The position numbers were made by a program, and so were the translations under genes. The notes beneath the pieces were generated by a model, which had not been told where the DNA came from, made no database searches, and saw nothing but the letters and a program-made list of their open reading frames with translations. Shown piece by piece: positions 1 through 64,000 of a stretch of DNA of 64,000 nt (position 1 is its first letter; every line of letters starts with the position of its first letter). The DNA comes from Pyrinomonadaceae bacterium (lineage in GTDB: Bacteria; Acidobacteriota; Blastocatellia; Pyrinomonadales; Pyrinomonadaceae): NCBI GenBank assembly GCA_044230475.1, contig JBGARA010000002.1, positions 25,975-89,974 of the forward strand, written 5' to 3'.

Positions 1-548
1 CGGAGCGATTCAGCATCAAGTTCAGCGTTGACAGACGGATGAGCGAGCAGAGCTTTTGGTTCGGAGGCATAGATCAGCTTGCCGTCAAACACGCCGTAGT
101 AGAGCGGTTTCTCACCATATCGGTCGCGGGCAATGACGAGGCGTTTCCTGCGAGTATCCCACAGCGTGATCGCGTACATTCCGTTAATGTGGTCGACAAA
201 ATCATCGCCATATTCCTGATAGAGATGCGGCACAATCTCGGTATCAGTTTGCGTAACAAACTTGTGGCCGCGTTGCTCAAGATCCGCTTTGACCTCGCGG
301 TAATTGTAAAGCTCGCCATTCATCATCACGACAATGCTTTTGTCTTCGCTGTAAACCGGCTGATTGCCGGTGTGCAGATCGATGATCGACAGCCGCCGCA
401 TTCCAAGCGCCACGCAATCATCCATCCAAATGCCTTCGCTGTTGGGACCGCGATGCACGATCCTCTCACACATCGAATGCAGTACTGCTTCGGTGTGGTT
501 GTTTGAACTATTTTTGTCGAGGTTTATCCAACCTGTTATGCCGCACAT
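1..548 (-). CDS. asnB: asparagine synthase (glutamine-hydrolysing), N-terminal ~182 codons; C-terminus lies beyond the window start
   Basis: Absent from the ORF track because it is open at the window edge. My reverse-strand translation from ATG 548-546 reads MCGITGWINLDKNSS..VHRGPNSEGIW..LGMRRLSIIDL.TGNQP..MNGELYNY..TDTEIV..ARDRYGEKPLYY, the Cys2 class-II glutamine amidotransferase signature of AsnB enzymes. Track ORFs 39..506(+), 74..319(-) and 364..564(+) are shadows of it. Confidence 0.85.
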   Translation of the reverse strand, partial: MCGITGWINLDKNSSNNHTEAVLHSMCERIVHRGPNSEGIWMDDCVALGMRRLSIIDLHTGNQPVYSEDKSIVVMMNGELYNYREVKADLEQRGHKFVTQTDTEIVPHLYQEYGDDFVDHINGMYAITLWDTRRKRLVIARDRYGEKPLYYGVFDGKLIYASEPKALLAHPSVNAELDAESL

Positions 549-566
549 ACAGATAAGGGCCTGATC

Positions 567-986
567 TTAATTTCTTTTGGCCAAAGGATGGCCGTCACTG
601 AACTGGATAAGGTCCCAGAGATTTCCGTAAAGGTCCTCGAACACAGCCACTATTCCATAATCCGCTTTTTTCGGCTCACGGACAAAATTGATGCCTTTTG
701 CCAACATCTCATTGTAGTCACGCCAGAAATCGTCTGTGTTCAGGAAAAGGAAGACGCGTCCGCCCGCTTGATTGCCGATGAATGGCTCTTGTTCCGGCTT
801 CGAAGCTCTTGCGAGAAGCACGGAGGTGCCTTTCGATCCTGACGGCGAGATCACAACCCACCTTTTGTCCTGCTCGGGTTGATAGCTATCCTCGATGAGA
901 TCGAAGTTGAGTTTTTTTGTATAAAACTCGATAGCTTCATCGTAATCTCTCACGACCAAAGCAATGTGTACGATGTCTTGCTGCAT
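567..986 (-). CDS. VOC family protein (glyoxalase/bleomycin-resistance/dioxygenase fold)
   Basis: 139-aa ORF. The N-terminal IVHIALVVRDYDEAIEFYTKKLNF module and overall size are typical of the vicinal-oxygen-chelate superfamily. Stop lies 18 nt upstream of the asnB start on the same strand. Confidence 0.8.
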   Translation of the reverse strand: MQQDIVHIALVVRDYDEAIEFYTKKLNFDLIEDSYQPEQDKRWVVISPSGSKGTSVLLARASKPEQEPFIGNQAGGRVFLFLNTDDFWRDYNEMLAKGINFVREPKKADYGIVAVFEDLYGNLWDLIQFSDGHPLAKRN

Positions 987-989
987 TTA

Positions 990-1949
990 TTATTCGCCAA
1001 AACCGACCTTTTCCCGAACTGCATAGATCGCCTTGTCCTGTGATTCGTGATAGGTACGAACAAGCAATTCGGCGAGCAGGCCCATCAGGAAAAATTGTAC
1101 CGAGATCGCGAGCATTACAACCGTCACAACCGGAAGCGGTGTGGAGATGAAAGATACCGACTGGAAAATTTTTAATGCGACCGCCCAGGCGCCGGCAACA
1201 GACGCGAGAAAGAATGCGATCATCCCAAATGTCCCGAAAACGTAGATCGGTTTTGTGTGATATTCGGCCATGAATTTGATCGTCATCAGGTCGAATATCA
1301 CCTTGATCGTGCGTGAGATACCGTATTTCGATTTGCCCATCGTGCGGGCGTGATGATCGACTGGAATTTCGGCGACGCGTGCTCCGGCCCAGCTTGCGTA
1401 GATCGGGATGAAACGGTGCATCTCTCCGTAAAGTCGCACGTCCTGAATGACTTCGCGTCGATATGCTTTAAGCGAGCAGCCGTAATCGTGCAGCTCGACA
1501 CCGCCGATCCACGAAATGATGCGGTTGGCGATCTGTGAAGGAATCTTTCTTGATATCAGCTTATCCTGACGGTTCTTTCGCCAGCCAGAAACCACATCGT
1601 AGCCTTCGTTCAATTTATCGAGAAGACGTGAAATGTCAGCCGGATCGTTTTGCAGGTCGGCATCCATTGGGATGAGAATTTCACCTTTTGCAGCGTCGAT
1701 ACCAGCGGACATTGCGGCCGTCTGACCGTAATTCCTTCTGAGTGAAATTACGCGGACACGATCATCGCCTGCGGCTATTTCTTTCAATATTGCGAGACTT
1801 TTATCAGTCGAGCCGTCGTCAACATAGATAACCTCGGCCGATTTGCCGAGAGCGTCCAGCGCAGAAGCGATCTTAGAGTGCATCGGACGAAGGTTGTCCT
1901 CTTCGTCGAGAACAGGCAGGAATAATGATAGTTCGGGGTTCATTTCCAA
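990..1949 (-). CDS. family 2 glycosyltransferase, polyprenyl-phosphate sugar transferase type (DPM1/GtrB/ArnC-like) with C-terminal TM helices
   Basis: 319 aa. Motifs VIYVDDGSTDKS and PMDADLQNDP, followed by two hydrophobic helices (IYVFGTFGMIAFFLASVAGAWAV, PLPVVTVVMLAISVQFFLMGLLAELL), the GtrB/ArnC architecture. Confidence 0.85.
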   Translation of the reverse strand: MEMNPELSLFLPVLDEEDNLRPMHSKIASALDALGKSAEVIYVDDGSTDKSLAILKEIAAGDDRVRVISLRRNYGQTAAMSAGIDAAKGEILIPMDADLQNDPADISRLLDKLNEGYDVVSGWRKNRQDKLISRKIPSQIANRIISWIGGVELHDYGCSLKAYRREVIQDVRLYGEMHRFIPIYASWAGARVAEIPVDHHARTMGKSKYGISRTIKVIFDLMTIKFMAEYHTKPIYVFGTFGMIAFFLASVAGAWAVALKIFQSVSFISTPLPVVTVVMLAISVQFFLMGLLAELLVRTYHESQDKAIYAVREKVGFGE

Positions 1950-2025
1950 AAAGGATATTTAACCACGAAACACACGAAAAACACGAAATAGATAACTGCT
2001 TTCGTGAATCGCGTGGATTTCTAGG

Positions 2026-2787
2026 CTAGTTCTTTCGCGCGACGACAACGATAGACACACCAAACGGGAAGTTAAAATTGCGCAGCCAGAAACGTTCTGC
2101 TCCAAAAAGTTTCCCGAAAACGCCGTTCAGTGCCGAGACAGTTATGTTATTTTCAGATTCGGGTTTAATGCCGGTGACGCGCATTATCACTCGACCCGCC
2201 AGGATCGGCGCGAAGAACGTCCAGTTTGCATAGGTCGCTCTTTCGATCGTATGACCGGTAGTTTTCAGACGCTCGACAATTTGTTCTTTAGTGTAACGAA
2301 TACGATGGTTTGAAATGTCGTCCTGCACGCCCCACAGCCACATAAATGCTGGCACAAAGATCAGCGAATACCCGCCGCTTTTTGTCACACGATACATTTC
2401 CTTGAGGCCAGCGATATCGTCGTCTAGATGCTCGACGACATCGAGAGCGGTCGTCAGCTCAAACATTTCATCTTCGTAAGGTAATGTCTCTGCTAAGCCC
2501 TTCTGCACCTTCAAACCTTTTTTTCGACAGAATTCGAGCGCGTCGTCCGACACATCGACACCCTCGGCTTCGCCATACTGTGAGAGCATTTGGATATTAG
2601 CTCCGGTTCCGCAGCCGACATCAAGAATGCGGATTGCGGAGTGTTCATCGCGGATCTTCGCGACTATCGTTTCCAGGAAACTCTCGAGAATCGCGCGCCG
2701 TCCGGCGAACCACCAGTGCGAGCCCTCGACCTCGTCCATAATGGCGTATGTGTGCTGCTGCATTTCCTGCGGCAAAGTCGCGTTCAT
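2026..2787 (-). CDS. class I SAM-dependent methyltransferase
   Basis: 253 aa with motif I ILDVGCGTGANIQML and the acidic loop EGVDVSDDAL typical of Methyltransf_11/23-type enzymes. Confidence 0.85.
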   Translation of the reverse strand: MNATLPQEMQQHTYAIMDEVEGSHWWFAGRRAILESFLETIVAKIRDEHSAIRILDVGCGTGANIQMLSQYGEAEGVDVSDDALEFCRKKGLKVQKGLAETLPYEDEMFELTTALDVVEHLDDDIAGLKEMYRVTKSGGYSLIFVPAFMWLWGVQDDISNHRIRYTKEQIVERLKTTGHTIERATYANWTFFAPILAGRVIMRVTGIKPESENNITVSALNGVFGKLFGAERFWLRNFNFPFGVSIVVVARKN

Positions 2788-2794
2788 AAGCCTA

Positions 2795-3439
2795 TTATAT
2801 TCGAAGCCCCATCATTTCGCTTGCGAGGCTGCCGACATTGCCGTCTGGGGCGAGGCCATAGCTGTCTCGAAGGCGCTGTTTTATGCCGTCTTCGTTTAAA
2901 AAATAAGAGCCATCTGGCTTTTTACCCAGGATCATCAGTCCGACACCTTCCTCGACATAATCGGGCTTATTTACGCAAAGCATCCAGTTGCCGGCGTTCA
3001 AGTGTGCCTCCCATTCCATCTCGTAAAGATTTGGGTTGAAAACGCCGAGAGGATTTACGTCCGCATTCGAAAGGCTCTCCAGAGTTTGTGCAAAATCGTA
3101 AGCATGGCGGCCTTCGTGGACGAATGTACCCTCAACACCTCGTTGAAAACCGTCGCCGATGGTTTCTGCTGCGATACAGATGTAAATTTCGCCCAGTGCA
3201 TCGCGCAAACTCATGCGTTCTCTAGCCATGCGAATGTTTGTTTTGATCGAGTTGACAACGCTTGTAACACCTGACGCTCCGCCAATCTTTGAAACCGGCT
3301 CTACGCTGATCAGCAGGTTTGACTCGAAAAACTCATTCATCATGTGGCGATGAAAATCATTGCCTTTCTCGACGATGGTCTCGCAGGCTAACTCGATCGA
3401 TTTGCGATGTTTGTTTTCTATGCCCTTATCAAATTTCAT
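2795..3439 (-). CDS. hypothetical protein with an HExxH motif
   Basis: 214-aa ORF, 4-nt overlap with the upstream gene (3436-3439). Contains FVHEGRHAYDF (HEGRH = HExxH). No other family recognised. Confidence 0.6.
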   Translation of the reverse strand: MKFDKGIENKHRKSIELACETIVEKGNDFHRHMMNEFFESNLLISVEPVSKIGGASGVTSVVNSIKTNIRMARERMSLRDALGEIYICIAAETIGDGFQRGVEGTFVHEGRHAYDFAQTLESLSNADVNPLGVFNPNLYEMEWEAHLNAGNWMLCVNKPDYVEEGVGLMILGKKPDGSYFLNEDGIKQRLRDSYGLAPDGNVGSLASEMMGLRI

Positions 3440-4434
3440 TTGACGATCTCACCAAATCCACACCAACTGTTCTCATTATGCCATGTGATCTCGACGTTTT
3501 CGGCGCTGATATCTTTCCACCAGCTTTCGAAATCAGTCTTTGAGATATAGAACGCGGTCGGTGCTACAAGATGGTCAAAGACGATGTTGTGCTGCTCACG
3601 CCAGCCGAAAGTGCCGAGATGATTGAGATACTCGTTGTAAAAAAGTTTGTTGGCGACAGGTTTCGCGATCGCATTCAGTGGGCGATAAACGAGCTTGGTC
3701 GATAAGAATACGCCGAGCGTTGGCAGCTTTGATAATTGATACAGCATCGGCTGGCTTATCTGTGATGTAAATCCTGTTCGAATGGGATCGACGTAATTCG
3801 TTATCCATTCGTTGTTCTCAGCGCCGTAAACCCACGCAGAAATATCGCCGCCGCTTTTTACTTTTGATGCGAGTGAGATAAACGCATTTTTAGGATCAGG
3901 TGTGTGATGCAGAACGCCGACGCTGAAAGCATAATCAAATGCTTTCTTGAGCGGCAGTTTGAAGATGTCGCATTGAACAATATGCGCGTTCGGCAGATCG
4001 CGCGTTAGTGCAAACGCCGACTCAACACCGTCGCCGAGATCAATGCCGACAACATCCGTCGCGCCCCATTCAGCGGCGAGTTTTGTGTGACGGCCCTTGC
4101 CGCAGCCGCCTTCGAGCACGATCTTATCTTTAAAGAAATCAGGCTTTACGGGCTGAAGCCAACCTAAGAATTGCTCGTTGTATTTCGGATCCTCTTGTGT
4201 AAAATGGGTCCATTGCCAACCAAAATTTTCAGCCGTTTCTGCTTTGTCGTCCTCGATCTTTTCGAGATCGGCAAAGCGCGGCACACCGCGAACAACCTTA
4301 TACTCACGCGTGCATTTTTTGCACGTCAGCACGCCGTCAATAATTTCTTTTTCTTCGTACTTGCTTGCGTAGGCGAGCAAAATGTCACCGCCGCAGATCG
4401 GGCAAGCAAGCAGGTCTAATAATCGTTCCTTCAT
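3436..4434 (-). CDS. Trm112-like zinc-ribbon / class I SAM-dependent methyltransferase fusion
   Basis: 332 aa. N-terminus LLDLLACPICGG...CKKC (Trm112/DUF343-like Cys4 ribbon) followed by motif I VLEGGCGKGRHT. Overlaps both neighbours by 4 nt. Confidence 0.8.
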   Translation of the reverse strand: MKERLLDLLACPICGGDILLAYASKYEEKEIIDGVLTCKKCTREYKVVRGVPRFADLEKIEDDKAETAENFGWQWTHFTQEDPKYNEQFLGWLQPVKPDFFKDKIVLEGGCGKGRHTKLAAEWGATDVVGIDLGDGVESAFALTRDLPNAHIVQCDIFKLPLKKAFDYAFSVGVLHHTPDPKNAFISLASKVKSGGDISAWVYGAENNEWITNYVDPIRTGFTSQISQPMLYQLSKLPTLGVFLSTKLVYRPLNAIAKPVANKLFYNEYLNHLGTFGWREQHNIVFDHLVAPTAFYISKTDFESWWKDISAENVEITWHNENSWCGFGEIVK

Positions 4435-5096
4435 TTATTGTTTACTACGTCGCGGAGCGACCGCCACGAGCGATGCAGCAGGGCGTCGATGCGGTTCCAG
4501 TCTTCCTCAGTAACACTGCCGGCCTCGGCTTTATTATCGCGAATTTCCATCGCGTCCGCTCGTGCATCGCCATATTCTTTCAGGTCGTCGGCTTTCACAT
4601 TGTAAATTGCCGCCGCACCGTCTGCCAACGCACGCGAAAGGTCGCCGGGTGCATGATCCTTTCGCTGGCGGTGGACGATCCACCATTCGAGCTCGAGTTG
4701 TGCCGCTTGCTCGATGTCGAAATCAGATGTGCTTACATCGTGAATGTGCGTGTAAAACTTTCTGAGATCGGGCAAAGCCTTTTCGTAATCTTCGCGCGTC
4801 TTGCCGTCTTTGAACACAAAGGCGGCTCGTGCCGCATAGAATGCGACGAGCTGTCGCCGCCAAAATGGAAAGTGAAACTGGCTTTCCAGGGTTTCGCCAA
4901 GCTCGCGGAACAATCTAAGCCGCTCGCGACTGTAATACGAACGCCACATTGCCGTGTCTAATCGGGCGATCTCGTCGGCGTTAAACTCACGAATATCGGT
5001 CTTGTAGCTGTGATTCAGATCAACAGCGATCCAGCCGGCGAGAATAACGGCGCCGATAACCAAACAGATCAATGATCGTAGGATGATCTTACGCAT
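4431..5096 (-). CDS. hypothetical membrane-anchored protein
   Basis: 221 aa. A single N-terminal hydrophobic helix (LICLVIGAVILAGWIAV), then a charged helical domain. Operonic position. Confidence 0.6.
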   Translation of the reverse strand: MRKIILRSLICLVIGAVILAGWIAVDLNHSYKTDIREFNADEIARLDTAMWRSYYSRERLRLFRELGETLESQFHFPFWRRQLVAFYAARAAFVFKDGKTREDYEKALPDLRKFYTHIHDVSTSDFDIEQAAQLELEWWIVHRQRKDHAPGDLSRALADGAAAIYNVKADDLKEYGDARADAMEIRDNKAEAGSVTEEDWNRIDALLHRSWRSLRDVVNNK

Positions 5097-5101
5097 TCGA
5101 T

Positions 5102-5569
5102 TCAGGCAGAGATAGCGGAGCGAAACCGCTCAAACTCAGGTTTTGGAAAAGGCTGGCGCCAGTTGAACTCAAATTCGTCGGTGTCGCGGTCGTTGTAAAG
5201 CTGCTCAAAAGTTTCGGCGAAAGAGCCGCAAACATCACGTATCTTTCCCGTATGCGAGAACACAAGCTCCTTTTCATTTGAGTCGCGTTCATCGGTCGGA
5301 TATTGATAGATCTCGAGCGTTAAACTTTCTTCATTGCGGACAAAACGAAAATCGAATTCCTCAGGGTCGCGGTTCCATTTGAGCAAATGCTCATTTTCCG
5401 GTGACGCAGGATCGGCGAGCTTTGCCAGTATCGTCATCAGTTCGGACAGAGCGGCATCGTGCGGCGCGTGGGCCGTTGTCGTGTGAAATTCATTGGTGCC
5501 GTCGTCAAAACCGATCGACATCCAACCACACTGCGGACTATTGAAACTGACTTCTAATTTTCCCGACAT
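5102..5569 (-). CDS. hypothetical acidic cytoplasmic protein (shortened start)
   Basis: The track ORF 5102..5857 would overlap the better-looking + strand ORF 5616..5885. An internal ATG at 5569-5567 (MSGKLEVSFNSPQCGW...) gives 155 aa of protein-like sequence, whereas the upstream 96 codons are Ser/Cys/Leu-rich and look non-coding. Confidence 0.55.
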   Translation of the reverse strand: MSGKLEVSFNSPQCGWMSIGFDDGTNEFHTTTAHAPHDAALSELMTILAKLADPASPENEHLLKWNRDPEEFDFRFVRNEESLTLEIYQYPTDERDSNEKELVFSHTGKIRDVCGSFAETFEQLYNDRDTDEFEFNWRQPFPKPEFERFRSAISA

Positions 5570-5615
5570 CAAGGAATTATGGTAACTTTTAGGAAAAGTT
5601 TGCACAAACGCCGCG

Positions 5616-5885
5616 ATGAACACACCTGACGAAGAACTGATCATTTCCGGAGACGGCAAAACGCCGAAAACCGCCGTTAAATTTAAGCCTTGCCGCTTGC
5701 TGACGCGTGTTGTCCACGAGCGCAAGTTTATCAGCAAACAATACGGAGTCGAGAACGAGGACTGGAAACAGGGAATGCATTTCACATCACCCGACAGGCA
5801 AAGCGTATGGGTGATCGAGCTTGCCGACGGAACAAGTAAAAAGGTCTTTTTCGACACATCGCAGACTATCTATGATGATGAATAG
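5616..5885 (+). CDS. small hypothetical protein upstream of thyA
   Basis: 89 aa with balanced composition. Stop lies 3 nt before the thyA ATG, suggesting co-transcription. Confidence 0.5.
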   Translation: MNTPDEELIISGDGKTPKTAVKFKPCRLLTRVVHERKFISKQYGVENEDWKQGMHFTSPDRQSVWVIELADGTSKKVFFDTSQTIYDDE

Positions 5886-5888
5886 ACG

Positions 5889-6734
5889 ATGAAGCAATAT
5901 CACGACCTCCTAAAACACATTTTAGATAGTGGCGTGCGACATGAGGATCGCACCGGCGTTGGCACGATATCGGCGTTTGGTTATCAAACGCGCTTTCGTC
6001 TAAGCGAAGGCTTTCCAATTGTTACGACAAAGCGCGTGCCTTTTCGCTGGGTCGCGGAAGAATTGTTTTGGTTTTTAAGCGGTTCGACCGATGAGAACGA
6101 CTTACGCGCACGTGGTGTAGATATCTGGCAGGAATGGGCCACCGAAGAGCAAACGGCAAGATTTAGTAGAGCGGAGGGTGATCTAGGTCCGGTCTATGGT
6201 TATCTGTGGCGTTCATTTGGCGGCGATTACCCGCAGATGAACGGCGTCGATCAGATCGCAAGATTAATAAAGGAAATTGAAACAAATCCAAACTCACGCC
6301 GTTTGATCGTCACAGGTTGGAATCCTGAAACATGCGTCGATGTTGCCCTGCCGCCGTGTCATACGCTGTTTCAATTCAAGATCGCAGGCGGAAAAACACT
6401 GCATTGCCAGCTTTATCAACGCTCAGCCGATGCATTTCTCGGCGTGCCGTTCAATATCTCAAGCTACGCACTGCTGATGCATCTTGTTGCTCATGTGTGC
6501 GATCTCGAAGTCGGTGAATTCATCCACACGTTTGGCGACCTGCACATCTACAGCAATCATCTAGAACAGGTTAACGAGCTCCTCGCGCGCGAGCCGATGA
6601 CGCTGCCCACATTGGAATTTGATAATGCCGATAACCTAAAAGGTCTCGACGGACTGCTCAATTTCAAATTTGAAAATCTGAAATTAGAGAATTATCAGTC
6701 GTGGGGAAAGATCGCCGCACCGGTTGCCGTGTGA
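5889..6734 (+). CDS. thyA: thymidylate synthase
   Basis: 281 aa with ThyA signatures: EDRTGVGT, LPPCHTLFQF (catalytic Cys), YQRSADAFLGVPFNISSYALL, GDLHIY and C-terminal APVAV. Confidence 0.97.
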   Translation: MKQYHDLLKHILDSGVRHEDRTGVGTISAFGYQTRFRLSEGFPIVTTKRVPFRWVAEELFWFLSGSTDENDLRARGVDIWQEWATEEQTARFSRAEGDLGPVYGYLWRSFGGDYPQMNGVDQIARLIKEIETNPNSRRLIVTGWNPETCVDVALPPCHTLFQFKIAGGKTLHCQLYQRSADAFLGVPFNISSYALLMHLVAHVCDLEVGEFIHTFGDLHIYSNHLEQVNELLAREPMTLPTLEFDNADNLKGLDGLLNFKFENLKLENYQSWGKIAAPVAV

Positions 6735-6744
6735 GAGCTTAACG

Positions 6745-7287
6745 TTATCTTTCAGCCTTCGAGCACGGAACAGTAACAAAAACGTTTGAAATAAGCTCCA
6801 TGCGATTCTTATTTTCCGGTTTCGAATTTAGGATAACTGATGCAGCGTGTTCGCCATCACTAGTGCTAAACCCGCTGTACTGAAACTCTATAGCGGAGCC
6901 GGGTAGAAGTCCGAGCCAACGATAAGTACTTTTAGACGAAAAGACTCCTTCTCGTCCTCGCCCGGGGTTATAAACAGAAGTCCAGTCGATATCTTTACTT
7001 TTCCTAAACAACACAAATCCTTCTGGCGAAATGCTGTTTGAAATACTGCTGGCTAGGAAATAGATCTCTTCTTTTCCATTATTTTCAAGGCGAAATCTAT
7101 TGTTCATATCGCTGAAATCAATCAAATCCTCACCAACATATGGAATTTTATCTTTCGGAAGACATTTTTGTGACAGAAAAGTAAGAGTTGCGCCTTTAAA
7201 GTTATTTCCATCAATCGTTTTGATCGCCTGGGTAAAAACAGTCTTGCAGACCAGGAGCGTAATAACTAATGTGATGGTCGATTTCAT
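6745..7287 (-). CDS. hypothetical secreted protein
   Basis: 180 aa with an N-terminal signal-like segment MKSTITLVITLLVCKTVFTQA. No recognised domain. Confidence 0.6.
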   Translation of the reverse strand: MKSTITLVITLLVCKTVFTQAIKTIDGNNFKGATLTFLSQKCLPKDKIPYVGEDLIDFSDMNNRFRLENNGKEEIYFLASSISNSISPEGFVLFRKSKDIDWTSVYNPGRGREGVFSSKSTYRWLGLLPGSAIEFQYSGFSTSDGEHAASVILNSKPENKNRMELISNVFVTVPCSKAER

Positions 7288-7315
7288 GGTTTACAATTTC
7301 ATTCGGTTGCAATCC

Positions 7316-8221
7316 TTACTTAACATTCGGCGGATGGGCGGCTTTTGTGCGGACGGTGATGCCTTCAGAGCCTAGGAGCAAGAGCTTGCGGGCGTCGTAG
7401 GATGAAGTGTTGGCCGGCATGTACGACAAAAGATAACGATTCTTTCTGAGTTCGTCGCAGATAGATTTTGCGGCATTTTGCGCCTCGTCGAAGGGGAAAA
7501 CTTTGCCGCCGGTGTCTTCGGCTAGTTGAGTAACAACAGCCGACGCTTTTGGCTGGTCGCGTCGGTAGGCTCCGCCTGTGCGATCGGGAATTTGAAGTGA
7601 ATATACCGTGATATTTTCGTTCTGGAGTTCGGTGAGAACTTTGTCAAAAGGCAATTTGCTCCCACGATCGAGACCGTCGCCGATCACTACCAACGCAGTT
7701 TTTCGAGTTCCGGGCATTAACGGAAGAAGAACTTCTTTTATCGATGAGTGAACGGCGTCGAAAAGAAAAGGCTGCCCTTTTTTGCGAAGTGTGACCAGCG
7801 ACTTTTCCATCTTCTTGGCGTCGTCCGTCCACTCCTGAACGATCTCGGCGTGTTCGTCGTAAGCGAGGACGAAAAGCTGATCGCCGTCAAATATCTCATA
7901 GGCGAATTCCATCACCGCGCTTTTCAAAGCATCGACTGAGGTCGGAAGCGTCTGTGAATTATCGACGAGGATCACGATCTTTGACGGGCTAGGGTCAAAG
8001 ACCAGATTCTTGATCTTTTGTTCGATGCCGTTTTCGTAAAGGAAAAGATCTTCGGCCTTGATGGGGTCGGTTTTTTTGTCGGTACGTGTGGCAGCAACAT
8101 TGAGAATGGTGCCCTCGACTACGTCGCCTTTTGAGCTGCGACGCGATTGAGACAATGCCAATGACGCAAATAGTAGCAAACATAATGTCGAAAGAAGCAC
8201 TTTGCGTCGGGTGTTCATCAT
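7316..8221 (-). CDS. secreted VWA (von Willebrand factor A) domain protein
   Basis: 301 aa. Signal peptide LLSTLCLLLFASLALSQS, MIDAS-like VILVDNSQT, later VVIGDGLDRGS. The architecture resembles the VWFA-related proteins abundant in Acidobacteria. Confidence 0.8.
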   Translation of the reverse strand: MMNTRRKVLLSTLCLLLFASLALSQSRRSSKGDVVEGTILNVAATRTDKKTDPIKAEDLFLYENGIEQKIKNLVFDPSPSKIVILVDNSQTLPTSVDALKSAVMEFAYEIFDGDQLFVLAYDEHAEIVQEWTDDAKKMEKSLVTLRKKGQPFLFDAVHSSIKEVLLPLMPGTRKTALVVIGDGLDRGSKLPFDKVLTELQNENITVYSLQIPDRTGGAYRRDQPKASAVVTQLAEDTGGKVFPFDEAQNAAKSICDELRKNRYLLSYMPANTSSYDARKLLLLGSEGITVRTKAAHPPNVK

Positions 8222-8523
8222 TCTTTAGTCGGTTTCGAAACAGTTTCTTTTGGGGCTGTTTTGCTTTCGTCTTTGCTCTTTGATGCGGTTTCGGTGGTTG
8301 CGGTTGATTCAACGGCGCCTTTCTTTTCCGCTTTGTCAGCTTTTTTTCCGGCGTAATCAGTCACGTACCAACCGGCTCCCTTAAACTGAAAACCGGACAG
8401 CGACCATTGTTTTTCGAGTTTCCCGTGGCATTTTTCGCAGGTCGTCAACGGCGAATCGGACACACTCTGACGCTTTTCAAAGTGCAGTCCGCATTGCTGG
8501 CATTTGTATTCGTAGATCGGCAT
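8218..8523 (-). CDS. FmdB-family zinc-ribbon regulatory protein (shortened start)
   Basis: An internal ATG at 8523-8521 gives MPIYEYKCQQCGLHFE...CEKCHG, the CxxC...CxxC FmdB signature at the very N-terminus. The longer track ORF (to 8664) would run into trxB. 4-nt overlap with the VWA gene start. Confidence 0.8.
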   Translation of the reverse strand: MPIYEYKCQQCGLHFEKRQSVSDSPLTTCEKCHGKLEKQWSLSGFQFKGAGWYVTDYAGKKADKAEKKGAVESTATTETASKSKDESKTAPKETVSKPTKE

Positions 8524-8528
8524 AAAAA

Positions 8529-9487
<959 letters not shown>

Positions 9488-9699
9488 TGCGAGAAGCTCG
9501 CACTTTGGTTTTGCCTTTGCTTATAGTATAACTATGCGGTAACAGGTTCGTCTAATAGATCAGTTTTGCGATTTGCGTCCGAAACGAACCGCCCTAAATT
9601 ACGACATTGCATTGGCGATCTGCCTGTAAATAGTTAACGAGATTGAAGTTTCGTGTTAAACTGAAGCTGTATTTTTACCGATATTGACCGGATTTGCGA

Positions 9700-10074
9700 A
9701 TGGCCTCTCTACAGACCCAGTTTGAGGAAAAGCGGTTTGCCCTGCGTATGGCACTCAGGCTCCCGGTTGTCATTTCGGGGCGAACCGAGGACGGCTCGGC
9801 ATGGAGCGAGCCAACAGAAACCGACGATATTTCGACTCTCGGAGCCCTTTTTCAATTAAATCAACCTATTACTGCGGGCGACAGTGTCAAGATACGCGCG
9901 CATCGGCCAAACGGAACGCCCGTCGAGGTCAAGGCGAACGTTGTGCGTGTCGTTCCGGCAAATTTCGGTACTTCACGTGTGGGCGTTTCTATCGAAGAAT
10001 CAAAAGAAAGCTGGCTGCGTCTTTTTGTTGCCTGGATCGCCGATGACAATGTCGTCGAAGGCGTGGACGAGTAG
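9700..10074 (+). CDS. PilZ domain protein (putative c-di-GMP receptor)
   Basis: About 124 aa from ATG 9700 (the track uses TTG 9694). Contains RxxxR (KRFALR) and DxSxxG (DISTLG), the two PilZ c-di-GMP-binding motifs, at the expected spacing. Confidence 0.7.
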   Translation: MASLQTQFEEKRFALRMALRLPVVISGRTEDGSAWSEPTETDDISTLGALFQLNQPITAGDSVKIRAHRPNGTPVEVKANVVRVVPANFGTSRVGVSIEESKESWLRLFVAWIADDNVVEGVDE

Positions 10075-10176
10075 ATTAAATCTTTTTCAACGCAGAGACG
10101 CCAAGATGCAGAGTTTATGAATTGTTTTCTTCGCGTCTTTTGTTTCTATGTGACTTTGTTTTAGAAATTCCTGACT

Positions 10177-10959
10177 ATGTCTAATTGCGAAACTATCACG
10201 GTCGAAAAGCGAGGGCGTGTTGCCGTTCTGACGATAAATCGTCCGGACAAACTCAACTCGCTCAGCAAACAGGTTCATGCAGAGGGTGTCGCGGCGCTTG
10301 ATGAATTAAAAAAGGATGATGGCGTTCGTGTTTTGGTGATTACCGGCGCGGGCGAGAAATCGTTCATCGCCGGTTCGGACATCAAAGAATTTGACGGTGA
10401 AACTCCGGTCACTCAACGCGATCTTTTTCATGAAAGTTCGCTCTATAATTCGATCGACTCGTTTCCAAAGCCGGTGATCGCGATGGTAAATGGATTTTGC
10501 CTCGGTGGCGGCAATGAGGTTGCGATGGCGTGCGACCTGCGAATGGCGAGCGAGACGGCCCGGTTTTCACAACCTGAGATCAACCTCGGCATCATTCCCG
10601 GAGGCGGCGGAACTCAGCGGCTGACAAACCTGGTAGGCGAGGGCCGCTCGATGGAAATGATATTGACCGGCGATATGATCGACGCCGCAACGGCTGAAAA
10701 GATCGGGCTAGTCAATCACGTTTACCCAGCCGAACAACTCGAAGCCGAGACGATGAAGCTTGCCGAAAAGATCGCCGAAAAGGCCCCTATTGCCCTAAAG
10801 CTTTGTAAGGAAGCCGTGAAATTTGCCTCACGCTCAAATCTGGACGAAGGGCTTCGGCGCGAGGTCGATCTATTTGCGATCTGCTTTTCGACCGAAGACA
10901 AAAAGGAAGGCGTAGCAGCATTCTTAGAAAAACGAAAGCCGGAATTTAAAGGCAAATAG
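10177..10959 (+). CDS. enoyl-CoA hydratase/isomerase (crotonase) family protein
   Basis: 260 aa. Crotonase motifs ITGAGEKSFIAGSDIKEF and NGFCLGGGNEVAMACDLR, with the oxyanion-hole glycine pattern. Confidence 0.9.
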   Translation: MSNCETITVEKRGRVAVLTINRPDKLNSLSKQVHAEGVAALDELKKDDGVRVLVITGAGEKSFIAGSDIKEFDGETPVTQRDLFHESSLYNSIDSFPKPVIAMVNGFCLGGGNEVAMACDLRMASETARFSQPEINLGIIPGGGGTQRLTNLVGEGRSMEMILTGDMIDAATAEKIGLVNHVYPAEQLEAETMKLAEKIAEKAPIALKLCKEAVKFASRSNLDEGLRREVDLFAICFSTEDKKEGVAAFLEKRKPEFKGK

Positions 10960-11026
10960 CCGTTCGATTAGATAGAAGAAACTTGACGGGTTCGGTCTTT
11001 TTCGCTAAATTCAAAGTTCCCGATAT

Positions 11027-11102
11027 GGGGACGTAGCTCAGCTGGGAGAGCGCTGCAATGGCATTGCAGAGGTCAGGGGTTCGATCCCCCTCGTCTCCAC
11101 CA
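11027..11102 (+). tRNA. tRNA-Ala (anticodon GGC), CCA encoded
   Basis: Folds by hand into a cloverleaf. Acceptor GGGGACG/CGTCTCC with the G3:U70 alanine identity pair. D arm GCTC-AGCTGGGA-GAGC. Anticodon stem CTGCA/TGCAG with loop ATGGCAT (anticodon GGC). T arm AGGGG-TTCGATC-CCCCT. 3-prime ACCA. Confidence 0.95.
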
Positions 11103-11150
11103 TTATGGTTTTACAAAGACAGGCTCGACGGCCTTTTTTGTTTGTTCGGA

Positions 11151-14015
11151 TCAATTGACCGGCGGGTCGGTTTGCAAGATCTCAATTTTGCCATCGTTAA
11201 GTGTTAGGAACGGATCGCCTTCGTTGAACATCATGCGTTCCCAGATAAGCGGCGAAACCAAGCCTGGTGTCCCAACCGCAGAGAAACGTAAATTCAAAAG
11301 CACTCCATCAGAATCGATAGGCAGCGGACCGTAAACCGCAACTCTTAGCAGCCCCGGCTCGGAAGCGTTCGCGACTACTTTGAGGCCGCGGCTGACGGTT
11401 CCGGCAAGATCGACCGCATTTTCCAAGGGCTGTATGACGAGAGGATCGTATCTCAGATCGAATTCGTAAGAAATCATATCTTTGCCCACTATTTCCTGAA
11501 CAACGACGGGTACGGCGACTTCAGAGCCCGCAGGGACCAAAAGTGAAGGGGTCGAAATGTCGATACTTTTTGCGGGTCCGCTGGTACTGCCGGGTCGGGC
11601 ACCGGTATTATTCCAGTTTCCAGAGACTTCACCCAAAAGCGTTGCCGAATAATCAGCACCTGTGATGTTCAAACTGGTAAGGTTGTATGTTCTGTTTGCC
11701 GGACTAAACGTCCATTGGCCGGTCAAACCATACGGCGGCATATTGGTTGTATAACGGGCAACCTGTGCCGCATCAAAAGAATTAACACTCCCGTTTCCGC
11801 TGACATCTGCTGCAATTTGCTGAGCCTGAGTGAAAGTGGCGTTACTGGTTACAAACTGAGCTATTCGAGCAGCGTCAAATGAATTTATCGCGCCGTTCTG
11901 TCCGCCGATCTTTGATGGAGTTATTGTGTATTGGCCGAGCCCAACGCCTAATGAATACGTTCCTGACGGAAAGGTTGTAAGCGCAAAGGACGGCGGAGCC
12001 CCGTTGGCGTTGATTCTTACGTTGGAGACATAACGAGTGCTAGGTGAGCCAACCGCATTATTGTATGTTACAGTGCCGTCGACAAAAGAAATAGGCGTTG
12101 GGGTCGGCGTAAATGTGGCCGTCGGAGTAAAAGTTGCTGTTGGCGTAAAGGTTGCCGTCGAAGTACTTGTTGGCGACGGGGTGATTGGCGCGGATAAGTC
12201 GGGCAGTACGATAAACACACCAAACTGAGGCAATGTTGTGGGTGGTGTAAATGCTGCTCCTACAGGCGTCGCGACCGATAGAGAATTCCCGGTTAATGGA
12301 AGGCTTATGGTCGGTGATGCCGAGTTGTAAGTATTCTTGGCCACAGTGGGGCCGTTGTAACTAAACGCATTTTTGATCGAGTAGGCCTGTCCGTTTGCTA
12401 ACCCTACCGAGCTGAGGTTTACGCTAATTGACGAGGCTGTGGACGAAGTGTAAACAATAATATTTGCACGTCCGGTGTCGTATGCATTCGGACGAACAAT
12501 GACCGTATCCGGCATCGCATTGCTTGAGGCCATGCTCGCGGCATCGAAGCCGGTTGCTGTTCTCCACGAGCTGAATGTTAGGTTCTGTGAGATCGTACTA
12601 TCACCGAACTCATGCGAGGTGGGTTGAACGGAATAATAACTATTATTGTTGACCTCGTGAGGAAGTTCCTCAGACTGGATATTAACCCCCAGGGTATTTG
12701 TAGTATAAAATCTGTTGCCAGTAGCCGTAGCCCTTGCGACATCTAGTAATTCCAGTCCAATACCGCCGCCGCCTACAAAGTAATTGTCCAAGACCCGCCC
12801 AGTATCTGCACCGGCCCCATAACCGAGTGTCAAGTTGTAGCCGTTCATGGTATGGGGGTGGAAGAAATAGTTGCTCTGTACCAGAATGTCGGTGATCCTC
12901 TGTGTTTCCGTGCCGACGAGCAGATTATGATGCCGCCAAGGAAAGCCTAACGGCGATCCGGAATTTGCAAATACGTTGCCCTGAATATCACCGCCGGGAT
13001 AAGTAGACGTTCTGCCGTAACACTGCACTCCAAGCCCAAAATTGTTAAGAACAATATTGTCCCGTATCCGCGAAAAACCAGAGGCATTTTCTAGATACAT
13101 CCCGTGGCCTTTGCCCTGGTCTGTGCCGTCAAACATGCCGTTGTTGTAGCTAAGGCATCCGTAAGCCTCGGTATCGGAGCTTGAACTGCCGGTAAAGATG
13201 CCGTTCAAATTATCGTGAACGATAAGATTGACGAATTTGTTGCCGTTTCCGGTATTGAAGATACCGGTTCCGCGCAGGCCTTCGGCGCCGTCCGTTAGCC
13301 AGTTTCGCAACGGGTCACTATTTTTTATCTCAATGTCCTGATAAGTCGTGTTATTGCCGATGGTAGAAAGCTGATTACCCGCAAGTCTTACGACTGTTCC
13401 GCTGAGATGTGGGACGGCAAGCGTGCTGCTGCCCGCTGCAGCTCGGTTTACCCTGATGGAGTTGCCCGTAATCCCGTTAATGTAAAGTGCTTCTCCATCA
13501 ATTATTAAGGAAGTCGCTGCACCCTCGCGCCAAGGTGTGACAAATGCAGAGGCATCCTCAACCGTTATCGTCGCTTGCAAATCGTCTATTGCCCCCACAA
13601 GAGTCGTGTAAACATATCCATCGATAACTGGAAAAGCATTAGCGGCCGCGCGAACGGTGCCTCCATTCAACATGGATCTGAATTTGCCTCTATAGGTGCC
13701 ATCCTGCAGACAGAGAGTCTTACCCGCAACTATGGACGTTGTTTTGTTGAGCGCCGTTTGAAGATTCCACGGATTTGTAATGGTGCCGCTGCCGTTAGAA
13801 AAGCCAGTCGGCGATGCATAGTAATCACACGTCGGCGGTGCAAATGGAATCGGCTCGACATTAGTAATATTACTGATTGTAGTATCAGCTTTTACGACAG
13901 AATTATATCTTTGAAGTACTAAGGCGAGCACTATCAGAAGACACACTCCTAGCCATCGGACAGACAGCATCCGAGTGCTTGGCGCGGAGCATAGCGCAGA
14001 AAATCGAATCATCAC
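11151..14015 (-). CDS. secreted right-handed beta-helix protein with Thr/Pro linker, dockerin-like repeats and C-terminal cohesin-like domain
   Basis: 954 aa. Signal-like LGVCLLIVLALVLQ (the alternative start MLSVRW at 13970 is possible). Repetitive N/G/I-rich segments (DIEIKNS, NLIVHDN, NIVLNN, NVFANSG) are typical of parallel beta-helix repeats. Linker PSPTSTSTATFTPTATFTPTATFTPTPTP. DVSGNGSVNSFDAAQVARY plus NGAINSFDAARIAQF resemble dockerin Ca-loop/helix repeats. The C-terminal ~140 aa (VAVPVVVQEI..ISYEFDLRYDPLVIQP) resemble a cohesin. Confidence 0.8.
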   Translation of the reverse strand: MMIRFSALCSAPSTRMLSVRWLGVCLLIVLALVLQRYNSVVKADTTISNITNVEPIPFAPPTCDYYASPTGFSNGSGTITNPWNLQTALNKTTSIVAGKTLCLQDGTYRGKFRSMLNGGTVRAAANAFPVIDGYVYTTLVGAIDDLQATITVEDASAFVTPWREGAATSLIIDGEALYINGITGNSIRVNRAAAGSSTLAVPHLSGTVVRLAGNQLSTIGNNTTYQDIEIKNSDPLRNWLTDGAEGLRGTGIFNTGNGNKFVNLIVHDNLNGIFTGSSSSDTEAYGCLSYNNGMFDGTDQGKGHGMYLENASGFSRIRDNIVLNNFGLGVQCYGRTSTYPGGDIQGNVFANSGSPLGFPWRHHNLLVGTETQRITDILVQSNYFFHPHTMNGYNLTLGYGAGADTGRVLDNYFVGGGGIGLELLDVARATATGNRFYTTNTLGVNIQSEELPHEVNNNSYYSVQPTSHEFGDSTISQNLTFSSWRTATGFDAASMASSNAMPDTVIVRPNAYDTGRANIIVYTSSTASSISVNLSSVGLANGQAYSIKNAFSYNGPTVAKNTYNSASPTISLPLTGNSLSVATPVGAAFTPPTTLPQFGVFIVLPDLSAPITPSPTSTSTATFTPTATFTPTATFTPTPTPISFVDGTVTYNNAVGSPSTRYVSNVRINANGAPPSFALTTFPSGTYSLGVGLGQYTITPSKIGGQNGAINSFDAARIAQFVTSNATFTQAQQIAADVSGNGSVNSFDAAQVARYTTNMPPYGLTGQWTFSPANRTYNLTSLNITGADYSATLLGEVSGNWNNTGARPGSTSGPAKSIDISTPSLLVPAGSEVAVPVVVQEIVGKDMISYEFDLRYDPLVIQPLENAVDLAGTVSRGLKVVANASEPGLLRVAVYGPLPIDSDGVLLNLRFSAVGTPGLVSPLIWERMMFNEGDPFLTLNDGKIEILQTDPPVN
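12105..12158 (-). repeat. 3 x 18-bp imperfect tandem repeat encoding (T-A-T-F-T-P)x3 in the linker of the beta-helix protein
   Basis: Units 12141-12158, 12123-12140 and 12105-12122 (tggcgtaaaggttgccgt / cggagtaaaagttgctgt / cggcgtaaatgtggccgt on the + strand) differ mainly at third codon positions. Confidence 0.8.
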
Positions 14016-14291
14016 CTTTACAGGGTCCTGTTAGGATATCAAAAAATACATCTCTGTCCAATAAAATGAGGGTATATGCCCGGGACGGCGAGCGGGTTCC
14101 CTATGATCGACCGTCTCTCATTTTATTTCTTTAAAGATCCTATCGCCGCCCATTTTATTGCGGCGAGCACCATAAACTATCACATTGATGTTTGATTTGA
14201 AACACCAATGTGTCCGATCTGACTTGATTTTCTTATTTCGACGTTCTTTTCCGAAGACGACGAGTTTCCCATCTCTGACGATGAAAAAAAG

Positions 14292-17200
14292 CTATTTTGC
14301 AGGCGGATCGTCGGAAACCTGGAAGAAATCACCGGCGCCGTCGTTAGTTTTTAGCAGGCGCATGACATCCTCGTAACCGAATGGGTGGGCCCCGCGACGG
14401 CCAAAAACGGCGATCTGGTTGCCGCTTTCGTCGGCTGCACGGTCGCGGTCGAGTCCTTTGGAGATGCCGACGGCTTCGCCCTTGGTCTTGAAAGTGGCGA
14501 TGAGCTTCGGCTCAGGACGCGGGCTGAAACCGGAGAATGTGGGCATAGTTTCGGGATCGGTAAGCTGGAGGATTTTGAGGCCGTTTTTGCCGTCAGCGAC
14601 GTAGCCGTAAAGGCTGGCGTTGGTCATCGCAACCTTGATCGAATGAGCGTCGTTTATCGAACCGTCTGCATTAAATGTTTGATCAAGCTTGGGCTGTTCG
14701 GGCTTTTCCACATCGATTATCGCAATGCCATCTTCGCCATTTGCAACGTAAGCGTAGGTGCGGGCGACGTAAATATCATGAGCGTGTGAGAGCCGCACTT
14801 CTGATCCTTCGACTTTACGGACCTCGCCGGTGGACTGAAGGTTTTTGATATCGAGTACCTCCATTCCGTCAGCATCGACGACGAATGCGTACATGAACTG
14901 CACAGCAACCGCTTTCGGATGGTTTAAGGGAACCTGTGCCGCAACTTTTGGTTGAAGCGGCGTCGAAAGATCGACGATCACAAGAGCTGTGTCAGTCGTA
15001 ATGTAAGCAAAGTTACCGGCGATTGTTATGTTGTTGGCACCATTAAGAGCGCCCTCAGGATTAAAGGTCACGGCACGTTTCAGGAAATTGTTTTGCGGGT
15101 CGCCGTCGAGCAGCGTTGCCGCATTGACCAGGATCAAACCTTCATATTTATCGGCGACAAAAAGATAGGCGTACAAAGGATGTATCGGGCCTTCCTCGTT
15201 GATCGCAGGACGCGGCTTGCCTAGTTTGTCAGCCTCGGCGTTCAGGCGTAATGCTTCGTCGGGGGGCACTTGTTTTAGCGTCCCGTCTTCATTGCGAACG
15301 GTTCGCCATCGTGCGGGATCGACCGCCAAAGTCGAAGGCGCTGCAACCGCAGCGGCGTATTTTGTCGGGACGTAAAACTTTTGGCCGATCGGCGAGACAG
15401 GTGCGGTGGTTATTCGTTCGGAAAATCCTTTGTGATCGATCTGAGCGATGTCATAAACGCGCAGGCCGCCCTTTCCTGCTGCAACGTAGGCATATTCGCC
15501 ACGCGTCTGCACCTGCAAAACTTCGGGACGGCCTTTGTTTTCGTAAACTTCTTCCAATTCGCGTCCATCGGCAACAAACTTATCGTAATTGTCCTTATAA
15601 GCAAGTTTATGAAGGTTGCTGCCATAGACGGCCTGCGGCTCGGTGTGTTCGGTGACGGCGACGGCTTCTAGTGCGTCGGTTGCGGCTATGTACACGTAGC
15701 GGCCCATGAAGTTGACGAAGTTCGTTCCTTGCAGCATGACCTGGGCGAGCCATGCATTGTTGTCTTTGTCTTTTGAAACGTGACAGTTTGAGCACGTCTG
15801 AGTTTCTTTGCCGCGAACGGTGTGCGGCACATGTGTATTGAACGCCTGACCCGAAAAACCTTCAGCAGAAATTGTTTGCTGCTGGCTGTAGATCCATTCG
15901 CGGTTCTGGTTTCTTGAGCTGACAAGAACTGCCGAACGCGAAGCAACTGGTGCAACGCGATGGCCTGTTACCGTCCCGTCGATACCGAGCATGAAAATAT
16001 CGTCACGCAGAACCTGAAAATTGTAAGACGTAAAGTTACGCGAATCGCCCCCCTCGTTATGGCGGTTTGGCATTTTGCGATTAGCTTCCATGGAAAGGTG
16101 ACAGCCGAAACAGCTCGTAACCCACGAGGTATGACACGCGTAGCAGGTCATGTTGCTGTCACGATGCGCGAGTTTGTCGTCACCGACAGCGGAATCACCC
16201 CAAGTCGCATTGTCTTTTTGGATCGTCTTAGCGTAAGCGGACGCAGGATTATAATCGCGGTTTCCTTCAGTTACGGTATCAGTCGTTTGTTTGACCCGCC
16301 ACCACAAGTCGGGATCGACGATCGAGTTTTGAACGATGTCGCCTTTTTTGAGGGCGATATCGCGACCGGCCGAATTCTTTCGTTTTGTATCAGCCTTAAT
16401 AACTTCGAGTATGAATTTCTGTTTTCCGTCAGGCGCCCGGAACTTGAGACGTGTCAGATCGCGTCCTATCAATGGCCTGCCGTCTTTGTTTCTGGCATTG
16501 ATCTCTGCCTTGTTTGTTGTTTGCATGGCAGCAAAGCCGCTCGTGATACCGTTGGCTTTTGCCTTAACCGTACCGTGGCAATCTACACAGCCGACTTCGA
16601 CCGCCGCTCGCGGTTCGTTGTAAAGAATGCCGGTGCCGTGGCTGTCTTGTTGAAAGTGACAGTCGGCACAGTGCATTCCTTTTTCGAGGTGAATGTCTTG
16701 AAGATGAACAGCTTTCTTAAATTTATCAGGATCGTTCGCGTCAACCACGCGTCCGCCAACATCAAGCAGGTTTCCTTTGCGATCTTTCTTGTAAACGTTT
16801 TTGAATACCCATCCGTGGCCGTGCGAATCGGCAAATTGAACATTTCTTAACTTGGCGTTGAAATCCGCCGTGCCTGTCTGCTGCAAGAAAACAGAATCGG
16901 ACCAAAGGCCACGAAGCGAGGACCCTTCAGGGTTTTTGTCGAGCTTTTCTTTTTCTTCTGACTGGCTCGGGTTGATCTGTTTGTCCGACGGATACATCAT
17001 CTTGCCGTCGGTCTCATTGTCCCACCACATCTGGCCGAGATACGTGGCAACCATGTTGGTGCCAGGATGCATGTGACATGTCATGCACTGAGACGTTGGA
17101 ATATTTGACGTGAATTGATGCTTGATCGGATGACCGGGTTCATTCTTAGGAATCTTTGTATCTGCCGACTGCGAAAATCCTTGATTTCCAGCAGTCGCGT

Positions 17201-18251
17201 AAGGCCCGGACGCTTTTTTGCTTGTGTCGTTTGCGTAAATGACGTGACAAGCCGTGCATCCCGCCGAGCGATAATCACCGGCATGGTCGTTAGTGCCGAG
17301 AAAATTAAGAGTCGGATCGAGTAAGCGCGTTTTTTGCAGGCCGAGATAGACCGGATCCGTTCGATTGTTTGTACCGAGGCCGCGCGGACTCAGGCCTTTG
17401 TCCGGCTTGCCGTTATCTTCGTCTCTGTCAGGATTGCCAAGTTCGAGGCGCCGTTTCCCACCGCGCTCAAAGACGCGAAGAATATTACCCGGCTGTGATA
17501 TTTCCCAACGCGGCAGCGGGTAGAGCGATTCAAGAAAGCCTTCCTTTGCCTGCTGTTCGCGAGTTGCTGCAGGCGATTGAAACAGCGCCTGCGGCTTGCC
17601 GTCCTCGCTATAGCTTTCCCCAAAATGAGTGTCCTTGATCGGAAATCCGCTGTTGTTATAAAGTGCCGCTCCCCACAACATAGCGCCGTGTGCCATCATG
17701 CTGCGCGGGCTGCGGCGAACTTCTTCGGTATGACAGCTACCACATGTCTGGCTGATAACACGAAAATCGCCGGGATTGATAAAGCGGACAAAATCGCGGC
17801 TTTCTTTTGCAAGCAGTGAGTTTGTTCGCTCGGGATTTTTGCTCGAACATTCGCCATTTTTACAGCCCCATTCTTTTGGGAAAAGCGGCTGGACATGAGC
17901 TTCTTTCTGGGTTGTTGCCGCAGGGTTACCACCGTGGCACGCGGTGCAGCTTAAGTCCTGGGCATCTTTTCCGTTCTTTAGGGTTTCGTAAACATCACCG
18001 CTGCTGTTGAATTTGTGCATCGGCTCGATGTTGTTGTGGCATTTTAGACAGCCTTCCATGGGAGCTTCATCAACCGTCTTTGGAGGTGCCGGGGCAGCGG
18101 GCAGAATTTGACGATTGGTCCTAGAAACGGGTGGATTGTCATTTATCTTTGCGAGAGCCGAGCCTTTCCATGCGGCAGCAGCCAAAAAACAGGCAAAAAT
18201 AAGCAGGACGGTCAGCTTGATCCGATTATTTGTGCTTCTACCTGCGGACAT
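14292..18251 (-). CDS. decahaem c-type cytochrome fused to a C-terminal LVIVD-repeat beta-propeller
   Basis: 1319 aa. Signal peptide ([22 protein letters not shown]). Ten CxxCH motifs: CLKCH, CTACH, CGSCH, CTACH, CMTCH, CADCH, CVDCH, CYACH, CFGCH, CSNCH. The last ~480 aa carry repeated LVIVD-type strands ([50 protein letters not shown]). Confidence 0.9.
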
Positions 18252-18270
18252 TACCTCACTCCTTAACGTG

Positions 18271-20385
18271 TTAAAAAATCAGTTTCATCTGGCTAAACAG
18301 CGAATACTGCGGCTTTGACGGATTAACAATATCGTCGTTAGAGCAAAAATTCGGTATCGGGCAGTTACGCGGTTTGTCGGTGTAAATATCCTTAAATCCT
18401 TTACCGGCAAAAAAGACGCTGCCGCCGAATGTGAACGTCACGTTGTTTATCAACCACGGGCGATAAACGACTCCGAGGCTTAAGTCGCCGCCGATCTCGT
18501 GACGAACACGCGGTTGAAATAACACATACTCAATGGATTCGGTGCGATGAAAGCGAAGATAGTTTGCATTGAACACCGCCTTGACGGTTTGCGTTATTTC
18601 AGCGTCGGCTCCGAGATTGAATATCTCGATGCCCGGGTTGACGAAATTAGCCTGACCCTCGGTCTTGCTCGACCGCAGACTTGGCAAAAGACTGTTGCCC
18701 TGAACTAATCCCACTTCGGTCGATACGAGACGAATTCCTTGTCGATTCCAGTATGAGAACTGTCCGCCGACAAAATTGGGGTCATCCAGGATCGCATCAA
18801 AGCCGTTCGCTTTGTTATCAGTCGGATCGCTGTCACCCGATGCAAAGAAAAACGATGCGCGATAACGCAGCCAGTCGCGATCTATCGATGCTTCGACGGC
18901 CGCCATGTGGGCCTTGATGTCGGTACGCTTTCCGGCTATCGGACTGAAGTCGTCGCGGCCAAATGCGAAATAATATGAATTAGACAGGTTAAGCAAACCG
19001 ATGTGGCCGTCACCGTTGAAACCAACATAACCTGCCTTGACGTTGTGCTCGCGGGCACTGCCGATCAACGCGGGACGAACGAGAAAGCCGTTCTCGTCAT
19101 AGTGAATACGCCCGCGGTCGTCGTTATATGCCGCGATGCCCTGGATCGTATAGCCTTTTGTTAAAAAGTCCTGATGGTAAAAATTGCCGATGAAAACATT
19201 CTGACGTCGCAAGTGAAATGTGTTCAGGCCGCTGTTCGTGTCTTTTTCAAGCTGATTAAAATAGGCTAGATTGAACTGATTCTTATTATTTGAAAACGCT
19301 CCGAAAAACCTGGCTCCTAAGTTATTGTCCGAATATAAAAATCCGCGAAAGTCAGCATTGAAGGACTGAATTCCAGCACGGACGAATGCCGCGTCGTAGT
19401 TGTCGTTTGTGTCGAATAGCTTCACTTCGGCAAAAGCGTCTTCGAGCGATGCGTGATAGTCGGTCCGTGTCGTTCCTCGGCGAACATCAATATTCACAAT
19501 GCCGTTTTCGCGGGCGTTGAGATAATTAGGAACGCTGAATGTCGGTGAAATTTTAATAGCCCAAGTTCGCGGACGGAAAACGGTGTCGCCCTTAAAAAAC
19601 TCGAATGACAGCTGAAGCGTTTCATTGATCGAAAGACTTTCCGGGCGGCCAAAAAAATTATTGCTGTTCGGGTCCGCTGTGCTGACATTGTTTCCCGAAG
19701 GCGTTCGTCGAATTTCGATGCCCGTCGTGCTGGTGCCGGACAAGATCATGAAATATTTGTCGCCGATGATCGGGAAATCGCCTTTTAGAACGTTCCTGTC
19801 GTAAGGGTTGTACCATGCATTTCGTCTGAAGGGGATATCACGTCCACGAGCTCCCTTGTCGCCGTAGCGATCGTATTCCGGAAACTCATAACGCCAGCGG
19901 TCGCGTACCTCGCGACGGTCGGGGATGTTTTTTGAGGCAGCCTCTGTTTTGCCGTCATCCTCAGGCTTTACTGCACTTGTATTTGCCGCCTTAAAGTCTA
20001 TCTTTCGCTCGCCGCCGTCGATGATTACGTTTTCGAGGATGGGGCATTTTTCTTTTTTCCTGTCACAGAAGACGTTGGAAAACACGCCGTATTCTACGGT
20101 CTTGCCCGGGTCAAAACGCGCTTCGAAAGGCGGAGCGACCGTTATGCGGTAAGCACCGGCTCGAAGCCGGAATGAATACTGACCGTCAGATCTAGTTACG
20201 CGCCGTTCATCATCTCCCGAGGTTTGATCCGTGACGATCACTGTGACGCCAGCGACAGGATTGCCATTTTCGTCAACGACTTTTCCGGTAAGCCGTCCGC
20301 CGGACGACTGGGCATAGTTAGTCGAAACTATTGATAAACCAAATAGGGCGAGAAAAAGAACAGTTTTCGGAAAACTCAACGACAT
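18271..20385 (-). CDS. outer-membrane beta-barrel protein with N-terminal carboxypeptidase-regulatory-like domain
   Basis: 704 aa. Signal peptide, then [24 protein letters not shown] (CarboxypepD_reg-like). Long alternating-hydrophobicity, Tyr/Gly/Asn-rich sequence. C-terminal ...SQMKLIF ends in Phe as in OM barrels. Stop lies 19 nt before the decahaem gene. Confidence 0.8.
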
Positions 20386-20536
20386 AGCGCAAATTATTCC
20401 AACAACGTGCAGGAGACAATAAATTAAAATATCTTCTAGGGTAAGTTACTGATAGTGTTTGTAACACAGTTTACGCCAAAAACCAAACACTAAATAACTT
20501 GACTATCGCGGACGTTTGTATAATAGTCAGAAAATC

Positions 20537-22198
20537 ATGAAGAGTAGACAACTGGTGAAGAAGTTTAAGTTTTTTGCCGGATTGGCGATCTTGGCCGTCT
20601 CGGCTCTCAACATTCAGGCTCAAAACAGTTTAACGGCAGCAGACGTGCAGAGGATAATCGCTCAGGCGGTTTCCGAGGCGGTCGTATTGAACAAAAAGGT
20701 TACGGTTTCCGTGCTCGATAAGGAAGGACATGTGCTGGGAACTTTTGCTATGACCGGAGCGGCAGCGACAACCACGATCCGCGGCACGGGTCGATTAGGG
20801 CAAGGATTTGAAGGCGTCACTGTCCCATCGCGTTTTGCCTCTCTGTCTAAGGCCGGTACGGGCGCTTTGCTTTCGTCGGGCGGGAATGCATTTTCAACAC
20901 GGACCGCTTCGTTCATTATTCAGGAACATTTCCCTGCAGGTATCGACAATACGCCGGGCGGGCCGCTTTTCGGTGTACAGTTTTCGTCGCTGAAGTGTTC
21001 TGATGTTGCGATCTCAGGACTTCCCCTTGGCTTGTCCGGCGATGCGGGAGGAATACCACTTTACAAAGACGGTGTGGAAGTTGGGGGTGTAGGTGTCGAG
21101 GGCGATGGCCTTTATACAGTCGATACTAATCCGCGTGACAACGACCAGTCTTATGAAGAAAGAATAGCCGTTGCGGCGTCGCGAGGATTTGACACGCCAG
21201 CCTTAATTCGTGCCGATAATATACTTGTTGCAGGCATTCGTTTTCCATTTGCGAACATAAATGCCGCAGATTTTCCGGTTGCGACAGCTATCCCATTCGG
21301 AAGTTTACCCGGCGTGATAGATACCGATCCGGTTATGGCTGCGCCGGCGAGCGATTTTGTACCACGCATTTTGAATGGGGTAAGCGGGCAAGCCAGTATT
21401 CGCTATCCGACTATTGCGGGTTCTGCGCTGACCGCAACGGAGGTCGATCAGATACTAGGCGCGGCCGCCGCTACAGCTAATATTACGCGAGCCGCGATTC
21501 GTCAACCACTAGGTAGTAATGCAAGGGTTAATATTACCGTGGTTGATACTGACGGTAAGATTCTAGGGTTTTTCAGATTGCTCGATGCGCCGGTCTTTGG
21601 CTTTGATGTTTCGGCTCAAAAGGCTCGAACAGTCAATTTTGTCTCCAGTTCGATGGCTGGTACTAAATTAACTGTAGCGGGTTTCGGATCATACGTTACA
21701 CGAGCAAACGCGGACAATATCGGGCTAAACGGTTCGATTGCTTTCAGTGACAGAGGTTTTGGTTTTCTGAACCGCCCGATGTTTCCAGATGGAATAAATG
21801 GAACAGATGCCGGGCCGTTTAGTCGTCCTCTGGCCGATTTTAGTCCTTTTAATAATGGGCTGCAGGTCGATCTTATAAGAGATGCGGTTCTTACCATGCC
21901 CATATGTCGTGGGTCGGGAAGGGAGAAGAGGACTATGCTTCCTCCGTGTCCTTGCACAGTACTTCCTGAACTGAAGAATGGCACTCAGTTGTTTGCCGGT
22001 GGAGTTCCGCTCTACAGAGGAAATACACTTATCGGCGGCATCGGCACAAGCGGCGACGGCATTGAACAAGATGATCTGATTTCGGCCGCGGGAGCAAACC
22101 TGTTTCCGCCGCCGCAGGCAATGCGATCAGACAATTTCTTTGTTCGCAATGTTCGGCTTCCATTTGTAAAGTTTCCACCAAGACCGTTTTTGCCTTAA
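20537..22198 (+). CDS. secreted protein with two GlcG/HbpS-like (DUF336, haem-binding/degrading family) domains
   Basis: ATG 20537 gives MKSRQLVKKFKFFAGLAILAVSALNIQAQ, a signal peptide (the track starts at TTG 20516). There are two copies of the pattern LT..(D/E)V..I......A.....V...V(L/V)D..G..LG plus AGG(I/V)PLY..G..(V/I)GG(V/I)G(V/T)(E/S)GDG, characteristic of GlcG/HbpS-like proteins. Confidence 0.75.
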   Translation: MKSRQLVKKFKFFAGLAILAVSALNIQAQNSLTAADVQRIIAQAVSEAVVLNKKVTVSVLDKEGHVLGTFAMTGAAATTTIRGTGRLGQGFEGVTVPSRFASLSKAGTGALLSSGGNAFSTRTASFIIQEHFPAGIDNTPGGPLFGVQFSSLKCSDVAISGLPLGLSGDAGGIPLYKDGVEVGGVGVEGDGLYTVDTNPRDNDQSYEERIAVAASRGFDTPALIRADNILVAGIRFPFANINAADFPVATAIPFGSLPGVIDTDPVMAAPASDFVPRILNGVSGQASIRYPTIAGSALTATEVDQILGAAAATANITRAAIRQPLGSNARVNITVVDTDGKILGFFRLLDAPVFGFDVSAQKARTVNFVSSSMAGTKLTVAGFGSYVTRANADNIGLNGSIAFSDRGFGFLNRPMFPDGINGTDAGPFSRPLADFSPFNNGLQVDLIRDAVLTMPICRGSGREKRTMLPPCPCTVLPELKNGTQLFAGGVPLYRGNTLIGGIGTSGDGIEQDDLISAAGANLFPPPQAMRSDNFFVRNVRLPFVKFPPRPFLP

Positions 22199-22202
22199 AC
22201 CG

Positions 22203-22991
22203 ATGCAACGTCTTTGTTGGCATTTACTTTTCGTTCTGATCCTCTTGTTCGGTTGCGAAGAAATCTTTGCACAGGCAAGTGGCTCATTGATCGTGAATGG
22301 CCGCGCAAAAGTCGGAACAAAAACCGTGGTTCTTAAGAAAAAAAGATTCTATCTTTTTCGGGGTGACCGCGAAGCAAACAAAACATTGGTAGAACGGCTC
22401 AGAAGCGCGAAAGTGACGTCGCGCGACTGTTTTTATTGCCAGCAAAAGGTAAGCCCGGAATTTATGGCTTGGCTGAAGGCAAGTGACGGCGGCTGTGAGT
22501 CAGTTTATTGCCGCGAGATCACGCAGGAAGATATTGAACGCGTACCGGAATTTAAGACGGGTTTTGAAAAGGGAGTAAAACCCTTTGCAAAGAAGCCAGA
22601 GCTTGCGCGCAAATGGCTCGTAACAAATCTCGAGCCCGGACTTCGCACAGGATTCTACGATGCCCGAAAGGCAATGATCGACGATCTGCTGAAAGATTTA
22701 CCCGCGGAGCGGCTGCCGGTCCAATCCTCGATGACCGACAACAGCGCGGCATCATTAGCTAACTTTTCGAGTATACCTTTGACCCCTGAAGTCGAGAAAT
22801 TTATCTTTGCCAATCTGGTACCGATCGAGATCGGAGAAAGAAGCTATGTTTGGGTATGCGAAGTCGATGTCGGAAAGGATAAAAAAACGCCTATCCTGGA
22901 TGCACCGGAAACCAGCAAGGTAATCAAGAAATGTGAGGTGATAGTGCGAGACCTGCCCGTTTGTAATGCGGGAATGTGTGAACAGAAATGA
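22203..22991 (+). CDS. hypothetical secreted or lipoprotein, Cys-rich
   Basis: 262 aa. N-terminus LLFVLILLFGCEEIFAQA (possible lipobox LFGC or SPI site AQA). 10 Cys. 4 nt from the upstream stop, and its stop overlaps the next start (ATGA). Confidence 0.6.
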   Translation: MQRLCWHLLFVLILLFGCEEIFAQASGSLIVNGRAKVGTKTVVLKKKRFYLFRGDREANKTLVERLRSAKVTSRDCFYCQQKVSPEFMAWLKASDGGCESVYCREITQEDIERVPEFKTGFEKGVKPFAKKPELARKWLVTNLEPGLRTGFYDARKAMIDDLLKDLPAERLPVQSSMTDNSAASLANFSSIPLTPEVEKFIFANLVPIEIGERSYVWVCEVDVGKDKKTPILDAPETSKVIKKCEVIVRDLPVCNAGMCEQK

Positions 22992-24085
22992 AACTTTTTC
23001 TCAGACTCATTTTTGTCGGACTGGCTGTCGTGATATTTGCGGGCAGCTTAATAACACATTCCCTTGCGCAAAAAGCTACGGGTCAGAATGCCGGAAAAAC
23101 GTTTTCCCATTTCACAAAATCTCACCAATTCGCTGACTGCAAGATTTGTCACACTCTGCCGACGCGAAATTGGACATCGCCGAGAGCTGACAAAGCCGAC
23201 TCTTTTCCAGATGTGACGGATTATCCTTTCAATCTTCCCGATACAAAAGGTGCGGCAAAACATACAGCCTGTTTCGGATGTCATACAAACGATATATACA
23301 GCAAGGGTGGTGCTTTTTGTGCAGGCTGTCATTTGGCCGCCGGACCGCGTGCGAGGCCCGGAAGCGGGCTTCGACCATTTCCAAATCCTGCTCATCCCAC
23401 GCAGTTCACGACTATCTTTCCGCACGACGCCCACCAGGACATCGTGGCCTTGAACGATCGAAGAAATGATACTGCTCCGGGACATTTTGTTTTGGCAAGT
23501 TTTACCGAACCGCCCGACAACAAAAATACCGAATTCTATAATTGCTCTACGTGTCATCAGACTTCAAAAATCTTGCCAAAATATGGAACACGTAAACCGA
23601 ATACCGATCAAAAACCATTGGCGGCCGCCCCGGACCCGTTCAAACCGACCGCTGACTACTTTAAGGATGTTCCGATGAATCATGCGACGTGTTTTGCATG
23701 TCACTATCAGCGTACACAACCGATCTCAACAAATTGTTCAGGCTGCCATAAACTTGCTGACAAGCCTTATTTTGAATCCAGTGTCGTAGAAAGATATTCA
23801 TTGAAATTCAGCCACGAACAATTGGGTAAGAAATCGCAGGTTGGCGAGCGTGTTCACGCAAAAGACTGCATGACCTGTCACCTCCGTACGGCGGGCAGCT
23901 CCGATCTGCAGGCATACAAGAAAAAAAGTGAACCTGAAGTGCCGTTCTCAACATGCGTTTCGTGTCACAGCGACGATATAAAAGACCAACTGGAAAAGCG
24001 GGAAAAGGACAAGAAGTTTCAGTGCAATTATTGTCATGTATCGACTATCGGAAGATATGAGAAACCCGAAAGTCATCACGAATGA
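22988..24085 (+). CDS. nonahaem c-type cytochrome (cytochrome c3/c7-like family)
   Basis: 365 aa. Signal peptide. Nine CxxCH motifs: CKICH, CFGCH, CAGCH, CSTCH, CFACH, CSGCH, CMTCH, CVSCH, CNYCH. Confidence 0.9.
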   Translation: MKLFLRLIFVGLAVVIFAGSLITHSLAQKATGQNAGKTFSHFTKSHQFADCKICHTLPTRNWTSPRADKADSFPDVTDYPFNLPDTKGAAKHTACFGCHTNDIYSKGGAFCAGCHLAAGPRARPGSGLRPFPNPAHPTQFTTIFPHDAHQDIVALNDRRNDTAPGHFVLASFTEPPDNKNTEFYNCSTCHQTSKILPKYGTRKPNTDQKPLAAAPDPFKPTADYFKDVPMNHATCFACHYQRTQPISTNCSGCHKLADKPYFESSVVERYSLKFSHEQLGKKSQVGERVHAKDCMTCHLRTAGSSDLQAYKKKSEPEVPFSTCVSCHSDDIKDQLEKREKDKKFQCNYCHVSTIGRYEKPESHHE

Positions 24086-24990
24086 TAATGAACGCGAGTT
24101 CAAGACAAATGTTGAAGGCTGTGCTCGTCGTCGTCTGTGCTGCGCTTTTTGCGGCGTCTTGCATTCAGCAAGCGGCAAAGACGCCCGTGACACTGACCTC
24201 GGCGGAAACGCCTGATCCTATACCGCAGCGTGTTTCTGACAAGACATTCAAATCTTTTTCTCACAGCATTCCTGAGCACATACAATTTGCCTGCAATACT
24301 TGCCATCAACGCGAGACACGTGGCGTCAAAAGTGAATTTGGCGGGCACGAATCCTGCATCGGCTGTCACCTGAATCAGTTCATCGATGAGGAGCAGATGA
24401 TGTGCGCTATCTGCCACACCGATACAAAAGGGCAAGATCCGCCGGTCAAGGCTTTCCCCGCGAAATTTATCGAAGGGTTCAACATGAAATTTGATCATGC
24501 GGCTCACATTTCTATTTCCAATTGTGACGATTGCCATAAATCTTCTGGAAGAGGAAAATCGATACCCGTCGGATTTGAGGCGCATGCGAATTGTTACGGA
24601 TGCCACACCGTAGAGAACAAACCGGCAAGCGGCCAGTGCAATGTTTGCCATCAGTTGGCACCATATAATAGAACGACGCAGTCAGAATATAATTTCAAAG
24701 CAATTTTTAGCCACGCCGATCACACAGGTAAAGGAATTACCTGCAATGATTGTCACAACGTGGTTGCCGGGGTGCCGAATTCACGACAAGTAACAAACAT
24801 TCAGATCCTGGAACACCGCACCAGTCCTGGCAACAATTGCCTGCAGTGTCATAACGGCAGACGCGCTTTTACGGGCAATAATCCACTCGACGCACGCAGC
24901 TGCGCGCGTTGCCACGGCGGCTCGGTATCGCCCGTTCTGCCGCCAGGCACTTATGCCGATACCGCTGAAGAGGCTCCGGCAGAGAATTAG
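24082..24990 (+). CDS. nonahaem c-type cytochrome, probable lipoprotein
   Basis: 302 aa. N-terminus VVVCAALFAASCIQQ (lipobox-like AASC). Nine CxxCH motifs: CNTCH, CIGCH, CAICH, CDDCH, CYGCH, CNVCH, CNDCH, CLQCH, CARCH. ATGA overlap with the upstream gene. Confidence 0.9.
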   Translation: MIMNASSRQMLKAVLVVVCAALFAASCIQQAAKTPVTLTSAETPDPIPQRVSDKTFKSFSHSIPEHIQFACNTCHQRETRGVKSEFGGHESCIGCHLNQFIDEEQMMCAICHTDTKGQDPPVKAFPAKFIEGFNMKFDHAAHISISNCDDCHKSSGRGKSIPVGFEAHANCYGCHTVENKPASGQCNVCHQLAPYNRTTQSEYNFKAIFSHADHTGKGITCNDCHNVVAGVPNSRQVTNIQILEHRTSPGNNCLQCHNGRRAFTGNNPLDARSCARCHGGSVSPVLPPGTYADTAEEAPAEN

Positions 24991-25001
24991 AACAATCCAA
25001 T

Positions 25002-25568
25002 ATGATTCGATTGAACAAACTTACGGGATTCGTGTTTTGTCTTACCGTCTGTATCGTTTTTTCTTATGATATTTCCAGATTTGGCTGGACGGGCTATTCG
25101 CACGCGTCTGTTAGACAAGGATCACCTCCAACTGCAACCCCAACAGCAACTGTGACAGCGACTGAACAATCGACCGTAAAGCCGACGCCATTCAATACTC
25201 CTGTAACTGCTAATATAAAGCAGGGTCTTGACCAGCCGATGCAATCAATCAATAAGGAACTACGTGCACTCGATGAAGATGGAGAAAAGGGACCCGTCCC
25301 TTTCGATCATGACTCGCATGCCTTTAAGGCAAGTTATAGCATCGATGGGAACTCAATCGTGGCCTGTGTGGCATGTCATCATACGGACCAACCACGAACG
25401 CCCGGGCGATTATCCGAACGCCTTGTGACCCTCACATATACAGTCTGGAAAGGCTTGGAGAACTGCACTTTATGCCATGCTAGTGCAGCGGAAAGAAGAA
25501 CAGAACTAAGGAAAAAAGCGAAATTTGCCACTAGAATCAACCAACAATGCAGTGTTTGTCATGGGTAG
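25002..25568 (+). CDS. trihaem c-type cytochrome with Thr/Pro linker
   Basis: 188 aa. Signal anchor, linker PPTATPTATVTATEQSTVKPTP, then PFDHDSHAF...CVACHHTDQP, CTLCH, CSVCH. Confidence 0.85.
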   Translation: MIRLNKLTGFVFCLTVCIVFSYDISRFGWTGYSHASVRQGSPPTATPTATVTATEQSTVKPTPFNTPVTANIKQGLDQPMQSINKELRALDEDGEKGPVPFDHDSHAFKASYSIDGNSIVACVACHHTDQPRTPGRLSERLVTLTYTVWKGLENCTLCHASAAERRTELRKKAKFATRINQQCSVCHG

Positions 25569-25588
25569 AGCTATGAGTTTTTCCAAAA

Positions 25589-26407
25589 ATGTTGACTTCA
25601 GATTCAAAAGGGTTTTTAATAAGTCGTATTATGAAAAACACAGCTAAATTGATAGTGATCTCTACTTTTGCGCTCGGGGCGCTATTTGCTTTTTTGAGCA
25701 TCAATGGTCAGGTTACGATAGGCGCGGCTGGTTTTTCCGGAGTAGCAGCACAGCCGACTCCGCCAAAAAAGACAAACTCAAATTCGGTATCGGCCAACGC
25801 CAAACCGGCGGCAAATGTAAGCACGTCCGCAAACACAATGCCGGCTAATGCTTCACCAGTAAGCACAGTATCGCCCGCGGCGACATCCGCTGCGACGCCT
25901 CTAACTTCGGCGGCAAATACAGGTACCGCAACCGGTCCGACCGGCAGCGGCAAAAAGATAACTAAATCATTCACCTTGGGTGCAGACAGCCAGTCTGAAT
26001 ACGGCGAGGCTCCGTTCGATCATGATTCACATGCCTTTATGAAATACAGCCCCGATGGCAAATCAGTTATGGGCTGTGTCGAGTGCCATCATACCGATCA
26101 ACCAAAATCGGCGATGCAGCCACCATATGTGACTTCAGAACGGGATGAGGTTCTGACTTTTGAACTATGGCAAAAATCGAATCAAAAGGTTAGTAGCTGT
26201 CGCGATTGCCATTTTCAGGATGGAAATGTTCCCGACGGAAAAACTATGCCGAAATCAGGCACTAAAGATCTGAATAATCAACTTGCGTATCACATCAACT
26301 GTAACTCGTGCCATGACGCAGCCTTTAGGGCCCGGCCAGAGCTAAAATCTCACAAAGGATTTGCAACGTCGAAGGACTGCGCCGTTTGTCACAAAGTGAA
26401 TCAATAA
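25589..26407 (+). CDS. tetrahaem c-type cytochrome (c3-like) with long Ala/Ser/Thr/Pro linker
   Basis: 272 aa (the alternative ATG 25631, MKNTAKLIV..., gives a cleaner signal peptide). PFDHDSHAF...CVECHHTDQP, CRDCH, CNSCH, CAVCH. Paralogous to the preceding gene. Confidence 0.85.
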   Translation: MLTSDSKGFLISRIMKNTAKLIVISTFALGALFAFLSINGQVTIGAAGFSGVAAQPTPPKKTNSNSVSANAKPAANVSTSANTMPANASPVSTVSPAATSAATPLTSAANTGTATGPTGSGKKITKSFTLGADSQSEYGEAPFDHDSHAFMKYSPDGKSVMGCVECHHTDQPKSAMQPPYVTSERDEVLTFELWQKSNQKVSSCRDCHFQDGNVPDGKTMPKSGTKDLNNQLAYHINCNSCHDAAFRARPELKSHKGFATSKDCAVCHKVNQ

Positions 26408-26857
26408 ATGGCCTCAAGGCAATGCGAGAAATGCGGTGAAACTGTTGACGAGGCCAAGGCATTTTGCCCAGGTTGCGGCAACGCTTTTGTTCAGGAAGAG
26501 AGACGACAGGAAGCCTCGAAGTTTGAGAAATTGGATTCCACTGTCCAGTTTGGACAGACGATGTATAATCAATTGCTCGAGGATATGGGGCTGAATATTT
26601 CAGCCGCACCAAACGCGGGCGAAAAGCGCGTCGAAGTTATAGCTCCGGTCAAGACAGAAGCAGTACCACCGAAAGCTACTCCAAGTATTCTTGTGCAGCC
26701 CGCGGTAGTACCGCCGGAAAAGAAACCTGATAAAACGGCGGCTGCGAGCAATTTGAGATTGTATATCCTGATCGGCGTGGCAGTGATCTTACTTTTGCCG
26801 ATCGCCATTGCGTCCGCGATCTTGTTTGTACTTGATATCATGTCACGTCTTAAGTAA
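26408..26857 (+). CDS. zinc-ribbon protein with C-terminal transmembrane anchor
   Basis: 149 aa. CEKCGETVDEAKAFCPGCG (CxxC-x10-CxxC), a Pro/Val-rich middle and terminal helix LYILIGVAVILLLPIAIASAILFVL. ATG immediately follows the upstream TAA. Confidence 0.65.
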   Translation: MASRQCEKCGETVDEAKAFCPGCGNAFVQEERRQEASKFEKLDSTVQFGQTMYNQLLEDMGLNISAAPNAGEKRVEVIAPVKTEAVPPKATPSILVQPAVVPPEKKPDKTAAASNLRLYILIGVAVILLLPIAIASAILFVLDIMSRLK

Positions 26858-26893
26858 GCGCATCGCAACTTTTTTCGGTAACACATACTCACA

Positions 26894-29368
26894 ATGCCAC
26901 GTGTAATAGAAAATCACGAGCAGGTAATAGAGGCATTTAGACAAGTTGACATCGTATCGGAACTTGTCGAAAAGCTGCCAAACGGCGAGTTTCGTAACGA
27001 GCTCGACATGGATATCATTCTGTTTGGCCGCAGCTATCGCGGCAAACAGGTCGGCCCATATACACGTCTGCTCGAATACACTCCCGGCGAAACCATCGTT
27101 CAGGAAAAGACATGGGAAAGCAGCATCTTTTACATCCTCGTAAAAGGCAAACTCGACGCTTCTATCACAGAACAAAGCGGGAACAGAAAAATTGTTGGCT
27201 CGATCTCTGCCGGAAGCTCTTTTGGCGAAATGGCGATGCTTTCAGGAACCCCTAGAACTGCAACGGTTTCCGTGGCAGATGAGCCTGCACTCGTTTTGGA
27301 ATTTACGCGACCCGCGATTCGGTTGCTGCGCAAGCTGCCGAAATTTGGCAAGGCTCTTGACCGCAATTACCGCAGCTATGGGCAGACGCTCACGTTGAAT
27401 GAACTAAAAGATCTCGCAAACCTGGATTTTGGAAATCCTGTTATTCAGCGATTGAACGATGCCGCGCGTTTCGCTGTCTATGAAAAAGATCATGTGTTGT
27501 TTCGCGAGGGTGACCCGATCAATCGAGTGGTGTTTGTCAAAAACGGCTGGATACAGCGCGTAAGCGGCATCGAATTTAACACAAAGGCTGCTGATCTGCT
27601 GCTCGAATCGGATGAATCGGTGGGTCTCGATTTCCTTGGAGCGGGAACTTGTCTTGGGCTAGAGGCGGTTGATGGTCCGACAAATTGGAGATATACCGCA
27701 ACTGTCGCTGGACGAACGGAGGTGCTTGAAATTGCTGTCTCACGACTGCGTGAGGACAAGGAAATGGGCTCGGTGGTCGTTCCGTTTTTGAAAGGCGCGG
27801 CTGAAAACGACGACCAGATGCCGCTGCATCCGAGCGACCCTCGTGTATTGACTGCCGCAAGCCGCGAGATCGAAACCGGTGTTGTCGATGGCGTAAATCT
27901 GCTGGTGATGGACATGGCCAAATGCATACGCTGCGGCAATTGTTCGCTTGCGTGTCATCAGGTTCATGGTCACTCGCGCCTCACGCGACGCGGCATTCAC
28001 ATCGAGCGGCCATTTAAGGCAAATAAGCCGGCAACACAAAGTGTCCTTGTGCCTACCGTTTGCATGCATTGCCAGGACCCGGAATGTTTGACCGGGTGTC
28101 CGACAGGCGCGATAGCTCGATTCCCCAATGGTGAGATCGACATCAATCCAGCAACATGCATTGGTTGCGGCGATTGCGCTACGCAGTGTCCATACAACGC
28201 GATCTCGATGATCGCCCGTCCTGACCCCAAAAACAAAAACGGCAAGGGGGCGGTGTCAAATATTTTATCCGTCTTCTCGCTCGGCAAAGCAAAATTACCA
28301 AAGCGAGTGGAGCAAACCGAAAACCTACTTGCCGTAAAATGCAATCTTTGTCACGACACGGGAATGAATCCGAAGGGAGCAAAAACCGAGACATATTCGT
28401 GTCAGGAAAATTGTCCGACCGGAGCACTTGTCCGAGTAAATCCGCGAGAATATTTCGATGAGGTCAATCAGACGATCGGCCCAATGCGTCGGAGCAAAAC
28501 ACACGCGATCGGAGTCAATATTCACAAGTTCGATCTGTGGGCGACAATCTGGCACATCTTTGGAGTCGTTTTAATTTTGGCATTTGGCGGTGCGGCTGTG
28601 TGGGCAACACGGACCTTTGCTCAGGATATTCCGCTGAGCGGCGGCGGTTGGGTGACAATGCGATGGCTGACCGGATTGACCGGACTCGCGAGTATCGTAT
28701 GGGTGATGGCCTACCCGATGAGAAAGCAAGTCTATCGTCGGCGCGCCGGAGCCTTGCGATATTGGATGCTGTCGCATATCTATCTTGGCGTTCTGGCAGG
28801 AGTTTTACTGTTGGTTCATGGAGGTACAAATTCCGGCGGGTTGCTGACGACAGCTCTTATGATCTCGTTCGATCTTGTGATCGCTAGCGGTCTTTTTGGC
28901 GCAGCTTGTTACATTATCGTGCCGCGTTTTATGACGCGGATCGAACGCGAACCTCTGTTGTTGGAAGATCTCGAAGCTCGCCGCGAAGAACTTCGTGCCG
29001 AGCTAGTTCGTGCCGCCGATCAAACGGCAAATGCGGAACTGAACCAGCTTATTCAAAAGAAAGTACGCCGCCGTTTTTTGGGGCTTGGATATCTTATCCG
29101 ACAATATCTGAAGCAAGAAGATCTGCAAACCTTACTCGCTGATGCACGAGCAGAATTTCGTTCGGCGGCTGAAGGAATGAGCCGCTCTGACGATGCACGA
29201 TTAATGGAGGCGGTGGAAAATGCTGCTACCTTGCGGCGGGTCGATGCATTGTGTTACTTGCATAAATCATTAAAGCTATGGGTTCCGCCACATGTTTTGT
29301 TTACGGCGCTTATGTTGGTGCTTATGGCGATACATATAGTTCAGGTTGTCTATTTTAACGTCAGATGA
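26894..29368 (+). CDS. cyclic-nucleotide-binding (x2) / 4x[4Fe-4S] ferredoxin (NrfC/DmsB-like) / polytopic membrane domain protein
   Basis: 824 aa. cNMP signature FGEMAMLSGTPRTATVSV plus a second, degenerate CAP-like domain. Cluster motifs CIRCGNCSLAC, CMHCQDPECLTGCP, CIGCGDCATQCP and CNLC...CQENCP. About five hydrophobic helices in the last 280 aa, several carrying His. Confidence 0.85.
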   Translation: MPRVIENHEQVIEAFRQVDIVSELVEKLPNGEFRNELDMDIILFGRSYRGKQVGPYTRLLEYTPGETIVQEKTWESSIFYILVKGKLDASITEQSGNRKIVGSISAGSSFGEMAMLSGTPRTATVSVADEPALVLEFTRPAIRLLRKLPKFGKALDRNYRSYGQTLTLNELKDLANLDFGNPVIQRLNDAARFAVYEKDHVLFREGDPINRVVFVKNGWIQRVSGIEFNTKAADLLLESDESVGLDFLGAGTCLGLEAVDGPTNWRYTATVAGRTEVLEIAVSRLREDKEMGSVVVPFLKGAAENDDQMPLHPSDPRVLTAASREIETGVVDGVNLLVMDMAKCIRCGNCSLACHQVHGHSRLTRRGIHIERPFKANKPATQSVLVPTVCMHCQDPECLTGCPTGAIARFPNGEIDINPATCIGCGDCATQCPYNAISMIARPDPKNKNGKGAVSNILSVFSLGKAKLPKRVEQTENLLAVKCNLCHDTGMNPKGAKTETYSCQENCPTGALVRVNPREYFDEVNQTIGPMRRSKTHAIGVNIHKFDLWATIWHIFGVVLILAFGGAAVWATRTFAQDIPLSGGGWVTMRWLTGLTGLASIVWVMAYPMRKQVYRRRAGALRYWMLSHIYLGVLAGVLLLVHGGTNSGGLLTTALMISFDLVIASGLFGAACYIIVPRFMTRIEREPLLLEDLEARREELRAELVRAADQTANAELNQLIQKKVRRRFLGLGYLIRQYLKQEDLQTLLADARAEFRSAAEGMSRSDDARLMEAVENAATLRRVDALCYLHKSLKLWVPPHVLFTALMLVLMAIHIVQVVYFNVR

Positions 29369-30789
29369 GCGAGCTAGAAGGAAAATTCACGATCTCATAC
29401 GCCGACCTTCTTATCAATTCCAAGTCGGTTACGAAGGATAGCATCTATATCGGACGATTGGAGACGTGCGAAATTTTTCTGAATCATAAAAGTGTCTCAA
29501 GGATCCATGCCGGGATCAGTTTTCAGGAGAATAATTACAATCTTGTAAATTTATCGACGTCGAATGTTCTTTCGCTGAATGGTCGCCGACTAAAGCCTAA
29601 ACAGTCCGATGTGCTGGCGGATGGCGATACGATCCAGATCGGTCCGTATACTATAGGCGTAGGCCGTCTTGACGATGAATTATTGCTTGTCGTCGAACAG
29701 CAGGTCAAGGACTTGGCGGAGCAAGATACATCAAAAGTTGCAAAAACTCCGACTAATGTTCATGAAGAAGCCGGCGGCGTCCTTGATGTATTTTGGGAAA
29801 AACGTTCACGTGACAAGGATGATTGGGGAACGCGGCTTCGCCCGACGGAAAAACCACAACCGGGCAAGGCTATGTTCAACTGGAAGCCGACGCATGATCT
29901 GCGTCCAACGTGGCGAGCCGGGCTGTTTATCTGGGCATTTCTTGTAGTCGGAGCGCTCGGTGTTTACGCATTTTTCCGTCACCCAGATGTTTATACATCG
30001 CGGCCGCTTTCAAATCCGCACGCATCGCAGATCGAAAACAGCACAATAGCAGTGGCAGCGAACGGAAATTCGTGTACGACTTGTCATACTCCTAACGAAC
30101 CGGTCGAAAATTCATGTATCAAATGTCATTCTGCATCGGAATTTCATTCGTCTAATACAAAGGCACACGAGACGGCCGGAATAACCTGTACGATGTGCCA
30201 TCGCGAGCATCAGGGATCTGAGTTTGATATGAAGGCCACGGCAATAAGAATGTGCGCCGAATGTCATAACGATCAAAATACAAAAACATACGACGGCAAG
30301 AAGGTGAATACGCCACATGGCGGTTCATACGGTTATCCGGTGGTTGATGGCAAGTGGCAATGGAAAGGTGTCTATCGCGAAGTTGCCGATGCGATACCTG
30401 AGATCGATCGCAGCGCTACAGGCGACAAAGATGAGCAGGCAAAACTCAGCCGACAGTTTCACACGATCCATCTTTATCGCTTGACGGCAGGTGCTCCGTT
30501 GAAAGGTGATAAACGAGGTCTCGTAACTTGTTCAACATGTCACGAAAGTTTTGGCACAAATAATGTAGACAGGGTTAAGCCGCGCCAGACGTGCGCGGTT
30601 TGCCATACTACACCTGAAAATTTGGCGGGTCGTGACAAGCGTTTCAGTTCCGGCGGAGTGAATTGCATTTCGTGTCACGTTCAGCATCCTCACAGTACCG
30701 GACGTTGGAGCGAATTTCTGACCAGTGATGCGCTTGAAAGAAGAAAGGAAGCTGTGACTAACAAGATCAAACAACTTAGCAGCCAATGA
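29365..30789 (+). CDS. FHA domain / single TM / heptahaem c-type cytochrome fusion protein
   Basis: 474 aa. FHA hallmarks IYIGR...SVSRIHA...LSLNGR...GDTIQIGPY at residues ~25-100. TM helix AGLFIWAFLVVGALGVYAFF. Seven CxxCH motifs: CTTCH, CIKCH, CTMCH, CAECH, CSTCH, CAVCH, CISCH. ATGA overlap upstream. Confidence 0.85.
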   Translation: MSELEGKFTISYADLLINSKSVTKDSIYIGRLETCEIFLNHKSVSRIHAGISFQENNYNLVNLSTSNVLSLNGRRLKPKQSDVLADGDTIQIGPYTIGVGRLDDELLLVVEQQVKDLAEQDTSKVAKTPTNVHEEAGGVLDVFWEKRSRDKDDWGTRLRPTEKPQPGKAMFNWKPTHDLRPTWRAGLFIWAFLVVGALGVYAFFRHPDVYTSRPLSNPHASQIENSTIAVAANGNSCTTCHTPNEPVENSCIKCHSASEFHSSNTKAHETAGITCTMCHREHQGSEFDMKATAIRMCAECHNDQNTKTYDGKKVNTPHGGSYGYPVVDGKWQWKGVYREVADAIPEIDRSATGDKDEQAKLSRQFHTIHLYRLTAGAPLKGDKRGLVTCSTCHESFGTNNVDRVKPRQTCAVCHTTPENLAGRDKRFSSGGVNCISCHVQHPHSTGRWSEFLTSDALERRKEAVTNKIKQLSSQ

Positions 30790-32681
30790 AGTTTTTCCAT
30801 CTATTTATTTGTATTGTGCTTATCGGCTTTCTCATTTGGCTGAACCAGGCCATTGTACCCGCCGATGCGATTCGATACGGAGGCCTTTCTTGGATCGGTT
30901 GGGCGAGCATTGGCTTGGTCGGTGTCGGATTTGGCCTGCTCCTTATTTTTAATGACACGTCGCGGGCATTTGGATTCTTTAAAGATCGTGACAAAAAAGC
31001 GGCACCTGAAACAAACATCCGAACCCTCTCAAAAGCGGAGCTTACCGAACTGGGCATCGATAAATATCGCGGCCCGTCGTACCCGCATCCGGTAATTTTT
31101 TCCGAAAGATGCATCGGCTGTCAGGCGTGTGTCGATGCATGTCCTCATGACGTGCTTGCGATAGTCGATGGGACTGCGGCGGCGGTTGCTCCCGACCTCT
31201 GCATGGAAGATACCGCCTGCCAGGCGGAGTGTCCTGTGAATCCAAAGGCGTGCATCATTATCAATACTGCCAAAGAAGTGCGCTCGATGCCGACACCAAC
31301 GCGTGACGGCACAACTTTTGAAACGAACGTTCCGGGGTGTTTTATTATCGGCGACGTCTCGGGCGTTCCCTTAATAAAAAATGCCGTTAAAGAAGGTGCC
31401 GACGTTATCGCGCACATTGTTGGCGAACTGAAGGGCGCCCCACCTGAGCCTAAGGCAGATTACGATGTTGCGATCATCGGTATTGGGCCTGGCGGGGCAT
31501 CAGCAGCGGCAGCCGCGCAGGAAGCAAATATTCGCTACATTGGTATCGAACAGACGCAAATACTGTCGACAATAGACCTGTATCCCAAGGGGAAGTACAT
31601 CTTCTTTAAGCCGGATACAAAGGACTGGTCAGGTGGAATTCCGGTTGCAGGCCTCGGCCTGTCAAAACCAAAATACGCGGCTGCGGAAGATGACGGCGAC
31701 CAACCGATCTTTGACGCGCTGGGACAGGACCTGCAAACTATCGTGCACGAACAGGCGGCTGTGCTTCACGCCGAAATGCTCGCAAAGATACCAACCTCGC
31801 TTCATGAAAAACTCGCGCCCAAACTCTCTGAAAAGGTTGAGAAGGAGCTGAAAAAAAGGATCGCCGGATTTCTACGTTCAAAGGGTTCAGTTGATTGGAC
31901 AAAAGTGTTTCAGACTCAGTTTCTTAAAGAACGTGACACTCTGCTGCCGCTTTTCCGATCGGACATCACCGATCAGCTTCAGACAAAAATTCCAGGCGAC
32001 CAGCGTGAGAACATTCTCGACATATGGCTCGGCAGCCTTGCCCAAAAAGGCGTTCGGATAAATGAAAATGAAAGCTGCAAGACGGTAAACCGGGCCGAGG
32101 ACGGCGATTATTTTGTTATCAATACCGAGCGCGGTGCTGAGAAATCACCGCAAACGTACAAAGCAAGACGAGTAATAATTGCCATCGGTCTTCGAGGTGC
32201 TCCGAATAAACTTCGGCTGCCGAATGAAGATCTGAAATTCAGGATCGAAGGCCGTGATGAGCAAAAAGTCATTTATGGTCTCTCCAATCCGGCTGATTTC
32301 TGGGGTTGTCGTATTGTTGTCGTAGGAGGCGGCAATGTCGCTGTGGAAGCTGCCGTCGATCTAGTAGCTACGCGTGACGGAGCGGCCATTGCGCCACGAA
32401 CACCCGAAATGATGAATCAGGTCACGTTGCTAGTGCGCGACTATCTGGCGCCTACTGTGAAATTTGGAAATAAATTTCAGCTGTACCAATGCGCGGACAA
32501 CGGCATCATCGATCTGCGATTTGGTGTCGGTATCAAGGAACTGCGCGAAAATGAGGTCGTTCTCGAAGACGTAAAAACGAAGAAGGAGATCGAAACAATT
32601 CCAAACGACTACGTTTTTGCTCTCATCGGTGGCGAGAGGCCGAATCGATTTTTGGAGTCGATAGGTATTACAATCAAATAA
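30786..32681 (+). CDS. membrane-anchored 4Fe-4S ferredoxin / FAD- and NAD(P)-binding oxidoreductase fusion
   Basis: 631 aa. Two N-terminal TM helices. CIGCQACVDACP and C..TACQAECP cluster motifs. Dinucleotide folds DVAIIGIGPGGASAA and RIVVVGGGNVAVEAA. TrxR-like GD motif NVPGCFIIGDVSG. Confidence 0.8.
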   Translation: MKFFHLFICIVLIGFLIWLNQAIVPADAIRYGGLSWIGWASIGLVGVGFGLLLIFNDTSRAFGFFKDRDKKAAPETNIRTLSKAELTELGIDKYRGPSYPHPVIFSERCIGCQACVDACPHDVLAIVDGTAAAVAPDLCMEDTACQAECPVNPKACIIINTAKEVRSMPTPTRDGTTFETNVPGCFIIGDVSGVPLIKNAVKEGADVIAHIVGELKGAPPEPKADYDVAIIGIGPGGASAAAAAQEANIRYIGIEQTQILSTIDLYPKGKYIFFKPDTKDWSGGIPVAGLGLSKPKYAAAEDDGDQPIFDALGQDLQTIVHEQAAVLHAEMLAKIPTSLHEKLAPKLSEKVEKELKKRIAGFLRSKGSVDWTKVFQTQFLKERDTLLPLFRSDITDQLQTKIPGDQRENILDIWLGSLAQKGVRINENESCKTVNRAEDGDYFVINTERGAEKSPQTYKARRVIIAIGLRGAPNKLRLPNEDLKFRIEGRDEQKVIYGLSNPADFWGCRIVVVGGGNVAVEAAVDLVATRDGAAIAPRTPEMMNQVTLLVRDYLAPTVKFGNKFQLYQCADNGIIDLRFGVGIKELRENEVVLEDVKTKKEIETIPNDYVFALIGGERPNRFLESIGITIK

Positions 32682-32682
32682 G

Positions 32683-33387
32683 ATGAGAAAAGACAATATC
32701 ATGTTTGTGGTGCTCGGCCTCCTTGTGGGTCTGGTGATCGGCTTTGCGGGCGCTAACAGTATCAATCGATCGGCATACGAGAAACAACCCGCTTCCACTG
32801 CGGGCAGCGATCCCAACAAAAATCCGGCACTGCCTCCCAATCATCCACCGCTTGGAGATTCCGGAGAAGAACGACCTAAAGGGGGTTCTCCCGGGCCTGA
32901 GGTTATGGCAGCCATCGAAAAGGCAAAGGCTCAACCGCAAAATTATGAGGCCCAAATGACCGCTGCTGATCTCTATTACCAGATAGAGCAGTTTGATGAT
33001 GCGGCCAAGTTCTACGAAGCGGCCTCGAAAATCAAACCTACTGAGACAGAACCTCAGATCAAAGCCGGCAATGCCTATCATGACGGCAAGAAATACGAAG
33101 AGGCAGCAAAATGGTATCTGAAGGCATTAGAAAAAGATCCTAAAAATATAGATGTCAGAACCGACCTCGGGCTCACATTCTTTCTTCGCGAACCGCCCGA
33201 TATCGAACGAGCAATAAAAGAATACAAGGCTTCTTTGGCTATCGAACCGAATCACGAAATAACTTTGCAAAATCTTGCGGTGGCCTATAGCGAGAAGAAT
33301 GACAGGGAAAATTTTCTCTCGACGTTGGAAAAGCTAAAAAAGGTCAATCCTAATAACCCCGTTGTAACAAAAAGTGACAATAAATGA
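32683..33387 (+). CDS. membrane-anchored TPR repeat protein
   Basis: 234 aa. TM helix IMFVVLGLLVGLVIGFAGA, then at least 3 TPR-like units (AADLYYQIEQFDDAAKFYEAA, AGNAYHDGKKYEEAAKWYLKALEKDP, LAVAYSEKNDRENFLSTLEKLKKVNP). Starts 1 nt after the upstream stop. Confidence 0.75.
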   Translation: MRKDNIMFVVLGLLVGLVIGFAGANSINRSAYEKQPASTAGSDPNKNPALPPNHPPLGDSGEERPKGGSPGPEVMAAIEKAKAQPQNYEAQMTAADLYYQIEQFDDAAKFYEAASKIKPTETEPQIKAGNAYHDGKKYEEAAKWYLKALEKDPKNIDVRTDLGLTFFLREPPDIERAIKEYKASLAIEPNHEITLQNLAVAYSEKNDRENFLSTLEKLKKVNPNNPVVTKSDNK

Positions 33388-33403
33388 CCTTGACGGCCCT
33401 ATT

Positions 33404-35146
33404 TCACAAAACAAATTTCCCGCCGCACTTTTGCCAGTACGTGTGGTAGGTGTGCGCGGGTCCGATCAGATATTGATAATCGCGAAGCCCTGTCGCGTGT
33501 ACCCACGAAGCCAACCGTAGATTTTTCTTATTCAGTATCTCACTCGGGAAACTTTTTGAACCGAGCAGTTCTGACGCCTGCTGCATCACACGGCGTTTTC
33601 GTGCTGCATGCTCAGCCGTTTGATAATTTGCCGCCCACTGATAATCAAGTCCGTCAGGAACCAGAACCGGACACGGTTGATGCCCCGGATAAACCTGCCA
33701 TGGGATCGCCGTGACGGCAAGCGAAAAAAGCGAGAGCCATTTTACATAGAGTTTGTGCCTGAGGCACATCTCGATCGGCATAGAAACGATCAGTTCAAGA
33801 AATGAACTATCAAAAAAAGGCAACTGAAACTCCAGCCTATGCAGATCGATGCTCTCAAAATGACCTGTCAGCTTTCGGTGCTGATCGTTGAGAAGAAGAT
33901 GCAGATAAAAATTTCTCGCAGGATCGTTGCAGTTAAAATTTCTCAGCTCTTTTTTTATCTCCTCATTCACCGATCCAATCAGATGGCCGGACACAGTGGT
34001 TTGAAATATCTTTGGAGAAACCTGCGCTGATTCTCGGCTCAAATGCTCGTCGATCACCTCGTCGATCTTGTCCGAACGCATCAATTCGACTATTTTCTCA
34101 GTGATATGCACATGGCCGAGGGCGACGCTGCCGCCTTCGCCGCTCCAGACGATCGACGGGCGTTCTGCGGGTGAACTGCTGCGTGCATTAGAGGCCGACC
34201 AAACATCGGACATCAACGATGAATAATCGGGTACCAGATCGCCGGCTTTTTTTGGTATCTCCTCGTGGATCGACCCTATCTCGGTTGCGAATTGACGGCC
34301 AAAAACCTGATCCTGGGTATTAGGGCGCGCAAAATTGAAGGTATGAAGATTAACCCTCTGTCCGCGGAGCGCAGCAACGATACAACGCGAATCGAGGCCG
34401 CCGCTAAGATATGCAGCAGTTGTTTTATCGTTCCCTATTCGTCTGGCCACTGCGTTGTCAAAGCGACCGAAAAGCTCAGACAACAACACATCTTCCGCCG
34501 CAGTTGAAGTTTCTATCTTGTCCCAACGCCAGTATTTTTTTCGGGAAACATCGTCTTTGTTGACCGTGACGATCTCCGCCGCTCGCAGCATGTGTATGTC
34601 GGCATACGGTGTCCGTTCGCCAAGCGCGTATCCTAAACCAACCATCTGAGTTACCGCTCGAACATCCATGCGTTTGGGGATCTCGGTGACTTCCTCCAAC
34701 ATGCGGAGCGCGCTCGCAAAGATCAGATATTCTTCGTCGATATAAAAATACAGCGGTCGCAAACCTAATTTGTCTGTGACGAGTTCGACAGTGCCTGTGG
34801 CGGGTTGATAGTGGGCTGCGCTGAAAACACCCGTCGCTTTCTGCAAAATGTCTGTATCTCCGCGGCGGAATGCGTCGTGGATCGCTGCCGTGTCGTTTTC
34901 ACGGTTTGATCCGTCGTCCAGCAGAGGTTCGCCAGCGATCATTGTGAGCGAACCGTCAGCACTTTTGCATACAGCCGGTTGGCCAAAGGCGCCGATGTCA
35001 ACGTTCACGAAAAACGACCGATCGTCCTCAAAGATCACTCTCTCATCGGCCGGATGGCGCGAGATCGCGGCGCGCAGAGTGTCACAAATTGAGCCCGGCA
35101 CGGGGCGGCCCGGATTTCGACAAAAGATACCGGCAAATAGGGTCAT
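33404..35146 (-). CDS. asparagine synthase-related protein lacking the N-terminal catalytic cysteine
   Basis: 580 aa. N-terminus MTLFAGIF instead of MCG(I/V). GATase-like DKLGLRPLYFY. PP-loop AAYLSGGLDSR of the AsnB synthetase domain. Confidence 0.8.
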   Translation of the reverse strand: MTLFAGIFCRNPGRPVPGSICDTLRAAISRHPADERVIFEDDRSFFVNVDIGAFGQPAVCKSADGSLTMIAGEPLLDDGSNRENDTAAIHDAFRRGDTDILQKATGVFSAAHYQPATGTVELVTDKLGLRPLYFYIDEEYLIFASALRMLEEVTEIPKRMDVRAVTQMVGLGYALGERTPYADIHMLRAAEIVTVNKDDVSRKKYWRWDKIETSTAAEDVLLSELFGRFDNAVARRIGNDKTTAAYLSGGLDSRCIVAALRGQRVNLHTFNFARPNTQDQVFGRQFATEIGSIHEEIPKKAGDLVPDYSSLMSDVWSASNARSSSPAERPSIVWSGEGGSVALGHVHITEKIVELMRSDKIDEVIDEHLSRESAQVSPKIFQTTVSGHLIGSVNEEIKKELRNFNCNDPARNFYLHLLLNDQHRKLTGHFESIDLHRLEFQLPFFDSSFLELIVSMPIEMCLRHKLYVKWLSLFSLAVTAIPWQVYPGHQPCPVLVPDGLDYQWAANYQTAEHAARKRRVMQQASELLGSKSFPSEILNKKNLRLASWVHATGLRDYQYLIGPAHTYHTYWQKCGGKFVL

Positions 35147-35221
35147 TTTTCGATCTTATTGAAAAGAGGCTGTCTGAAAGGTCAGTCAGCCTCAAACTCC
35201 GTAAGAAATTAGTTAGGCAAA

Positions 35222-35974
35222 TTACTCGTCGTCCTGATCATCGCCGGGCTGGATCAGGCCTTTCTCAAAGGCATAAATGACCAGATTAAGGCGATCATCA
35301 ACGCCCAGCTTACCGTAGATAGAGCTGAGATGGTGTCGAACCGTTGCTTCGCTGATGCTGAGGCGTTCGGCGATGACCTTGCTCTTTAATCCCTTTCCGA
35401 TCATTGATATCACTTCGACTTCCCGCCGGGTTATGGTCTCGGGTGCAGGCCCATGTTTGCCGTTGGTGGCTTTTGGAGCAGTTGAGTCGCCGTTTTTGAT
35501 CAGGTTGTTGAGAAGCGCCTGATTTAGCCACGTCTCACCCTTAAATGCCCTGCGTATCGCTTCGATCAGCAACTTAGACCCTTGATCGGAACGAACTATG
35601 CCCATAGCCCCGAACTTAAGTGCCTGGGTTGAGCAGTCAAGGTCGTCAGTATCTGTGATCATCACCACTTTTAGGTCCGGGTTGTTCTGCAAGATATCCC
35701 TGATGATCTCTACGGAGTCGCTGGCATCGAGATAGATGACCGCAATATCCGAGCCCTCGGTCGCGAAAGGCTCACTATCCGAACCAAGGCCAAACTTGGA
35801 TAAGATCCGCAGGTCGCTGTTACTTTCTATCAAAGAAGCCAAACATTCGCGGTCAAGCCGATGGCGGGCAATCACCGAAATTCGTATGCATTGCTTCTGG
35901 ATCTTTGTGTCAGGCATGGTCATACAAAATGCTGAATCGGTCGTATTAAACGTCCAAGCAGCATGATCTTCCAA
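35222..35974 (-). CDS. LuxR/NarL-family regulator with atypical receiver domain
   Basis: 250 aa (the start may be MTMPDTK at 35923). C-terminal HTH ITRREVEVISMIGKGLKSKVIAERLSISEATVRHHLSSIYGKLGV. The receiver-like N-terminus has IRISVIARHRL where canonical receivers have DD, and IVRSD where the conserved Lys is expected. Confidence 0.8.
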   Translation of the reverse strand: MEDHAAWTFNTTDSAFCMTMPDTKIQKQCIRISVIARHRLDRECLASLIESNSDLRILSKFGLGSDSEPFATEGSDIAVIYLDASDSVEIIRDILQNNPDLKVVMITDTDDLDCSTQALKFGAMGIVRSDQGSKLLIEAIRRAFKGETWLNQALLNNLIKNGDSTAPKATNGKHGPAPETITRREVEVISMIGKGLKSKVIAERLSISEATVRHHLSSIYGKLGVDDRLNLVIYAFEKGLIQPGDDQDDE

Positions 35975-36206
35975 TTAGTTCTATGGTTACAGGGTATTTT
36001 GGTATCGTTTAGCGACGAATCCAAACACATAACTGTACTACATCATCCGACATTTTGACAGGAAAATATTCAATCCGCTTATAGAACATTTATGTTACTC
36101 AGCGAGGGTAAATATGTGACGGATAACATTGTGAGTTGCATCCATCATGCATCCGGTGTTTGTTGCTCAACTTTCCCTCTGCGCTGCTGCAACTCCCGCT
36201 GCTTAC

Positions 36207-36558
36207 TGTCCACGAGCGTTCCACAGCGTTCCACTCGTCGGTGGAACGCGCTAACTATTGCAATCACGCGGGTTAAGTGCCCTAAAACAGCACCGTTCCA
36301 CGATTTTTACAAAAAATTTGTGACCAAGCTCTGCTAACGCATTAAACGTTGAGATCATTAGGCTTACGGTCATCGCGGCTTTGTGGGAAGCAGTGATCTT
36401 CGTGGAACAGACCCTTTTTTGTGGCAAAAGTATGAATATTTCATACTTACTCATACTGTCCCAACGACCGGGACAGAGTGGGACAGTGTGGGACATATCT
36501 AAGTCGTTCATCTGCAATGTTTACACGCCGACTTGTCCCAAGTGTCCCACTGTCCCAC
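36207..36558. repeat. cluster of ~14 direct and inverted copies of a GT(T/C)CCAC-type heptamer
   Basis: Forward copies start at 36208 (6-mer variant), 36218, 36228, 36295, 36458, 36535, 36544 and 36552. Inverted copies start at 36241, 36383, 36402, 36470, 36478 and 36488. The GTTCCAC subfamily sits at 36218-36408 and the GTCCCA(C/A) subfamily at 36456-36558. Confidence 0.75.
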
Positions 36559-36567
36559 TGTTTTTTT
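36478..36567 (+). terminator. long-stem hairpin followed by T7; candidate intrinsic terminator or 3-prime end of an unannotated plus-strand RNA
   Basis: GTGGGACA-GT-GTGGGACA (36478-36495) can pair with TGTCCCAC-TGTCCCAC (36543-36558) as 8+8 bp with a 2-nt bulge. The loop is 47 nt. TTTTTTT follows at 36561-36567. Confidence 0.4.
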
Positions 36568-37259
36568 CGCAAGGCTGAAGCCTCCACTCTGAACTTATTT
36601 TCAAATAGCAAGATCGCCGCATCTGCTCAAGATCGATCAGGCATATAATACGAACTATTTAAGATACAGTTTCTCAAAAATGAAATTGTTTCTCGATATG
36701 GCGTGAATTCAATGGTTAAACAGATGTCAAACTAAGATCAACTGTTACGCAGGCCAATAGATACCTACACTAAATCCGAGAAATAGATAATTTTAGCCAG
36801 TTTACACAGTAAAATCCTGGTCATTTGTGACTAAACAATAATAGTGAGCGGAACTGAAAAAACTATATGATAGAACAATTAGCTAATGCTAAAATGTCGT
36901 TTGCGCCGATGTGCCGTTAGGCTAAGTGCAGTAGATTTTAACTACACTCGCTCAATCTGGCTTTGGTTTCAGCTAGCATTATTGTCTCTGAAATTGGCCG
37001 GATGGGTTTTGAAACTCTTTCCGATCGTGAACGGCTATTGGTCTTTAACGACCATTAGGTAGTCGGTAAAACGCTGAGAAGATATGAATCGTTACGATAG
37101 GTTTTTCGACTCTCGGCCGCTAATGATCGATCGGAGAAAAAAACAAGGGAAGTAGGGATTTTCTGACAGGATTAAGAGGATTTTTAGCCTAATTGGTTCT
37201 TTACTGGTCAAGGTCAGCATTGGCTAACGGGAAAGGCTACGTTCCTCTGCACGATTATT

Positions 37260-37982
37260 ATGGCAAAGACATCAATCAATATTTTTCTTATCTGCGACCT
37301 ATCGATATTCAGGACCGCTCTGCGAATGCTGATCGAAGCTGAAAGCCGGTTTCAGGTGGTAGGTGAGGCTACGGATGCAAATACCGCGGTCGAACGGATA
37401 GCTAGCCTCCGCCCCGATATTATTCTTGTCGATATTTCGGATGTTGACGACAAGTCGTTGCTGCCATTGACGACACCTGAGATCGCAAAGATACCGGTTC
37501 TTGTGCTTACCAGAAAAGACCAAGTCGAGTTTTATCAACAGTGTTTGAAATTGGGCATCAAGGGATTGGTAGCCAAGCAAAACGGGGCAGATGTCCTGTA
37601 CAAGGCTATCGAGAAAGTTTGCGAGGGCGAATTCTGGTTTGACAGGTCAGTGATGGGCGCGACCATCCGACATATGTTGAACGAGAAGCAGTCCTTTATC
37701 GACAATCCGGCGGCACAAAAAGCGAACGGTATGACCGAACGCGAAAGAGAAGTTGTCGAGCTTATTTGTCGCGGCATGAAGAATAAGAACATCGCCGAAA
37801 AGCTCTTTATTGCAGAAACAACGGTCAGGCATCATCTGACTTCGGTATTTAACAAGCTTGAGGTTGCCAGCCGGCTGGAGCTTGTTATTTATGCCTTCAA
37901 AAATCAGCTGGTTAAGATCCCAAATCAGCAGAAAGCCTATGAGGAAAACGGCGACGATGGAAAGGAGCTAAATTACGTCTAA
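37260..37982 (+). CDS. LuxR/NarL-family response regulator
   Basis: 240 aa. Receiver IFLICDLSIF...PDIILVDISD...VLVLTRKD...GLVAKQ (acceptor Asp, Thr and Lys present, first acidic pair is CD). HTH MTEREREVVELICRGMKNKNIAEKLFIAETTVRHHLTSVFNKLEV. Its C-terminus is paralogous to the 35222..35974 protein (RLELVIYAFKNQL vs RLNLVIYAFEKGL). Confidence 0.85.
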   Translation: MAKTSINIFLICDLSIFRTALRMLIEAESRFQVVGEATDANTAVERIASLRPDIILVDISDVDDKSLLPLTTPEIAKIPVLVLTRKDQVEFYQQCLKLGIKGLVAKQNGADVLYKAIEKVCEGEFWFDRSVMGATIRHMLNEKQSFIDNPAAQKANGMTEREREVVELICRGMKNKNIAEKLFIAETTVRHHLTSVFNKLEVASRLELVIYAFKNQLVKIPNQQKAYEENGDDGKELNYV

Positions 37983-38150
37983 GGATCGCTGTTAAAAATG
38001 GAACAAGGAATAGATATGTGAACGTTTTAGTTAATTTGCCGCTCATGAATGTTGAGCAAACATTTCTAGACTGCCTGAGTTTTCAGGTTTCCCCTTTTTG
38101 TGGTTGTTATGTGCATTGAGAGGCGCAATAGTCCGACAGCGCAGCAAAAT

Positions 38151-38444
38151 ATGAACAAAGAAGAAAAAATAGAAAAGAAACGCCAGGAAAAAGAAAGGCG
38201 AAAAAAGAAAAAGAACGCTCTGGTTATTTGCCGGGATGGCAAAAACTACTGGACGACCCAGGCTCAGTTTTGGCAATGGGTTCGTGAAAATGTCGTCGTA
38301 AAGCTCGGCGACGGGCCGCTGCACGGAAAATTTGTGCAGGAAAACGAAGAATACAACGTTGTAATAAGTAATACAGTCTTAAACTTACGATGCCCAAATC
38401 ATCTAAGTGAGGCACTCGCGTCCAGACGGCGCGCTTTAATGTAA
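38151..38444 (+). CDS. small Lys/Glu-rich hypothetical protein, first gene of the polysaccharide operon
   Basis: ATG 38151 gives MNKEEKIEKKRQEKERRKKKKN followed by a Trp-rich globular part (YWTTQAQFWQWVRENV). The stop overlaps the next start as TAATG (38442-38446), suggesting translational coupling. Confidence 0.5.
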   Translation: MNKEEKIEKKRQEKERRKKKKNALVICRDGKNYWTTQAQFWQWVRENVVVKLGDGPLHGKFVQENEEYNVVISNTVLNLRCPNHLSEALASRRRALM

Positions 38445-39397
38445 TGCGAATTATTAATATAACAACTTCAAAAACAACGGTTCTGGTTATGATGGCGATG
38501 GTTTGCGCCGCAGCGGTAAGAGTATCTGCTCAGGACACAAACTACAGGATAGGCCCCGGCGATGTCATAGACGTCAATGTCAGTAACAACGCCCAGCTTT
38601 CGCGTACCGGTATTAGGGTCAATAATCAGGGGATGATCCAGTTGCCGATGATCAAGGAAGATATTCAGGCAGGATGTAAGACGGAACGTGAGCTGGCCGA
38701 GATCATCGAGGAAAAAGGTAAAAAGTTTCTTCTTAATCCTTATGTTATTGTTGCCGTCAAAGATTTCAATTCGAATCCCGTAGCCGTTATCGGAGCTGTG
38801 AATTCACCCGGCCGATTTCAACTGCAAAGGCCATTGAAACTGATCGACCTGCTGACTTGGGTAAACGGCCCGTCCGCAAAGGCAGGTACGACGTTAGAAA
38901 TATTAAGGAATCGCAGCCTGTCTTATTGCGACGGATCACAAATGATCACGCCAACCGGTGTCGGCGATGAACTGATCTCGTTCAATATCGACGATGCTTT
39001 TAAGGGTGGTGAAAACCCTTATGTAAGAGCCGGCGATATCATAAGGGTTCCTGATGCGGACATAAAAAGTGCTTTTGTGATCGGCAATGTTAAATCAACA
39101 ACAACTATCAACCTGAAAGAACCGGTTACGTTGTCTCAGGCGATCGCAATGGCAGGGGGGCCTTCGGCCGGCGCGCGGTTGGATAAGATAATTATCCGTC
39201 GCGAGATCAAGGGTTCTGTAAACCGAACGGAGATAGCCGCGAATCTGAAAGAGATAAATGCACGGAAGAGAGACGACATTCTGCTTCAGCCTAATGACAT
39301 TGTCGATGTCCCCGGACCCAAGCAGAATTTTTTGACAGATATGCGTGACAGGTTGCTGCCTGCGATATCAACCCTGCCACTTAGGGTAATTCCATAA
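38444..39397 (+). CDS. polysaccharide export protein (Wza/OPX family)
   Basis: 317 aa. Signal peptide. Poly_export motif YRIGPGDVIDVNV. Two SLBB-like segments (VAVIGAVNSPGRFQL, AFVIGNVKSTTTINL). Confidence 0.9.
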   Translation: MRIINITTSKTTVLVMMAMVCAAAVRVSAQDTNYRIGPGDVIDVNVSNNAQLSRTGIRVNNQGMIQLPMIKEDIQAGCKTERELAEIIEEKGKKFLLNPYVIVAVKDFNSNPVAVIGAVNSPGRFQLQRPLKLIDLLTWVNGPSAKAGTTLEILRNRSLSYCDGSQMITPTGVGDELISFNIDDAFKGGENPYVRAGDIIRVPDADIKSAFVIGNVKSTTTINLKEPVTLSQAIAMAGGPSAGARLDKIIIRREIKGSVNRTEIAANLKEINARKRDDILLQPNDIVDVPGPKQNFLTDMRDRLLPAISTLPLRVIP

Positions 39398-39425
39398 CAC
39401 GAGGCACGACCCTCGCGTTTTTTAT

Positions 39426-41867
39426 ATGGCTAACGACAAATCATTGATAAAGCCCGATCAGAGCTCGGCTCCTATTCAGCCTTACACGGTTGATTCCGAT
39501 CCGGGCTACGGTTACGAGTTTTATGCTCCTACAGCGGGAAATGAAGTCTCGCAAAAGAAGCAGTTGCTGCGGTTCTTTTCTATCCTCCGCAAGCACTGGC
39601 ATCTGATCGTAGGGACCGTCCTGGTCATCACTACGCTTGTGATCCTGTATGAGGCGCAGAGGCCAGATTTTTATGTAGCGGTTGCGAGGGTACAGGTGAA
39701 CAACGAAAACAATCCGGCCGCTACCGGATCCGTTATTCTGAATCCGGGCAATGACCCTGCGTATTTTACGACCCAGCTTAGGATCATGGAAGGCTCCGGT
39801 TTGCTGCGCAGAGTAGCAAAGGCCATCGACCTCGAACATAACGACAAATTTGCCCACCCGAATAAGGGGCAAAAGCTGAATGCGATACAGAATGTGCTGA
39901 AGATGTTCGGGTTATACGAGCCCGCACAGTCCGAGATATCTGAGAGCGACACCCAACCCAATCTTTTAGAATTGACGCCGGAGGCCCTGACCGATCTGGA
40001 TAAGGAAGCTGAAAAACTCGCGCCGTTTGTAAATAAAATAAAAAAGGGCCTTTCGGTGATGCCGGTCAAAGATAACAGGACGGCGAATAAAGAAACTCGT
40101 CTGATCGAGGTCGGATTCACTCACGGAGACCCGGGCGTCGCTGCAAAGATCGCGAATGCGATCGCTGATACATATGTACTGCAAAATCTCGAACGCAAGG
40201 TCGAGACAAATGCTACGGCGAGCGAATTTCTGCAAAAACGCGTCGCCGAATTGCAGTCTCAAATTCGTGAGAGCGAAGAGCGGCTGATAAATTACGCAAG
40301 AGACAATCAGATAATTTCGCTCGATGCCAGTCAAAATACCGTTGTCCAGCGTTTGGGCGACCTCAATACCAAACTCGGCATCGCAGAGAATGAACTTATA
40401 TCTGCCGAAGCCGCACTGCGGGCCGCGAACGAAAATCCGATGTCAGGAGCGGCGGCCGAGAATAACGACCCGCGAACAGCGGGACTTCAGTCGCAGTTGA
40501 CAACACTCAAACAACAGCTTGCACAGCTAAAGACCGAATATACCGATGAATGGCCAGAAGTCCAGAAACTGCAAAAACAAATAGCCCTGATCGAAAATGA
40601 ACTCAAGTCAAATAAAAAGAGGGCGCAGGACACCAAGGCATCACAACTGCAACAAGCTTATAGAGAAGCGTCTGTAAAAGTTCGTGATCTGAGGGCCGAT
40701 TTTGAGCGGCAAAAAGGTGCGGTGCTGGCTCAAAATCAGGCGGCGATCAACTATCGAATTATCCAGCAAGAGATCGACACCAACAGGGCACTGCTTACCG
40801 ACCTGCTTCAAAAATCGAAGGAGACCGAGGTCATCCTGAACGGCACGCCAAACAATGTTCTGGTTGCTGATCGAGCACTTGCGCCGCGAGGCCCCGCAGG
40901 GCCGCAAAGGACAAAAGAGGTAATGATCGCTTTCGTCGTGTCGATATTCTTAGGCATAGGCCTGGCATTTTTGGTGAACTGGCTCGATGACACGATTCGC
41001 GTCTTTGATGACGTTGAGGCAAAACTTGGCACACCTGTCATCGGCATGATCCCCGGAATCCATCAGGGGATGGTGAAGCGTCTGATGTCGCCGCGCCGCC
41101 AGTTGAACGGCAATAGCGACGGCGGGCGCGGTTCGGCGATCGTCCCAAATGATTTCGACCAGCCTCTTGTCCGCGAGGCTTTTAACCAAGTTCGGACTTC
41201 GCTGCTGCTCTCGACCAGCGGTTCAGGCCCGAAAACGATACTTGTCACCTCGGGGCAACCCTCGGAGGGAAAGACGCTGACCTCGCTTAATCTCGCAAAA
41301 TGTCTAGCGGAGATGGGCGGAAAGGTTTTGCTCATCGATGCCGATCTTCGCTGCCCGAAAATGCACCTGATCAACGGTTTTGATAATTCAAAGGGCCTCG
41401 GCGACCTACTGACCATGAACGGCTCGGCGATAGATAACATCGACAGCATGATCATCGAAGACATTGCAAGTAATCTCGATCTGATGACCTCGGGACGGGC
41501 AATTCCAAGCCCTGCGACTCTGTTCAGCATGGGCAAGATGCGCGACATAATCGAGAAACTAGGCGAAACCTATAAATATATAGTCATCGATTCCCCGCCG
41601 GCACTTTATTTTGCCGACAGTGTTTTGCTTGCCGCCGATGTCGATTCGGTGCTGCTCGTGGGGCGTGTTAATTTCAGCTCGTCGGAGATATTGTCCTTGG
41701 CAAAGAAAAAGTTGATGGATGTAAATGCGAATATTGTCGGCATTGTGCTGAACGACATTCCCATCAGCGGATATCAGTATTACGACAGCGAGTATTACAG
41801 CAGCGACGATACCGAGGCAAAGAATACGAACGGAAGCGACGGCGGAACAATTTTGCATCTCGAGTAA
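39426..41867 (+). CDS. polysaccharide biosynthesis tyrosine autokinase (Wzc/PCP-2a family)
   Basis: 813 aa. Wzz-type N-terminus with two TM helices flanking a long coiled-coil periplasmic region. Kinase Walker A SGQPSEGKT, A-prime LLIDADLRCP, Walker B YIVIDSPP. Tyr-rich tail GYQYYDSEYYSSDD. Confidence 0.9.
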   Translation: MANDKSLIKPDQSSAPIQPYTVDSDPGYGYEFYAPTAGNEVSQKKQLLRFFSILRKHWHLIVGTVLVITTLVILYEAQRPDFYVAVARVQVNNENNPAATGSVILNPGNDPAYFTTQLRIMEGSGLLRRVAKAIDLEHNDKFAHPNKGQKLNAIQNVLKMFGLYEPAQSEISESDTQPNLLELTPEALTDLDKEAEKLAPFVNKIKKGLSVMPVKDNRTANKETRLIEVGFTHGDPGVAAKIANAIADTYVLQNLERKVETNATASEFLQKRVAELQSQIRESEERLINYARDNQIISLDASQNTVVQRLGDLNTKLGIAENELISAEAALRAANENPMSGAAAENNDPRTAGLQSQLTTLKQQLAQLKTEYTDEWPEVQKLQKQIALIENELKSNKKRAQDTKASQLQQAYREASVKVRDLRADFERQKGAVLAQNQAAINYRIIQQEIDTNRALLTDLLQKSKETEVILNGTPNNVLVADRALAPRGPAGPQRTKEVMIAFVVSIFLGIGLAFLVNWLDDTIRVFDDVEAKLGTPVIGMIPGIHQGMVKRLMSPRRQLNGNSDGGRGSAIVPNDFDQPLVREAFNQVRTSLLLSTSGSGPKTILVTSGQPSEGKTLTSLNLAKCLAEMGGKVLLIDADLRCPKMHLINGFDNSKGLGDLLTMNGSAIDNIDSMIIEDIASNLDLMTSGRAIPSPATLFSMGKMRDIIEKLGETYKYIVIDSPPALYFADSVLLAADVDSVLLVGRVNFSSSEILSLAKKKLMDVNANIVGIVLNDIPISGYQYYDSEYYSSDDTEAKNTNGSDGGTILHLE

Positions 41868-41905
41868 TCCTGATCAAGAACGGGAATTGTACGGTCCTCC
41901 ACAAA

Positions 41906-42991
41906 ATGACAGATCAAACATTTCGTAATGAATGCATGAGCAAGGTCGGGACTCCTTTTTCGGAAGGCAGGTGTCTGATCGTAGGAGAAGTTGCCCAGTC
42001 GCACGACGGCAGCCTTGGCATGGCTCATGCTTTTATTGATGCTATCGCCGATGCCGGCGCAGATGCGGTAAAGTTCCAAACTCATATCGCGGCCGAGGAA
42101 AGTACACCAAGTGAACCGTGGCGAATAAAATTTAGCCCTCAGGACGAGACTCGTTACGAATATTGGAAACGGATGGAGTTTACCAAGGCGCAGTGGCTCG
42201 GGTTGAAAGAACATGCCGATCAACGCGGCCTTCTTTTTATGAGCTCGGCCTTTTCTGATGCAGCCGTTGAACTCCTATCAGAGATCGGGATGAGGGTTTG
42301 GAAGATAGCGTCCGGCGAGATCGGAAGTCTTCAACTACTTCGGCGGATCGCTGGAACAGGCGACCCGATAATACTTTCTTCTGGAATGAGCGACTGGACG
42401 GAGCTTGACGCTGCGGTCGAGGTCGTTCGTGATAATGGCAATCCGCTTGCCGTACTGCAATGTACCACCTCATATCCTTGCCCGCCGGAATCAGTTGGTC
42501 TCAACATGCTCGAGGTGTTGCGGGAAAGGTACCAGGTTCCAGTCGGATTGTCCGATCACACCGGAAGTATTTTTGCAGGCCTGGCGGCCGTGACGTTGGG
42601 TGCAGAAGTACTTGAGATACACGTTGCGATGAGCAAGGAGATGTTTGGGCCGGATGTTAAGGCGTCGGTCACGACAAGCGAGCTGCGGCAACTGGTAGAC
42701 GGGACCCGGCAGATCGAAAGAATGATCGCGTCGCCGGTTGATAAGACTCAAATGGCCGGTGAAATGTCGCATTTGCGTTCGCTATTTACAAAAAGCGTCG
42801 TCGCGGGTGTCGATATTCGTGCCGGCACAGTTTTAGCCGAAGAACATCTAAAACTCAAAAAACCAGGAACCGGAATGCCTGCATCGCAGTTGCCCGATGT
42901 TTTAGGCAAAACCCTTAGCCGCGACTTAAAGATGGATGATCTGCTTCGATCGAGTGATCTGGTCGAAACAAAGAAAGGCGCCGGAGAATAA
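41906..42991 (+). CDS. neuB: N-acetylneuraminate (nonulosonate) synthase
   Basis: 361 aa. NeuB TIM-barrel start CLIVGEVAQSHDGSLGMAHAFIDAIADAGADAVKFQTH, LSDHTG, and a C-terminal SAF domain (IRAGTVLAEEHLKLKKPGTGMP). Confidence 0.9.
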   Translation: MTDQTFRNECMSKVGTPFSEGRCLIVGEVAQSHDGSLGMAHAFIDAIADAGADAVKFQTHIAAEESTPSEPWRIKFSPQDETRYEYWKRMEFTKAQWLGLKEHADQRGLLFMSSAFSDAAVELLSEIGMRVWKIASGEIGSLQLLRRIAGTGDPIILSSGMSDWTELDAAVEVVRDNGNPLAVLQCTTSYPCPPESVGLNMLEVLRERYQVPVGLSDHTGSIFAGLAAVTLGAEVLEIHVAMSKEMFGPDVKASVTTSELRQLVDGTRQIERMIASPVDKTQMAGEMSHLRSLFTKSVVAGVDIRAGTVLAEEHLKLKKPGTGMPASQLPDVLGKTLSRDLKMDDLLRSSDLVETKKGAGE

Positions 42992-42996
42992 TATTG

Positions 42997-44151
42997 ATGC
43001 CACGAAAAATTTGCGTAGTAGTAACTGCCAGGCCAAGCTATAGCCGTGTGAAAACGGTGCTGCGGGCGATAGACGAGCACCCTGATCTCGAACTGCAGCT
43101 TGTCGTGGCGGCGTCTGCCCTGCTTGATAGATACGGTACAGCGGTTAACTTTATCGAGAAGGACGGTTTTTCGATAGACGCTCGCGTCTACATGGTTTTG
43201 GAAGGCGAAAATCCGGCTTCGATGGCAAAAACGACAGGCCTGGGAATTCTTGAGCTTGCAACGGTTTTCGATAATCTCAAACCCGATGTTGTAGTGACTG
43301 TCGCAGATCGATTTGAGACACTCGCGACTGCGGTTGCTGCCTCATACATGAACATTCCGGTCGCACACATTCAGGGCGGCGAAATCACCGGGTCGATCGA
43401 TGAAAAAGTTCGCCACTCAGTCACGAAACTTGCCGACCTGCATCTGGTTGCAACCCCTCTTGCCGGAAAGCGCGTTGAAAGAATGGGCGAAGACAGTGGC
43501 AAGATACACGTCACAGGTTGTCCCTCGATAGATATTGCCACGGAAATTCTTGATGATCCGTCACTAAATTTCAATCCATTCGAACGCTATGGCGGTGTCG
43601 GCATCCTGAACGAACTTGCCAACGGATATCTTGTCGTTATGCAGCATCCGGTAACGACTGAACATGAACAAGCGCGCCAGCACGTAATGGAAACACTCGA
43701 AGCCGTTTACGAGATCAACATGCCAACTCTTTGGTTTTGGCCGAACGTTGACGCAGGTTCTGACGGTACGTCGAATGGCATACGTTCTTTTAGGGAACGC
43801 AAGAACCCGGAGAATATTCACTTCTTCAAGAGCATGTCGCCGACAGATTTTTTGCGGCTTCTCTACAACTGCAAATGCCTGATCGGAAATTCGAGTGTCG
43901 GCATTCGTGAATGTTCCTATCTCGGTGTGCCGGTAGTGAACATTGGCACACGTCAGGTCGGACGAGAGAGGGGCAGCAATGTTATCGACGTCGGTTATGA
44001 AAAGGAGGCGATCCTTGCCGCTGCGCGTCAGCAAATAGCCAACGGACGACATGACGGAGACAAACTTTACGGCGATGGCAAAGCCGGTGAAAAGATCGCA
44101 CAGGTTTTAGCTGATGCGAAACTGAGCATCGAAAAGATGCTCACTTATTAA
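42997..44151 (+). CDS. neuC: UDP-N-acetylglucosamine 2-epimerase (hydrolysing)
   Basis: About 384 aa from ATG 42997 (the track uses TTG 42994). ICVVVTARPSY, DVVVTVADRFE, VAHIQGGEITGSIDEKVRHSVTKLADLH, typical of NeuC-type hydrolysing epimerases. Confidence 0.9.
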   Translation: MPRKICVVVTARPSYSRVKTVLRAIDEHPDLELQLVVAASALLDRYGTAVNFIEKDGFSIDARVYMVLEGENPASMAKTTGLGILELATVFDNLKPDVVVTVADRFETLATAVAASYMNIPVAHIQGGEITGSIDEKVRHSVTKLADLHLVATPLAGKRVERMGEDSGKIHVTGCPSIDIATEILDDPSLNFNPFERYGGVGILNELANGYLVVMQHPVTTEHEQARQHVMETLEAVYEINMPTLWFWPNVDAGSDGTSNGIRSFRERKNPENIHFFKSMSPTDFLRLLYNCKCLIGNSSVGIRECSYLGVPVVNIGTRQVGRERGSNVIDVGYEKEAILAAARQQIANGRHDGDKLYGDGKAGEKIAQVLADAKLSIEKMLTY

Positions 44152-44873
44152 TGAAAGTATTAGGCATAATCCCGGCACGCGGCGGATCAAAGGGCGTTCA
44201 TCGAAAGAACATTAGGCCGCTTTGCGGCAAGCCGTTGCTTGCTTACACGGCTGATGCTGCGTTGGCATCTGTCAGATTAGCAAGAACAATATTGTCGACC
44301 GACGACGAAGAGATCGCCGACATTGGCAGATCGCTCGGTCTTGACGTTCCGTTCATCCGGCCAGTCGAACTTGCCGAAGATGCAACCGCGACATTTCCAG
44401 TGATACTTCACGCAGTAGCCAAACTAGAATCACAAGGCGAGCGTTACGAAGCGATCTGTTTGTTGCAGCCAACTAACCCGCTCAGAAGCGCTGAGGATAT
44501 CGATAATTGTATAGAAATACTGGAAACGTCAGGGGCAGATTCAGTAATCAGCATTCTGCCCGTGCCGCACGTTTACAATCCAAAGTGGGTCTATTGGCGT
44601 TCACCAAATGGTGAAATGACATTGTCGAGCGGCGACACAGAACCCGTTACAAGACGACAGGATCTACCGCCAGCCTTTCACCGTGAAGGTTCTGTTTATG
44701 TCACAAAGCGTACCGTGCTGTCTGAATTTGGCAATCTTTATGGCCGAAACGTTCGTGGTTACGAGATGGACGAAGCTAATTCGATCAACATCGATACTCA
44801 AGACGATTGGGAACGGGCCGAAGGAATGATCAAAAACCGATCAATGCAATCAGGGGCGACGCGAGCGGTTTAA
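44151..44873 (+). CDS. neuA: acylneuraminate cytidylyltransferase (CMP-nonulosonate synthetase)
   Basis: 240 aa. GIIPARGGSKGVHRKNIRPLCGKPLLAYT and LLQPTNPLR motifs of CMP-NeuAc/CMP-Kdo-type cytidylyltransferases. The start overlaps the neuC stop. Confidence 0.9.
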   Translation: MKVLGIIPARGGSKGVHRKNIRPLCGKPLLAYTADAALASVRLARTILSTDDEEIADIGRSLGLDVPFIRPVELAEDATATFPVILHAVAKLESQGERYEAICLLQPTNPLRSAEDIDNCIEILETSGADSVISILPVPHVYNPKWVYWRSPNGEMTLSSGDTEPVTRRQDLPPAFHREGSVYVTKRTVLSEFGNLYGRNVRGYEMDEANSINIDTQDDWERAEGMIKNRSMQSGATRAV

Positions 44874-44876
44874 TAT

Positions 44877-46637
44877 ATGTGCGGAATATCCGGAATAATT
44901 GGAAGATCGTGGAGCGAGCACGACCTATCAGCAATGGTAGCTTCGCAGCGGCATCGCGGGCCCGATGGTGAAGGCATGTATATTTCTCCGGATCGTATTG
45001 CGGGCCTCGGACAGAATCGTTTGGCGATAATCGACTTGTCTGAAGCAGCGAACCAGCCAATGTTTAGCACAGATGGAAATCTCGTCGTCGTTCTTAATGG
45101 TGAGATCTACAATTACCTTGAACTAAGGAGAGAGCTTGAAAGCGAATACACTTTTCGGACGCAATCCGACACCGAAGTTTTGCTGGCTGCATATCAAAAA
45201 TGGGGACGTGATTGTCTGGATAAGCTGATAGGAATGTTCGCATTCATCATTTGGGATGTGAATAAGAAAACGGCGTTCGCGGCACGCGATCGTTTTGGTG
45301 TAAAGCCGCTGAACTTTCATATTAGAAGTGACGGTACATTGGTGATCGCCAGCGAGATCAAAGCATTTCATGCGGCCGGTATTTCACTTGTTCCCGATGA
45401 GGTAACCTGGGCTACTTATCTTGCAAACGGTCAGTATGATCACTCGGAGCGGACGTTCTGGAAAAATATCAGAGCTTTACCTGCGGGGCATTTTTTGGAA
45501 TGGAGCGATAACAAAACCACCATCACGCGTTGGTACGACATCGCCGAGCGCGTAGGCAGTGTGTTTGATACGCGTGCCGAAAGCGAAGTTGCCGAGGAGT
45601 ATCTCGAATTGATGAAAGAGAGCGTCAAGTTTCGCTTTCGTTCTGATGTTCCGGTTGGCATTAATCTCAGCGGTGGTCTAGATTCATCGACGCTTTTAGG
45701 TTTGGTTCATGCGGTTCAGGGTAAGGACAGCGATGTAAAGGTTTTCACTTTTGCGACCGGCGATGAAAACTATGACGAGTTGCCGTGGGTCGAGAGCATG
45801 ATCGCGAAAACACAGCACGAATTGGTTGTGTGTAAACTCGCACCGGATGAGGTACCTGTTCTGGCTCACGAGATCCAAGGCAGTCAGGACGAACCTTTTG
45901 GCGGTATGCCTACGATCGCCTATTCAAATGTTTTTAAACAAGCTAAAGAAAACGGCGTGACCGTTTTGCTTGACGGAAACGGCATGGACGAACAGTGGGC
46001 GGGTTACGACTACTATCTTCCGACAACAAACGGACACAAACCCAGCTTGATCCAGGGGACAAAAGAATCGCCGGTCAAACCGGACTGCCTGATGCGGGAA
46101 TTTTCTGCGTTATCGGAGCCGGCCGATTTTCCTTCGGTTTTTGCCGACAGTGTCAGAAATCTTCAGTACCGCGATACAAGATATACGAAGATACCAAAAG
46201 TGCTGCGATTCAACGACCGCGTCTCTATGAAATATTCGACGGAACTGCGCGAACCGTTTCTGGATCATCGGTTGTTTGAGTTGGCTTTTCGCCAACCTGT
46301 CGAACGCAAGATCAAAAATGGAACGCGAAAAGTGATGCTGCGAAAGATCGCGAACGGATTGATCCCGGACAGCCTGACAGAAGCTCCGAAACGGCCGCTG
46401 CAAACCCCGCAGCGCGAATGGTTGCGGCACGAGCTAAAAGATTGGGCCGATCAGACGATCGACGCGGCGCTCGATGGTTTTGCAGGCAACTGGCTCGATC
46501 GCGATGCGGTGAAAAAGACCTGGTCGGATTTTTGCAGTGGAAAAAGTGATAACAGCTTTTATGTATGGCAATGGATCAGCATTGGTTTGATGGTTTCAAC
46601 ACACAAGCTGACGCCCATGGCCGCCGTTCGAGCCTGA
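44877..46637 (+). CDS. asnB: asparagine synthase (glutamine-hydrolysing) family amidotransferase
   Basis: 586 aa. MCGISGIIG N-terminus, RGPDG, NGEIYNY, PP-loop VGINLSGGLDSS. Confidence 0.9.
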   Translation: MCGISGIIGRSWSEHDLSAMVASQRHRGPDGEGMYISPDRIAGLGQNRLAIIDLSEAANQPMFSTDGNLVVVLNGEIYNYLELRRELESEYTFRTQSDTEVLLAAYQKWGRDCLDKLIGMFAFIIWDVNKKTAFAARDRFGVKPLNFHIRSDGTLVIASEIKAFHAAGISLVPDEVTWATYLANGQYDHSERTFWKNIRALPAGHFLEWSDNKTTITRWYDIAERVGSVFDTRAESEVAEEYLELMKESVKFRFRSDVPVGINLSGGLDSSTLLGLVHAVQGKDSDVKVFTFATGDENYDELPWVESMIAKTQHELVVCKLAPDEVPVLAHEIQGSQDEPFGGMPTIAYSNVFKQAKENGVTVLLDGNGMDEQWAGYDYYLPTTNGHKPSLIQGTKESPVKPDCLMREFSALSEPADFPSVFADSVRNLQYRDTRYTKIPKVLRFNDRVSMKYSTELREPFLDHRLFELAFRQPVERKIKNGTRKVMLRKIANGLIPDSLTEAPKRPLQTPQREWLRHELKDWADQTIDAALDGFAGNWLDRDAVKKTWSDFCSGKSDNSFYVWQWISIGLMVSTHKLTPMAAVRA

Positions 46638-46641
46638 ACAT

Positions 46642-47574
46642 ATGGCAGATGATGGTAAGAGTTTAAGAATGGAAGGAATCGGAGCGACAAAGAACGATAT
46701 CGAGATGGAAGACCGTCAACGAAACGAACCGGTAAATTCTGAGCAGTGGACGCTGATAATAAAGCCAAAAAGTGGTTGGCTCGATCTTCATCTATCTGAC
46801 CTGTGGCGTTATCGCGATTTGATCATAATGTTCGTCCATCGTGATTTCTCGCTTTATAAACAGACGATACTCGGGCCGCTGTGGTTTATAATCCAGCCTT
46901 TGCTGACGACTCTGACATTCACGGTGATCTTTGGCAACGTCGCGCAGCTTTCGACTGACGGCTTGCCTAAAGTTCTGTTCTACCTTTCCGGCGTTACTGC
47001 ATGGAGCTACTTCTCTGAGTGTCTCCTTAAAACATCGGAAACGTTCAACCACAACTCAAATATTTTTGGCAAGGTTTACTTTCCGCGACTTGCTGTGCCG
47101 GTATCGATCGTGATCTCAAATTTGATCAAATTCGGTATACAGCTTGGGTTGTTCCTCGGGTTCTATTTTTACTTTATGGCGGGTAACAGCAGCATTCGGC
47201 CTACGACGGCTTTGTTTTTGTTGCCTTTGCTCCTTTTGATGATGGCCGGGCTGGGTCTCGGAGCCGGAATAATAGTTGCGTCTTTAACGATACGTTATCG
47301 CGACCTCAGGTTCCTTCTTCAATTCGGCGTTCAATTGTTAATGTATTCGACGCCGGTTATCGTCCCGTTGTCCAGAATTCCGGAGCAATATCGCGGAATA
47401 ATTGCGGCAAACCCTATGAGTCCGATCATTGAGACCTTTCGTTACGGATTTCTCGGCGCGGGCACATTCAGTTGGGAACTACTGGGTTATTCCGCGATTT
47501 TCACGATCGTTATTCTTGCGGCGGGAGTGTTGCTTTTCAATCACGTTGAAAAGACCTTTATGGACACTGTTTGA
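46642..47574 (+). CDS. ABC-2 type polysaccharide export permease (Wzm/TagG-like)
   Basis: 310 aa. LWRYRDLIIMFVHRDFSLYKQTILGPLWFIIQPLL signature region and six hydrophobic helices. Confidence 0.85.
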   Translation: MADDGKSLRMEGIGATKNDIEMEDRQRNEPVNSEQWTLIIKPKSGWLDLHLSDLWRYRDLIIMFVHRDFSLYKQTILGPLWFIIQPLLTTLTFTVIFGNVAQLSTDGLPKVLFYLSGVTAWSYFSECLLKTSETFNHNSNIFGKVYFPRLAVPVSIVISNLIKFGIQLGLFLGFYFYFMAGNSSIRPTTALFLLPLLLLMMAGLGLGAGIIVASLTIRYRDLRFLLQFGVQLLMYSTPVIVPLSRIPEQYRGIIAANPMSPIIETFRYGFLGAGTFSWELLGYSAIFTIVILAAGVLLFNHVEKTFMDTV

Positions 47575-47608
47575 GTTCTCAGGAACCGGCTGCTAAAAGC
47601 TACTATTT

Positions 47609-48886
47609 ATGTCTGACATTGTTATTCAGGTAGACGACCTTTCTAAACGTTACCGCCTTGGTGTGATCGGGGGCAGGCGGCTCGTCGAGGACATTAATCG
47701 TCAATGGGCTCGTCTAAGAGGTAAACCTGATCCGTTCATAAAAGTCGATGCCCACCAAAATGGGAAAAGTAATGGTTACAGCTCTGAGGAGATATGGGCT
47801 TTAAGAAATGTTTCATTTGACGTTCGGCAAGGCGAGGTCCTGGGATTCATCGGGCGCAACGGCGCGGGTAAGAGCACGCTGTTCAAAATACTGTCGCGAG
47901 TGACGGCTCCGACGAGTGGCCAAGTCCGCGTCAAGGGGCGCATTGCAAGTCTTTTGGAAGTTGGAACCGGTTTTCAACCTGAGCTTACGGGACGTGAAAA
48001 CACTTTCCTCAACGGAGCCATTCTCGGTATGACCAAAGCTGAGATCCGCTCGAAGTTTGATGAGATCGTTGAGTTTGCCGAGGTTTCCAAATTTATTGAC
48101 ACTCCGGTGAAACGTTATTCCAGCGGTATGTATGTTCGGCTAGCATTTGCGGTTGCCGCACATCTTGAGCCGGAGATACTGATCGTCGATGAAGTTCTTG
48201 CCGTGGGTGACGCGGAGTTCCAAAAAAAGTGTCTGGGTAAAATGGGCGATGTTGCTTCACAGGGAAGGACCGTTCTGTTCGTCAGCCACAATATGGCCGC
48301 CGTGCAAACACTTTGTCGTCAAGCCGTGTTTCTCCGCGAAGGGCGGTTGATCGGACAAGGCGAACCCGCAGACATGATTGCTGACTATTTGGAATGTTAT
48401 ACCGTTCAGCATCAGGTTTCAGAGTGGACTAATCCGGCTGAAGCTCCCGGCAACGATGTCGTGAAGATAAAATGCGTGAAAGTGGTTCCCGATGGCGAGG
48501 CGTCTGATGGAATCATTAGTATGCAGCATCCGATCAAAATTGAAACTGAGTTTTGGGCTACGAAGGCCGACCGACCAGTTCATATTGCTTATCACTTGCT
48601 AAATGAGCAGGGAGTAGTGGTGCTGACCACAGGGTCGGAGACAAAGAAATATGATCCCGGTATTTATCGTTCAGCATTTCATATACCCGGTGGATTGCTG
48701 AATTCCGGTATCTACTACCTCAAACTTCTTATAGTTGAAAACGGCGCGCGTACAACCTTCACAAGAAACGATATTGCGTCGTTCAATGTAGTCGATATGT
48801 CTGCCAGAGGCGGAGCGTATGTGAAAGAGCCGGGTGTCGTACAGCCACATCTTAGCTGGTCTACCGAGGGGGTTGGCCGCTTGTAG
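47609..48886 (+). CDS. polysaccharide ABC exporter ATP-binding protein (Wzt/TagH-like) with C-terminal extra domain
   Basis: 425 aa. Walker A GRNGAGKST, signature YSSGM, Walker B ILIVDEVLAVGD. About 170 extra C-terminal residues of beta-rich sequence, as in Wzt carbohydrate-binding domains. Confidence 0.9.
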   Translation: MSDIVIQVDDLSKRYRLGVIGGRRLVEDINRQWARLRGKPDPFIKVDAHQNGKSNGYSSEEIWALRNVSFDVRQGEVLGFIGRNGAGKSTLFKILSRVTAPTSGQVRVKGRIASLLEVGTGFQPELTGRENTFLNGAILGMTKAEIRSKFDEIVEFAEVSKFIDTPVKRYSSGMYVRLAFAVAAHLEPEILIVDEVLAVGDAEFQKKCLGKMGDVASQGRTVLFVSHNMAAVQTLCRQAVFLREGRLIGQGEPADMIADYLECYTVQHQVSEWTNPAEAPGNDVVKIKCVKVVPDGEASDGIISMQHPIKIETEFWATKADRPVHIAYHLLNEQGVVVLTTGSETKKYDPGIYRSAFHIPGGLLNSGIYYLKLLIVENGARTTFTRNDIASFNVVDMSARGGAYVKEPGVVQPHLSWSTEGVGRL

Positions 48887-48903
48887 TAAGAGGCTATCGA
48901 ACT

Positions 48904-49815
48904 ATGAATAGCAGAACGAGATCGATAATCAAATCGGTAAAAAAGACGGACCTAGTCTGGCGTTACGGTTATAATCTCTCGCCAACCTTGGATTATAAGT
49001 TCAAAAACAAAAGTCGGCTCAGTAGTGTTGAACGGAGTATTATCGATACTCTTAACTCAGACGGGATCGCCATTACATCGGTGGAGGAACTTTTTGAGGA
49101 CCAATCGCAGTTCCAAAGTCTTGATACGGCCACGAAAGTCTTGCTGGAAAACAGGAAACAAGAGATAGACGATCTGAAGACACAAGTTAACGACCCGGCA
49201 ATTGGAAGTAAGACGTTCAATTTGGAAATGTTAGGCAGCGAATTGACGTTCGATTCTGAAAGCATTTTTGCTCAATTTGCATTGAACCCACGATTGCTCA
49301 ATATCGCGAATGCGTATTTTCAAATGTATGCAAAGCTACGTTATTACAATGTTTGGAAAACCTTTGCTTCGCAGGGAATGGCCCGCGAATCTCAGCTTTG
49401 GCATTTTGATCGTGAGGATAATTATATCCTGAAGTTATTTTTATATTTGGACGATGTTGATGAAGGAGCAGGTCCTTTTACCTACGCACCCGGCACTCAT
49501 AGAAAAGGCCGCTTTCGTTCGATCGAACCTGAGTTTTTCATGGAAGGAGGCGTTCGGCGAACCAAAGACGAGCAAATGGATGCAGCCTTTCCAAAAGAGA
49601 AATGGAAAAGAGGTACCGGCAAAAAGGGAACCATCATTTTCGCCGATACAAGAGGTTTTCATAAAGGCGGAGAGGCGAGGACAAAAGACAGGCTGATGTA
49701 CACCTGTATGTACACATCGCAGGCGTCAGAATCAAAGGAACTCCTTAGTATTCCGGCAAATATTCGCGGGAGGGACCTAACCCCGGATCAGTTAAGAAAT
49801 TTGGGTATTAGATGA
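48904..49815 (+). CDS. putative Fe(II)/2-oxoglutarate dioxygenase (phytanoyl-CoA dioxygenase-like)
   Basis: 303 aa. Candidate facial triad WHFDRED ... PGTHRKG. The surrounding LFLYLDDVDEGAGPFTYAPG resembles PhyH-family strands. Assignment is tentative. Confidence 0.55.
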   Translation: MNSRTRSIIKSVKKTDLVWRYGYNLSPTLDYKFKNKSRLSSVERSIIDTLNSDGIAITSVEELFEDQSQFQSLDTATKVLLENRKQEIDDLKTQVNDPAIGSKTFNLEMLGSELTFDSESIFAQFALNPRLLNIANAYFQMYAKLRYYNVWKTFASQGMARESQLWHFDREDNYILKLFLYLDDVDEGAGPFTYAPGTHRKGRFRSIEPEFFMEGGVRRTKDEQMDAAFPKEKWKRGTGKKGTIIFADTRGFHKGGEARTKDRLMYTCMYTSQASESKELLSIPANIRGRDLTPDQLRNLGIR

Positions 49816-49850
49816 CAATTAGTCATTTATTATTGGATCATTGACCGCCA

Positions 49851-51311
49851 ATGACTCTACTACACCACTCACATTCTAAAAACAGTTCGTCCAACGCGAG
49901 AGAGTCAGGCGAGGTAAATTTCCTTCTACTTTCCACGTCGCTTTTGGTTGATCGTGTGTTTTTACATACGAAATTGATCGATACGCTTAGGCAACACGGA
50001 AATGTGTCAATTTGGGCATCGTCATATGGTGAAACTGGAGCGGAATCGTGCTGGGCAGGTGTGGACGCCGACGTTCAGAAGTTTCCCCATATTCGAGCAT
50101 TTAAGGAAATTCCGCATAACTATCTCCGCAGGCTAAATGAGTTTGTCTGGGATTATCGTTATCTGCCCCCCAGCCGGATGAGCATGATGGAGCATGTCAG
50201 AGATAAAAATTACGCACTGCAAGTGCGAGCCCTAAAGCCGGCTGCGCGCGTCCTGGCCAAGCTCCAGACCGAACGCCGCATCGAAAAAAGGCTGGAGAAA
50301 TTATTGTTATCTTATCCCCGTTCGGATGAGGCTGAGAGACGTCTACGCGAAAATCGGCCGGACGTAATTGTAACTACCGGGCCATTTCAATTTGAACAGC
50401 CGGGCGTTTTTGCTGCGGCAAAGAAATTAGGCATACCGACTCTCGCATATATTCCGTCATGGGACAACATTTCGACGAAAAATCGGATGGTATTCAATTA
50501 TGACGGTTATATCGTCTGGAACGAAAAGGCAAAAAAGGAGCTGCGTGAATTCTATCCATCAACGATAGACAGTCCGGTTTATGCAGTTGGTGCTCCGCAG
50601 TTCGATATATTTCAGCAGGAACGTTTTTACATAACACGCGAAGAATTTTGCAAACAACAAAGTCTCGATCCAAAACTTCCAATAATAGTTTACGCAGTTG
50701 GTTCACCAAATTTTCTTCAGGAAAAACACGGTGCCGAATATATGGCAAAGCGAGTTGCGAAGGACGACTTGGGTGATGTTCAACTTTTGGTGAGGCCGCA
50801 TCCGATACACGATAACGCCGAAATGCGTGAACTTTTCGATCCTTATAAGCCGAAAGTCAGATTGCAGGAGACGCCGAACACGGGAAAAGCCTTAACACAA
50901 AGAACGCAGGACGAATTACAAATAGTTGAGTGGGTGAACACTTTTAGACATGCAGATGTCGTCGTTAATCTGTCCTCGACGGTGACTATCGATGCGGCGA
51001 TATTCGACAAACCGGTGGTGAATCTGGACTTCGATCCGCAACCTGGACAAGCGGATCAGCAATTGATCAAAGATGTAAATCACAAATGGAATCACTTTAA
51101 ACCGATAGCCGAATCTGGCGGGGTTTGGCTGGTGAATGATTTTGACGAAATGGTGAACGCGGTCAAAGTTTACTTAAAGCAACCGGAACTGCATCGTGAG
51201 AAACGCCGTTGGATCGCCGAATATGTTTGTGGAAATTTAGACGGGAAAAACAGCGAACGCATGGCGGAAGCAATAACTGATTTCATAACGAAGGACAAAG
51301 TCAGAAGGTAA
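49851..51311 (+). CDS. uncharacterised GT-B/TagF-like protein, paralogue 1
   Basis: 486 aa. Alignable along its whole length with the 53275..54765 product (GIPTLAYIPSWDNISTKNRM vs GIPTATFIFSWDNLTSQGRI, VGAPQFD vs TGTPQFD, NLSSTVTIDAAIFDKPVVNL vs NVASTVSLELCIFDKPVINV). Contains LLVRPHP. Confidence 0.6.
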   Translation: MTLLHHSHSKNSSSNARESGEVNFLLLSTSLLVDRVFLHTKLIDTLRQHGNVSIWASSYGETGAESCWAGVDADVQKFPHIRAFKEIPHNYLRRLNEFVWDYRYLPPSRMSMMEHVRDKNYALQVRALKPAARVLAKLQTERRIEKRLEKLLLSYPRSDEAERRLRENRPDVIVTTGPFQFEQPGVFAAAKKLGIPTLAYIPSWDNISTKNRMVFNYDGYIVWNEKAKKELREFYPSTIDSPVYAVGAPQFDIFQQERFYITREEFCKQQSLDPKLPIIVYAVGSPNFLQEKHGAEYMAKRVAKDDLGDVQLLVRPHPIHDNAEMRELFDPYKPKVRLQETPNTGKALTQRTQDELQIVEWVNTFRHADVVVNLSSTVTIDAAIFDKPVVNLDFDPQPGQADQQLIKDVNHKWNHFKPIAESGGVWLVNDFDEMVNAVKVYLKQPELHREKRRWIAEYVCGNLDGKNSERMAEAITDFITKDKVRR

Positions 51312-51315
51312 TAGT

Positions 51316-53271
51316 ATGTGCGGTATAGCCGGAATGTATCAACGAAATGGAGGCCCTGCTTCGTTAGAAACGGTCAAAAAGATCGGACTGATGATGATGC
51401 ATCGAGGCCCGGATAATTTCGGCTTTGAGCAACATGGCAAGGTTGCGATGGCGCATAACCGGCTGAGTCTGCTTGACCTGTCAGCCTCTGCCAATCAGCC
51501 GTTCTCAAATGGCCGGTATTCTCTCATTTATAATGGTGAGATCTACAATTTCGGGCAGCTTCGAGAAGAACTGATCAAGAAATACGGCCTCAAATTCTCC
51601 ACAACCTCAGATACCGAAGTCTTATTTAATTTGCTCATTCATGAAGGCATAGACGCGACGCTGAGCAAAATTCAGGGCATGTTTGCGTTTGCTTTCTTCG
51701 ACGAGGTCGACGAAGTGTTATGGCTCGCACGCGACCGGATGGGCATCAAGCCGCTCTATTACTATCAGGAGAATGGTAGTTTCTATTGGGCGTCAGAGGT
51801 GAAAGCCCTGGTAAAAACCCTCGGACTGAAACCCGACCCGATCCGTACACTTTTTTCGGTTAATAACATGGCAGAAAAGTCTGCTGAATTTACTTTGTTC
51901 AAAGACCTCTTGCTTCTGCCGCCGGGTAGTTATTTGAGGATCGACGCAAATGGAGAGCCAAAAAAAGTTGTCTACTACGATGTGGTAGATGAATTTGACA
52001 ATGAGTATTACAACTACCTGAATAGCCAAACATCGAAAGATATTTTAACAACCTTCGAAGGGCTATTCGTTGACAGCGTGCAAAAGATGCTGATCAGCGA
52101 TGCTCCAGTAGGAGCTTTTGTAAGCGGGGGGATCGATTCCAGCCTCATCTCTGCAGTAGCTGCAAAGTTTAATGCCGACATCAAGCTTTTTACTGCAAAT
52201 GTTGTCGGCCGATATTCCGAGTACGAAGATGTTGAAAGATTATCTAAGCATATAGATAAAGAGGTCTATGCTTACCGGTTCGAACCAGAAATGATGCTTC
52301 GCGACTGGGCTGATGTTACCTATGCGTACGACTGTCCAATTGTCATACATGTAAACTCTATACCTTTTTCGAACGTCGCAAGGTTGGCACACGATTCAAA
52401 TGTGAAGGCAGTTTTAACGGGAGAAGGCGCGGACGAGTTGTTTCTCGGTTATCCGCAGTTATTAGCACAGCGGTATAGTTCCTTAGCTGCCTTTCCGGCA
52501 AACGCTGTCAGATCTATATACAATATGGTTCCCGCGCTCAGTAACTTTTTGTTTCCTGACCGCAATGCACCGGTGACCTTCATCAACAAACTTATACAGG
52601 GGTTTGAATTTCAGCAACTTAACGATCGGGCAAACGAAAAACTTTTATCGCTGGATAGCACTTTGCGTAAGGAACAATCCATGACGATAAATATGATCAG
52701 AGAGCATCTGATGACGCTTCTTCATAGAAATGACCGAATGGGTATGATGTCATCCATTGAGGCACGTTTCCCGTTTCTGGATGAAGCTCTTGTTAGGTTT
52801 GCCGTAAACCTTCCGACAAAATTCAAGATCGGAAGAACAAGAAGATTTAATAACTTCAAGCATCCATTCCTCGTCGACAAATGGGTCGTGCGCAAGATGG
52901 CCGAAAAATATTTACCGAAAGAAATAGTGAGAAAGAAAAAATTTGGATTCCCAATGTATGGCCATCAGTATGTGCGCGTTAATGAGAGCTTCTTCCGTGA
53001 CGGCTGGATAGCCGAGAGCCTGGGGTTGTCGAGCGATGTGCAGAAGTACTTTTTGGAGACTCAAGACCCCTACATGATAGGAAAACTTGCATCGGTTGAG
53101 ATCTTTGGAAGGATATTCGGCTTTGGCCACTCAACGGAGAGTGTAAAACAACATATTTACGATAACGCCAGGATCGACATGAACGGTAACACTTCTCGAC
53201 CAAACTTGACGGGCCTGCAACGGAAACTATCTGTACTGGGGCCAGCTATTATTGGTTGCTTTCTTGGTTAA
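51316..53271 (+). CDS. asnB: asparagine synthase (glutamine-hydrolysing) family amidotransferase
   Basis: 651 aa. MCGIAGMYQ, HRGPDN, NGEIYNF, PP-loop VGAFVSGGIDSS. Confidence 0.9.
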   Translation: MCGIAGMYQRNGGPASLETVKKIGLMMMHRGPDNFGFEQHGKVAMAHNRLSLLDLSASANQPFSNGRYSLIYNGEIYNFGQLREELIKKYGLKFSTTSDTEVLFNLLIHEGIDATLSKIQGMFAFAFFDEVDEVLWLARDRMGIKPLYYYQENGSFYWASEVKALVKTLGLKPDPIRTLFSVNNMAEKSAEFTLFKDLLLLPPGSYLRIDANGEPKKVVYYDVVDEFDNEYYNYLNSQTSKDILTTFEGLFVDSVQKMLISDAPVGAFVSGGIDSSLISAVAAKFNADIKLFTANVVGRYSEYEDVERLSKHIDKEVYAYRFEPEMMLRDWADVTYAYDCPIVIHVNSIPFSNVARLAHDSNVKAVLTGEGADELFLGYPQLLAQRYSSLAAFPANAVRSIYNMVPALSNFLFPDRNAPVTFINKLIQGFEFQQLNDRANEKLLSLDSTLRKEQSMTINMIREHLMTLLHRNDRMGMMSSIEARFPFLDEALVRFAVNLPTKFKIGRTRRFNNFKHPFLVDKWVVRKMAEKYLPKEIVRKKKFGFPMYGHQYVRVNESFFRDGWIAESLGLSSDVQKYFLETQDPYMIGKLASVEIFGRIFGFGHSTESVKQHIYDNARIDMNGNTSRPNLTGLQRKLSVLGPAIIGCFLG

Positions 53272-53274
53272 TGT

Positions 53275-54765
53275 ATGAAATTTGAAAGGTCAGCAATAAC
53301 CGATGTGCTAAGAACTTCGGACATTCAACCAAAATCAGATCTGGACATCGGTGAAAAGCCGGGGGTCTTTGTGATCGTCCCGCGCGGAGAAGCTATAAGA
53401 AATTTTGTATATTCAGGGGCTATCGATAGACTTGCTGACGGTTCGCGGCTGAATATACTGACCGTCGCGGTAAATAATGAATTTACAGACCTGCTTCAGT
53501 ACAAAAGTGACAGTGTTTTTCCTCTTACGGAGTATTACGACAGGTGGATCGTTCGTGTCCTGCGCGAAATCATTGATGTAACGCACAATCGCTGGATCTG
53601 GACGCGTGCAGCACAAGAACGGTCAAGACTGCGCGACCAGGAAGCCCGAACCTTTCGGGAAAAAGTTTTCAGAAGTGTAAAGAAAGTCATTGCATTTGCA
53701 TTTGCAAGTCGAAGCGGGTTGAACATCCTCACAAAAGCAGAACGAACGGTCAGCAAGTACCTTAGGACCACAAATGAGTATTTAGATCTGTATCAAAAGA
53801 CTCGTCCGTCGCTTGTATTCAATGCTTCGCACGTTCATAGCCGAAACGCAACTCAGGCTGTCGAGGCGGCTCAGTGGCTCGGCATCCCTACAGCAACTTT
53901 TATCTTTAGCTGGGACAATCTGACATCTCAGGGACGCATTATGCTTCCCTATGATTACTTCATAGTATGGAACGATACACTTAAACAGCAGTTGTTGGAA
54001 ATGTATCAATGGATCGAACCTGCAAATGTTGTTGTCACCGGCACTCCGCAATTCGACACTCATTTCTGGCCGCAATATTACCTCAGCCGAGAGGAATACT
54101 GCGAGCAGATCGGCGCGGACCCAAACAGACCTCTCGTTCTTTATACAACGGGTATGGCAAACCATATGCCCGGCTGTCCGAAAATTGTTGAAGGCATTGC
54201 GGACATGCTATTGGAATTTCCGGAGGAGCATAGGCCCCAACTTCTGCTCAGAGTTTATGCTAAGGATCTAACAGGTCGATTTGAAGATTTGAGAGCTCGC
54301 CGGAAGGATATCATTTTCATCGACCCGATCTGGGAACCAAAATGGCTTACTCCAAAACAGGAGGATGCATTTGCCTTGGTAAATGCTCTTCGTCATTGTT
54401 CGGTGGGCATCAATGTTGCTTCAACCGTCTCGCTGGAACTATGTATATTTGATAAGCCGGTGATCAATGTTGGTTACAATCCGCCTGATGTGACCGAGTT
54501 GTCCTACGCCGATTATTACGAATTCGATCATTACAAACCAGTTGTCGACAGCGGAGCGATCCAAGTCGCATACTCGCCAGAAGAAATGCGTCGATTTATC
54601 GGCGAATCTTTGCGATCTCCAGGGGAGCGAAAACAACAGCGCAGAGATCTGATAGATCAAATGTTCGGCTCAACACTTGATGGAAAATCGGGCATCAGAG
54701 TCGCGGATGCGCTACTGGAGATCGCGAAAAGGGGGCATGTAAGTTCCTCAAAACATGGAGAATAA
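53275..54765 (+). CDS. uncharacterised GT-B/TagF-like protein, paralogue 2
   Basis: 496 aa. Paralogue of 49851..51311 (see that entry). Has LLLRVYAKD where paralogue 1 has LLVRPHPIHD. Confidence 0.6.
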   Translation: MKFERSAITDVLRTSDIQPKSDLDIGEKPGVFVIVPRGEAIRNFVYSGAIDRLADGSRLNILTVAVNNEFTDLLQYKSDSVFPLTEYYDRWIVRVLREIIDVTHNRWIWTRAAQERSRLRDQEARTFREKVFRSVKKVIAFAFASRSGLNILTKAERTVSKYLRTTNEYLDLYQKTRPSLVFNASHVHSRNATQAVEAAQWLGIPTATFIFSWDNLTSQGRIMLPYDYFIVWNDTLKQQLLEMYQWIEPANVVVTGTPQFDTHFWPQYYLSREEYCEQIGADPNRPLVLYTTGMANHMPGCPKIVEGIADMLLEFPEEHRPQLLLRVYAKDLTGRFEDLRARRKDIIFIDPIWEPKWLTPKQEDAFALVNALRHCSVGINVASTVSLELCIFDKPVINVGYNPPDVTELSYADYYEFDHYKPVVDSGAIQVAYSPEEMRRFIGESLRSPGERKQQRRDLIDQMFGSTLDGKSGIRVADALLEIAKRGHVSSSKHGE

Positions 54766-55711
54766 AACAGTTTCCATTGTCACGCCCACATTTCGCCGAC
54801 CTGAAGAGGTGAGAGGATTGCTTGAGAATATTTCCAGGCAATCTATTTTGCCCATTGAGGTGATTCTCGTTGATGGCGCGCATGATGGCGATGTTTCAAC
54901 GGAGAACGTGGTCCGATCTCTAGCCGGAAAGTACCCATTTGAGATTAACTACATTCGTCAGGACGGTGGGACCGCTATCCAAAGAAATCATGGTATCGAT
55001 GCTGCCCGTGGTCGATTCATAGCCTTCGTCGATGACGACGTGCGTCTAAAGGAGGACTTTCTGAGTTCGATGTTAGAGGTTTTTGACCGTGATACGGAAC
55101 ATACAGTCGGTGGTGTTGTTGGCTACCGAGTCAATCAGTTTTTTGACATTGAGGAATCGGAACGCTGGCGTTGGTATAAGCGGTTGAGATTATTGTCGGT
55201 ATACGAGCCGGGCCGATATGATTTCGAGTGCGGGTATCCGATAAATAACAGCATGCAGCCACCGTTTTCGGGAACGAGGTCGGTTGATTTCATGACAACT
55301 GCGTGCGCGGTTTGGCGCCGTGAGGTGTTTGATACCGGCGAGCGTTTTCATGAGTTCTTTCGGGACTATGGCGTACTTGAAGATGCGCATTTTTCACTCA
55401 AGGCTGGACGTAAATGGAAATTGCTGCAATGCGGCGACGCGCAATGCGATGAGCTTCGTTCCCCAAACGGCAGAGTCGACCCGCGCCGGATCGGGTATAA
55501 GTGCGTGGCAAACTATTACTTCGTGTTTCGCGATGTGGTGGGACCACTTGGTGCTCGACGTTCTTTTAATTTTTGGCGGTACCAGGCATTTGAGTTTTTC
55601 CGTATTGCGATGTCGGCTCTGCGTCGCCGTCGTTGGAATGATGTGCAGGAACTTCGCGGCAGGATCGAAGGAACCCTTCGGGTAGCGCGAGGGTTTAATG
55701 AGCTCGCATGA
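54755..55711 (+). CDS. family 2 glycosyltransferase
   Basis: 318 aa. VSIVTPTFRRPEEV, ILVDGAHDGD, FVDDDV (DxD). 11-nt overlap with the upstream gene. Confidence 0.85.
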   Translation: MENKTVSIVTPTFRRPEEVRGLLENISRQSILPIEVILVDGAHDGDVSTENVVRSLAGKYPFEINYIRQDGGTAIQRNHGIDAARGRFIAFVDDDVRLKEDFLSSMLEVFDRDTEHTVGGVVGYRVNQFFDIEESERWRWYKRLRLLSVYEPGRYDFECGYPINNSMQPPFSGTRSVDFMTTACAVWRREVFDTGERFHEFFRDYGVLEDAHFSLKAGRKWKLLQCGDAQCDELRSPNGRVDPRRIGYKCVANYYFVFRDVVGPLGARRSFNFWRYQAFEFFRIAMSALRRRRWNDVQELRGRIEGTLRVARGFNELA

Positions 55712-55741
55712 CCCGAGATAATTATCCGACAATTATCTACG

Positions 55742-56911
55742 ATGAATTTAACCGTAGTATCGCACAAAATTTGCTGGCGGAATGACAGTTCGCCGTCTGG
55801 GTTTTCGACGGACGGGGGGTTTCCACTTCACATGAAGGCGATATCAGAACTGTTCAGCAAAACCTCTCTGGTGATCCCAGCCGAAATCTCATCCTCGCTA
55901 AATGGTGCGTCACCATTGAAAGGCCACAATTTAGAAGTTGTCCCTCTAGCTGTTCCTGTTGGTTCGGGTTTTAGAAGAAAGCTGAACATTCCTTTCTGGT
56001 TAATAAAAAATGGAAAGATAATTTGGCGCGAGGTCAGAAGGGCCGACGCGGTTCATGCCCCGATACCAGGCGATATCGGAACGATCGGTATGGTCTTTGC
56101 TCTATTGATGCGCAAGCCGCTGGTTGTAAGACATTGCGGTAATTGGTTTGTGCAGCAAACTATTGCAGAGAGATTGTGGAAATGGTCAATGGAATTATTT
56201 GGGGGCGGCAAAAATGTCATGTTCGCAACAGGCGGTTCGTCCAATCCTCCGTCAAGCCGCAATCCAGACATAAAGTGGATATTTTCTTCATCACTTCGCC
56301 GTGACCAGATCCAGGGCAGAAGACCGCTTACACTGCCGACTGATGGGAGGATAAAACTTACGATCGCATGCCGTCAGGAACCGAGAAAAGGGACGGATGT
56401 AGTTATTGAAAGCATGTCCGACATTTTACGAGCCTTTCCCAATGCGTCACTTGATGTGATCGGTGACGGTTCTCTTCTGCCTAAACTAAAACGGCTGGCG
56501 CGAGACTGCGGCGTTGATGACAAGGTACACTTTCATGGAAAACTTGAGCATGCAAAAGTCGTTTCGTTGATGCAGCAGAATCATGTTTTTTGTTATCCGA
56601 CCTCAGCATCAGAGGGCTTTCCGAAGGTTGTCCTCGAGGCTCTTGCGAGCGGTATGCCGGTAATTACAACAAAGGTTTCGGTGTTGCCCGATCTCATCGC
56701 GAATGGCTGTGGAATCCTGCTCGATTCTCCTTCGCCTACAGAATTATCAAATGCCGTCATAAATATCTGTTCTGATAATAGAAGGTACGAACAAATGTCT
56801 GCAAAAGCTATAGAAACTGCTCAGAGATACAGTCTCGAAGATTGGCGCGATCTAATAGGAGAGACGCTGCGAAAGGCGTGGAATGTAACCTCGCTCAGTG
56901 ATCACTCCTAG
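55742..56911 (+). CDS. family 4 (GT-B) glycosyltransferase
   Basis: 389 aa. C-terminal EX7E region YPTSASEGFPKVVLEALASGMPVITT. Confidence 0.85.
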   Translation: MNLTVVSHKICWRNDSSPSGFSTDGGFPLHMKAISELFSKTSLVIPAEISSSLNGASPLKGHNLEVVPLAVPVGSGFRRKLNIPFWLIKNGKIIWREVRRADAVHAPIPGDIGTIGMVFALLMRKPLVVRHCGNWFVQQTIAERLWKWSMELFGGGKNVMFATGGSSNPPSSRNPDIKWIFSSSLRRDQIQGRRPLTLPTDGRIKLTIACRQEPRKGTDVVIESMSDILRAFPNASLDVIGDGSLLPKLKRLARDCGVDDKVHFHGKLEHAKVVSLMQQNHVFCYPTSASEGFPKVVLEALASGMPVITTKVSVLPDLIANGCGILLDSPSPTELSNAVINICSDNRRYEQMSAKAIETAQRYSLEDWRDLIGETLRKAWNVTSLSDHS

Positions 56912-56930
56912 ACGCTGAAGGCATCGTAAT

Positions 56931-58004
56931 ATGAAGGTTTGTTTTGTTGCCGGAACTCTTGGACGCGGCGGGGCAGAGAGACAGCTTGTCTATATGCTTC
57001 AGGCCTTGCGGGCCGTGCAGATACAAACCCGAGTGTTATGCCTGACGAAAGGAGAGGCGTTTGAAGACGAAATCCGTGATCTTGGCGTGGAGATCGAATG
57101 GGTTGGCGATTCCAAAAATCAGTTTGTTAGACTCGGCAAGATCATTCGAAATTTACGCAGACGGCCGGCAGATATTTTGCAGAGCGCGCATTTTTATACA
57201 AATATTTACACCGCTCTTGCGGGTCGGATTCTGGGCACACCGTCTATCGGTGCGATCCGCAGTGATATGCTGGTTGAAACTGTTTCAAACGGTTTTGTTA
57301 GCAGATGGCATCTCGGTTTTCCCAAAGAGATCATTGCCAATTCGCAGATCGCGGTTGATAGAGCAATCGCCAAGGGCATTGATCCAGACCGCATCCACCT
57401 TGTTCGAAATGTCGTTGGTAAACAAGGTGATAATTCCGATTCAAAGAATGGCAAAGTTGTGAGAATTCTTTTTGCCGGACGCCTCGTTAAGGCAAAACGC
57501 TGCGATCTATTCATCGAAATGGCAAGAAAATTACTAAACAAATTGCCCGACACAGAGTTAGAATTTATTGTAGCGGGTGATGGACCGCTCCGCCCGGATC
57601 TTGAAGCGGCTGCTTTCGAAAACGATCTCGACGGCAAGAAGTTGAAATTCCTTGGTGAACAGAACAATATGTCCACGGTTTATCGGGAATGTGACATACT
57701 CGTTCTAACCTCTGACCACGAAGGGACACCAAATGTTGTTTTGGAAGCAATGGCTCACGGTATGCCCGTCGTTGCAACCAAAGTCGGTGGCGTACCCGAC
57801 GTTATTAATGATCATTGCGGCATTTTGGTTGAGCCAGCCAATCTTGAAGAATTGGTAAATGCTGCAACAAAACTGATTCGAAACAGCGATCTCCGAAGGA
57901 AGCTTGGAGAACATGGCGTGGAACATGTCGGGAAACATCACTCGATCGGTTATTTACAAGATAGGTTGACGCATATTTATTCCAATCTAATGGAAACCAG
58001 ATAA
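56931..58004 (+). CDS. family 4 (GT-B) glycosyltransferase
   Basis: 357 aa. GTLGRGGAERQ N-terminus and LTSDHEGTPNVVLEAMAHGMPVVATKVGG. Confidence 0.9.
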   Translation: MKVCFVAGTLGRGGAERQLVYMLQALRAVQIQTRVLCLTKGEAFEDEIRDLGVEIEWVGDSKNQFVRLGKIIRNLRRRPADILQSAHFYTNIYTALAGRILGTPSIGAIRSDMLVETVSNGFVSRWHLGFPKEIIANSQIAVDRAIAKGIDPDRIHLVRNVVGKQGDNSDSKNGKVVRILFAGRLVKAKRCDLFIEMARKLLNKLPDTELEFIVAGDGPLRPDLEAAAFENDLDGKKLKFLGEQNNMSTVYRECDILVLTSDHEGTPNVVLEAMAHGMPVVATKVGGVPDVINDHCGILVEPANLEELVNAATKLIRNSDLRRKLGEHGVEHVGKHHSIGYLQDRLTHIYSNLMETR

Positions 58005-59458
58005 TGAGAGCAGCAGCATTGATTAATCGCCCCGTTGCCTTGAACGGACAACAGCGGCGGACAAAGAGCAAAACGTCAAGAGATTTTATGATCTTGATGC
58101 TGCTGACGCTCGTGCATCTGCCGTTGGGCGTAGCTCTGTATAGTACCGGTTCAGCCGGAATATTACATCCTCTATTGGCGTTTGGACTAGGGATGTATGC
58201 GGCACTTCGGAAGAAAGTGAATCTCGGCCATGTTACCTTTATCGTTGCCTACATTATCGGAGCGGAAGTTTTATGGAGAATGGCTGGCGTGCCCGCTCCA
58301 TGGGAATTCGGCAAGTATGCGGCGGCGGCAATAATGCTTACCGCGATATTTCGGTGCCGTAGGTTTGATGTGCCGAAACTTCCTTTCTTGTATTTTGCAC
58401 TTCTTATTCCGGGCTGCATCATGGTGATCGTGCAGATGGACATGAGCCGGGCTTTCAACGAACTAAGCTTCAATATTTCGGGACCTTTCGTGCTGCTCGT
58501 TAGCTGCTGGTTTTTCTACAAATGCAGGCTTAGCCCATCGCGTTTCCGACGGCTCTTGTTTGCGTTTATTCTACCTTTGCTGAGCGTGGCTCTGTCGGCA
58601 CTTTTTTATACAGTAACTGCCGAAAATCTTACGTTTGACGGCGAATCGAACTTTACGACAAGCGGCGGTTTTGGGCCTAATCAGGTGTCAGCCATGCTTG
58701 GCCTTGGTGTTTTCGTGTCCGTGGCAGGCTTGCTTTTGTTTAAGAAATGGTCTGCCTACAGTCTCTATTTTGGGGTCGCTGCATTAGTATTTTCCGGATT
58801 GTGCGTGATGACATTTTCTCGAGGAGGTATGTATAACGCGATTGGCGGAATTATCATAATGCTCCTTTTTGGCTTGCGTGACTTTTCGGCTGGATTGCGC
58901 AGAATAGCTCCTGCGTTAGTTCTGGGCGTTATGTTCATGCTATTCATCTATCCAATGCTGGACGATTTTACGGGTGGGGCTTTGCAGGAGCGTTTTGAAG
59001 ATACAGGAACCACGCAACGGGCGGAGATAGCTACAGCGGATTTTGACATTTTCATGGAGAATCCCGTTTTTGGAATCGGAGTTGGAGCCTCATATCTCGA
59101 GAGGCAGCGGTTTTTGCATAAAGCAATGAGCCATACTGAGTTCTCTCGCTTAGTCTCTGAACACGGTTCTTTTGGACTTGCGGCGATACTTGCCATGATC
59201 GCAATGCTTTTGGGAAATCTGACGCGGCCAAATTCCACACCGGGACGATCCTTCATAGCCGGGATGATGGCTTGGTCTTGCTTTTTTATGATGAACAGCG
59301 GCATGCGCTTGGCAGCGCCTTCATTTATTTGGGGCCTAGGGTTTGTAACGATTGTCAGTTTGCGCCCCAACGCGGCAGCTGCGCGACGCAAGCTGACAGG
59401 TTTAATTAAAAAACGATCAGAGCTTAACAAAAATCTCAAACCCGCAAAATCATTTTGA
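58004..59458 (+). CDS. O-antigen ligase/polymerase (Wzy-like) family membrane protein
   Basis: 484 aa with at least 10 hydrophobic helices and one larger loop (DDFTGGALQERFEDTGTTQRAEIATADFDIFMENPVFGIGVGA), as in O-antigen ligase-family proteins. TAATG overlap with the upstream gene. Confidence 0.7.
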   Translation: MRAAALINRPVALNGQQRRTKSKTSRDFMILMLLTLVHLPLGVALYSTGSAGILHPLLAFGLGMYAALRKKVNLGHVTFIVAYIIGAEVLWRMAGVPAPWEFGKYAAAAIMLTAIFRCRRFDVPKLPFLYFALLIPGCIMVIVQMDMSRAFNELSFNISGPFVLLVSCWFFYKCRLSPSRFRRLLFAFILPLLSVALSALFYTVTAENLTFDGESNFTTSGGFGPNQVSAMLGLGVFVSVAGLLLFKKWSAYSLYFGVAALVFSGLCVMTFSRGGMYNAIGGIIIMLLFGLRDFSAGLRRIAPALVLGVMFMLFIYPMLDDFTGGALQERFEDTGTTQRAEIATADFDIFMENPVFGIGVGASYLERQRFLHKAMSHTEFSRLVSEHGSFGLAAILAMIAMLLGNLTRPNSTPGRSFIAGMMAWSCFFMMNSGMRLAAPSFIWGLGFVTIVSLRPNAAAARRKLTGLIKKRSELNKNLKPAKSF

Positions 59459-60567
59459 CCTCATCTTCAAATACACAAGCTTTGAAAACACTGCGGATAT
59501 GTGTTGTCGGCAACCTGCTGGGGCGAAATCCAGGTTACATCACATCACAAGGACAAATTCTGGCTGATCTATTATTGAAGGAAAACTATGCCGTCATTAG
59601 TTGTTCGTCGAAGATAAATCGTTTGCTCAGATGGTTCGATATTGTCTCGACCGTAATTTGGAATCGTAAAAATTTTGACGTCCTCATTCTGGAAGTTTAC
59701 AGCGGACTGAACATTTTGATGTCCGAAACGGTCAGCTTTTTGGGACGAATTTTGGGCGTTCCGATGATCTTTGTTCTTCATGGCGGTAATCTGCCTTTGT
59801 TCTCGAAAAAGTATCCGCGGTGGGTAAAACGAGTGCTGTCCAGAGGTGACATCCTTGCTGCACCGTCGACATTTTTAGTAAACGGCTTGAAACATCTTGA
59901 ATTTCCCATCAGGGTAGTTCGCAATATCATCGAGATCGATCAATATCCTTGCAGAGTCCGACGAAAGATCGAGCCGAAAATGATCTGGATGAGGTCGTTT
60001 CACCCAACCTACAATCCTCAAATGGCTCTGAAGGTTTTGAGGTTAGTAAAAAACACCTGTCCTGATGCAAGCTTGGTTATGGCTGGACTTGATAAAGGTC
60101 TCGAGCCTGAGATCAAGACTATGGCCGTGGAGTTGGGTTTGCAGGACGCAGTCAGATTTCCTGGATTTCTAGATCAGGAAACGAAGATAAAGGAATTTTC
60201 GGAGGCCGACATCTACCTAAATACAAACCGAATAGACAATATGCCGGTTGCTGTTGTCGAAGCGTGCGCAATGGGATTACCAGTGATCGCGACCAATGTC
60301 GGAGGCCTGTCAGACCTCTTGGAAAATGGCAAAAACGGAATATTGGTACCAGACGAAGATGTTAAAGGTATGGCCGATGCTGTCAATGAACTGTTGCATG
60401 ATCACGATCGAACGGAAAAGCTTTCAAAAAACGGGCGAGAGTTGGCGGAACTGTCTTCATGGAATGCGGTTAAGATCTGTTGGGAAGAAATTTTTGCCGA
60501 GATGATGAATTCTCAAAAAGAAGCTGTATCTCACTCGATACCTCAAACAAATGAGCCTCGCGCTTGA
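59455..60567 (+). CDS. family 4 (GT-B) glycosyltransferase
   Basis: 370 aa. NTNRIDNMPVAVVEACAMGLPVIATNVGG. Confidence 0.85.
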   Translation: MTSSSNTQALKTLRICVVGNLLGRNPGYITSQGQILADLLLKENYAVISCSSKINRLLRWFDIVSTVIWNRKNFDVLILEVYSGLNILMSETVSFLGRILGVPMIFVLHGGNLPLFSKKYPRWVKRVLSRGDILAAPSTFLVNGLKHLEFPIRVVRNIIEIDQYPCRVRRKIEPKMIWMRSFHPTYNPQMALKVLRLVKNTCPDASLVMAGLDKGLEPEIKTMAVELGLQDAVRFPGFLDQETKIKEFSEADIYLNTNRIDNMPVAVVEACAMGLPVIATNVGGLSDLLENGKNGILVPDEDVKGMADAVNELLHDHDRTEKLSKNGRELAELSSWNAVKICWEEIFAEMMNSQKEAVSHSIPQTNEPRA

Positions 60568-61936
60568 TATCTATCATAAACTGCCTGTTTCTTCCCGCTC
60601 GCTGATCGCCAGCGCTCGCGGCTACTATCTGCGCTGGTGGCGGTATGACCATGAAACAGACGAACTTGTTGAGGAAGCTCTGGAACGTGATACATGGGAT
60701 GAGAAACAGTGGGCCGCATGGCGGGCGGAACGGCTTTCTTATGTTTTGTACCGTGCGGCAACGCAGGTTCCGTACTATCGCAACTTGTGGGAAGAAAGGC
60801 GGCGACATGGCGATACCGCTTCATGGGAATACCTGGAAAATTGGCCGATACTGGAAAAGCAAACCTTGCGGGAACGCAGCAAGGAGTTTGTTGCCGATGA
60901 CTGTACGATCTCGAAAATGTTCCACGATCATACGAGCGGTACGACCGGCACATCACTAGATCTTTGGTTTTCGTTCCAGTCTGTAAAGCAGTGGTATGCG
61001 CTATTGGAAGCACGCGCCAAAAGATGGTATGGCGTGTCGCGAAAAGATCGGTGGGCAATACTAGGTGGTCAGCTTGTTACTCCAGTTGCTCAGCAGAAGC
61101 CGCCCTTTTGGGTATGGAACGCTGGTTTGAATCAACTTTATCTTTCCTCTTATCACCTTGCACCCCAATTTGCTCCGGCTTATTTGCAAGCGATCGTTGA
61201 TCACCGGATAAAGTATGTTCTCGGTTACTCTTCCGCGATCTATACGCTAGCTCAGGAAACTCTAAAGCTGAAGCGAAAGGATGTTAAATTTGACGTTGCA
61301 ATAACTAATGCCGAGCCACTATACGAATACCAGAGACAGGTAATAAGCGAAGCATTCGGGTGCCCGGTACGTGAAACCTACGGAATGTCAGAGACCGCCG
61401 CAGCCGCAAGCGAATGCGAACAGGGATCGATGCACATATGGCCTGATTGCGGAATGATTGAGGTCGCTGACGATAGTGATTCTTCAGATTTTCTCTGCAC
61501 AGGTTTGATCAATGCCGATATGCCTCTTATCAGATACAGGGTCGGTGACGCCGGCAAGCTGTCGAATGATAATTGTGAATGCGGTAGAAAGCTACCGCTC
61601 ATTGAAAAGATCGAAGGTCGTAGCGACGACCTTTTATATACTTTGGACGGAAGACGCGTCGGACGATTGGATCCGATCTTTAAAAGTAATCTGCCGATCA
61701 TCGAGGCACAGATAATTCAAAGATCATTGAACACGGTTAACGTGAAATACGTGCCCGCTCCAGATTTTACCAAGGATGCTTTGCACTCACTAGCGACCCG
61801 CATCCGTGAACGAATGGGTAATATTGAGGTGAAGTTTGAGGAGGTTGATGCGGTACCGCGAACCGCTCGTGGAAAATTTCGGGCGGTGATATGTGAACTG
61901 TCCGCCGAAGAAAGAGCAGCTTTTGAGGCTTTCTAA
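60551..61936 (+). CDS. phenylacetate-CoA ligase-like adenylate-forming enzyme (CapK/F390 synthetase family)
   Basis: 461 aa. AMP-binding motif HTSGTTGTSL, YGMSET, and the C-terminal RTARGKF lysine motif. Size and order match PaaK/CapK-like enzymes. Confidence 0.8.
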   Translation: MSLALDIYHKLPVSSRSLIASARGYYLRWWRYDHETDELVEEALERDTWDEKQWAAWRAERLSYVLYRAATQVPYYRNLWEERRRHGDTASWEYLENWPILEKQTLRERSKEFVADDCTISKMFHDHTSGTTGTSLDLWFSFQSVKQWYALLEARAKRWYGVSRKDRWAILGGQLVTPVAQQKPPFWVWNAGLNQLYLSSYHLAPQFAPAYLQAIVDHRIKYVLGYSSAIYTLAQETLKLKRKDVKFDVAITNAEPLYEYQRQVISEAFGCPVRETYGMSETAAAASECEQGSMHIWPDCGMIEVADDSDSSDFLCTGLINADMPLIRYRVGDAGKLSNDNCECGRKLPLIEKIEGRSDDLLYTLDGRRVGRLDPIFKSNLPIIEAQIIQRSLNTVNVKYVPAPDFTKDALHSLATRIRERMGNIEVKFEEVDAVPRTARGKFRAVICELSAEERAAFEAF

Positions 61937-61947
61937 TTTACCGAAAA

Positions 61948-62991
61948 ATGAATAAGGCGGACTATCAAACCTATCCATTCGTTTCAGTGATAATGCCCGT
62001 TTACAACGAAGGCAGCTTCATTTTGCGAAGCCTCGGCGCGTTGCTTGACCAAACTTATCCCAAAGATCGTATCGAGGTCATTCTTGCCGACGGCATGTCT
62101 ACGGACAATACCCGCGATCTTATTCAACAGCTTGCGGACAAAACTTCGGTTGGGATTAGAGTCATTGACAATCAGAAAAAGATCGCCCCTTCCGGTTTGA
62201 ATCGAGCCATAGAAATAGCCAAAGGTGAGATCATTGTTCGCGTAGATGGTCACACCATTATCGAGCCAAATTATGTTAGTGAATGCGTCGATGCTTTGCT
62301 GCGGAGCGGAGCAGCCAACGCTGGTGGAAAAATGAATGCGGCTTCCGAGGGCTCAGTAGGGCAAGCTATAGCGATTGCGACCAGCTCACGATTCGGCATC
62401 GGCAATGCACGATTTCATTACTCCGATGAGGAAGAGTATGTAGATACAGTTTACCTGGGCGCCTGGCCAAAAAAGATCTTTGAGCGATACGGTTTGTTTA
62501 ACGAAGAGCTTGTCAGAAATCAGGACGACGAGTTTAACTACAGGCTGCGAGCTGGTGGTGAGAAGATCCTGCTTTCGCCTGGTATCAAATCGATATATTA
62601 CAATCGCAGCTCTTTCAGGAAACTGTGGCGACAGTACTTTCAATACGGATATTGGAAAGTACGTGTCTTGCAAATGCATCCTCGGCAGATGAGTTTGCGT
62701 CAGTTTGTTCCGCTTGTTTTTGTTGCATCTTTGACGGTGACGGCAATCACGGCACTTTTTACACCTTTGGGGCGATGGGCTTTTGCCGGATTGGTGTTGA
62801 GTTATTTGCTGGCGAATTTTGCGGCAACCGCTATCGCTGCGAAGACAAAAACAGCTTTATTACCGCTGGTTTCCCTAAGTTTTGCAATTTTGCATCTCTC
62901 CTATGGATATGGGTTTCTATTAGGTGTCTTTTCCTTTTTAGGACATTGGTTTAAACCAAAGACGGGCGACATCTTGCCCGTCGATAAATAG
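61948..62991 (+). CDS. family 2 glycosyltransferase with C-terminal TM helices
   Basis: 347 aa. VSVIMPVYNEGSFI, ILADGMSTD, VRVDGH, QDDEFNYRL, then 3-4 hydrophobic helices. Confidence 0.85.
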   Translation: MNKADYQTYPFVSVIMPVYNEGSFILRSLGALLDQTYPKDRIEVILADGMSTDNTRDLIQQLADKTSVGIRVIDNQKKIAPSGLNRAIEIAKGEIIVRVDGHTIIEPNYVSECVDALLRSGAANAGGKMNAASEGSVGQAIAIATSSRFGIGNARFHYSDEEEYVDTVYLGAWPKKIFERYGLFNEELVRNQDDEFNYRLRAGGEKILLSPGIKSIYYNRSSFRKLWRQYFQYGYWKVRVLQMHPRQMSLRQFVPLVFVASLTVTAITALFTPLGRWAFAGLVLSYLLANFAATAIAAKTKTALLPLVSLSFAILHLSYGYGFLLGVFSFLGHWFKPKTGDILPVDK

Positions 62992-63015
62992 ATATTAAGT
63001 TAGAAGGCAACCATC

Positions 63016-64000
63016 TTGTCTGAAGAAATTTCCATACATCAACTAATCGCAGAGGTTGCTCGCCAGACGCCTGATGCAGTCGCTGTTATCGATGATAGCG
63101 GCAACCGGTTGACCTATGCCGAGCTTAATGATCAGGCTAATCGGGTCTCGCACAGCTTGATTGCTTTGGACGTGAAGAATGCGGATCTGGTCGCGATCTC
63201 TGTCGATCGGGCAGTTAGAATGGCGGTTGGTATTTTGGGTATTCTCAAAGCAGGTGCAGCCTATGTTCCGCTCGACCCAAACTATCCGCAAGACCGCCTC
63301 GATTACGTGGTGGACGACGCCGGAGCAACGATTCTGGTAACTCAAAAGGATCACGAGAAACGTTTCGAAACTAAGATCAAAAATGTGCTGCTCTTGGACG
63401 ACGAAAATGTCGTTGATATTGATCAGCCAACTAATGTCACCGGTAATTCTACCGATCCAGCCTACGTCATTTACACTTCCGGAACGACTGGTAAGCCAAA
63501 AGGAGTTGTCGTTACTCATAGTAATTTGTGCAGCTATGTACGATCACTACCAACGGCCCTCGGATTGAGTCAAAGTGACAGATACCTACATTCTGCATCT
63601 ATCTCTTTTTCCTCGTCGGTCAGACAACTTATGGTGCCACTTTCGCTCGGCGCGACGGTTGTTATTGCTTCAGCCGAGCGACTTAGAGACCCCCATGAGC
63701 TCTTTGAATTTATTTCAAAAGAAGGCGTCACTGTGTTGGATTTTGTCCCTACATTCTGGAGAAACTGCCTTCACGTTCTTGGCGACAAAATATCCGCAAA
63801 CAATGTTCGCCTACTCCTATCGGCCAGTGAGCCATTTCCTGCAGCCGTAGCACGCGAGCTAACCGCTCGTTTCAAACCCGATGTTCGTTTGGTGAATATG
63901 TATGGGCAGACGGAAACGACCGGCATCATATCGTGTTTCCCAGTCGATACAGCCAATACATACGGCTCGGGAATTGTGCCGATCGGTTCACCTATTTCTC
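63016..64000 (+). CDS. NRPS-type amino-acid adenylation domain protein, N-terminal 328 codons (continues past the window end)
   Basis: Not in the ORF track (open at the edge). My translation from TTG 63016, the first start after in-frame TAG 63001, reads LSEEISIHQLIAEVARQTPDAVAVID..LTYAELN..LKAGAAYVPLDPNYPQDRL..AYVIYTSGTTGKPKGV..NMYGQTETT, i.e. A-domain core motifs A1-A5. Track ORF 63043..63519(-) is its antisense shadow. Confidence 0.85.
   Translation, partial: MSEEISIHQLIAEVARQTPDAVAVIDDSGNRLTYAELNDQANRVSHSLIALDVKNADLVAISVDRAVRMAVGILGILKAGAAYVPLDPNYPQDRLDYVVDDAGATILVTQKDHEKRFETKIKNVLLLDDENVVDIDQPTNVTGNSTDPAYVIYTSGTTGKPKGVVVTHSNLCSYVRSLPTALGLSQSDRYLHSASISFSSSVRQLMVPLSLGATVVIASAERLRDPHELFEFISKEGVTVLDFVPTFWRNCLHVLGDKISANNVRLLLSASEPFPAAVARELTARFKPDVRLVNMYGQTETTGIISCFPVDTANTYGSGIVPIGSPIS

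Follow-up and report, generated by a model that had tools for sequence, protein, structure and literature searches.

Cytochrome b and the NOX/ferric-reductase domains share a di-haem arrangement built on paired membrane histidines. The outer-membrane barrel MtrB, according to a preprint, consists of 26 strands. In the window, the whole 64,000-nucleotide stretch of Pyrinomonadaceae DNA analysed here, a first-pass annotation had read positions 14292-33387 as a candidate envelope-spanning electron conduit with domain fusions matching no described system. Its list of parts, their linkage and their novelty stand, its iron-sulfur and gene counts were slightly off, and its porin step is not supported. 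No product attains the curated threshold for any of the Mtr, Hmc, Tmc, Qrc, Dsr and Nrf families tested, nor for profiles for characterised nitrite, sulfite and tetrathionate reductases, and a literature search found no published description of a system with these domain fusions. We read the island as a regulated chain that would move electrons across the envelope, with an inner-membrane unit that bypasses the quinone pool, and we favour this reading with moderate confidence.

Gene layout and cofactor content

The island, conserved in soil Acidobacteria, consists of 13 genes in two divergent operons, encoding haem c cytochromes, iron-sulfur proteins, a flavoprotein and an outer-membrane barrel. 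Pfam domains and predicted topologies agree with the parts first annotated.

A, 14292..18251, minus strand: secreted protein of 1319 aa; decahaem region ~60-830, LVIVD beta-propeller ~900-1319
B, 18271..20385, minus strand: outer-membrane protein of 704 aa; signal peptide, CarboxypepD_reg domain, ~18-strand barrel
C, 20516 (TTG; or ATG 20537)..22198, plus strand: secreted tandem GlcG/HbpS-like (DUF336) protein
D, 22203..22991, plus strand: secreted, family unassigned; seven conserved Cys
E, 22988..24085, plus strand: periplasmic nonahaem cytochrome, c3/c7-type
F, 24082..24990, plus strand: nonahaem cytochrome of three c7-type trihaem units; probable lipoprotein
G, 25002..25568, plus strand: trihaem c3-like domain, Thr/Pro-rich tether; paralogue of H
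H, 25589..26407, plus strand: tetrahaem c3-like domain, long Ala/Ser/Thr/Pro-rich tether; N-terminal anchor or signal
I, 26408..26857, plus strand: cytoplasmic zinc ribbon (four invariant Cys), C-terminal membrane anchor
J, 26894..29368, plus strand: two cytoplasmic cNMP-binding domains, four-cluster [4Fe-4S] ferredoxin domain, five-helix membrane domain
K, 29365..30789, plus strand: FHA domain in the cytoplasm, single membrane helix (182-206), periplasmic heptahaem bis-His domain
L, 30786..32681, plus strand: two N-terminal membrane helices, 2x[4Fe-4S] ferredoxin, thioredoxin-reductase/YpdA-like FAD and NAD(P)H flavoprotein
M, 32683..33387, plus strand: N-terminal membrane anchor and TPR domain
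B/C divergent intergenic region, 20386..20536, no strand: sequence inspected
Hairpin, 14181..14212, minus strand: 13-bp stem immediately 3' of A

The minus operon holds B and A, separated by 19 nt. The plus operon runs from C to M with gaps of -4 to +36 nt and ATGA overlaps at 22988, 24082, 29365 and 30786. A check of the open reading frames reproduced the divergent arrangement, positions, gaps and overlaps first annotated, and it gave the plus operon 11 genes, not 12. The hairpin is a possible terminator of the minus operon, and a single sigma-70-like match lies at 20499-20527 (+); neither the hairpin scan nor the promoter scan was overall above chance. The island is flanked by an asparagine-synthase-like gene, a LuxR-type regulator and an exopolysaccharide cluster.

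Six proteins carry the 42 CxxCH haem c motifs (A 10, E 9, F 9, G 3, H 4, K 7). On recounting, the first-pass figure proved correct, and it lies far above the 0.18 motifs on average (maximum 2) obtained when the residues of the 13 proteins are shuffled; each haem Cys is conserved at 94-100% across 16-72 orthologues. A 43rd CxxCH, at residue 483 of J, is part of an iron-sulfur Cys motif, and its His is kept in 10% of orthologues. Conserved distal His residues equal or nearly equal the haems in F (9/9), H (4/4), G (3/3), K (7/7) and E (8/9), a tally typical of low-potential c3/c7 wires. Conserved Cys sets predict six [4Fe-4S] clusters, four in J and two in L, where eight or more motifs had been annotated.

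The J-K-L inner-membrane unit

Pfam recognises cNMP_binding in two stretches of J (90.8 bits) together with 4Fe-4S domains, and no Pfam family matches its membrane part. Sixteen Cys and His628, His642, His800 and His814 are invariant in 27 sequences with identity down to 22%. The histidines form two His-x13-His pairs (14-residue spacing), in helices 621-643 and 797-823; positive-inside topology places both helices in the same orientation and the iron-sulfur domain in the cytoplasm. This is the layout of the di-haem arrangement in cytochrome b and NOX/ferric-reductase domains and suggests that J binds two b haems. Within J-K-L, no protein other than J has conserved His pairs in its membrane helices of the kind that ligate b haems. 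The AF2 model of J (pLDDT 83, pTM 0.81), searched whole with Foldseek, matched cNMP domains only, its tandem CNB domains resembling PKA-R (E=4e-11). These regulatory domains look functional, with the FGE...R-T-A phosphate-binding cassette retained (G111 and E112 invariant, R121 at least 90% conserved).

K combines an FHA domain (55 bits in Pfam), predicted to be cytoplasmic, with haems predicted to be periplasmic. All seven CxxCH are present in 72/72 orthologues, and seven distal His are conserved. The FHA domain also looks functional, judging from the conserved pThr-binding residues G30, R31, S45, R46, H48, N72 and G73. Genes for a Ser/Thr kinase or a PP2C phosphatase are frequent neighbours, as in L085, L093, L094 and the P0149 context. 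L matches Fer4 and Pyr_redox_2/3 in Pfam, with NCBIfam in support, its eight ferredoxin Cys are invariant, and both its iron-sulfur and FAD domains are predicted to be cytoplasmic. Its closest PDB entries are 7a76 and 7a7b (TrxR/Bdr), 3ab1 and 2zbw (TrxR-like) and PsaC; the depositors of 3ab1 named it a ferredoxin-NADP reductase. K and L are fused in at least two loci of other lineages, L086 and L094, into one polypeptide ordered as FHAs, TM, seven haems, TM, ferredoxin and flavoprotein, the two TM segments and seven CxxCH having been counted in L086 alone, not L094. These fusions and the predicted topology indicate that K and L cooperate from the two sides of the membrane. The fusions and the invariant His pairs of J support transmembrane electron transfer. 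J-K-L is the most novel part of the island, as we found no described system to match it.

The genes of the island are linked in 79 Blastocatellia/Pyrinomonadaceae loci, rearranged ones included, so that their co-conservation extends through at least three gene orders in Blastocatellia. In L038, L039, L041 and L056, J-K-L is followed by A, and B lies past A where the contig extends (L038, L041, L056). A single run of genes in L069 comprises B, A and a paralogue of K, and the rearranged L068 retains the divergent B/C pair. J adjoins its FHA-heptahaem partner in the 79 Blastocatellia loci and also in distant lineages (L080, L085, L083, L086, L087, L094 and the P0149 context), including NCBI 'Deltaproteobacteria bacterium' MAG records (in the L080 cluster), Myxococcota-like contigs and other metagenome contigs. 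F-like cytochromes adjoin J there, with nine haems in L080, L085 and L087 and seven in L086, and in the P0149 context a 1355-aa LVIVD protein lies 3' of the J/FHA genes. The distant clusters, outside Blastocatellia, yielded no homologue of B or C; the general part is the J-K(-L)-cytochrome core only.

Periplasmic carriers, the decahaem protein and the barrel

E, F, G and H together carry 25 haems. E, with nine CxxCH and eight conserved distal His, matches Pfam Cytochrome_C7 and Mtrc-MtrF_II-IV_dom. F scores 50.6 against a cut-off of 40 for TIGR04257 (nanowire_3heme). Its closest PDB entries are cytochrome c7 and the 'cytochrome c family protein' entries 3ouq and 3oue, which we take to be GSU1996 fragments. 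Cys27 of F is 89% conserved, and the protein is probably a lipoprotein. G has three haem motifs here against four in 14/16 aligned sequences (window counted), some of the four-haem relatives possibly being cross-matches to paralogue H.

C, D, I and M would be accessory. Pfam finds HbpS-like in three stretches of C, which among PDB entries lies nearest to GlcG/EfgA and to one described as a putative extracellular haem-binding protein. D matches nothing in Pfam or NCBIfam, and its Cys 76, 98, 103, 219, 244, 254 and 259 are 98-100% conserved among 42 orthologues. The zinc ribbon of I is a weak Pfam match, and I is missing from the more distant Blastocatellia group. M, co-conserved in 53 loci, matches TPR families, with TPR_CcmH_CycH below threshold (28 bits, cut-off 42); it possibly acts in cytochrome maturation as an NrfG/CcmI-like apocytochrome chaperone.

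After its signal peptide, B has an Ig-like CarboxypepD_reg domain in the periplasm (30-135; recognised by Pfam), which a conserved low-confidence linker (139-203) joins to a barrel ending ...MKLIF. Its homologues are 72-88% identical among the matches listed, the named ones being Pyrinomonadaceae or Acidobacteriota MAGs. The barrel matches no Pfam family and gives no MtrB_PioB signal. Its AF2 model has 18 long strands at moderate confidence (pLDDT 61.6) and, unlike MtrB, resembles AlgE (Foldseek best match, E=9e-15), chitoporin, ScrY and OccK channels. A barrel of 18 strands would probably leave too little room for a multihaem protein inside it. Given this likeness to substrate porins and the larger barrel of MtrB, a crossing of the outer membrane by a sheathed cytochrome is unlikely, and the Mtr/Pcc-like porin step first proposed finds no backing here.

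A contains LVIVD (73 bits in Pfam) and ten CxxCH that are invariant in four orthologues. It is 66-77% identical to its orthologues even where K is merely 38-55% identical, with long invariant non-haem stretches and about one haem per 85 residues. These features are enzyme-like, and the conservation of A, higher than that of the wire cytochromes, is easier to reconcile with an enzyme than with a passive wire. No lipobox in A passes the PROSITE rule and no anchor is recognised, so A may remain periplasmic. These features raise the alternative of a periplasmic reductase, in which the propeller of A forms or supports a catalytic site, B is a substrate-specific 18-strand channel that admits the substrate, and J-K-L and E to H do no more than feed NAD(P)H electrons to A. 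The soluble substrate could be an oxyanion, a peroxide, a chelated metal, or a species of sulfur or a chalcogen. The character of the barrel favours it, as do weak, sub-threshold matches of A to Geobacter ExtM/ExtN; a pentahaem protein encoded in the neighbouring Geobacter ext operon turned out to be a polysulfide reductase (PMC13510729). However, A matches neither the NrfA, OTR, HAO and MccA-type families nor, by sequence or by profile, any PDB structure. No CxxCK or other atypical haem motif occurs in the island proteins, and A has enough invariant His for bis-His ligation of ten haems. In addition, LVIVD is in Pfam a repeat of cell-surface proteins, according to a preprint, and 25 haems of periplasmic wire seem too many for reducing a soluble substrate. 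We regard a reductase as an unlikely but credible reading.

The proposed electron path and its direction

In the regulated transmembrane chain that we favour, L would exchange electrons between NAD(P)H and FAD in the cytoplasm and then pass them over its two [4Fe-4S] clusters. J would carry them over four more clusters and across the membrane on two b haems, the first ligated by His628/His800 towards the cytoplasm and the second by His642/His814 towards the periplasm. K, anchored beside J, would accept them in the periplasm on its seven bis-His c haems. The c7/c3-type carriers would bridge the periplasm, with flexible tethers holding G and H and a lipid anchor probably holding F, and the chain would end at A, paired with the outer-membrane barrel B.

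Because the cofactors of such a chain are reversible, electrons might also run inwards. Extracellular or periplasmic donors (reduced humics, Fe(II) or a dehydrogenase of the periplasm, for instance) would load the c haems, and the membrane potential, which favours inward electron movement, would help to drive the electrons via the b haems and iron-sulfur clusters of J to L to reduce NAD(P)+, a cytoplasmic ferredoxin or a thiol. The relatives of L include a TrxR-type ferredoxin-NADP reductase, and such enzymes work in both directions. The L087 cluster includes a PQQ-type GSDH dihaem dehydrogenase, encoded between the halves of a split J, which could point to periplasmic electron entry in some lineages; the cluster in the window, however, has no such dehydrogenase. 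Low potentials are expected of the predicted bis-His c3/c7 haems, whereas the oxidising (uptake) chains that are known rely on His/Met haems of high potential, and the hosts are heterotrophs with no obvious need of reverse electron flow. We consider uptake improbable.

The cytochromes could, alternatively, inform J, K and L of redox conditions in the envelope or environment; the cNMP and FHA domains of these proteins would tie such conditions to cAMP and Ser/Thr-kinase signalling, and the island would then be a sensor or signalling device, not a bulk pathway. Two kinds of signalling domain do sit in the core, and the kinase or phosphatase neighbours recur in several lineages. C belongs to the HbpS-like family, which has a role in redox sensing in Streptomyces. 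However, 42 haems, six iron-sulfur clusters and a flavoprotein far exceed known sensors, cNMP and FHA domains are ligand-binding input modules and the island lacks an output domain, and J, at 75-87% identity among the 120 homologues that match it best, is conserved to a degree that suggests a central role in metabolism. A sensing function strikes us as very improbable. That barrel, propeller cytochrome and plus operon are chance neighbours would fit the negative result for B and C homologues in the distant clusters, but it is hardly credible given that the linkage outlasts the rearranged gene orders, that J has a linked LVIVD protein in the P0149 context too and that the flanking genes are conserved in the closest relatives only.

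For the regulated chain, a role in anaerobic metal respiration is not obvious, since cultured Pyrinomonadaceae are described as aerobes. Electron flow is likely to be outward, as a controlled sink that passes reducing equivalents to an acceptor in the periplasm or outside the cell. Through the cNMP domains of J and the FHA domain of K, this flow would be controlled by a second messenger and by Ser/Thr phosphorylation. Such control would make sense because outward electron flow spends both NAD(P)H and membrane potential.

Gene layout and linkage of the island

The island occupies 14292-33387, where a two-gene operon on the minus strand (B-A) diverges from a plus-strand operon (C-M). Its 13 genes are lettered A to M, and those at the ends of the two operons are as follows:

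18271-20385, minus strand: B, predicted outer-membrane barrel, 704 aa
14292-18251, minus strand: A, decahaem/LVIVD-propeller protein, 1319 aa, 19 nt after B
20516/20537-22198, plus strand: C, GlcG/HbpS-like protein with alternative starts, first gene of the plus operon
32683-33387, plus strand: M, TPR protein, last gene of the plus operon (ORF map)

Within the plus operon the intergenic gaps run from -4 to +36 nt, with start/stop ATGA overlaps at 22988, 24082, 29365 and 30786. A promoter and terminator scan gave nothing above chance. CxxCH motifs total 42: ten in A, nine each in E and F, three in G, four in H and seven in K. Residue shuffles of the 13 proteins gave a mean of 0.18 and a maximum of 2, and haem Cys conservation is 94-100% at every site (16-72 orthologues). 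The variants CxxCK, Cx3CH and Cx4CH are absent from the island cytochromes. A CxxCH at residue 483 of J was considered as a 43rd haem site and rejected; it is the Cys motif of the fourth FeS cluster, and only 10% of orthologues retain its His. From conserved Cys sets we count four [4Fe-4S] clusters in J and another two in L. The 42 haem motifs and the divergent ORF map of the first-pass annotation thus stand, but its twelve plus-operon genes are eleven and its 'eight-plus' FeS clusters are six.

In Pfam and NCBIfam, A matches the LVIVD propeller and B, at its N-terminus, CarboxypepD_reg; C has three stretches like HbpS/GlcG, and E-H match c3/c7-type cytochrome families. The zinc ribbon match of I is weak. 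J combines two cNMP-binding domains with a four-cluster ferredoxin, K an FHA with a cytochrome domain and L Fer4 with Pyr_redox_2/3, and M has TPR. The Cys-rich D has no family match in either collection, only a chance-level Pfam match at E<=10.

Scanning one genome per species gave 131 K relatives, and 79 loci were kept. All are from MAGs labelled Pyrinomonadaceae, Pyrinomonadales, Blastocatellia, 'Chloracidobacterium' or just Acidobacteriota/Acidobacteria, the closest being MAGs labelled Chloracidobacterium or Pyrinomonadaceae (K identity 78-80%). By tblastn of the window proteins, C-D-E-F-G-H-I-J-K-L-M is collinear in about 45 of the 79 loci, and B is divergent from C in most loci whose flank reaches far enough. 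In L038, L039, L041 and L056, A comes after J-K-L on the other strand, and in the three loci whose contig is long enough (L038, L041, L056) B lies beyond it. A more distant group (K about 38% identical) has J-K-L and then H, G, F, E, D and M on the opposite strand; one locus, L068, retains the divergent B/C pair beside this block. A second, shorter arrangement occurs in a Pyrinomonadaceae MAG (L069, 1521-10125), in which B, an IS200-like Y1 transposase, A and a K paralogue share one strand, with no J or L within 10 kb downstream of the run. From this arrangement, the outer module may be mobile or duplicated and have a direct tie to a K-type cytochrome. Because linkage survives rearrangement, the lack of co-conservation that was to count against the conduit reading is not borne out.

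The genes flanking the island in the window, dockerin/cohesin upstream and asparagine-synthase-like and LuxR-type regulator genes downstream, do not recur beyond the closest relatives. Directly downstream of A, 11151-14015 (minus) encodes a 954-aa secreted protein with a beta-helix, dockerin, cohesin and Thr/Pro-rich repeat linker (TPTATFTPTATFTPTATFTPTPTP), which has no match in those related loci that contain A. LuxR/GerE-type response regulators at 35222-35974 (minus) and 37260-37982 (plus) lie either side of an apparently ORF-poor, lower-GC stretch (GC 0.44 at 36001-38000), and the former recurs in the closest relatives only (L001, L051). The window holds two asparagine-synthase-family genes. 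That at 33404-35146 (minus) is convergent with M and is a weak, divergent member (Asn_synthase 54 bits), and that at 44877-46637 (plus) is a full-scoring member within a long co-directional exopolysaccharide/capsule synthesis gene cluster (38444 to about 63000, plus). Cluster products, identified up to 49815, include Wza-like Poly_export/SLBB and Wzc-like GNVR/AAA tyrosine-kinase-type proteins, NeuB, UDP-GlcNAc 2-epimerase, CMP-sugar cytidylyltransferase, asparagine synthase, ABC-2/Wzt transporter and PhyH-like dioxygenase. The first ten genes of the cluster were unmatched in relatives in the flank comparison.

The J-K-L inner-membrane unit

The best 120 matching homologues of J, the cNMP/FeS/membrane protein, are 75-100% identical, and a search of 1.8 billion representative proteins yielded full-length relatives at 22-33% identity as well as split versions. 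Across 27 aligned sequences (22-81% identity) all 16 FeS Cys are invariant, together with His628, His642, His800 and His814. The latter form two pairs of spacing 14 (His-x13-His) and lie, in an AF2 model (pLDDT 83, pTM 0.81), on helices 621-643 and 797-823. By the positive-inside rule, the cNMP and FeS domains at the N-terminus are cytoplasmic, as is the helical insert 690-795, and both His-bearing helices are predicted to run from inside to outside, that is, in parallel. Two His-x13-His pairs on two parallel helices constitute the di-haem arrangement of cytochrome b and NOX/ferric-reductase domains, and because of this match we infer that J binds two b haems stacked across the membrane. Within the unit, conserved transmembrane His pairs, as expected for b-haem ligation, occur in J alone. 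Its membrane domain matches no Pfam family, Ferric_reduct included, at E<=10, and Foldseek with the full model returned cNMP-domain matches only.

Both J and K carry domains of a regulatory kind. PF00027 matches two stretches of J (90.8 bits against a cut-off of 27.5), and these tandem domains superpose on PKA regulatory subunits (Foldseek E=4e-11). Domain 1 retains the phosphate-binding cassette (FGE...R[ST]A), with G111 and E112 invariant and R121 at least 90% conserved; domain 2 is without FGE. By modelled fold and cassette, J has a CAP/PKA-R-type cyclic-nucleotide-binding domain, whose ligand may be cAMP or cGMP. K consists of an FHA domain, a single membrane helix and a heptahaem part for which seven distal His are conserved (72 orthologues). 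Its FHA domain scores 55.2 bits for PF00498 against a cut-off of 20.7, and in the same number of orthologues the pThr-binding residues G30, R31, S45, R46, N72 and G73 never vary and H48 is retained in 97%, as expected of a phosphothreonine-binding FHA domain.

L, the TM-ferredoxin-flavoprotein, begins with two helices and a basic stretch, and its eight ferredoxin Cys are invariant. The flavoprotein part is above cut-off for Pyr_redox_3 (91 bits) and Pyr_redox_2 (78 bits) and is closest to TrxR/YpdA-type enzymes, among them a deposited TrxR-type ferredoxin-NADP reductase; the corresponding equivalogs score under cut-off (YpdA 117/340, TrxR 39/343). Putative FAD (GIGPGG) and NAD(P)H (GGGNVA) motifs can be read in the sequence.

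Versions of the unit also occur outside Blastocatellia. The 90%-identity protein cluster containing the J homologue of L080 holds NCBI records labelled 'Deltaproteobacteria bacterium', and related homologues are labelled Kofleriaceae or Myxococcales. L080 and L085 each have an F-like nonahaem cytochrome, J and a protein of two FHA domains, a TM helix and seven haems, and the soil loci L083/L084 have J and a K-like heptahaem protein. In L087 (10001-14901) J is split into a 480-aa soluble cNMP/FeS protein and, encoded separately, a 308-aa membrane protein with 29% identity to J residues 553-818, with a PQQ-type GSDH dihaem dehydrogenase gene between the two halves; also present are a K-like protein and nonahaem and 14-haem cytochromes, the 14-haem one upstream and with a LysM domain. 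L093 combines a Ser/Thr kinase, J and an L-like protein. The gene context of P0149, a distant J homologue (JGI 3300047160), includes three c7-type cytochromes, J, a 1384-aa protein (four FHA domains plus Fer4), a 1355-aa LVIVD protein and a kinase; a metagenome scan with P0149 gave short contigs only.

In L086 (12245-15946) and L094 (8878-12393), J adjoins a fused K-L polypeptide comprising three or four FHA domains, a c-type cytochrome region, a ferredoxin and a TrxR-like flavoprotein. The fusion counted in L086 has seven CxxCH and two TM segments, one before and one after the haem region. Such fusions tie the periplasmic heptahaem domain and the cytoplasmic ferredoxin-flavoprotein into one machine and are the strongest single argument for a J-K-L unit. 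Signalling genes lie close by, a PP2C phosphatase in L094 and Ser/Thr kinases in the P0149 context, L093 and L085, and their recurrence fits a working FHA domain.

Periplasmic cytochromes and the outer-membrane step

F is built of three c7-type trihaem units with nine haems. It exceeds the cut-off of TIGR04257 (nanowire_3heme; 50.6 bits versus 40), under which G (16.8) and H (19.4) fall, and its nearest PDB entries are 3ouq and 3oue, which we take to be fragments of GSU1996, together with cytochrome c7. Lipid attachment may occur at Cys27 of F, which is conserved to 89%. The tandem paralogues G and H have small c3-like domains on long Thr/Pro/Ala-rich low-complexity tethers. G has three CxxCH in the window against four in 14 of 16 aligned sequences (window included), some of which are possibly cross-matches to H; the missing motif corresponds to the third haem site of H. 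The number of conserved distal His equals that of the haems in F, G, H and K and is eight for nine in E. Since these counts match, the wire haems are predicted to be bis-His and low-potential.

B is, on the strength of its AF2 model, an outer-membrane barrel. The model is of moderate confidence (pLDDT 61.6, pTM 0.54) and was built on a shallow alignment of at least 73% identity; it starts with an Ig-like sandwich, continues with a linker (139-203) that is conserved but left unmodelled, and has 18 long strands and the typical Phe at the end. The first-ranked Foldseek match is AlgE (E=9e-15, target TM-score about 0.6-0.68), followed by chitoporin, ScrY and OccK porins, and MtrB is absent from the top 50 matches. 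The barrel part matches no Pfam family, MtrB_PioB included, at E<=10, and B has no PDB match by sequence. MtrB, for comparison, has 26 strands (bioRxiv 10.1101/2022.05.06.490989). The Mtr-like porin of the first-pass annotation is therefore not supported, and with a barrel in the size class of 18 strands a sheathed cytochrome as in MtrAB is unlikely. By hhalign, no relation emerged between the B profile and candidate barrels of the distant clusters (583 aa in L087, 511 aa in L080).

The linker of B is Arg/Asp/Tyr-rich and nearly invariant in aligned homologues (R158, D162-R165, P169, Y171, R173-D176, R182, D183 and others), and its AF2 confidence is very low despite this near-invariance. It may serve to dock a partner such as A or act as a plug for it. 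A link between an AlgE-like B and the downstream exopolysaccharide cluster was also considered and rejected, as the cluster was undetected in the 79 related loci, whose 10-kb flank ends just short of the cluster's start in the window.

A is among the most conserved products of the island, 66-77% identical where K is 38-55%, and long non-haem stretches of it are invariant. It has no PDB match by sequence or by a four-sequence profile, and its Mtrc-MtrF_II-IV_dom match extends over only 57 residues (33 bits). As read from the sequence, its signal peptide has no lipobox passing the PROSITE rule. Membership of A in ExtM/ExtN was rejected on weak matches (68 bits versus a cut-off of 800). Such a conserved protein beside a porin-like barrel can also be read as a periplasmic reductase, A being the enzyme and B its substrate channel. 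A has no family-level match to periplasmic reductases (NrfH 17.7/134, pentahaem NrfB 19.5/184), and none of the characterised enzymes that might have explained the cytochromes away (NrfA/NrfH, octahaem tetrathionate/nitrite reductase, HAO, MccA) was recognised in the island; we consider the reductase reading unlikely, though it is the strongest of the rivals.

For the reading of the island as a conduit, electron passage over the outer membrane, including whether there is any, is the weakest link. The interpretation first proposed from sequence is thus upheld in part: support is strong for a conserved, regulated transmembrane redox machine, whereas its Mtr-like outer-membrane step and the direction of flow remain weak.

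Known systems, proposed electron path and meaning

MtrCAB and the Geobacter Pcc/Ext systems share with the island multihaem c cytochromes beside an outer-membrane barrel gene, periplasmic multihaem carriers and an envelope-crossing logic. The island differs in its AlgE-like barrel of about 18 strands rather than 26, in the fusion of a decahaem region to a beta-propeller in A, and at the inner membrane. There, entry in MtrCAB/Pcc is by a quinol dehydrogenase (CymA, ImcH, CbcL), whereas the island has an FeS, putative haem b and flavoprotein unit. The MtrA/DmsE family is not reached (TIGR03508: K 36 and F 19 bits, cut-off 192), nor is OmcA/MtrC (TIGR03507) by A, with H at only 15 bits versus 209. 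F resembles the Geobacter periplasmic c7 family (PpcA, polymeric GSU1996) in its c7-type trihaem units and best PDB matches, but has nine haems rather than three or twelve, is probably lipid-anchored and is of low identity; it does not reach the CytC7_Geobact equivalog (22 bits versus 120).

Hmc, Tmc, Qrc and DsrMKJOP move electrons over the inner membrane by means of periplasmic c3-type cytochromes, a four-cluster FeS protein of the NrfC/DsrO type and a membrane subunit with two b haems, a combination that the island would share. However, the four-cluster domain of J is predicted to be cytoplasmic (no Tat signal, cNMP domains before it) and is fused to the putative b-type membrane domain, and the island has an additional flavoprotein and cNMP and FHA domains. 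All equivalogs of these complexes score under cut-off (HmcA 14-17/400, HmcB 40/420, TmcA 18-25/114, QrcA 31/180, QrcC 33/400, DsrO 62/200), and Pfam and NCBIfam find no NrfD-like or CCG-domain (HdrD-like) subunit in the 13 products. In NOX/ferric-reductase proteins and E. coli MsrQ-Fre, electrons pass from cytoplasmic NAD(P)H to flavin, to two b haems (or one) ligated by His pairs of two parallel helices, and to an outside acceptor without a quinone. J-K-L would resemble these enzymes in such a quinone-free NAD(P)H/flavin/b-haem path. The flavoprotein L, however, is a subunit of its own and resembles TrxR more than FNR, six FeS clusters would stand between flavin and haems, the acceptor would be a heptahaem cytochrome c, and J has no Ferric_reduct Pfam signal.

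Of the published gene blocks, the Tenderiales uet cluster comes closest to the island, judging from the accessible portion of its description. As described there, the Candidatus Tenderia uet and Desulfovibrio ferrophilus NHL-propeller/cytochrome clusters have, like the island, a large multihaem cytochrome, c7-type trihaem proteins, beta-propellers, a barrel and an NrfG-like TPR gene. Their propellers are NHL-type and separate proteins, whereas that of A is fused; the uet barrel is predicted to have 28 strands, and the same portion of text names no J-, K- or L-type unit and no cNMP/FHA domains (bioRxiv 10.1101/2022.05.06.490989). The island would thus be hybrid-like, its inner-membrane logic recalling Tmc/Hmc/Dsr and NOX/MsrQ-Fre and its envelope wiring Mtr/Pcc/Uet. 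We would place it outside these families because equivalog scores are far under cut-offs, NrfD, CCG, MtrB_PioB and Ferric_reduct signals are missing, and the barrel is of a different size class. The suspicion that its fusions match no described system is sustained, as the architecture of J, K and L was found nowhere in the full-text literature searched, nor was there a precedent in it for cNMP and FHA control built into an electron conduit.

In the path we propose, NAD(P)H would reduce L (FAD and two FeS clusters), which would pass electrons to J, whose four FeS clusters and two b haems would carry them across the membrane to the seven c haems of K. From there they would flow to E, F, G and H (25 c haems) and on to A (10 c haems and the propeller), acting with B. 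We regard such an outward chain from NAD(P)H over the inner membrane to A/B as somewhat probable. An outward direction is favoured because the haems are predicted to be low-potential, because the cytoplasmic end resembles an NAD(P)H/ferredoxin module, and because spending NAD(P)H and membrane potential needs tight control, as the cNMP and FHA domains suggest. Inward electron uptake through the same carriers is improbable. A redox sensor, to which the cNMP and FHA domains might belong, has to be matched with 42 conserved haems, and we give it little credence. Chance adjacency of the genes, beside linkage kept through rearrangement, is hardly credible.

More tentatively than the outward chain itself, J-K-L could represent a previously unrecognised class of inner-membrane redox complex, a quinone-independent NAD(P)H:cytochrome c transmembrane wire (FAD, six FeS, two b and seven c haems) gated by cAMP/cGMP and phosphothreonine. 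It would occur widely among the Blastocatellia, a group abundant in soil, and among Myxococcota-like lineages, and in Pyrinomonadaceae would feed a new outer-membrane module (18-strand barrel plus decahaem-propeller), giving supposed strict aerobes a switchable route to extracellular acceptors. The inner-membrane unit may deserve recognition as its own family. For bacteria without CymA, ImcH or Cbc-type quinol dehydrogenases, we know of no inner-membrane route for electrons to periplasmic cytochromes, and J-K-L is a candidate, directly testable new answer. A conduit under cNMP/FHA control could also be used as a switchable part in bioelectronic engineering.

Blastocatellia/Pyrinomonadaceae are common in soils and biocrusts, and cultured members are described as aerobic heterotrophs. 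They are also common in wastewater systems (activated sludge), where a survey of Acidobacteriota found large multihaem proteins of unknown substrate in all its MAGs (PMC8100337). If true, a conserved, regulated 42-haem chain from cytoplasm to outer membrane would change models of the redox ecology of Blastocatellia/Pyrinomonadaceae, for example in iron, manganese and humic cycling and in survival under limiting oxygen.

Follow-up and report, generated by a model that had tools for sequence, protein, structure and literature searches.

Known systems and the locus examined

Geobacter ExtB, for which 18 transmembrane strands are predicted, is part of the genetically validated ExtABCD conduit (PMC6148476), and a barrel of 18 strands is therefore compatible with a conduit role. 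ExtI, the porin-like member of ExtHIJKL, has been proposed to be a substrate channel and/or a cytochrome anchor (PMC5877670). In Desulfovibrio ferrophilus, NHL-repeat propeller proteins are encoded beside outer-membrane cytochromes (PMC5815863), and a function in protein-protein interaction or complex stabilisation has been proposed for NHL propellers (PMC5815863; bioRxiv 10.1101/2022.05.06.490989).

The gene pair described here, a barrel gene followed by a decahaem cytochrome gene, was found in a stretch of 64,000 nucleotides (the window) from a soil/sludge acidobacterium of the Pyrinomonadaceae. Acidobacteriota are one of the dominant soil phyla, and descriptions of the organisms carrying the pair mostly present them as aerobic heterotrophs, a lifestyle outside the classical setting of metal respiration. 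The pair most likely represents the outer-membrane end of an electron-transfer chain, and not an MtrB-type sheath.

Organization and conservation of the gene pair

Both genes lie on the minus strand. The upstream gene (18271-20385) encodes a 704-aa protein composed of a signal peptide, a CarboxypepD_reg domain, a conserved linker, and an 18-strand barrel; it ends 19 nt (18252-18270) before the gene of a Sec-exported, 1319-aa decahaem cytochrome-LVIVD propeller protein (14292-18251), at the positions and with the spacing that the sequence-only reading had proposed. An AAGGAG ribosome-binding site can be read in the spacer (18259-18264, minus strand), 8-13 nt upstream of the ATG of the cytochrome gene. 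A 13-bp hairpin located 80 nt past the cytochrome stop codon on the same strand (14181-14212) is possibly the end of the two-gene transcript, a weak candidate that comes from a consensus scan only. An exopolysaccharide cluster is also present in the window, 18 kb from the pair.

The barrel gene lies directly upstream of the cytochrome gene in 73 of 80 related loci, and the contigs of the other seven contain at most about 1 kb of sequence upstream of the cytochrome gene. This synteny spans Pyrinomonadaceae, Blastocatellia, Terriglobia, Bryobacterales, Acidoferrales, and Vicinamibacterales. The two genes are separated by 25 nt in the median, and their stop and start codons overlap in 10 loci (two ORF-calling artefacts set aside). 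The adjacency supports a functional coupling of barrel and cytochrome, and the pair appears from these comparisons to be ancient and strictly linked in Acidobacteriota. None of the 80 loci comes from a cultured organism. Pfam and NCBIfam contain no family for the barrel or for the haem region, no homologue of either has a solved structure, and the searched literature does not mention them.

The fusion of cytochrome and propeller had been considered unusual. No characterised precedent was indeed found in the searched libraries and literature, but within a very large acidobacterial family the fusion is the standard arrangement.

The barrel protein

The 704-aa product is supported as an outer-membrane barrel protein. 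The AlphaFold2 model contains 18 strands over residues 211-703 at moderate confidence (strand pLDDT ~70-80), and the barrel (aa 211-704; 18274-19755, minus strand) ends in MKLIF; a C-terminal aromatic residue (F/Y) is present in the homologues with an intact C-terminus. The protein has thousands of homologues. Short turns of 2-9 aa alternate with long loops in the model, which fits an N-in/C-in topology. In Foldseek searches, the best matches are AlgE, chitoporin, ScrY, and OccK/OprD (E 1e-16 to 1e-9; TM 0.6-0.7, normalised to the target), and the top 16 are all AlgE (E 1e-16 to 3e-14). The barrel thus has an AlgE-type 18-strand fold, whereas it matches neither Alginate_exp (PF13372) in Pfam nor any PDB sequence, even with a profile.

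These data bear on the proposal that the barrel is MtrB-like. Its similarity in size to MtrB holds for the total length of 704 aa and is misleading for the barrel itself, which is built by only ~494 residues (~211-704) with 18 strands instead of 26. A classical MtrAB/PioAB-type complex, with the barrel sheathing the decahaem protein, could be suggested from the similar total length, the ten haems, and the adjacent genes. However, an HMM comparison with MtrB_PioB (PF11854) gave no match, either for the full protein at E<=0.01 or for the barrel segment and seven diverse homologues at E<=1; the partner shows no DmsE/MtrA or OmcA/MtrC match above cut-off, and its ~780-residue haem region, with large globular inserts, together with its 400-residue propeller is far bulkier than MtrA. 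Because of the 18 strands, the AlgE/OprD-like matches, and the lack of an MtrB_PioB match, the barrel should be unable to sheath a decahaem protein as MtrB does MtrA, and a classical complex is largely refuted and scarcely credible.

At the N-terminus, the protein has a periplasmic Ig-like/CarboxypepD_reg domain (aa 29-135; 19981-20301, minus strand), for which Pfam gives E 7e-13 at residues 32-84. Its presence, which had been pointed out as a difference from MtrB/PioB, is confirmed by this match. The usual partners of CarboxypepD_reg are TonB-dependent receptor or SusC-like proteins. Such a 22-strand receptor could be rejected here on the basis of the 18 strands and the absence of a Plug or TonB_dep_Rec match, and the SusC match is confined to the CarboxypepD_reg part (residues 32-83; 21 bits against a cut-off of 368).

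The N-terminal domain is the least conserved part of the protein (0.29 identity). The most conserved segment is the acidic, aromatic-rich loop L7 of 70 residues (aa 516-585; 18631-18840, minus strand), with an identity of 0.73 over 63 homologues compared to 0.52-0.59 in the strand regions. A charged and aromatic linker motif just before strand 1 (aa 155-210; 19756-19923, minus strand) contains invariant residues, and the pre-barrel linker and L7 are conserved as much as, or more than, the membrane strands. AlphaFold2 confidence is low at L7 and at the linker (pLDDT ~30, monomer model). Since the loops of outer-membrane barrels usually vary more than any other part, the conservation of L7 and the linker implicates them in an interface or a constriction; L7 is a candidate constriction or partner interface, and the linker a candidate periplasmic plug or partner-binding segment.

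The N-terminal domain is exchangeable. In two relatives (L075 and L079), it is replaced by a tetrahaem cytochrome c3 (PF02085, 34 bits against a cut-off of 22.9), and the same replacement is found in most of the best 120 relatives of this fusion (P0395-P0514), while some homologues have no N-terminal domain at all. The linker motif is retained in both tetrahaem-fused and domain-less homologues. In the two long contigs examined (L081 and L082), the c3-fused barrel is followed by the LVIVD cytochrome gene, which is split into fragments in L081, and by further cytochromes. The c3 fusion in this large sister clade would link the barrel family to electron transfer. The barrel of the window itself contains no CxxCH and could be rejected as a Cyc2-type fused cytochrome-porin, in contrast to the c3-carrying relatives; Cyc2 models gave no match in the Pfam and NCBIfam scans.

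Since AlgE is the best fold match and an exopolysaccharide cluster lies 18 kb away, it could be argued that the barrel moves a polymer in an AlgE-like manner and is linked to the cytochrome only incidentally or for regulatory reasons. This is very improbable in view of the c3 fusion clade, the cytochrome synteny that is universal across classes, and the lack of a sequence match to Alginate_exp; moreover, no polysaccharide genes are conserved beside the pair over the 80 loci.

The decahaem-propeller cytochrome

The 1319-aa product is supported as a c-type decahaem cytochrome fused to an LVIVD propeller, in agreement with the original description. Its haem region (aa 61-840; 15732-18071, minus strand) contains exactly ten CxxCH motifs, at residues 68, 102, 170, 332, 389, 528, 555, 703, 714, and 820. 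They account for 20 of its Cys, and a protein of this composition, with 23 Cys and 38 His, would contain only ~0.01 motifs by chance. Every one of the ten sites shows a conservation of at least 95% in 76 homologues, in which 14 further non-motif His of the haem region, including those of HGHGW and GHPIKH, are conserved as well. The ten conserved motifs, the extra His, and the export signal characterise a c-type multihaem cytochrome. The protein also has highly conserved, long haem-free inserts between the motifs, a low haem density (10 haems in ~780 residues), and a mean column identity of 75% within the family. The AlphaFold2 model of the haem region is unusable (pLDDT<50).

The C-terminal propeller (aa ~851-1255; 14487-15701, minus strand) is matched by Pfam LVIVD (PF08309) at E 1.2e-20 and 73 bits against a cut-off of 20.2, which bears out the earlier assignment to this family. 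AlphaFold2 predicts the fold at pLDDT 80-94 over residues ~910-1255, with ~7-8 blades by strand pattern, and Foldseek returns generic 7/8-blade propellers only. The homologue alignment reveals no conserved His or Cys in the propeller, and a weak NCBIfam match to TIGR04312 (choice-of-anchor-B) was obtained for the cytochrome. Among 80 N-termini, cytochrome homologues carry Sec-type signal peptides, with no conserved lipobox or recognisable surface-sorting signal.

Searches of Pfam, NCBIfam, and PDB gave only generic multihaem matches for the haem region. MtrA/DmsE/PioA (TIGR03508; compact, ~300-350 aa) is not among the NCBIfam matches of the protein, and OmcA/MtrC (PF22113), whose members are outer-surface lipoproteins built of two pentahaem and two beta-barrel domains, matches only 55 residues (33 bits), with no conserved lipobox. 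NCBIfam Ext models show weak local haem-motif matches far below cut-off (ExtM, 68 bits against 800), and the conserved unit, with a single non-lipoprotein cytochrome, differs from the Geobacter OmbB-OmaB-OmcB/Ext pattern, in which both a periplasmic cytochrome and a surface lipoprotein cytochrome are encoded beside the barrel.

Bis-His ligation requires 10 of these extra His, and 14 are conserved; the excess might belong to a catalytic or non-haem metal site, in which case the protein would be an enzyme rather than a conduit. One explanation along this line is a periplasmic oxidoreductase, with its catalytic site in the haem-free inserts or on the propeller, and a separate specific channel through which the barrel imports substrate or exports product, the two forming no stable complex. 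The strong conservation of the cytochrome (75%) and its extra His, which are typical of enzymes, and its low haem density are in accordance with this explanation, as are the barrel's resemblance to the substrate-specific 18-strand AlgE, chitoporin, ScrY, and OccK/OprD, its acidic and conserved L7, which is like an inward-folded constriction loop, and the channel precedent of ExtI. Yet it leaves unexplained both the periplasmic tetrahaem domain of a large barrel clade and the conservation of the periplasmic linker motif, and the overlapping, translationally coupled genes suggest a stoichiometric complex. Moreover, the matches obtained are generic haem-motif matches only, and none is to a known multihaem enzyme family such as NrfA, HAO, OTR, or MccA. 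We regard a separate enzyme and channel as unlikely.

Neighbouring genes

The only neighbours of the barrel gene conserved over the 80 loci are the cytochrome gene and an HbpS-like gene. The latter is divergent from the pair in the window (20516-22198, plus strand) and encodes a secreted protein of 560 aa, three stretches of which match as HbpS/GlcG-like domains (PF03928, E 7e-18); such a gene is found in 42-43 of the 80 loci across classes and also in L081 and L082. It is followed on the plus strand (22203-32681) by the gene of a 262-aa secreted protein of unknown function and then by electron-transfer genes, which encode secreted cytochromes of 9, 9, 3, and 4 haems, a cNMP-binding/4Fe-4S protein with 4 TM helices, an FHA-TM-7-haem protein, and a TM-4Fe-4S-flavoprotein. 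One of the accessory cytochromes has a Geobacter-type c7 triheme 'nanowire' domain above cut-off.

In L081 and L082, much the same kinds of genes follow the pair in collinear order, so that c3/c7-type cytochromes, the cNMP+4Fe-4S membrane protein, the FHA-haem protein, and the Fer4-flavoprotein occur in two different arrangements. However, 54 of the 80 loci lack a further multihaem gene in the surrounding 6 kb, which counts against the redox module proposed below. Docking of the cytochrome to the neighbouring cohesin/dockerin protein, as had been suggested, is contradicted by the absence of a homologue of that gene from all 80 related loci.

Proposed role of the pair

We give about an even chance to the idea that the pair is an Acidobacteriota-specific outer-membrane redox module, a new family of porin-cytochrome pair, including the following mechanism in full. 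The barrel would reside in the outer membrane as an AlgE/OprD-like protein with its exchangeable N-terminal domain on the periplasmic side, and the cytochrome would be a soluble Sec substrate with ten haems and a C-terminal propeller. Judging from synteny, the cytochrome could dock on the conserved non-membrane parts of the barrel, that is, the linker before strand 1 and/or L7. It would then be the terminal station of a multihaem chain, which in this genome might start at membrane-anchored Fe-S/flavin and 7-haem proteins and reach the outer membrane by way of periplasmic cytochromes of the c7/c3 type. An outward electron flow, and thus a reductase, is suggested by the cytoplasmic flavin/Fe-S partners. 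Since the barrel is too small to enclose the decahaem domain in the manner of MtrB, it is expected to act as an anchor and selective gate; a soluble or colloidal redox substrate, such as chelated Fe or Mn, humic quinones, or an oxyanion, would meet the cytochrome-propeller through the barrel or at its mouth, the binding surface being supplied by the propeller.

A complex at the periplasmic face is slightly favoured over a surface-exposed cytochrome. A surface conduit, in which the decahaem-propeller sits on the cell surface bound to the extracellular loops L7 and L9 of the barrel, is possible, albeit doubtful. Electrons would cross through the barrel via the linker/plug, the inserted triheme N-terminal part of the cytochrome, or the fused tetrahaem, and minerals or polymers would be directly reduced or oxidised in an Mtr- or Cyc2-like way. 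According to Pfam and NCBIfam descriptions, LVIVD and choice-of-anchor-B propellers typically occur in cell-surface proteins; L7, the most conserved part of the barrel, is extracellular by topology, the c3-fused relatives recall Cyc2, and ExtB is a precedent with 18 strands. On the other hand, the barrel segment carries no cofactor-binding motif (no CxxCH), and a folded multihaem domain would probably not fit into the lumen of 18 strands; MtrB needs 26 strands for MtrA (PDB 6R2Q). The cytochrome also has no lipobox or known surface-sorting signal, and the fused tetrahaem domain is situated at the periplasmic N-terminus.

In its broadest form, and tentatively, the pair may be a new class of trans-outer-membrane electron conduit, near-universal in several Acidobacteriota classes, in which periplasmic cytochromes are connected to a surface decahaem-propeller by an 18-strand barrel that has either a plug devoid of cofactors or a fused tetrahaem, and the propeller binds minerals, humics, or plant polymers. 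If such a conduit exists, nominally aerobic soil heterotrophs would be widely capable of extracellular electron transfer, such as the reduction of Fe(III), Mn(IV), or humics or a Fenton-type attack on polymers.

Comparison with known systems

The pair resembles MtrCAB, PioAB, and MtoAB in that a barrel gene lies beside the gene of a decahaem c-type cytochrome with ten CxxCH. However, its barrel has 18 strands compared to 26-28 in those systems, and its haem region is ~2.5x longer than MtrA, with large inserts and a fused propeller. AlgE, OprD/Occ, ScrY, and chitoporin are the best structural matches of the barrel, in which a long inward-folding loop is likewise plausible; it differs from them in its lack of sequence similarity, its extra N-terminal domain, and its conserved linker.

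The c3-fused sister clade is similar to Cyc2 in having a c-type cytochrome domain N-terminal to the barrel, a likeness of architecture. Compared to Cyc2, it has four c3-type haems rather than one and 18 strands rather than ~16, and the pair always includes a separate decahaem-propeller protein.

As in the Ext clusters, the barrel gene is accompanied by multihaem cytochromes, and c7-type periplasmic cytochromes are encoded nearby. There is no detectable sequence relationship to Ext, and the operon contains one non-lipoprotein cytochrome with a fused propeller and a barrel with a swappable N-terminal domain. The D. ferrophilus (DFE_0448-0451 / 0461-0465) and Tenderiales uet clusters also combine a propeller with outer-membrane multihaem cytochromes. 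Their propeller is a separate NHL protein, whereas the acidobacterial pair has an LVIVD propeller that forms one polypeptide with the cytochrome and is combined with a true beta-barrel.

Organization and Distribution of the Gene Pair

The window carries two consecutive ORFs on the minus strand, one encoding a 704-aa barrel protein (18271-20385) and the other a 1319-aa cytochrome (14292-18251), with a spacer of 19 nt in which an AAGGAG ribosome-binding site can be read. A 13-bp hairpin lies 80 nt past the cytochrome stop codon in this minus-strand unit, and the gene after the cytochrome gene begins 276 nt further on. The sequence-only reading had described these ORFs and their spacing, ten CxxCH motifs and an LVIVD propeller in the cytochrome, and a CarboxypepD_reg-like domain in the barrel protein; this description is accurate because the ORFs, the motif count, and the Pfam matches all agree with it.

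When one genome was scanned for each GTDB species, at least 597 matching stretches were returned, and the best 80 were analyzed as loci. These are nearly all from Acidobacteriota, namely Pyrinomonadaceae, Blastocatellia, Terriglobia, Bryobacterales, Acidoferrales, and Vicinamibacterales. In 73 of the 80, the gene immediately upstream, in the same orientation as the cytochrome gene, encodes a barrel homologue, and on the contigs of the remaining seven at most ~1 kb is present upstream of the cytochrome gene. The gap between the two genes has a median of 25 nt, and the ORFs overlap in 10 loci, a count from which two negative gap values produced by ORF-calling artefacts were left out. The pair is thus co-inherited, and its genes are often translationally coupled. 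It would be a functional module acting as an outer-membrane redox terminus, a reading to which we give even chances; in this mechanism, the barrel protein and the cytochrome-propeller would form a complex that constitutes the outer-membrane end of an electron-transfer chain.

A third gene in the 430-940-nt gaps found in ~15 loci was considered and rejected, since these gaps hold unrelated small ORFs with the look of selfish insertions. The spacer is a recurrent insertion site (L012:5298-5941, L014-L017, L030:3839-4627, L031, L033, and L075:4980-5791 among the related loci), and by eye its ORFs could be putatively assigned to GxxExxY/PD-(D/E)XK-like, PIN-domain, and REP/IS200-type transposase proteins.

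Full-length homologues number in the thousands, are named "hypothetical protein", and come from metagenome-assembled genomes of Pyrinomonadaceae and other Acidobacteriota. An exhaustive HMMER search with the haem region alone yielded 2273 clusters (50% identity, E ≤ 1e-3), whose full-length representatives are 1200-1450 aa long with 9-10 CxxCH motifs, indicating that fusion to the propeller is the norm in the family. The only annotations carried by family members are "hypothetical", "multiheme c-type cytochrome", "carboxypeptidase regulatory-like domain", and "cytochrome c3 family".

Structure and Conservation of the Barrel Protein

Pfam identified a CarboxypepD_reg domain (E 7e-13) behind the signal peptide of the 704-aa protein, and nothing in the rest of the protein was recognizable in Pfam or NCBIfam scans. 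An AlphaFold2 model built from 43 aligned homologues (mean pLDDT 60; ~70-80 in the strands) shows an Ig-like N-terminal domain at residues 29-135, a low-confidence linker at residues 139-203, and 18 β-strands within residues 211-703, which supplies the strand number whose prediction the sequence-only reading had proposed as a check. In the model, short turns (2-9 residues) and longer loops take turns along the chain, as is expected for an outer-membrane barrel with both ends in the periplasm; one of the loops, L7, spans residues 516-585 (70 residues) and is extracellular by this topology. A Foldseek search against the PDB placed AlgE, the 18-strand alginate exporter, in all of the top 16 positions (E ~1e-16, target-normalized TM 0.61-0.69), followed by chitoporin, ScrY, and OccK/OprD channels. 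The last residue is aromatic in barrel homologues with an intact C-terminus, and a C-terminal aromatic residue is the usual signal for outer-membrane insertion. Neither the barrel segment of the window protein nor those of seven diverse homologues matched any Pfam family at E ≤ 1, and PDB searches with the single sequence and with a profile returned no match for the barrel. As modeled, the 704-aa protein is a real outer-membrane barrel of ~18 predicted strands, and it represents an undescribed family because the model shows a barrel fold, yet no sequence family covers the barrel segment.

Within the barrel protein, conservation is lowest in the N-terminal domain (0.29 identity); the pre-barrel linker (aa 155-210) reaches 0.55, and L7, which is acidic and rich in aromatic residues, reaches 0.73, above the strands (0.52-0.59). 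This distribution suggests that the non-membrane parts, linker and L7, are likely to be functional surfaces. The conservation of L7 as an extracellular loop is consistent with an arrangement at the cell surface, in which the cytochrome-propeller would be bound to the loops L7/L9 and electrons would cross the barrel. Geobacter ExtB, a component of the validated ExtABCD conduit, is likewise predicted to have 18 strands (PMC6148476), which also speaks for that arrangement. On the other hand, the narrow lumen expected with 18 strands and the lack of any cofactor motif in the barrel point to the periplasmic face, where the cytochrome-propeller would dock while the barrel, its L7 folded inward as in OprD-type channels, would admit a soluble substrate. 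The discussion of ExtI as a channel or anchor offers a precedent for this periplasmic-face topology (PMC5877670).

The Tetrahaem-Barrel Sister Clade

In two of the related loci, L075 from Blastocatellia and L079 from Terriglobia, the CarboxypepD_reg domain is replaced by a tetrahaem class III cytochrome c3 domain with four CxxCH motifs (PF02085, 34 bits vs a cut-off of 22.9); behind it come the linker motif and the barrel known from the window protein. The barrel homologues of L038 and L074 have no recognizable N-terminal domain. The N-terminal domain of the barrel protein is therefore exchangeable, and the periplasmic end of the protein can be a cytochrome itself. Since the fused tetrahaem domain sits on the periplasmic side, it also favors docking of the cytochrome-propeller at that face.

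A search with the L075 protein showed that most of its best 120 cluster representatives (P0395-P0514) are 750-810 aa long and contain PF02085; such proteins are named "cytochrome c3 family protein" by NCBI. The tetrahaem-porin fusion is a large, uncharacterized clade. In the four contexts of the tetrahaem-barrel gene that were inspected (L075:2650-4980 and L079:3776-5914, together with L081:10001-12337 and L082:10001-12316 on two long contigs of the clade), the LVIVD cytochrome gene comes next; its product is 1328 aa in L082 and is in fragments in L081. On both long contigs the order is a divergent HbpS-like gene, the tetrahaem-barrel gene, the LVIVD cytochrome gene, a small c3 gene, two multihaem cytochrome genes of ~300-330 aa, and a gene for a cNMP-binding/4Fe-4S protein. 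In L081 an 882-aa fused gene follows, combining FHA, a weak (Pfam-faint) multihaem signature, 4Fe-4S, and flavoprotein parts; the L082 contig ends ahead of the position of this fusion gene.

Haem Region and Propeller of the Cytochrome

The 1319-aa protein begins with an ordinary Sec signal peptide. Its ten CxxCH motifs, at residues 68, 102, 170, 332, 389, 528, 555, 703, 714, and 820, use 20 of its 23 cysteines, and only ~0.01 such motifs are predicted by chance from its composition. The C-terminal third contains LVIVD repeats (Pfam, E 1.2e-20), so that the comparison with the LVIVD family proposed in the sequence-only reading gave a match. That LVIVD proteins are habitually found on the cell surface is in line with a surface-bound cytochrome-propeller, whereas the protein itself has no lipobox or surface-sorting signal, as would be anticipated for docking from the periplasm.

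Each of the ten haem sites is conserved to at least 95% among 76 homologues, and in the Cys/His columns of site 3 the figure reaches 99-100%. In locus L044 (~6192-6400), site 3 reads Cx4CH (CGNSGCH) in place of CxxCH. Homologues with nine CxxCH motifs probably keep site 3 in such a variant form, and CxxCH counts probably under-report the tenth haem. In the same 76 homologues, 14 additional histidines are at least 90% conserved, including those of the motifs HGHGW (aa 477-481; window 16809-16823, minus strand) and GHPIKH (aa 374-378; window 17118-17132, minus strand). Bis-His ligation would thus be possible for all ten haems with four histidines to spare. These surplus histidines are 92-100% conserved and may belong to a catalytic site or to a metal site without haem; the conserved extra histidines and the low haem density could leave room for a true catalytic site in the cytochrome. 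Identity is equal in the haem region (aa 61-840, 0.61) and the propeller (aa 911-1255, 0.62). No histidine or cysteine of the propeller is conserved among the 76 homologues, which makes a Cu or haem centre there unlikely.

An AlphaFold2 model of residues 61-1260 gave pLDDT 80-94 for the propeller and below 50 for the haem region, the latter as anticipated for a cofactor-free model and a shallow alignment. Foldseek with this model retrieved only generic propellers of 7 or 8 blades (WD40, Tako8, BamB, and PorZ). For the haem region, Pfam gave only generic c3/c7-type matches, and PDB sequence and profile searches with the cytochrome gave only local, generic haem-motif matches (the N-terminal domain of TvNiR, and NrfB). 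The best NCBIfam match of the cytochrome is ExtM, at 68 bits vs a cut-off of 800. With matches only local or far below cut-off, the haem region lies outside every described family. Kinship with ExtM/ExtN was rejected, as the scores of 23-68 bits vs cut-offs of 200-800 come from paired-haem motifs only.

Genomic Neighborhood

Clustering of all neighbors revealed only one further widely conserved gene, which encodes a secreted protein with HbpS/GlcG-like haem-binding domains and is present in 42-43 of the 80 loci across several classes; it is usually divergent from the barrel gene. In the window it lies at 20516-22198 on the plus strand and encodes a 560-aa secreted protein with three PF03928 domains, which might act as a chaperone, a redox sensor, or a carrier of haem. 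In L081 and L082, a gene for a truncated globin is found near the HbpS-like gene.

Multihaem electron-transfer islands form the setting of the pair. That of the window, on the opposite strand and beginning 130 nt from the barrel gene, includes a divergent operon of multihaem, Fe-S, and flavin genes (22203-32681, plus strand). It encodes four secreted cytochromes with 9, 9, 3, and 4 haems, one of the 9-haem proteins having a Geobacter-type c7 triheme "nanowire" domain above cut-off; an 824-aa cNMP-binding/4Fe-4S protein that ends in four TM helices bearing His residues; a 474-aa FHA-TM-7-haem protein; and a 631-aa TM-4Fe-4S-pyridine-nucleotide oxidoreductase (flavoprotein). The operon could be a quinone-independent route from a cytoplasmic reductant to the periplasm, and the flavin and Fe-S partners suggest that electrons flow outward. 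Broadly the same kinds of gene follow the pair collinearly on the L081 and L082 contigs, and such agreement in content despite a changed order is good support for a functional unit. The island is not universal: 54 of the 80 loci have no other multihaem gene within 6 kb. Several Terriglobia and Bryobacterales loci (L048, L058, L059, L067, and L069; ~9550-11430, minus strand) have a convergent gene for a ten-haem cytochrome of 420-490 aa immediately downstream of the LVIVD cytochrome gene.

The gene at 11151-14015 (minus strand) encodes a secreted 954-aa protein whose single chain comprises a β-helix region, a linker of Pro/Thr-rich TPTATF repeats, a dockerin domain, and a cohesin domain. Docking of the cytochrome to this neighbor had been proposed earlier and is unsupported, because no homologue of the cohesin/dockerin/β-helix gene co-occurs in any of the 80 related loci. 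Further away (38444-44151, plus strand), the families matched by the first five ORFs are Wza-like exporter, Wzc-like tyrosine kinase, NeuB, and UDP-GlcNAc 2-epimerase. They suggest a cluster for capsule or exopolysaccharide that may extend along the same-strand ORF run to ~63000; it is unlinked to the barrel in other genomes. At 8218-9487 (minus strand), a pyridine-nucleotide disulfide oxidoreductase seems to be split into a 237-aa ORF, aligned to no more than positions 2-209 of the 291-position profile, and a following 148-aa ORF; a frameshift or a pseudogene could account for this.

Topology, Significance, and Comparison with Known Systems

Taking the two arrangements together, docking at the periplasmic face is slightly favored, and binding at the cell surface is the less favored of the two.

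Acidobacteriota are among the most abundant bacteria in soil and activated sludge. They encode many large multihaem cytochromes with no assigned function, as stated explicitly for metagenome-assembled genomes from wastewater (PMC8100337). A strictly conserved module, it is also very common: at least 597 matching stretches are present in the genomes that represent species, and its protein clusters run into the thousands. Should it prove to be an outer-membrane redox terminal, porin-cytochrome-type electron exchange would reach into a major soil phylum by way of a new structural solution, in which a cytochrome fused to a propeller is combined with a small barrel and a periplasmic domain that can be exchanged. 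Structural and genetic work is also offered a two-gene target, together with a haem-fused form of the barrel that occurs naturally.

The suggested likeness of the barrel to MtrB does not hold. MtrB has 26 strands vs the ~18 predicted here, and the similar length is coincidental, as the 704-aa protein has an extra N-terminal domain and linker. The HMM comparison with MtrB/PioB that had been proposed led to rejection of membership, as did those with DmsE/MtrA, OmcA/MtrC, TonB-receptor, and Alginate_exp. Comparative evidence, beyond the reach of a sequence-only reading, does support the broader notion of a pairing of the porin-cytochrome type. In function, the closest systems are the porin-cytochrome modules Mtr/Pio/Mto and the Omb/Oma/Omc and Ext clusters of Geobacter, with Cyc2-type fused cytochrome-porins resembling the tetrahaem sister clade; in fold, AlgE and OprD-type channels are nearest to the barrel. 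At the sequence level, membership tests failed for the porin-cytochrome and AlgE/OprD-type systems, and no Cyc2 model gave a match in the Pfam and NCBIfam scans. The literature searched, on LVIVD, Pyrinomonadaceae or Acidobacteria multihaem cytochromes, porin-cytochromes, propellers, and fused cytochrome-porins, contained no description of the barrel/cytochrome family and no covalent LVIVD-cytochrome fusion. A precedent for the association of propellers with cytochromes is found in Desulfovibrio ferrophilus, where NHL-type propeller proteins are encoded beside outer-membrane cytochromes (PMC5815863); those propellers are separate proteins, whereas the LVIVD propeller of the window is fused covalently. 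The pair is an uncharacterized family, very widespread in a phylum of ecological dominance and new within a known kind, the porin-cytochrome type.

Follow-up and report, generated by a model that had tools for sequence, protein, structure and literature searches.

A conserved acidobacterial gene trio with an FHA-TM-heptahaem cytochrome: a candidate signal-gated electron-export complex

In a soil acidobacterium (Acidobacteriota), a single gene (29365..30789, + strand) joins an FHA domain, a TM helix and a heptahaem c-type cytochrome. The locus raises the question of whether these parts belong to one protein, and what an FHA domain does on a cytochrome. The window (the whole stretch of DNA analysed, 64,000 nucleotides) had earlier been given a sequence-only reading, in which the protein coupled Ser/Thr-kinase signalling to a haem chain outside the cytoplasm. 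The gene encodes 474 aa in one uninterrupted frame. As had been described, its start overlaps the stop of the upstream cNMP/FeS gene and its stop overlaps the start of the downstream flavoprotein gene, in both cases as ATGA (29365-29368 and 30786-30789).

Homologues were numerous (n = 953 at E<=1e-3), and the FHA domain, the TM helix and exactly seven CxxCH motifs were kept in 73/73 full-length orthologues (79 GTDB species loci). Because this architecture is conserved in independent assemblies, a frameshift or chimera was excluded, and the earlier concern that the frame might be two genes split by a sequencing error fell away. The possibility of an artefact, with two genes merged through faulty sequencing or assembly or with a segment that resembles FHA by chance, was given negligible probability; nothing was found in its favour, and the FHA HMM, the fold model and the fold search were all strong. 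The FHA domain (residues ~10-110; 29392..29694, +) was assigned using Pfam, AlphaFold2, Foldseek and pocket conservation. Pfam FHA (PF00498) matched residues 28-93 (E=9.8e-15), and its score of 55.2 bits lies above the 20.7-bit cut-off. AlphaFold2 pLDDT was 93-96 over residues ~10-110. The top PDB matches of the region in Foldseek (E about 1e-7) were OdhI, GarA, Rad53 FHA1, DgcB and EmbR, all of them FHA.

The single TM helix (residues 184-206; 29914..29982, +) was located by hydropathy and modelled by AlphaFold2 as a helix at 183-205 (pLDDT ~93). Its flanking charges are +2 / 0, a positive-inside bias, and it is an N-in/C-out signal anchor. Natural fusions of the form FHA-TM-cytochrome-TM-ferredoxin-flavoprotein require an in-out-in path. 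The charge bias and the fusions support the predicted topology, with FHA cytoplasmic and haems outside, as first proposed. The cytoplasmic juxtamembrane motif (residues 139-183; 29779..29913, +; VL.VFWEKR...R..L.P....GK..FNW.PT.DL..PW) is, by HMM matches in relatives, the cytoplasmic segment that is conserved most widely in the family, in fused and cytochrome-less forms as well. L140, W144, R147, R149, L158, P160, G167, W173, P175, T176, D178 and L179 are invariant in the alignment. T176 (PTxDL) is the sole conserved cytoplasmic Thr of the protein, and is invariant even with a degenerate FHA pocket.

The periplasmic heptahaem domain (residues 212-445; 29998..30699, +) contains CxxCH motifs at residues 237, 251, 275, 297, 389, 410 and 434, using 14 of 15 cysteines. 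Composition-preserving shuffles (n = 20,000) gave an expected count of 0.018 motifs and never more than 2. Alignment yielded 14 invariant His in the domain, seven proximal and seven distal (H219, H268, H282, H318, H366, H369, H441), and with these seven extra His all seven haems therefore look bis-His ligated. Pfam matches were Cytochrom_c3_2, Paired_CXXCH_1 and Cytochrome_C7, and profile matches of the haem region were 8k9e_A and 6r2q_A. NCBIfam multihaem models DmsE, GSU2203 and CctA scored far under their cut-offs. The domain was poorly modelled by AlphaFold2 (pLDDT below 55).

One N-terminal TM helix followed by a periplasmic multihaem domain resembles NapC/NirT proteins, and the TM helix and first haems weakly matched the TM-anchored, ActA-like chain 8k9e_A (profile, E=7e-6). 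The protein could accordingly be a stand-alone CymA/NrfH/ImcH-like quinol dehydrogenase, passing electrons taken up from the quinone pool at the surface of the membrane to periplasmic cytochromes, with the FeS and flavoprotein genes functionally separate; the preprint authors favour this idea for the Ferrigenium NHC discussed below (bioRxiv 10.64898/2026.01.22.701106). It was judged unlikely, given that the NapC/NirT Pfam model had no match in the FHA-cytochrome, that the haems appear bis-His throughout, and that the flavoprotein fusion, the strict synteny of the FeS/5-TM gene and the overlapping codons point to one complex.

The upstream gene (26894..29368, +) encodes 824 aa with two cNMP-binding domains, a four-cluster NrfC/PsrB-type ferredoxin and a 5-TM domain. 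It is syntenic with the FHA-cytochrome in 66 loci and also adjoins the fused forms. Pfam cNMP_binding scored 90.8 bits for the whole protein, in two stretches, and in the first domain (residues 61-143; 27074..27322, +) the phosphate-binding cassette (FGEMA...PRTAT) is intact and conserved. Four [4Fe-4S] clusters are predicted from 16 invariant Cys in the cytoplasmic ferredoxin domain (residues 337-527; 27902..28474, +), which matched DsrO, HmcB, QrcC and ArrB models, all below threshold. The 5-TM domain (28526..29365, +) contains the His pairs H628/H642 (TM3) and H800/H814 (TM5), each H-x13-H and at matching membrane depth. The 16 Cys and four His are 99-100% conserved, likewise in the partners of the fused forms at 45-51% identity. 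Judging from loop charges, the Fer4 domain lies inside and both His-bearing helices run from inside to outside.

Because both pairs are invariant and lie at matching depth, we infer two b haems, making the 5-TM domain a putative di-haem b transmembrane wire. The domain had no Pfam match at E<=10, no PDB-sequence relative and no PDB-fold relative (best Foldseek E 0.7), and by HMM it was unrelated to HydC/FdnI-type cytochrome b; di-haem binding is therefore predicted from the His pattern. In NOX, STEAP, MsrQ and bc1/b6f cytochrome b, two TM helices with His pairs 13 residues apart hold two stacked b haems, and in NOX a cytoplasmic NAD(P)H-FAD module feeds an outward electron path. The 5-TM domain likewise has two TM helices, each with such a pair, but shows no sequence or fold similarity to these proteins; it has five TM helices, and six predicted FeS clusters lie between flavin and haems.

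The downstream gene (30786..32681, +) encodes 631 aa with a pair of hydrophobic helices at the N terminus, a ferredoxin domain for 2x[4Fe-4S] in which 8 Cys are invariant, and an FAD/NAD(P) flavoprotein nearest to YpdA and TrxR-type FNR-like enzymes, without the CxxC disulfide. The trio stays syntenic at identities as low as 37-40%, in nearly all the 79 loci. FHA-TM-7 haem-TM-Fer4-flavoprotein fusions form about 70 protein clusters in Blastocatellia and Bryobacteraceae, and the fused genes adjoin the cNMP-Fer4-5TM gene, c7/c3-type cytochromes and LVIVD cytochromes. That the FHA-cytochrome and flavoprotein are one polypeptide in other Acidobacteriota argues for a physical complex, which is encoded by three genes, and by two in some lineages.

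In relatives without the cytochrome (FHA-TM-TM-flavoprotein), the FHA domain, the juxtamembrane segment and the TM part are still joined to the flavoprotein. The FHA domain therefore belongs to the cytoplasmic face of the redox complex and not to the haem chain, which speaks against taking the earlier suggestion, that the protein reports periplasmic redox state inward, as the general role. In such a transmembrane sensor, the TM helix would relay the state of the periplasmic haems (redox or ligand) to the FHA domain, which would then recruit or release a cytoplasmic phosphoprotein; this reading was considered very improbable. The protein's layout of periplasmic cofactor domain, single TM and cytoplasmic interaction domain is like that of one-component membrane sensors, and signalling domains are frequent in the cluster (see below); but seven bis-His haems look wire-like rather than sensor-like, the FHA domain is without catalytic output, no partner gene is evident, and there are the cytochrome-less relatives just described.

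The phosphothreonine pocket comprises R31, S45, R46, H48 and N67, plus N72-G73. G30, R31, S45, R46, N72 and G73 are identical in 74/74 clade sequences and H48 is kept in 72/74. A sizeable minority of distant relatives have Asp/Glu in place of the pocket Ser or lack the Ser/Arg/His triad, so the module cannot serve to read phosphorylation throughout the family. Within this clade the pocket is intact; in many distant relatives it is degenerate. Hanks-type kinases and PP2C phosphatases were absent from the 64-kb window, from the 79 orthologous loci (+/-8 kb) and from 4 loci of fused relatives, and the proposed link to such enzymes found no backing there.

FHA-fold cytoplasmic domains occur in T3SS YscD/PrgH, and GarA/OdhI bind target enzymes without phosphate. 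It is possible, and is tentatively entertained here, that the complex is as described but that its FHA domain serves for docking or assembly independently of phosphorylation and receives no input from a Ser/Thr kinase, holding the flavoprotein or the FeS subunits on the single-pass cytochrome. Pfam Yop-YscD_cpl also passed its cut-off (35.8 vs 33.2 bits), the pocket is degenerate in many relatives, the FHA domain is covalently linked to the flavoprotein in fused and cytochrome-less forms, and more than 80 loci have no linked kinase or phosphatase. Set against this are the invariance or near-invariance of R31, S45, R46 and H48 in the clade, the canonical pocket in 58 of about 90 fused representatives, and nearest folds that are phosphopeptide-binding FHA domains. 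In this clade, the FHA domain most likely docks on a partner subunit or a regulator, at a site that is phosphorylated or phosphomimetic.

GarA and OdhI act on 2-oxoglutarate dehydrogenase, GDH and GOGAT. With Bdellovibrio DgcB (FHA-GGDEF), they are the nearest FHA structures by fold and sequence and are precedents for direct enzyme switching; they are soluble and regulated by identified Hanks kinases via N-terminal pThr, whereas here a membrane-bound cytochrome or flavoprotein carries the FHA domain. Geobacter CbcBA, CbcL and ImcH, which serve extracellular electron transfer at the inner membrane, combine a b-type membrane module and a multihaem c module, the latter having seven haems in CbcA and ImcH; they feed periplasmic cytochromes and a porin-cytochrome conduit with electrons from menaquinol. 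The present complex shares the two modules, its b haem being predicted, and would likewise feed periplasmic cytochromes and such a conduit; the Geobacter systems differ in their menaquinol donor and are without cytoplasmic FeS, flavin, FHA and cNMP domains. The sulfate-reducer transmembrane complexes Tmc, Hmc, DsrMKJOP and Qrc, and alternative complex III, also combine periplasmic multihaem c, membrane and NrfC/PsrB/DsrO-type FeS subunits, and the likeness of the TM helix and first haems to the ActA-like 8k9e_A is a further point in common. Here, in contrast, the four-cluster ferredoxin is cytoplasmic and fused to the membrane domain, NrfD-like or NarI-like subunits and CCG-domain proteins are absent, and the complex has two signalling domains and its own NAD(P)H flavoprotein in addition.

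The fusion of FHA and multihaem domains had been thought to have no characterised example. This stood, although uncharacterised FHA-multihaem proteins had already been noted in Gallionellaceae (2023 and 2026 preprints). One, tabulated for 27 genomes as a 'forkhead-associated protein' (PMC9900912, Table 1), has 10 CXXCH, and in Ferrigenium straubiae an FHA-TM-nonahaem protein, 'NHC', lies beside a 5-TM protein and a [4Fe-4S] protein (bioRxiv 10.64898/2026.01.22.701106), an arrangement analogous to the trio here that counts in favour of the complex. By described architecture, these share the cytoplasmic FHA domain, one TM helix and periplasmic multihaem domain, and adjacent genes for a [4Fe-4S] protein and a 5-TM protein without database match. 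They differ in having nine or ten haems instead of seven, and in belonging to Betaproteobacteria instead of Acidobacteriota. Here, the 5-TM and FeS parts form one protein with two cNMP-binding domains, and there is a ferredoxin-flavoprotein partner, fused in relatives.

The operon begins with two genes for secreted proteins, one HbpS/GlcG-like (560 aa) and one of 262 aa that had no family match (20516..22991, +). Four secreted multihaem cytochromes with 9, 9, 3 and 4 CxxCH follow (22988..26407, +), then a small zinc-ribbon protein with a C-terminal TM helix (26408..26857, +), conserved in closer loci only. The last gene encodes a TM-anchored TPR protein with weak CcmH/CycH-type TPR similarity (32683..33387, +). 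Cytoplasmic signalling domains are enriched in the cluster. A divergently transcribed pair of genes (14292..20385, -) specifies a CarboxypepD_reg protein of 704 aa, whose C terminus (...KLIF) resembles an outer-membrane barrel, and a decahaem LVIVD-repeat protein of 1319 aa; the two proteins are likely the outer part of the pathway.

The best explanation, to which a probability of about one half was assigned, is that the FHA-TM-heptahaem protein provides the cytochrome c subunit, facing the periplasm, of a conserved inner-membrane redox complex gated by cNMP and FHA domains. The TM-anchored flavoprotein would oxidise NAD(P)H, passing electrons from its predicted FAD to 2x[4Fe-4S] and on to the cNMP-binding subunit with its four [4Fe-4S] clusters. 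The electrons would cross the membrane via the two putative b haems of the 5-TM domain and enter the seven bis-His c haems, from which the four periplasmic cytochromes, then the outer-membrane barrel and decahaem LVIVD protein, would carry them to an extracellular acceptor. The pathway so fed would hold 42 haems, and the complex may have a quinone site. Outward flow, the presumed direction, would drain NAD(P)H and membrane potential, which would be why the complex is gated twice on its cytoplasmic side, by the cNMP-binding domains and by the FHA domain. FHA docking, probably phospho-dependent in this clade, would act as a switch on electron flow or on assembly, with GarA/OdhI or DgcB as models. 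These predictions, drawn from the comparison with relatives, suggest that the complex may serve the organism as a signal-controlled wire linking NAD(P)H in the cytoplasm with cytochromes in the periplasm or outside the cell.

The gene at 29365..30789 (+ strand) is an intact open reading frame of 474 residues; its product is called the FHA-cytochrome here. The FHA model (PF00498) matched residues 28-93 at 55.2 bits against a Pfam cut-off of 20.7 bits (E=9.8e-15) and scored 57 bits on the N-terminal fragment alone. The related Yop-YscD_cpl model scored 35.8 bits (cut-off 33.2). An AlphaFold2 model was built from an alignment of 39 sequences, with the haem domain modelled without cofactors. It placed a beta sandwich at about residues 10-110 (beta strands over 6-112, pLDDT 93-96) and gave the transmembrane (TM) helix a pLDDT of about 93; the haem domain was poorly modelled (pLDDT <55). 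When the FHA fold was compared with the PDB in Foldseek, only FHA domains were found at the top (OdhI, GarA, Rad53 FHA1, DgcB and EmbR; probability 1.00, E ~1e-7). A single hydrophobic helix spans residues 184-206. CxxCH motifs are located at residues 237, 251, 275, 297, 389, 410 and 434 and use 14 of the 15 cysteines; composition-preserving shuffles yielded a mean of 0.018 such motifs. Cytochrom_c3_2, Paired_CXXCH_1 and Cytochrome_C7 were each above their Pfam cut-offs. The haem domain contains 14 invariant His, seven proximal (in CxxCH) and seven distal, which fits a wire rather than a catalytic site. The sequence-only reading had placed an FHA domain, a TM helix and seven CxxCH motifs in one polypeptide, and this was borne out by Pfam scores above threshold, the fold model and the homologues. 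The overlaps that it described with the cNMP/FeS gene and the flavoprotein gene, both of them ATGA, are present.

A search of 5.8 billion proteins gave 953 matches at E<=1e-3. The best 120 of these are full length, 61-99% identical, and carry both FHA and cytochrome Pfam domains; where named by the source, they are called 'FHA domain-containing protein [Pyrinomonadaceae bacterium]'. Scanning one genome per GTDB species yielded 131 relatives, and 79 loci were kept, all from metagenome-assembled genomes of Pyrinomonadaceae, Blastocatellia or Acidobacteriota (several labelled 'Chloracidobacterium sp.' by NCBI). Exactly seven CxxCH motifs were counted in 73/73 full-length orthologues. In the clade alignment (74 sequences) G30, R31, S45, R46, N72, G73, G87, D88 and G93 are invariant and H48 is kept in 72/74, while position 67 is Asn in 53 sequences and Ser in 20. 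Mean column conservation in this alignment was practically the same in the FHA domain (0.69) and the haem domain (0.70). The initial reading had allowed for an FHA-like segment that fails at HMM thresholds or lacks its pocket in homologues, and for two genes joined by a sequencing error. The score stands far above the cut-off and the pocket is kept in the clade. A frameshift or chimera as the source of the FHA-heptahaem frame was ruled out by the architecture of the homologues, which recurs in all 73 full-length orthologues.

When 1.84 billion representatives were searched exhaustively with HMMER, 44 matches to the FHA-cytochrome fell below 1e-30. Six homologues of 929-1174 residues (P0136, P0143, P0148, P0151, P0157 and P0166) contain FHA, TM helix, seven haem motifs, a second TM segment, Fer4 and flavoprotein in one chain. 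With P0136 as query, about 70 fused clusters from Blastocatellia and Bryobacteraceae were recovered; their automatic annotation reads 'NAD(P)-binding domain-containing protein' or 'thioredoxin reductase'. The fused genes adjoin a cNMP-Fer4-TM gene, c7/c3-type cytochromes and LVIVD cytochromes. Since the fused chain needs an inside-outside-inside path, the FHA domain and the flavoprotein would be cytoplasmic and the haems periplasmic. The same topology is predicted for the FHA-cytochrome from its single TM helix, the charge bias and these fusions. The fusion also argues that the separate FHA-cytochrome and flavoprotein encoded here associate.

Variant architectures were found around the same body. 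Five high-GC proteins (P0196, P0212, P0229, P0262 and P0344) carry two to six tandem FHA domains before a TM-heptahaem-TM-Fer4-flavoprotein body, and in P0142, P0185 and P0230 the same heptahaem module follows unrelated N-terminal domains. In cytochrome-less forms (P0172, P0178, P0221 and P0342) the FHA domain and juxtamembrane segment are followed by two TM segments, Fer4 and flavoprotein; no cytochrome or cNMP gene was found near P0342. The juxtamembrane motif FWEKR...GK..FNW.PT.DL..PW (29779..29913, residues 139-183) is invariant more widely than the FHA pocket, and accompanies FHA throughout these variants, the cytochrome-less flavoprotein relatives included. A Sorangium protein (P0345) has the flavoprotein part and lacks FHA. 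In two distant lineages the FHA-flavoprotein gene adjoins a large WD40 gene, encoding a 1570-residue AAA_16/STAND-type protein (locus L084, 5205..9917) or a 1199-residue protein (locus L080, 14084..17683); these WD40 proteins are possible signalling partners.

The downstream partner (30786..32681, +, 631 residues) consists of two N-terminal hydrophobic helices, a ferredoxin domain and a two-Rossmann flavoprotein. Eight invariant Cys predict a 2x[4Fe-4S] ferredoxin domain. Pyr_redox_2 and Pyr_redox_3 were above their Pfam cut-offs, and the flavoprotein part is closest to YpdA/Bdr and TrxR-like enzymes (7a76_A at 1.1e-15). The NCBIfam YpdA model scored 116.8 bits against an equivalog cut-off of 339.9 bits. 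No conserved CxxC was found outside the FeS motifs, and the protein is therefore not a TrxR. It is interpreted here as an FNR-like NAD(P)H oxidoreductase carrying a fused ferredoxin.

The upstream partner (26894..29368, +, 824 residues), the cNMP-FeS-TM protein, contains two cNMP-binding domains, a four-cluster ferredoxin domain and five hydrophobic helices. In the first cNMP-binding domain the FGEMA...PRTAT cassette is intact, and relatives conserve it. Four [4Fe-4S] clusters are predicted from 16 invariant Cys arranged in four groups. The FeS domain most resembles ArrB, PsrB, NrfC, HycB and DsrO, all of them four-cluster subunits; it matched PDB 6cz7_B at 1.1e-16, as well as HycB4 and NrfC, and the NCBIfam models of ArrB, DsrO and NrfC matched below their equivalog cut-offs. 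The protein carries neither a Tat signal nor a signal peptide, and its FeS domain comes after the cytoplasmic cNMP domains. Because the Tat signal is missing, the FeS domain was assigned to the cytoplasm, which is atypical for the NrfC/PsrB/DmsB type. The loop charges, +4 and +6 on the inner side against -1 and 0 on the outer, agree with an FeS domain in the cytoplasm and a C terminus in the periplasm.

The C-terminal part of this protein is a widespread 5-TM domain (28526..29365, +) with seven conserved His, including two H-x13-H pairs. H628/H642 in TM3 and H800/H814 in TM5 are 99-100% conserved, and all four are kept in the partners of the fused relatives (45-51% identity). The members of each pair are 14 positions apart, the pairs lie at matching depth, and both helices run from inside to outside. 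In cytochrome b and ferric-reductase domains, a stacked pair of b haems is held by His with H-x13-H spacing. Two b haems may likewise be held here by H628/H642 and H800/H814. The domain gave no Pfam match at E<=10, no NCBIfam match, no sequence-profile match in the PDB (best E=1.7) and no Foldseek fold match in the PDB (best E=0.73, with a model of pLDDT 75 and pTM 0.62). NarI, FdnI/HydC, cytochrome b/b6, b561 and the ferric-reductase domain were considered as relatives and rejected, there being no profile or fold similarity to any of them. The 5-TM domain may be an undescribed haem-binding membrane fold.

The FHA-cytochrome and its two partners belong to a run of 11 genes on one strand (20516..33387, +) with gaps of <=37 nt or overlaps. 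The order is HbpS/GlcG-like, secreted unknown, four cytochromes, zinc-ribbon/TM, cNMP-FeS-TM, FHA-cytochrome, flavoprotein and TM-TPR. The four cytochromes are secreted and contain 9, 9, 3 and 4 CxxCH motifs. The first two genes (20516..22991, +) encode a secreted 560-residue HbpS/GlcG-like protein of a haem-binding/degrading family and a secreted Cys-rich protein of 262 residues without a family match; both are kept in the closer loci. Between the cytochromes and the cNMP-FeS gene, a 149-residue protein (26408..26857, +) starts with a zinc ribbon and ends with a TM helix, with a Pro/Thr-rich linker between them; loci of >=53% identity keep it, and it is missing from those of 37-40%. A divergent pair (14292..20385, -) encodes a 704-residue CarboxypepD_reg protein that ends in KLIF and resembles an outer-membrane barrel, together with a 1319-residue LVIVD-repeat protein bearing ten CxxCH motifs. 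The CxxCH total in the cluster is 42. The order cNMP-FeS-TM, FHA-cytochrome, flavoprotein is kept in nearly all 79 loci, down to 37-40% cytochrome identity, where the soluble cytochromes are still near but on the opposite strand. LVIVD cytochromes recur by fused FHA-cytochrome-flavoprotein genes (L080, L082 and the contig of P0344). Scanning the two ends of the operon for promoters and terminators yielded nothing informative.

Two further features were recorded in the surroundings. Just downstream of the LVIVD decahaem gene and on the same strand, 11151..14015 (-) encodes a 954-residue secreted protein with Dockerin_1 and Cohesin (Pfam, E ~2e-8 each), an unusual pairing for an acidobacterium. 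A long same-strand run of reading frames (38444..62991, +) is preceded by two LuxR-family regulators (35222..35974 and 37260..37982). Its first two genes, those scanned, are Wza-like (Poly_export/SLBB) and Wzc-like (GNVR and AAA_31), and the run may be an exopolysaccharide locus.

The sequence-only reading treated the FHA-cytochrome by itself, as a protein coupling Ser/Thr-kinase signalling to a periplasmic haem chain, either to regulate electron flow or to report periplasmic redox state inward. Its architecture was right and its topology agrees with the one predicted here; its interpretation was too narrow, since a larger conserved complex appears to include this protein as one of its subunits. 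The FHA pocket is complete and invariant in the clade studied here (R31, S45, R46 and N72-G73 in 74/74), and the nearest FHA structures are bona fide phosphothreonine binders. The canonical pocket RSRHN is present in 58 of about 90 fused representatives; about 20 have Asp or Glu at the pocket Ser position, and distant split forms often lack the pocket Ser, Arg or His. Queries for a Hanks kinase (PknB kinase domain) and a PP2C phosphatase (PstP), in a run sanity-checked at E<=10, gave no match by tblastn at E<=1e-3 in the window, the 79 loci or four loci of fused relatives (L080-L083). Coupling to Ser/Thr-kinase signalling is plausible given the intact pocket, but a linked kinase or PP2C was missing from these loci, and many distant relatives have a degenerate pocket. 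In the FHA-cytochrome, T176 (W-x-P-T-x-D-L, a pT+3 Leu context) is the sole cytoplasmic Thr with conservation of >=90%. It was considered as a phospho-site acting in cis and rejected: it is invariant even where the pocket is degenerate, and so is probably structural. The linker at residues 113-138 is variable, with about 16% Ser+Thr, and is not conserved. The FHA domain is concluded to serve the complex as a cytoplasmic module for interaction or regulation, with a probable dependence on phosphorylation in this clade, and not to relay periplasmic redox state.

The FHA-cytochrome was compared with known membrane cytochromes. NapC/NirT proteins (CymA, NrfH) were excluded, as Cytochrom_NNT gave no match even at E<=10 on the cytochrome fragment. 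In that family a tetrahaem domain directly follows the TM helix, whereas seven haems are found here and the first CxxCH lies about 30 residues past the helix. The DmsE/MtrA-type TIGR03508 and Geobacter decahaem NF041028 models were likewise rejected (36 and 33.5 bits against NCBIfam cut-offs of 192 and 325), and scores were far below the cut-offs for DmsE, GSU2203 and CctA. Profile searches of the PDB gave local matches only, of the TM helix and first haems to the ActA-like chain 8k9e_A (E=7e-6) and of the C-terminal haems to the 333-residue chain 6r2q_A (E=3.9e-9). The former is taken to be the TM-anchored cytochrome subunit of alternative complex III, with FeS chain 8k9e_B as its companion, and 6R2Q is presumably the Shewanella Mtr complex. 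The Tmc, Hmc, Dsr, Qrc and Geobacter Cbc complexes follow a similar logic, but the membrane and cytoplasmic parts differ in the system described here.

The closest published system is NHC of Ferrigenium straubiae, an FHA-TM-nonahaem protein whose gene neighbours encode a [4Fe-4S] protein and a 5-TM protein that matches no database entry (bioRxiv 10.64898/2026.01.22.701106). Its authors described the FHA and multihaem combination as previously unreported and left the function open (bioRxiv 10.64898/2026.01.22.701106). An earlier pangenome table for Gallionellaceae includes, in 27 genomes, a 'forkhead-associated protein' that has 10 CXXCH (PMC9900912). Compared by published description, NHC and the system described here share FHA, one TM helix and a multihaem domain in one chain, with 5-TM and [4Fe-4S] neighbours. 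The 5-TM and FeS proteins are separate in NHC and fused in the upstream partner here, and the NHC type has 9-10 haems against seven. No FHA protein with 9-10 CxxCH was found among the listed representatives whose sequences were scanned. The literature search found no paper joining FHA, CXXCH and Acidobacteria, and a preprint on extracellular electron transfer in peat makes no mention of FHA, cNMP or flavoprotein. The initial reading knew of no characterised example of the fusion; FHA with multihaem as such had been noted, uncharacterised, in another phylum, and its novelty holds for Acidobacteria as far as the search went. New relative to the literature are the heptahaem acidobacterial family, the ferredoxin-flavoprotein fusion, the cNMP-FeS partner and the candidate di-haem 5-TM fold.

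In the proposed mechanism, NAD(P)H would reduce FAD and then the two [4Fe-4S] clusters of the flavoprotein. Electrons would pass to the four [4Fe-4S] clusters and on to the two b haems, both in the cNMP subunit, from there to the seven bis-His c haems of the FHA-cytochrome, and then to the 25 haems of the soluble or lipoprotein cytochromes. The last stop would be the outer-membrane barrel with the decahaem LVIVD protein. On bioenergetic principles, an outward flow of electrons from NAD(P)H would cost the cell membrane potential as well as reducing power, and this loss would explain two cytoplasmic gates. The three proteins may form an unrecognised class of quinone-independent NAD(P)H:multihaem-cytochrome oxidoreductase, doubly gated by cyclic nucleotide and phosphothreonine and containing a new 5-TM di-haem b fold. 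In Acidobacteriota, and as a split form in Gallionellaceae, this class would provide the missing entry point at the inner membrane for extracellular electron transfer, and its FHA domain would put respiratory electron export directly under Ser/Thr-kinase signalling. This reading is tentative, and its probability is put at about 0.3.

Acidobacteriota rank with the most abundant bacteria of soil and peat, and their genomes encode many multihaem cytochromes. To our knowledge they lack obvious equivalents of CymA, ImcH or CbcL, and the exit route of electrons from their cytoplasmic membrane is a puzzle for this reason. The locus appears to be a concrete candidate module, in which cytoplasmic NAD(P)H would be connected to periplasmic c haems by way of FeS clusters and putative b haems. 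Its 5-TM domain, not assigned to any family, stands out as a probable new membrane fold that binds haem, and the locus suggests what the unexplained FHA-multihaem NHC cluster of the iron-oxidising Gallionellaceae may do. With two second-messenger/phospho-signalling domains in the module, it would be a rare case of post-translational gating built into a respiratory wire.
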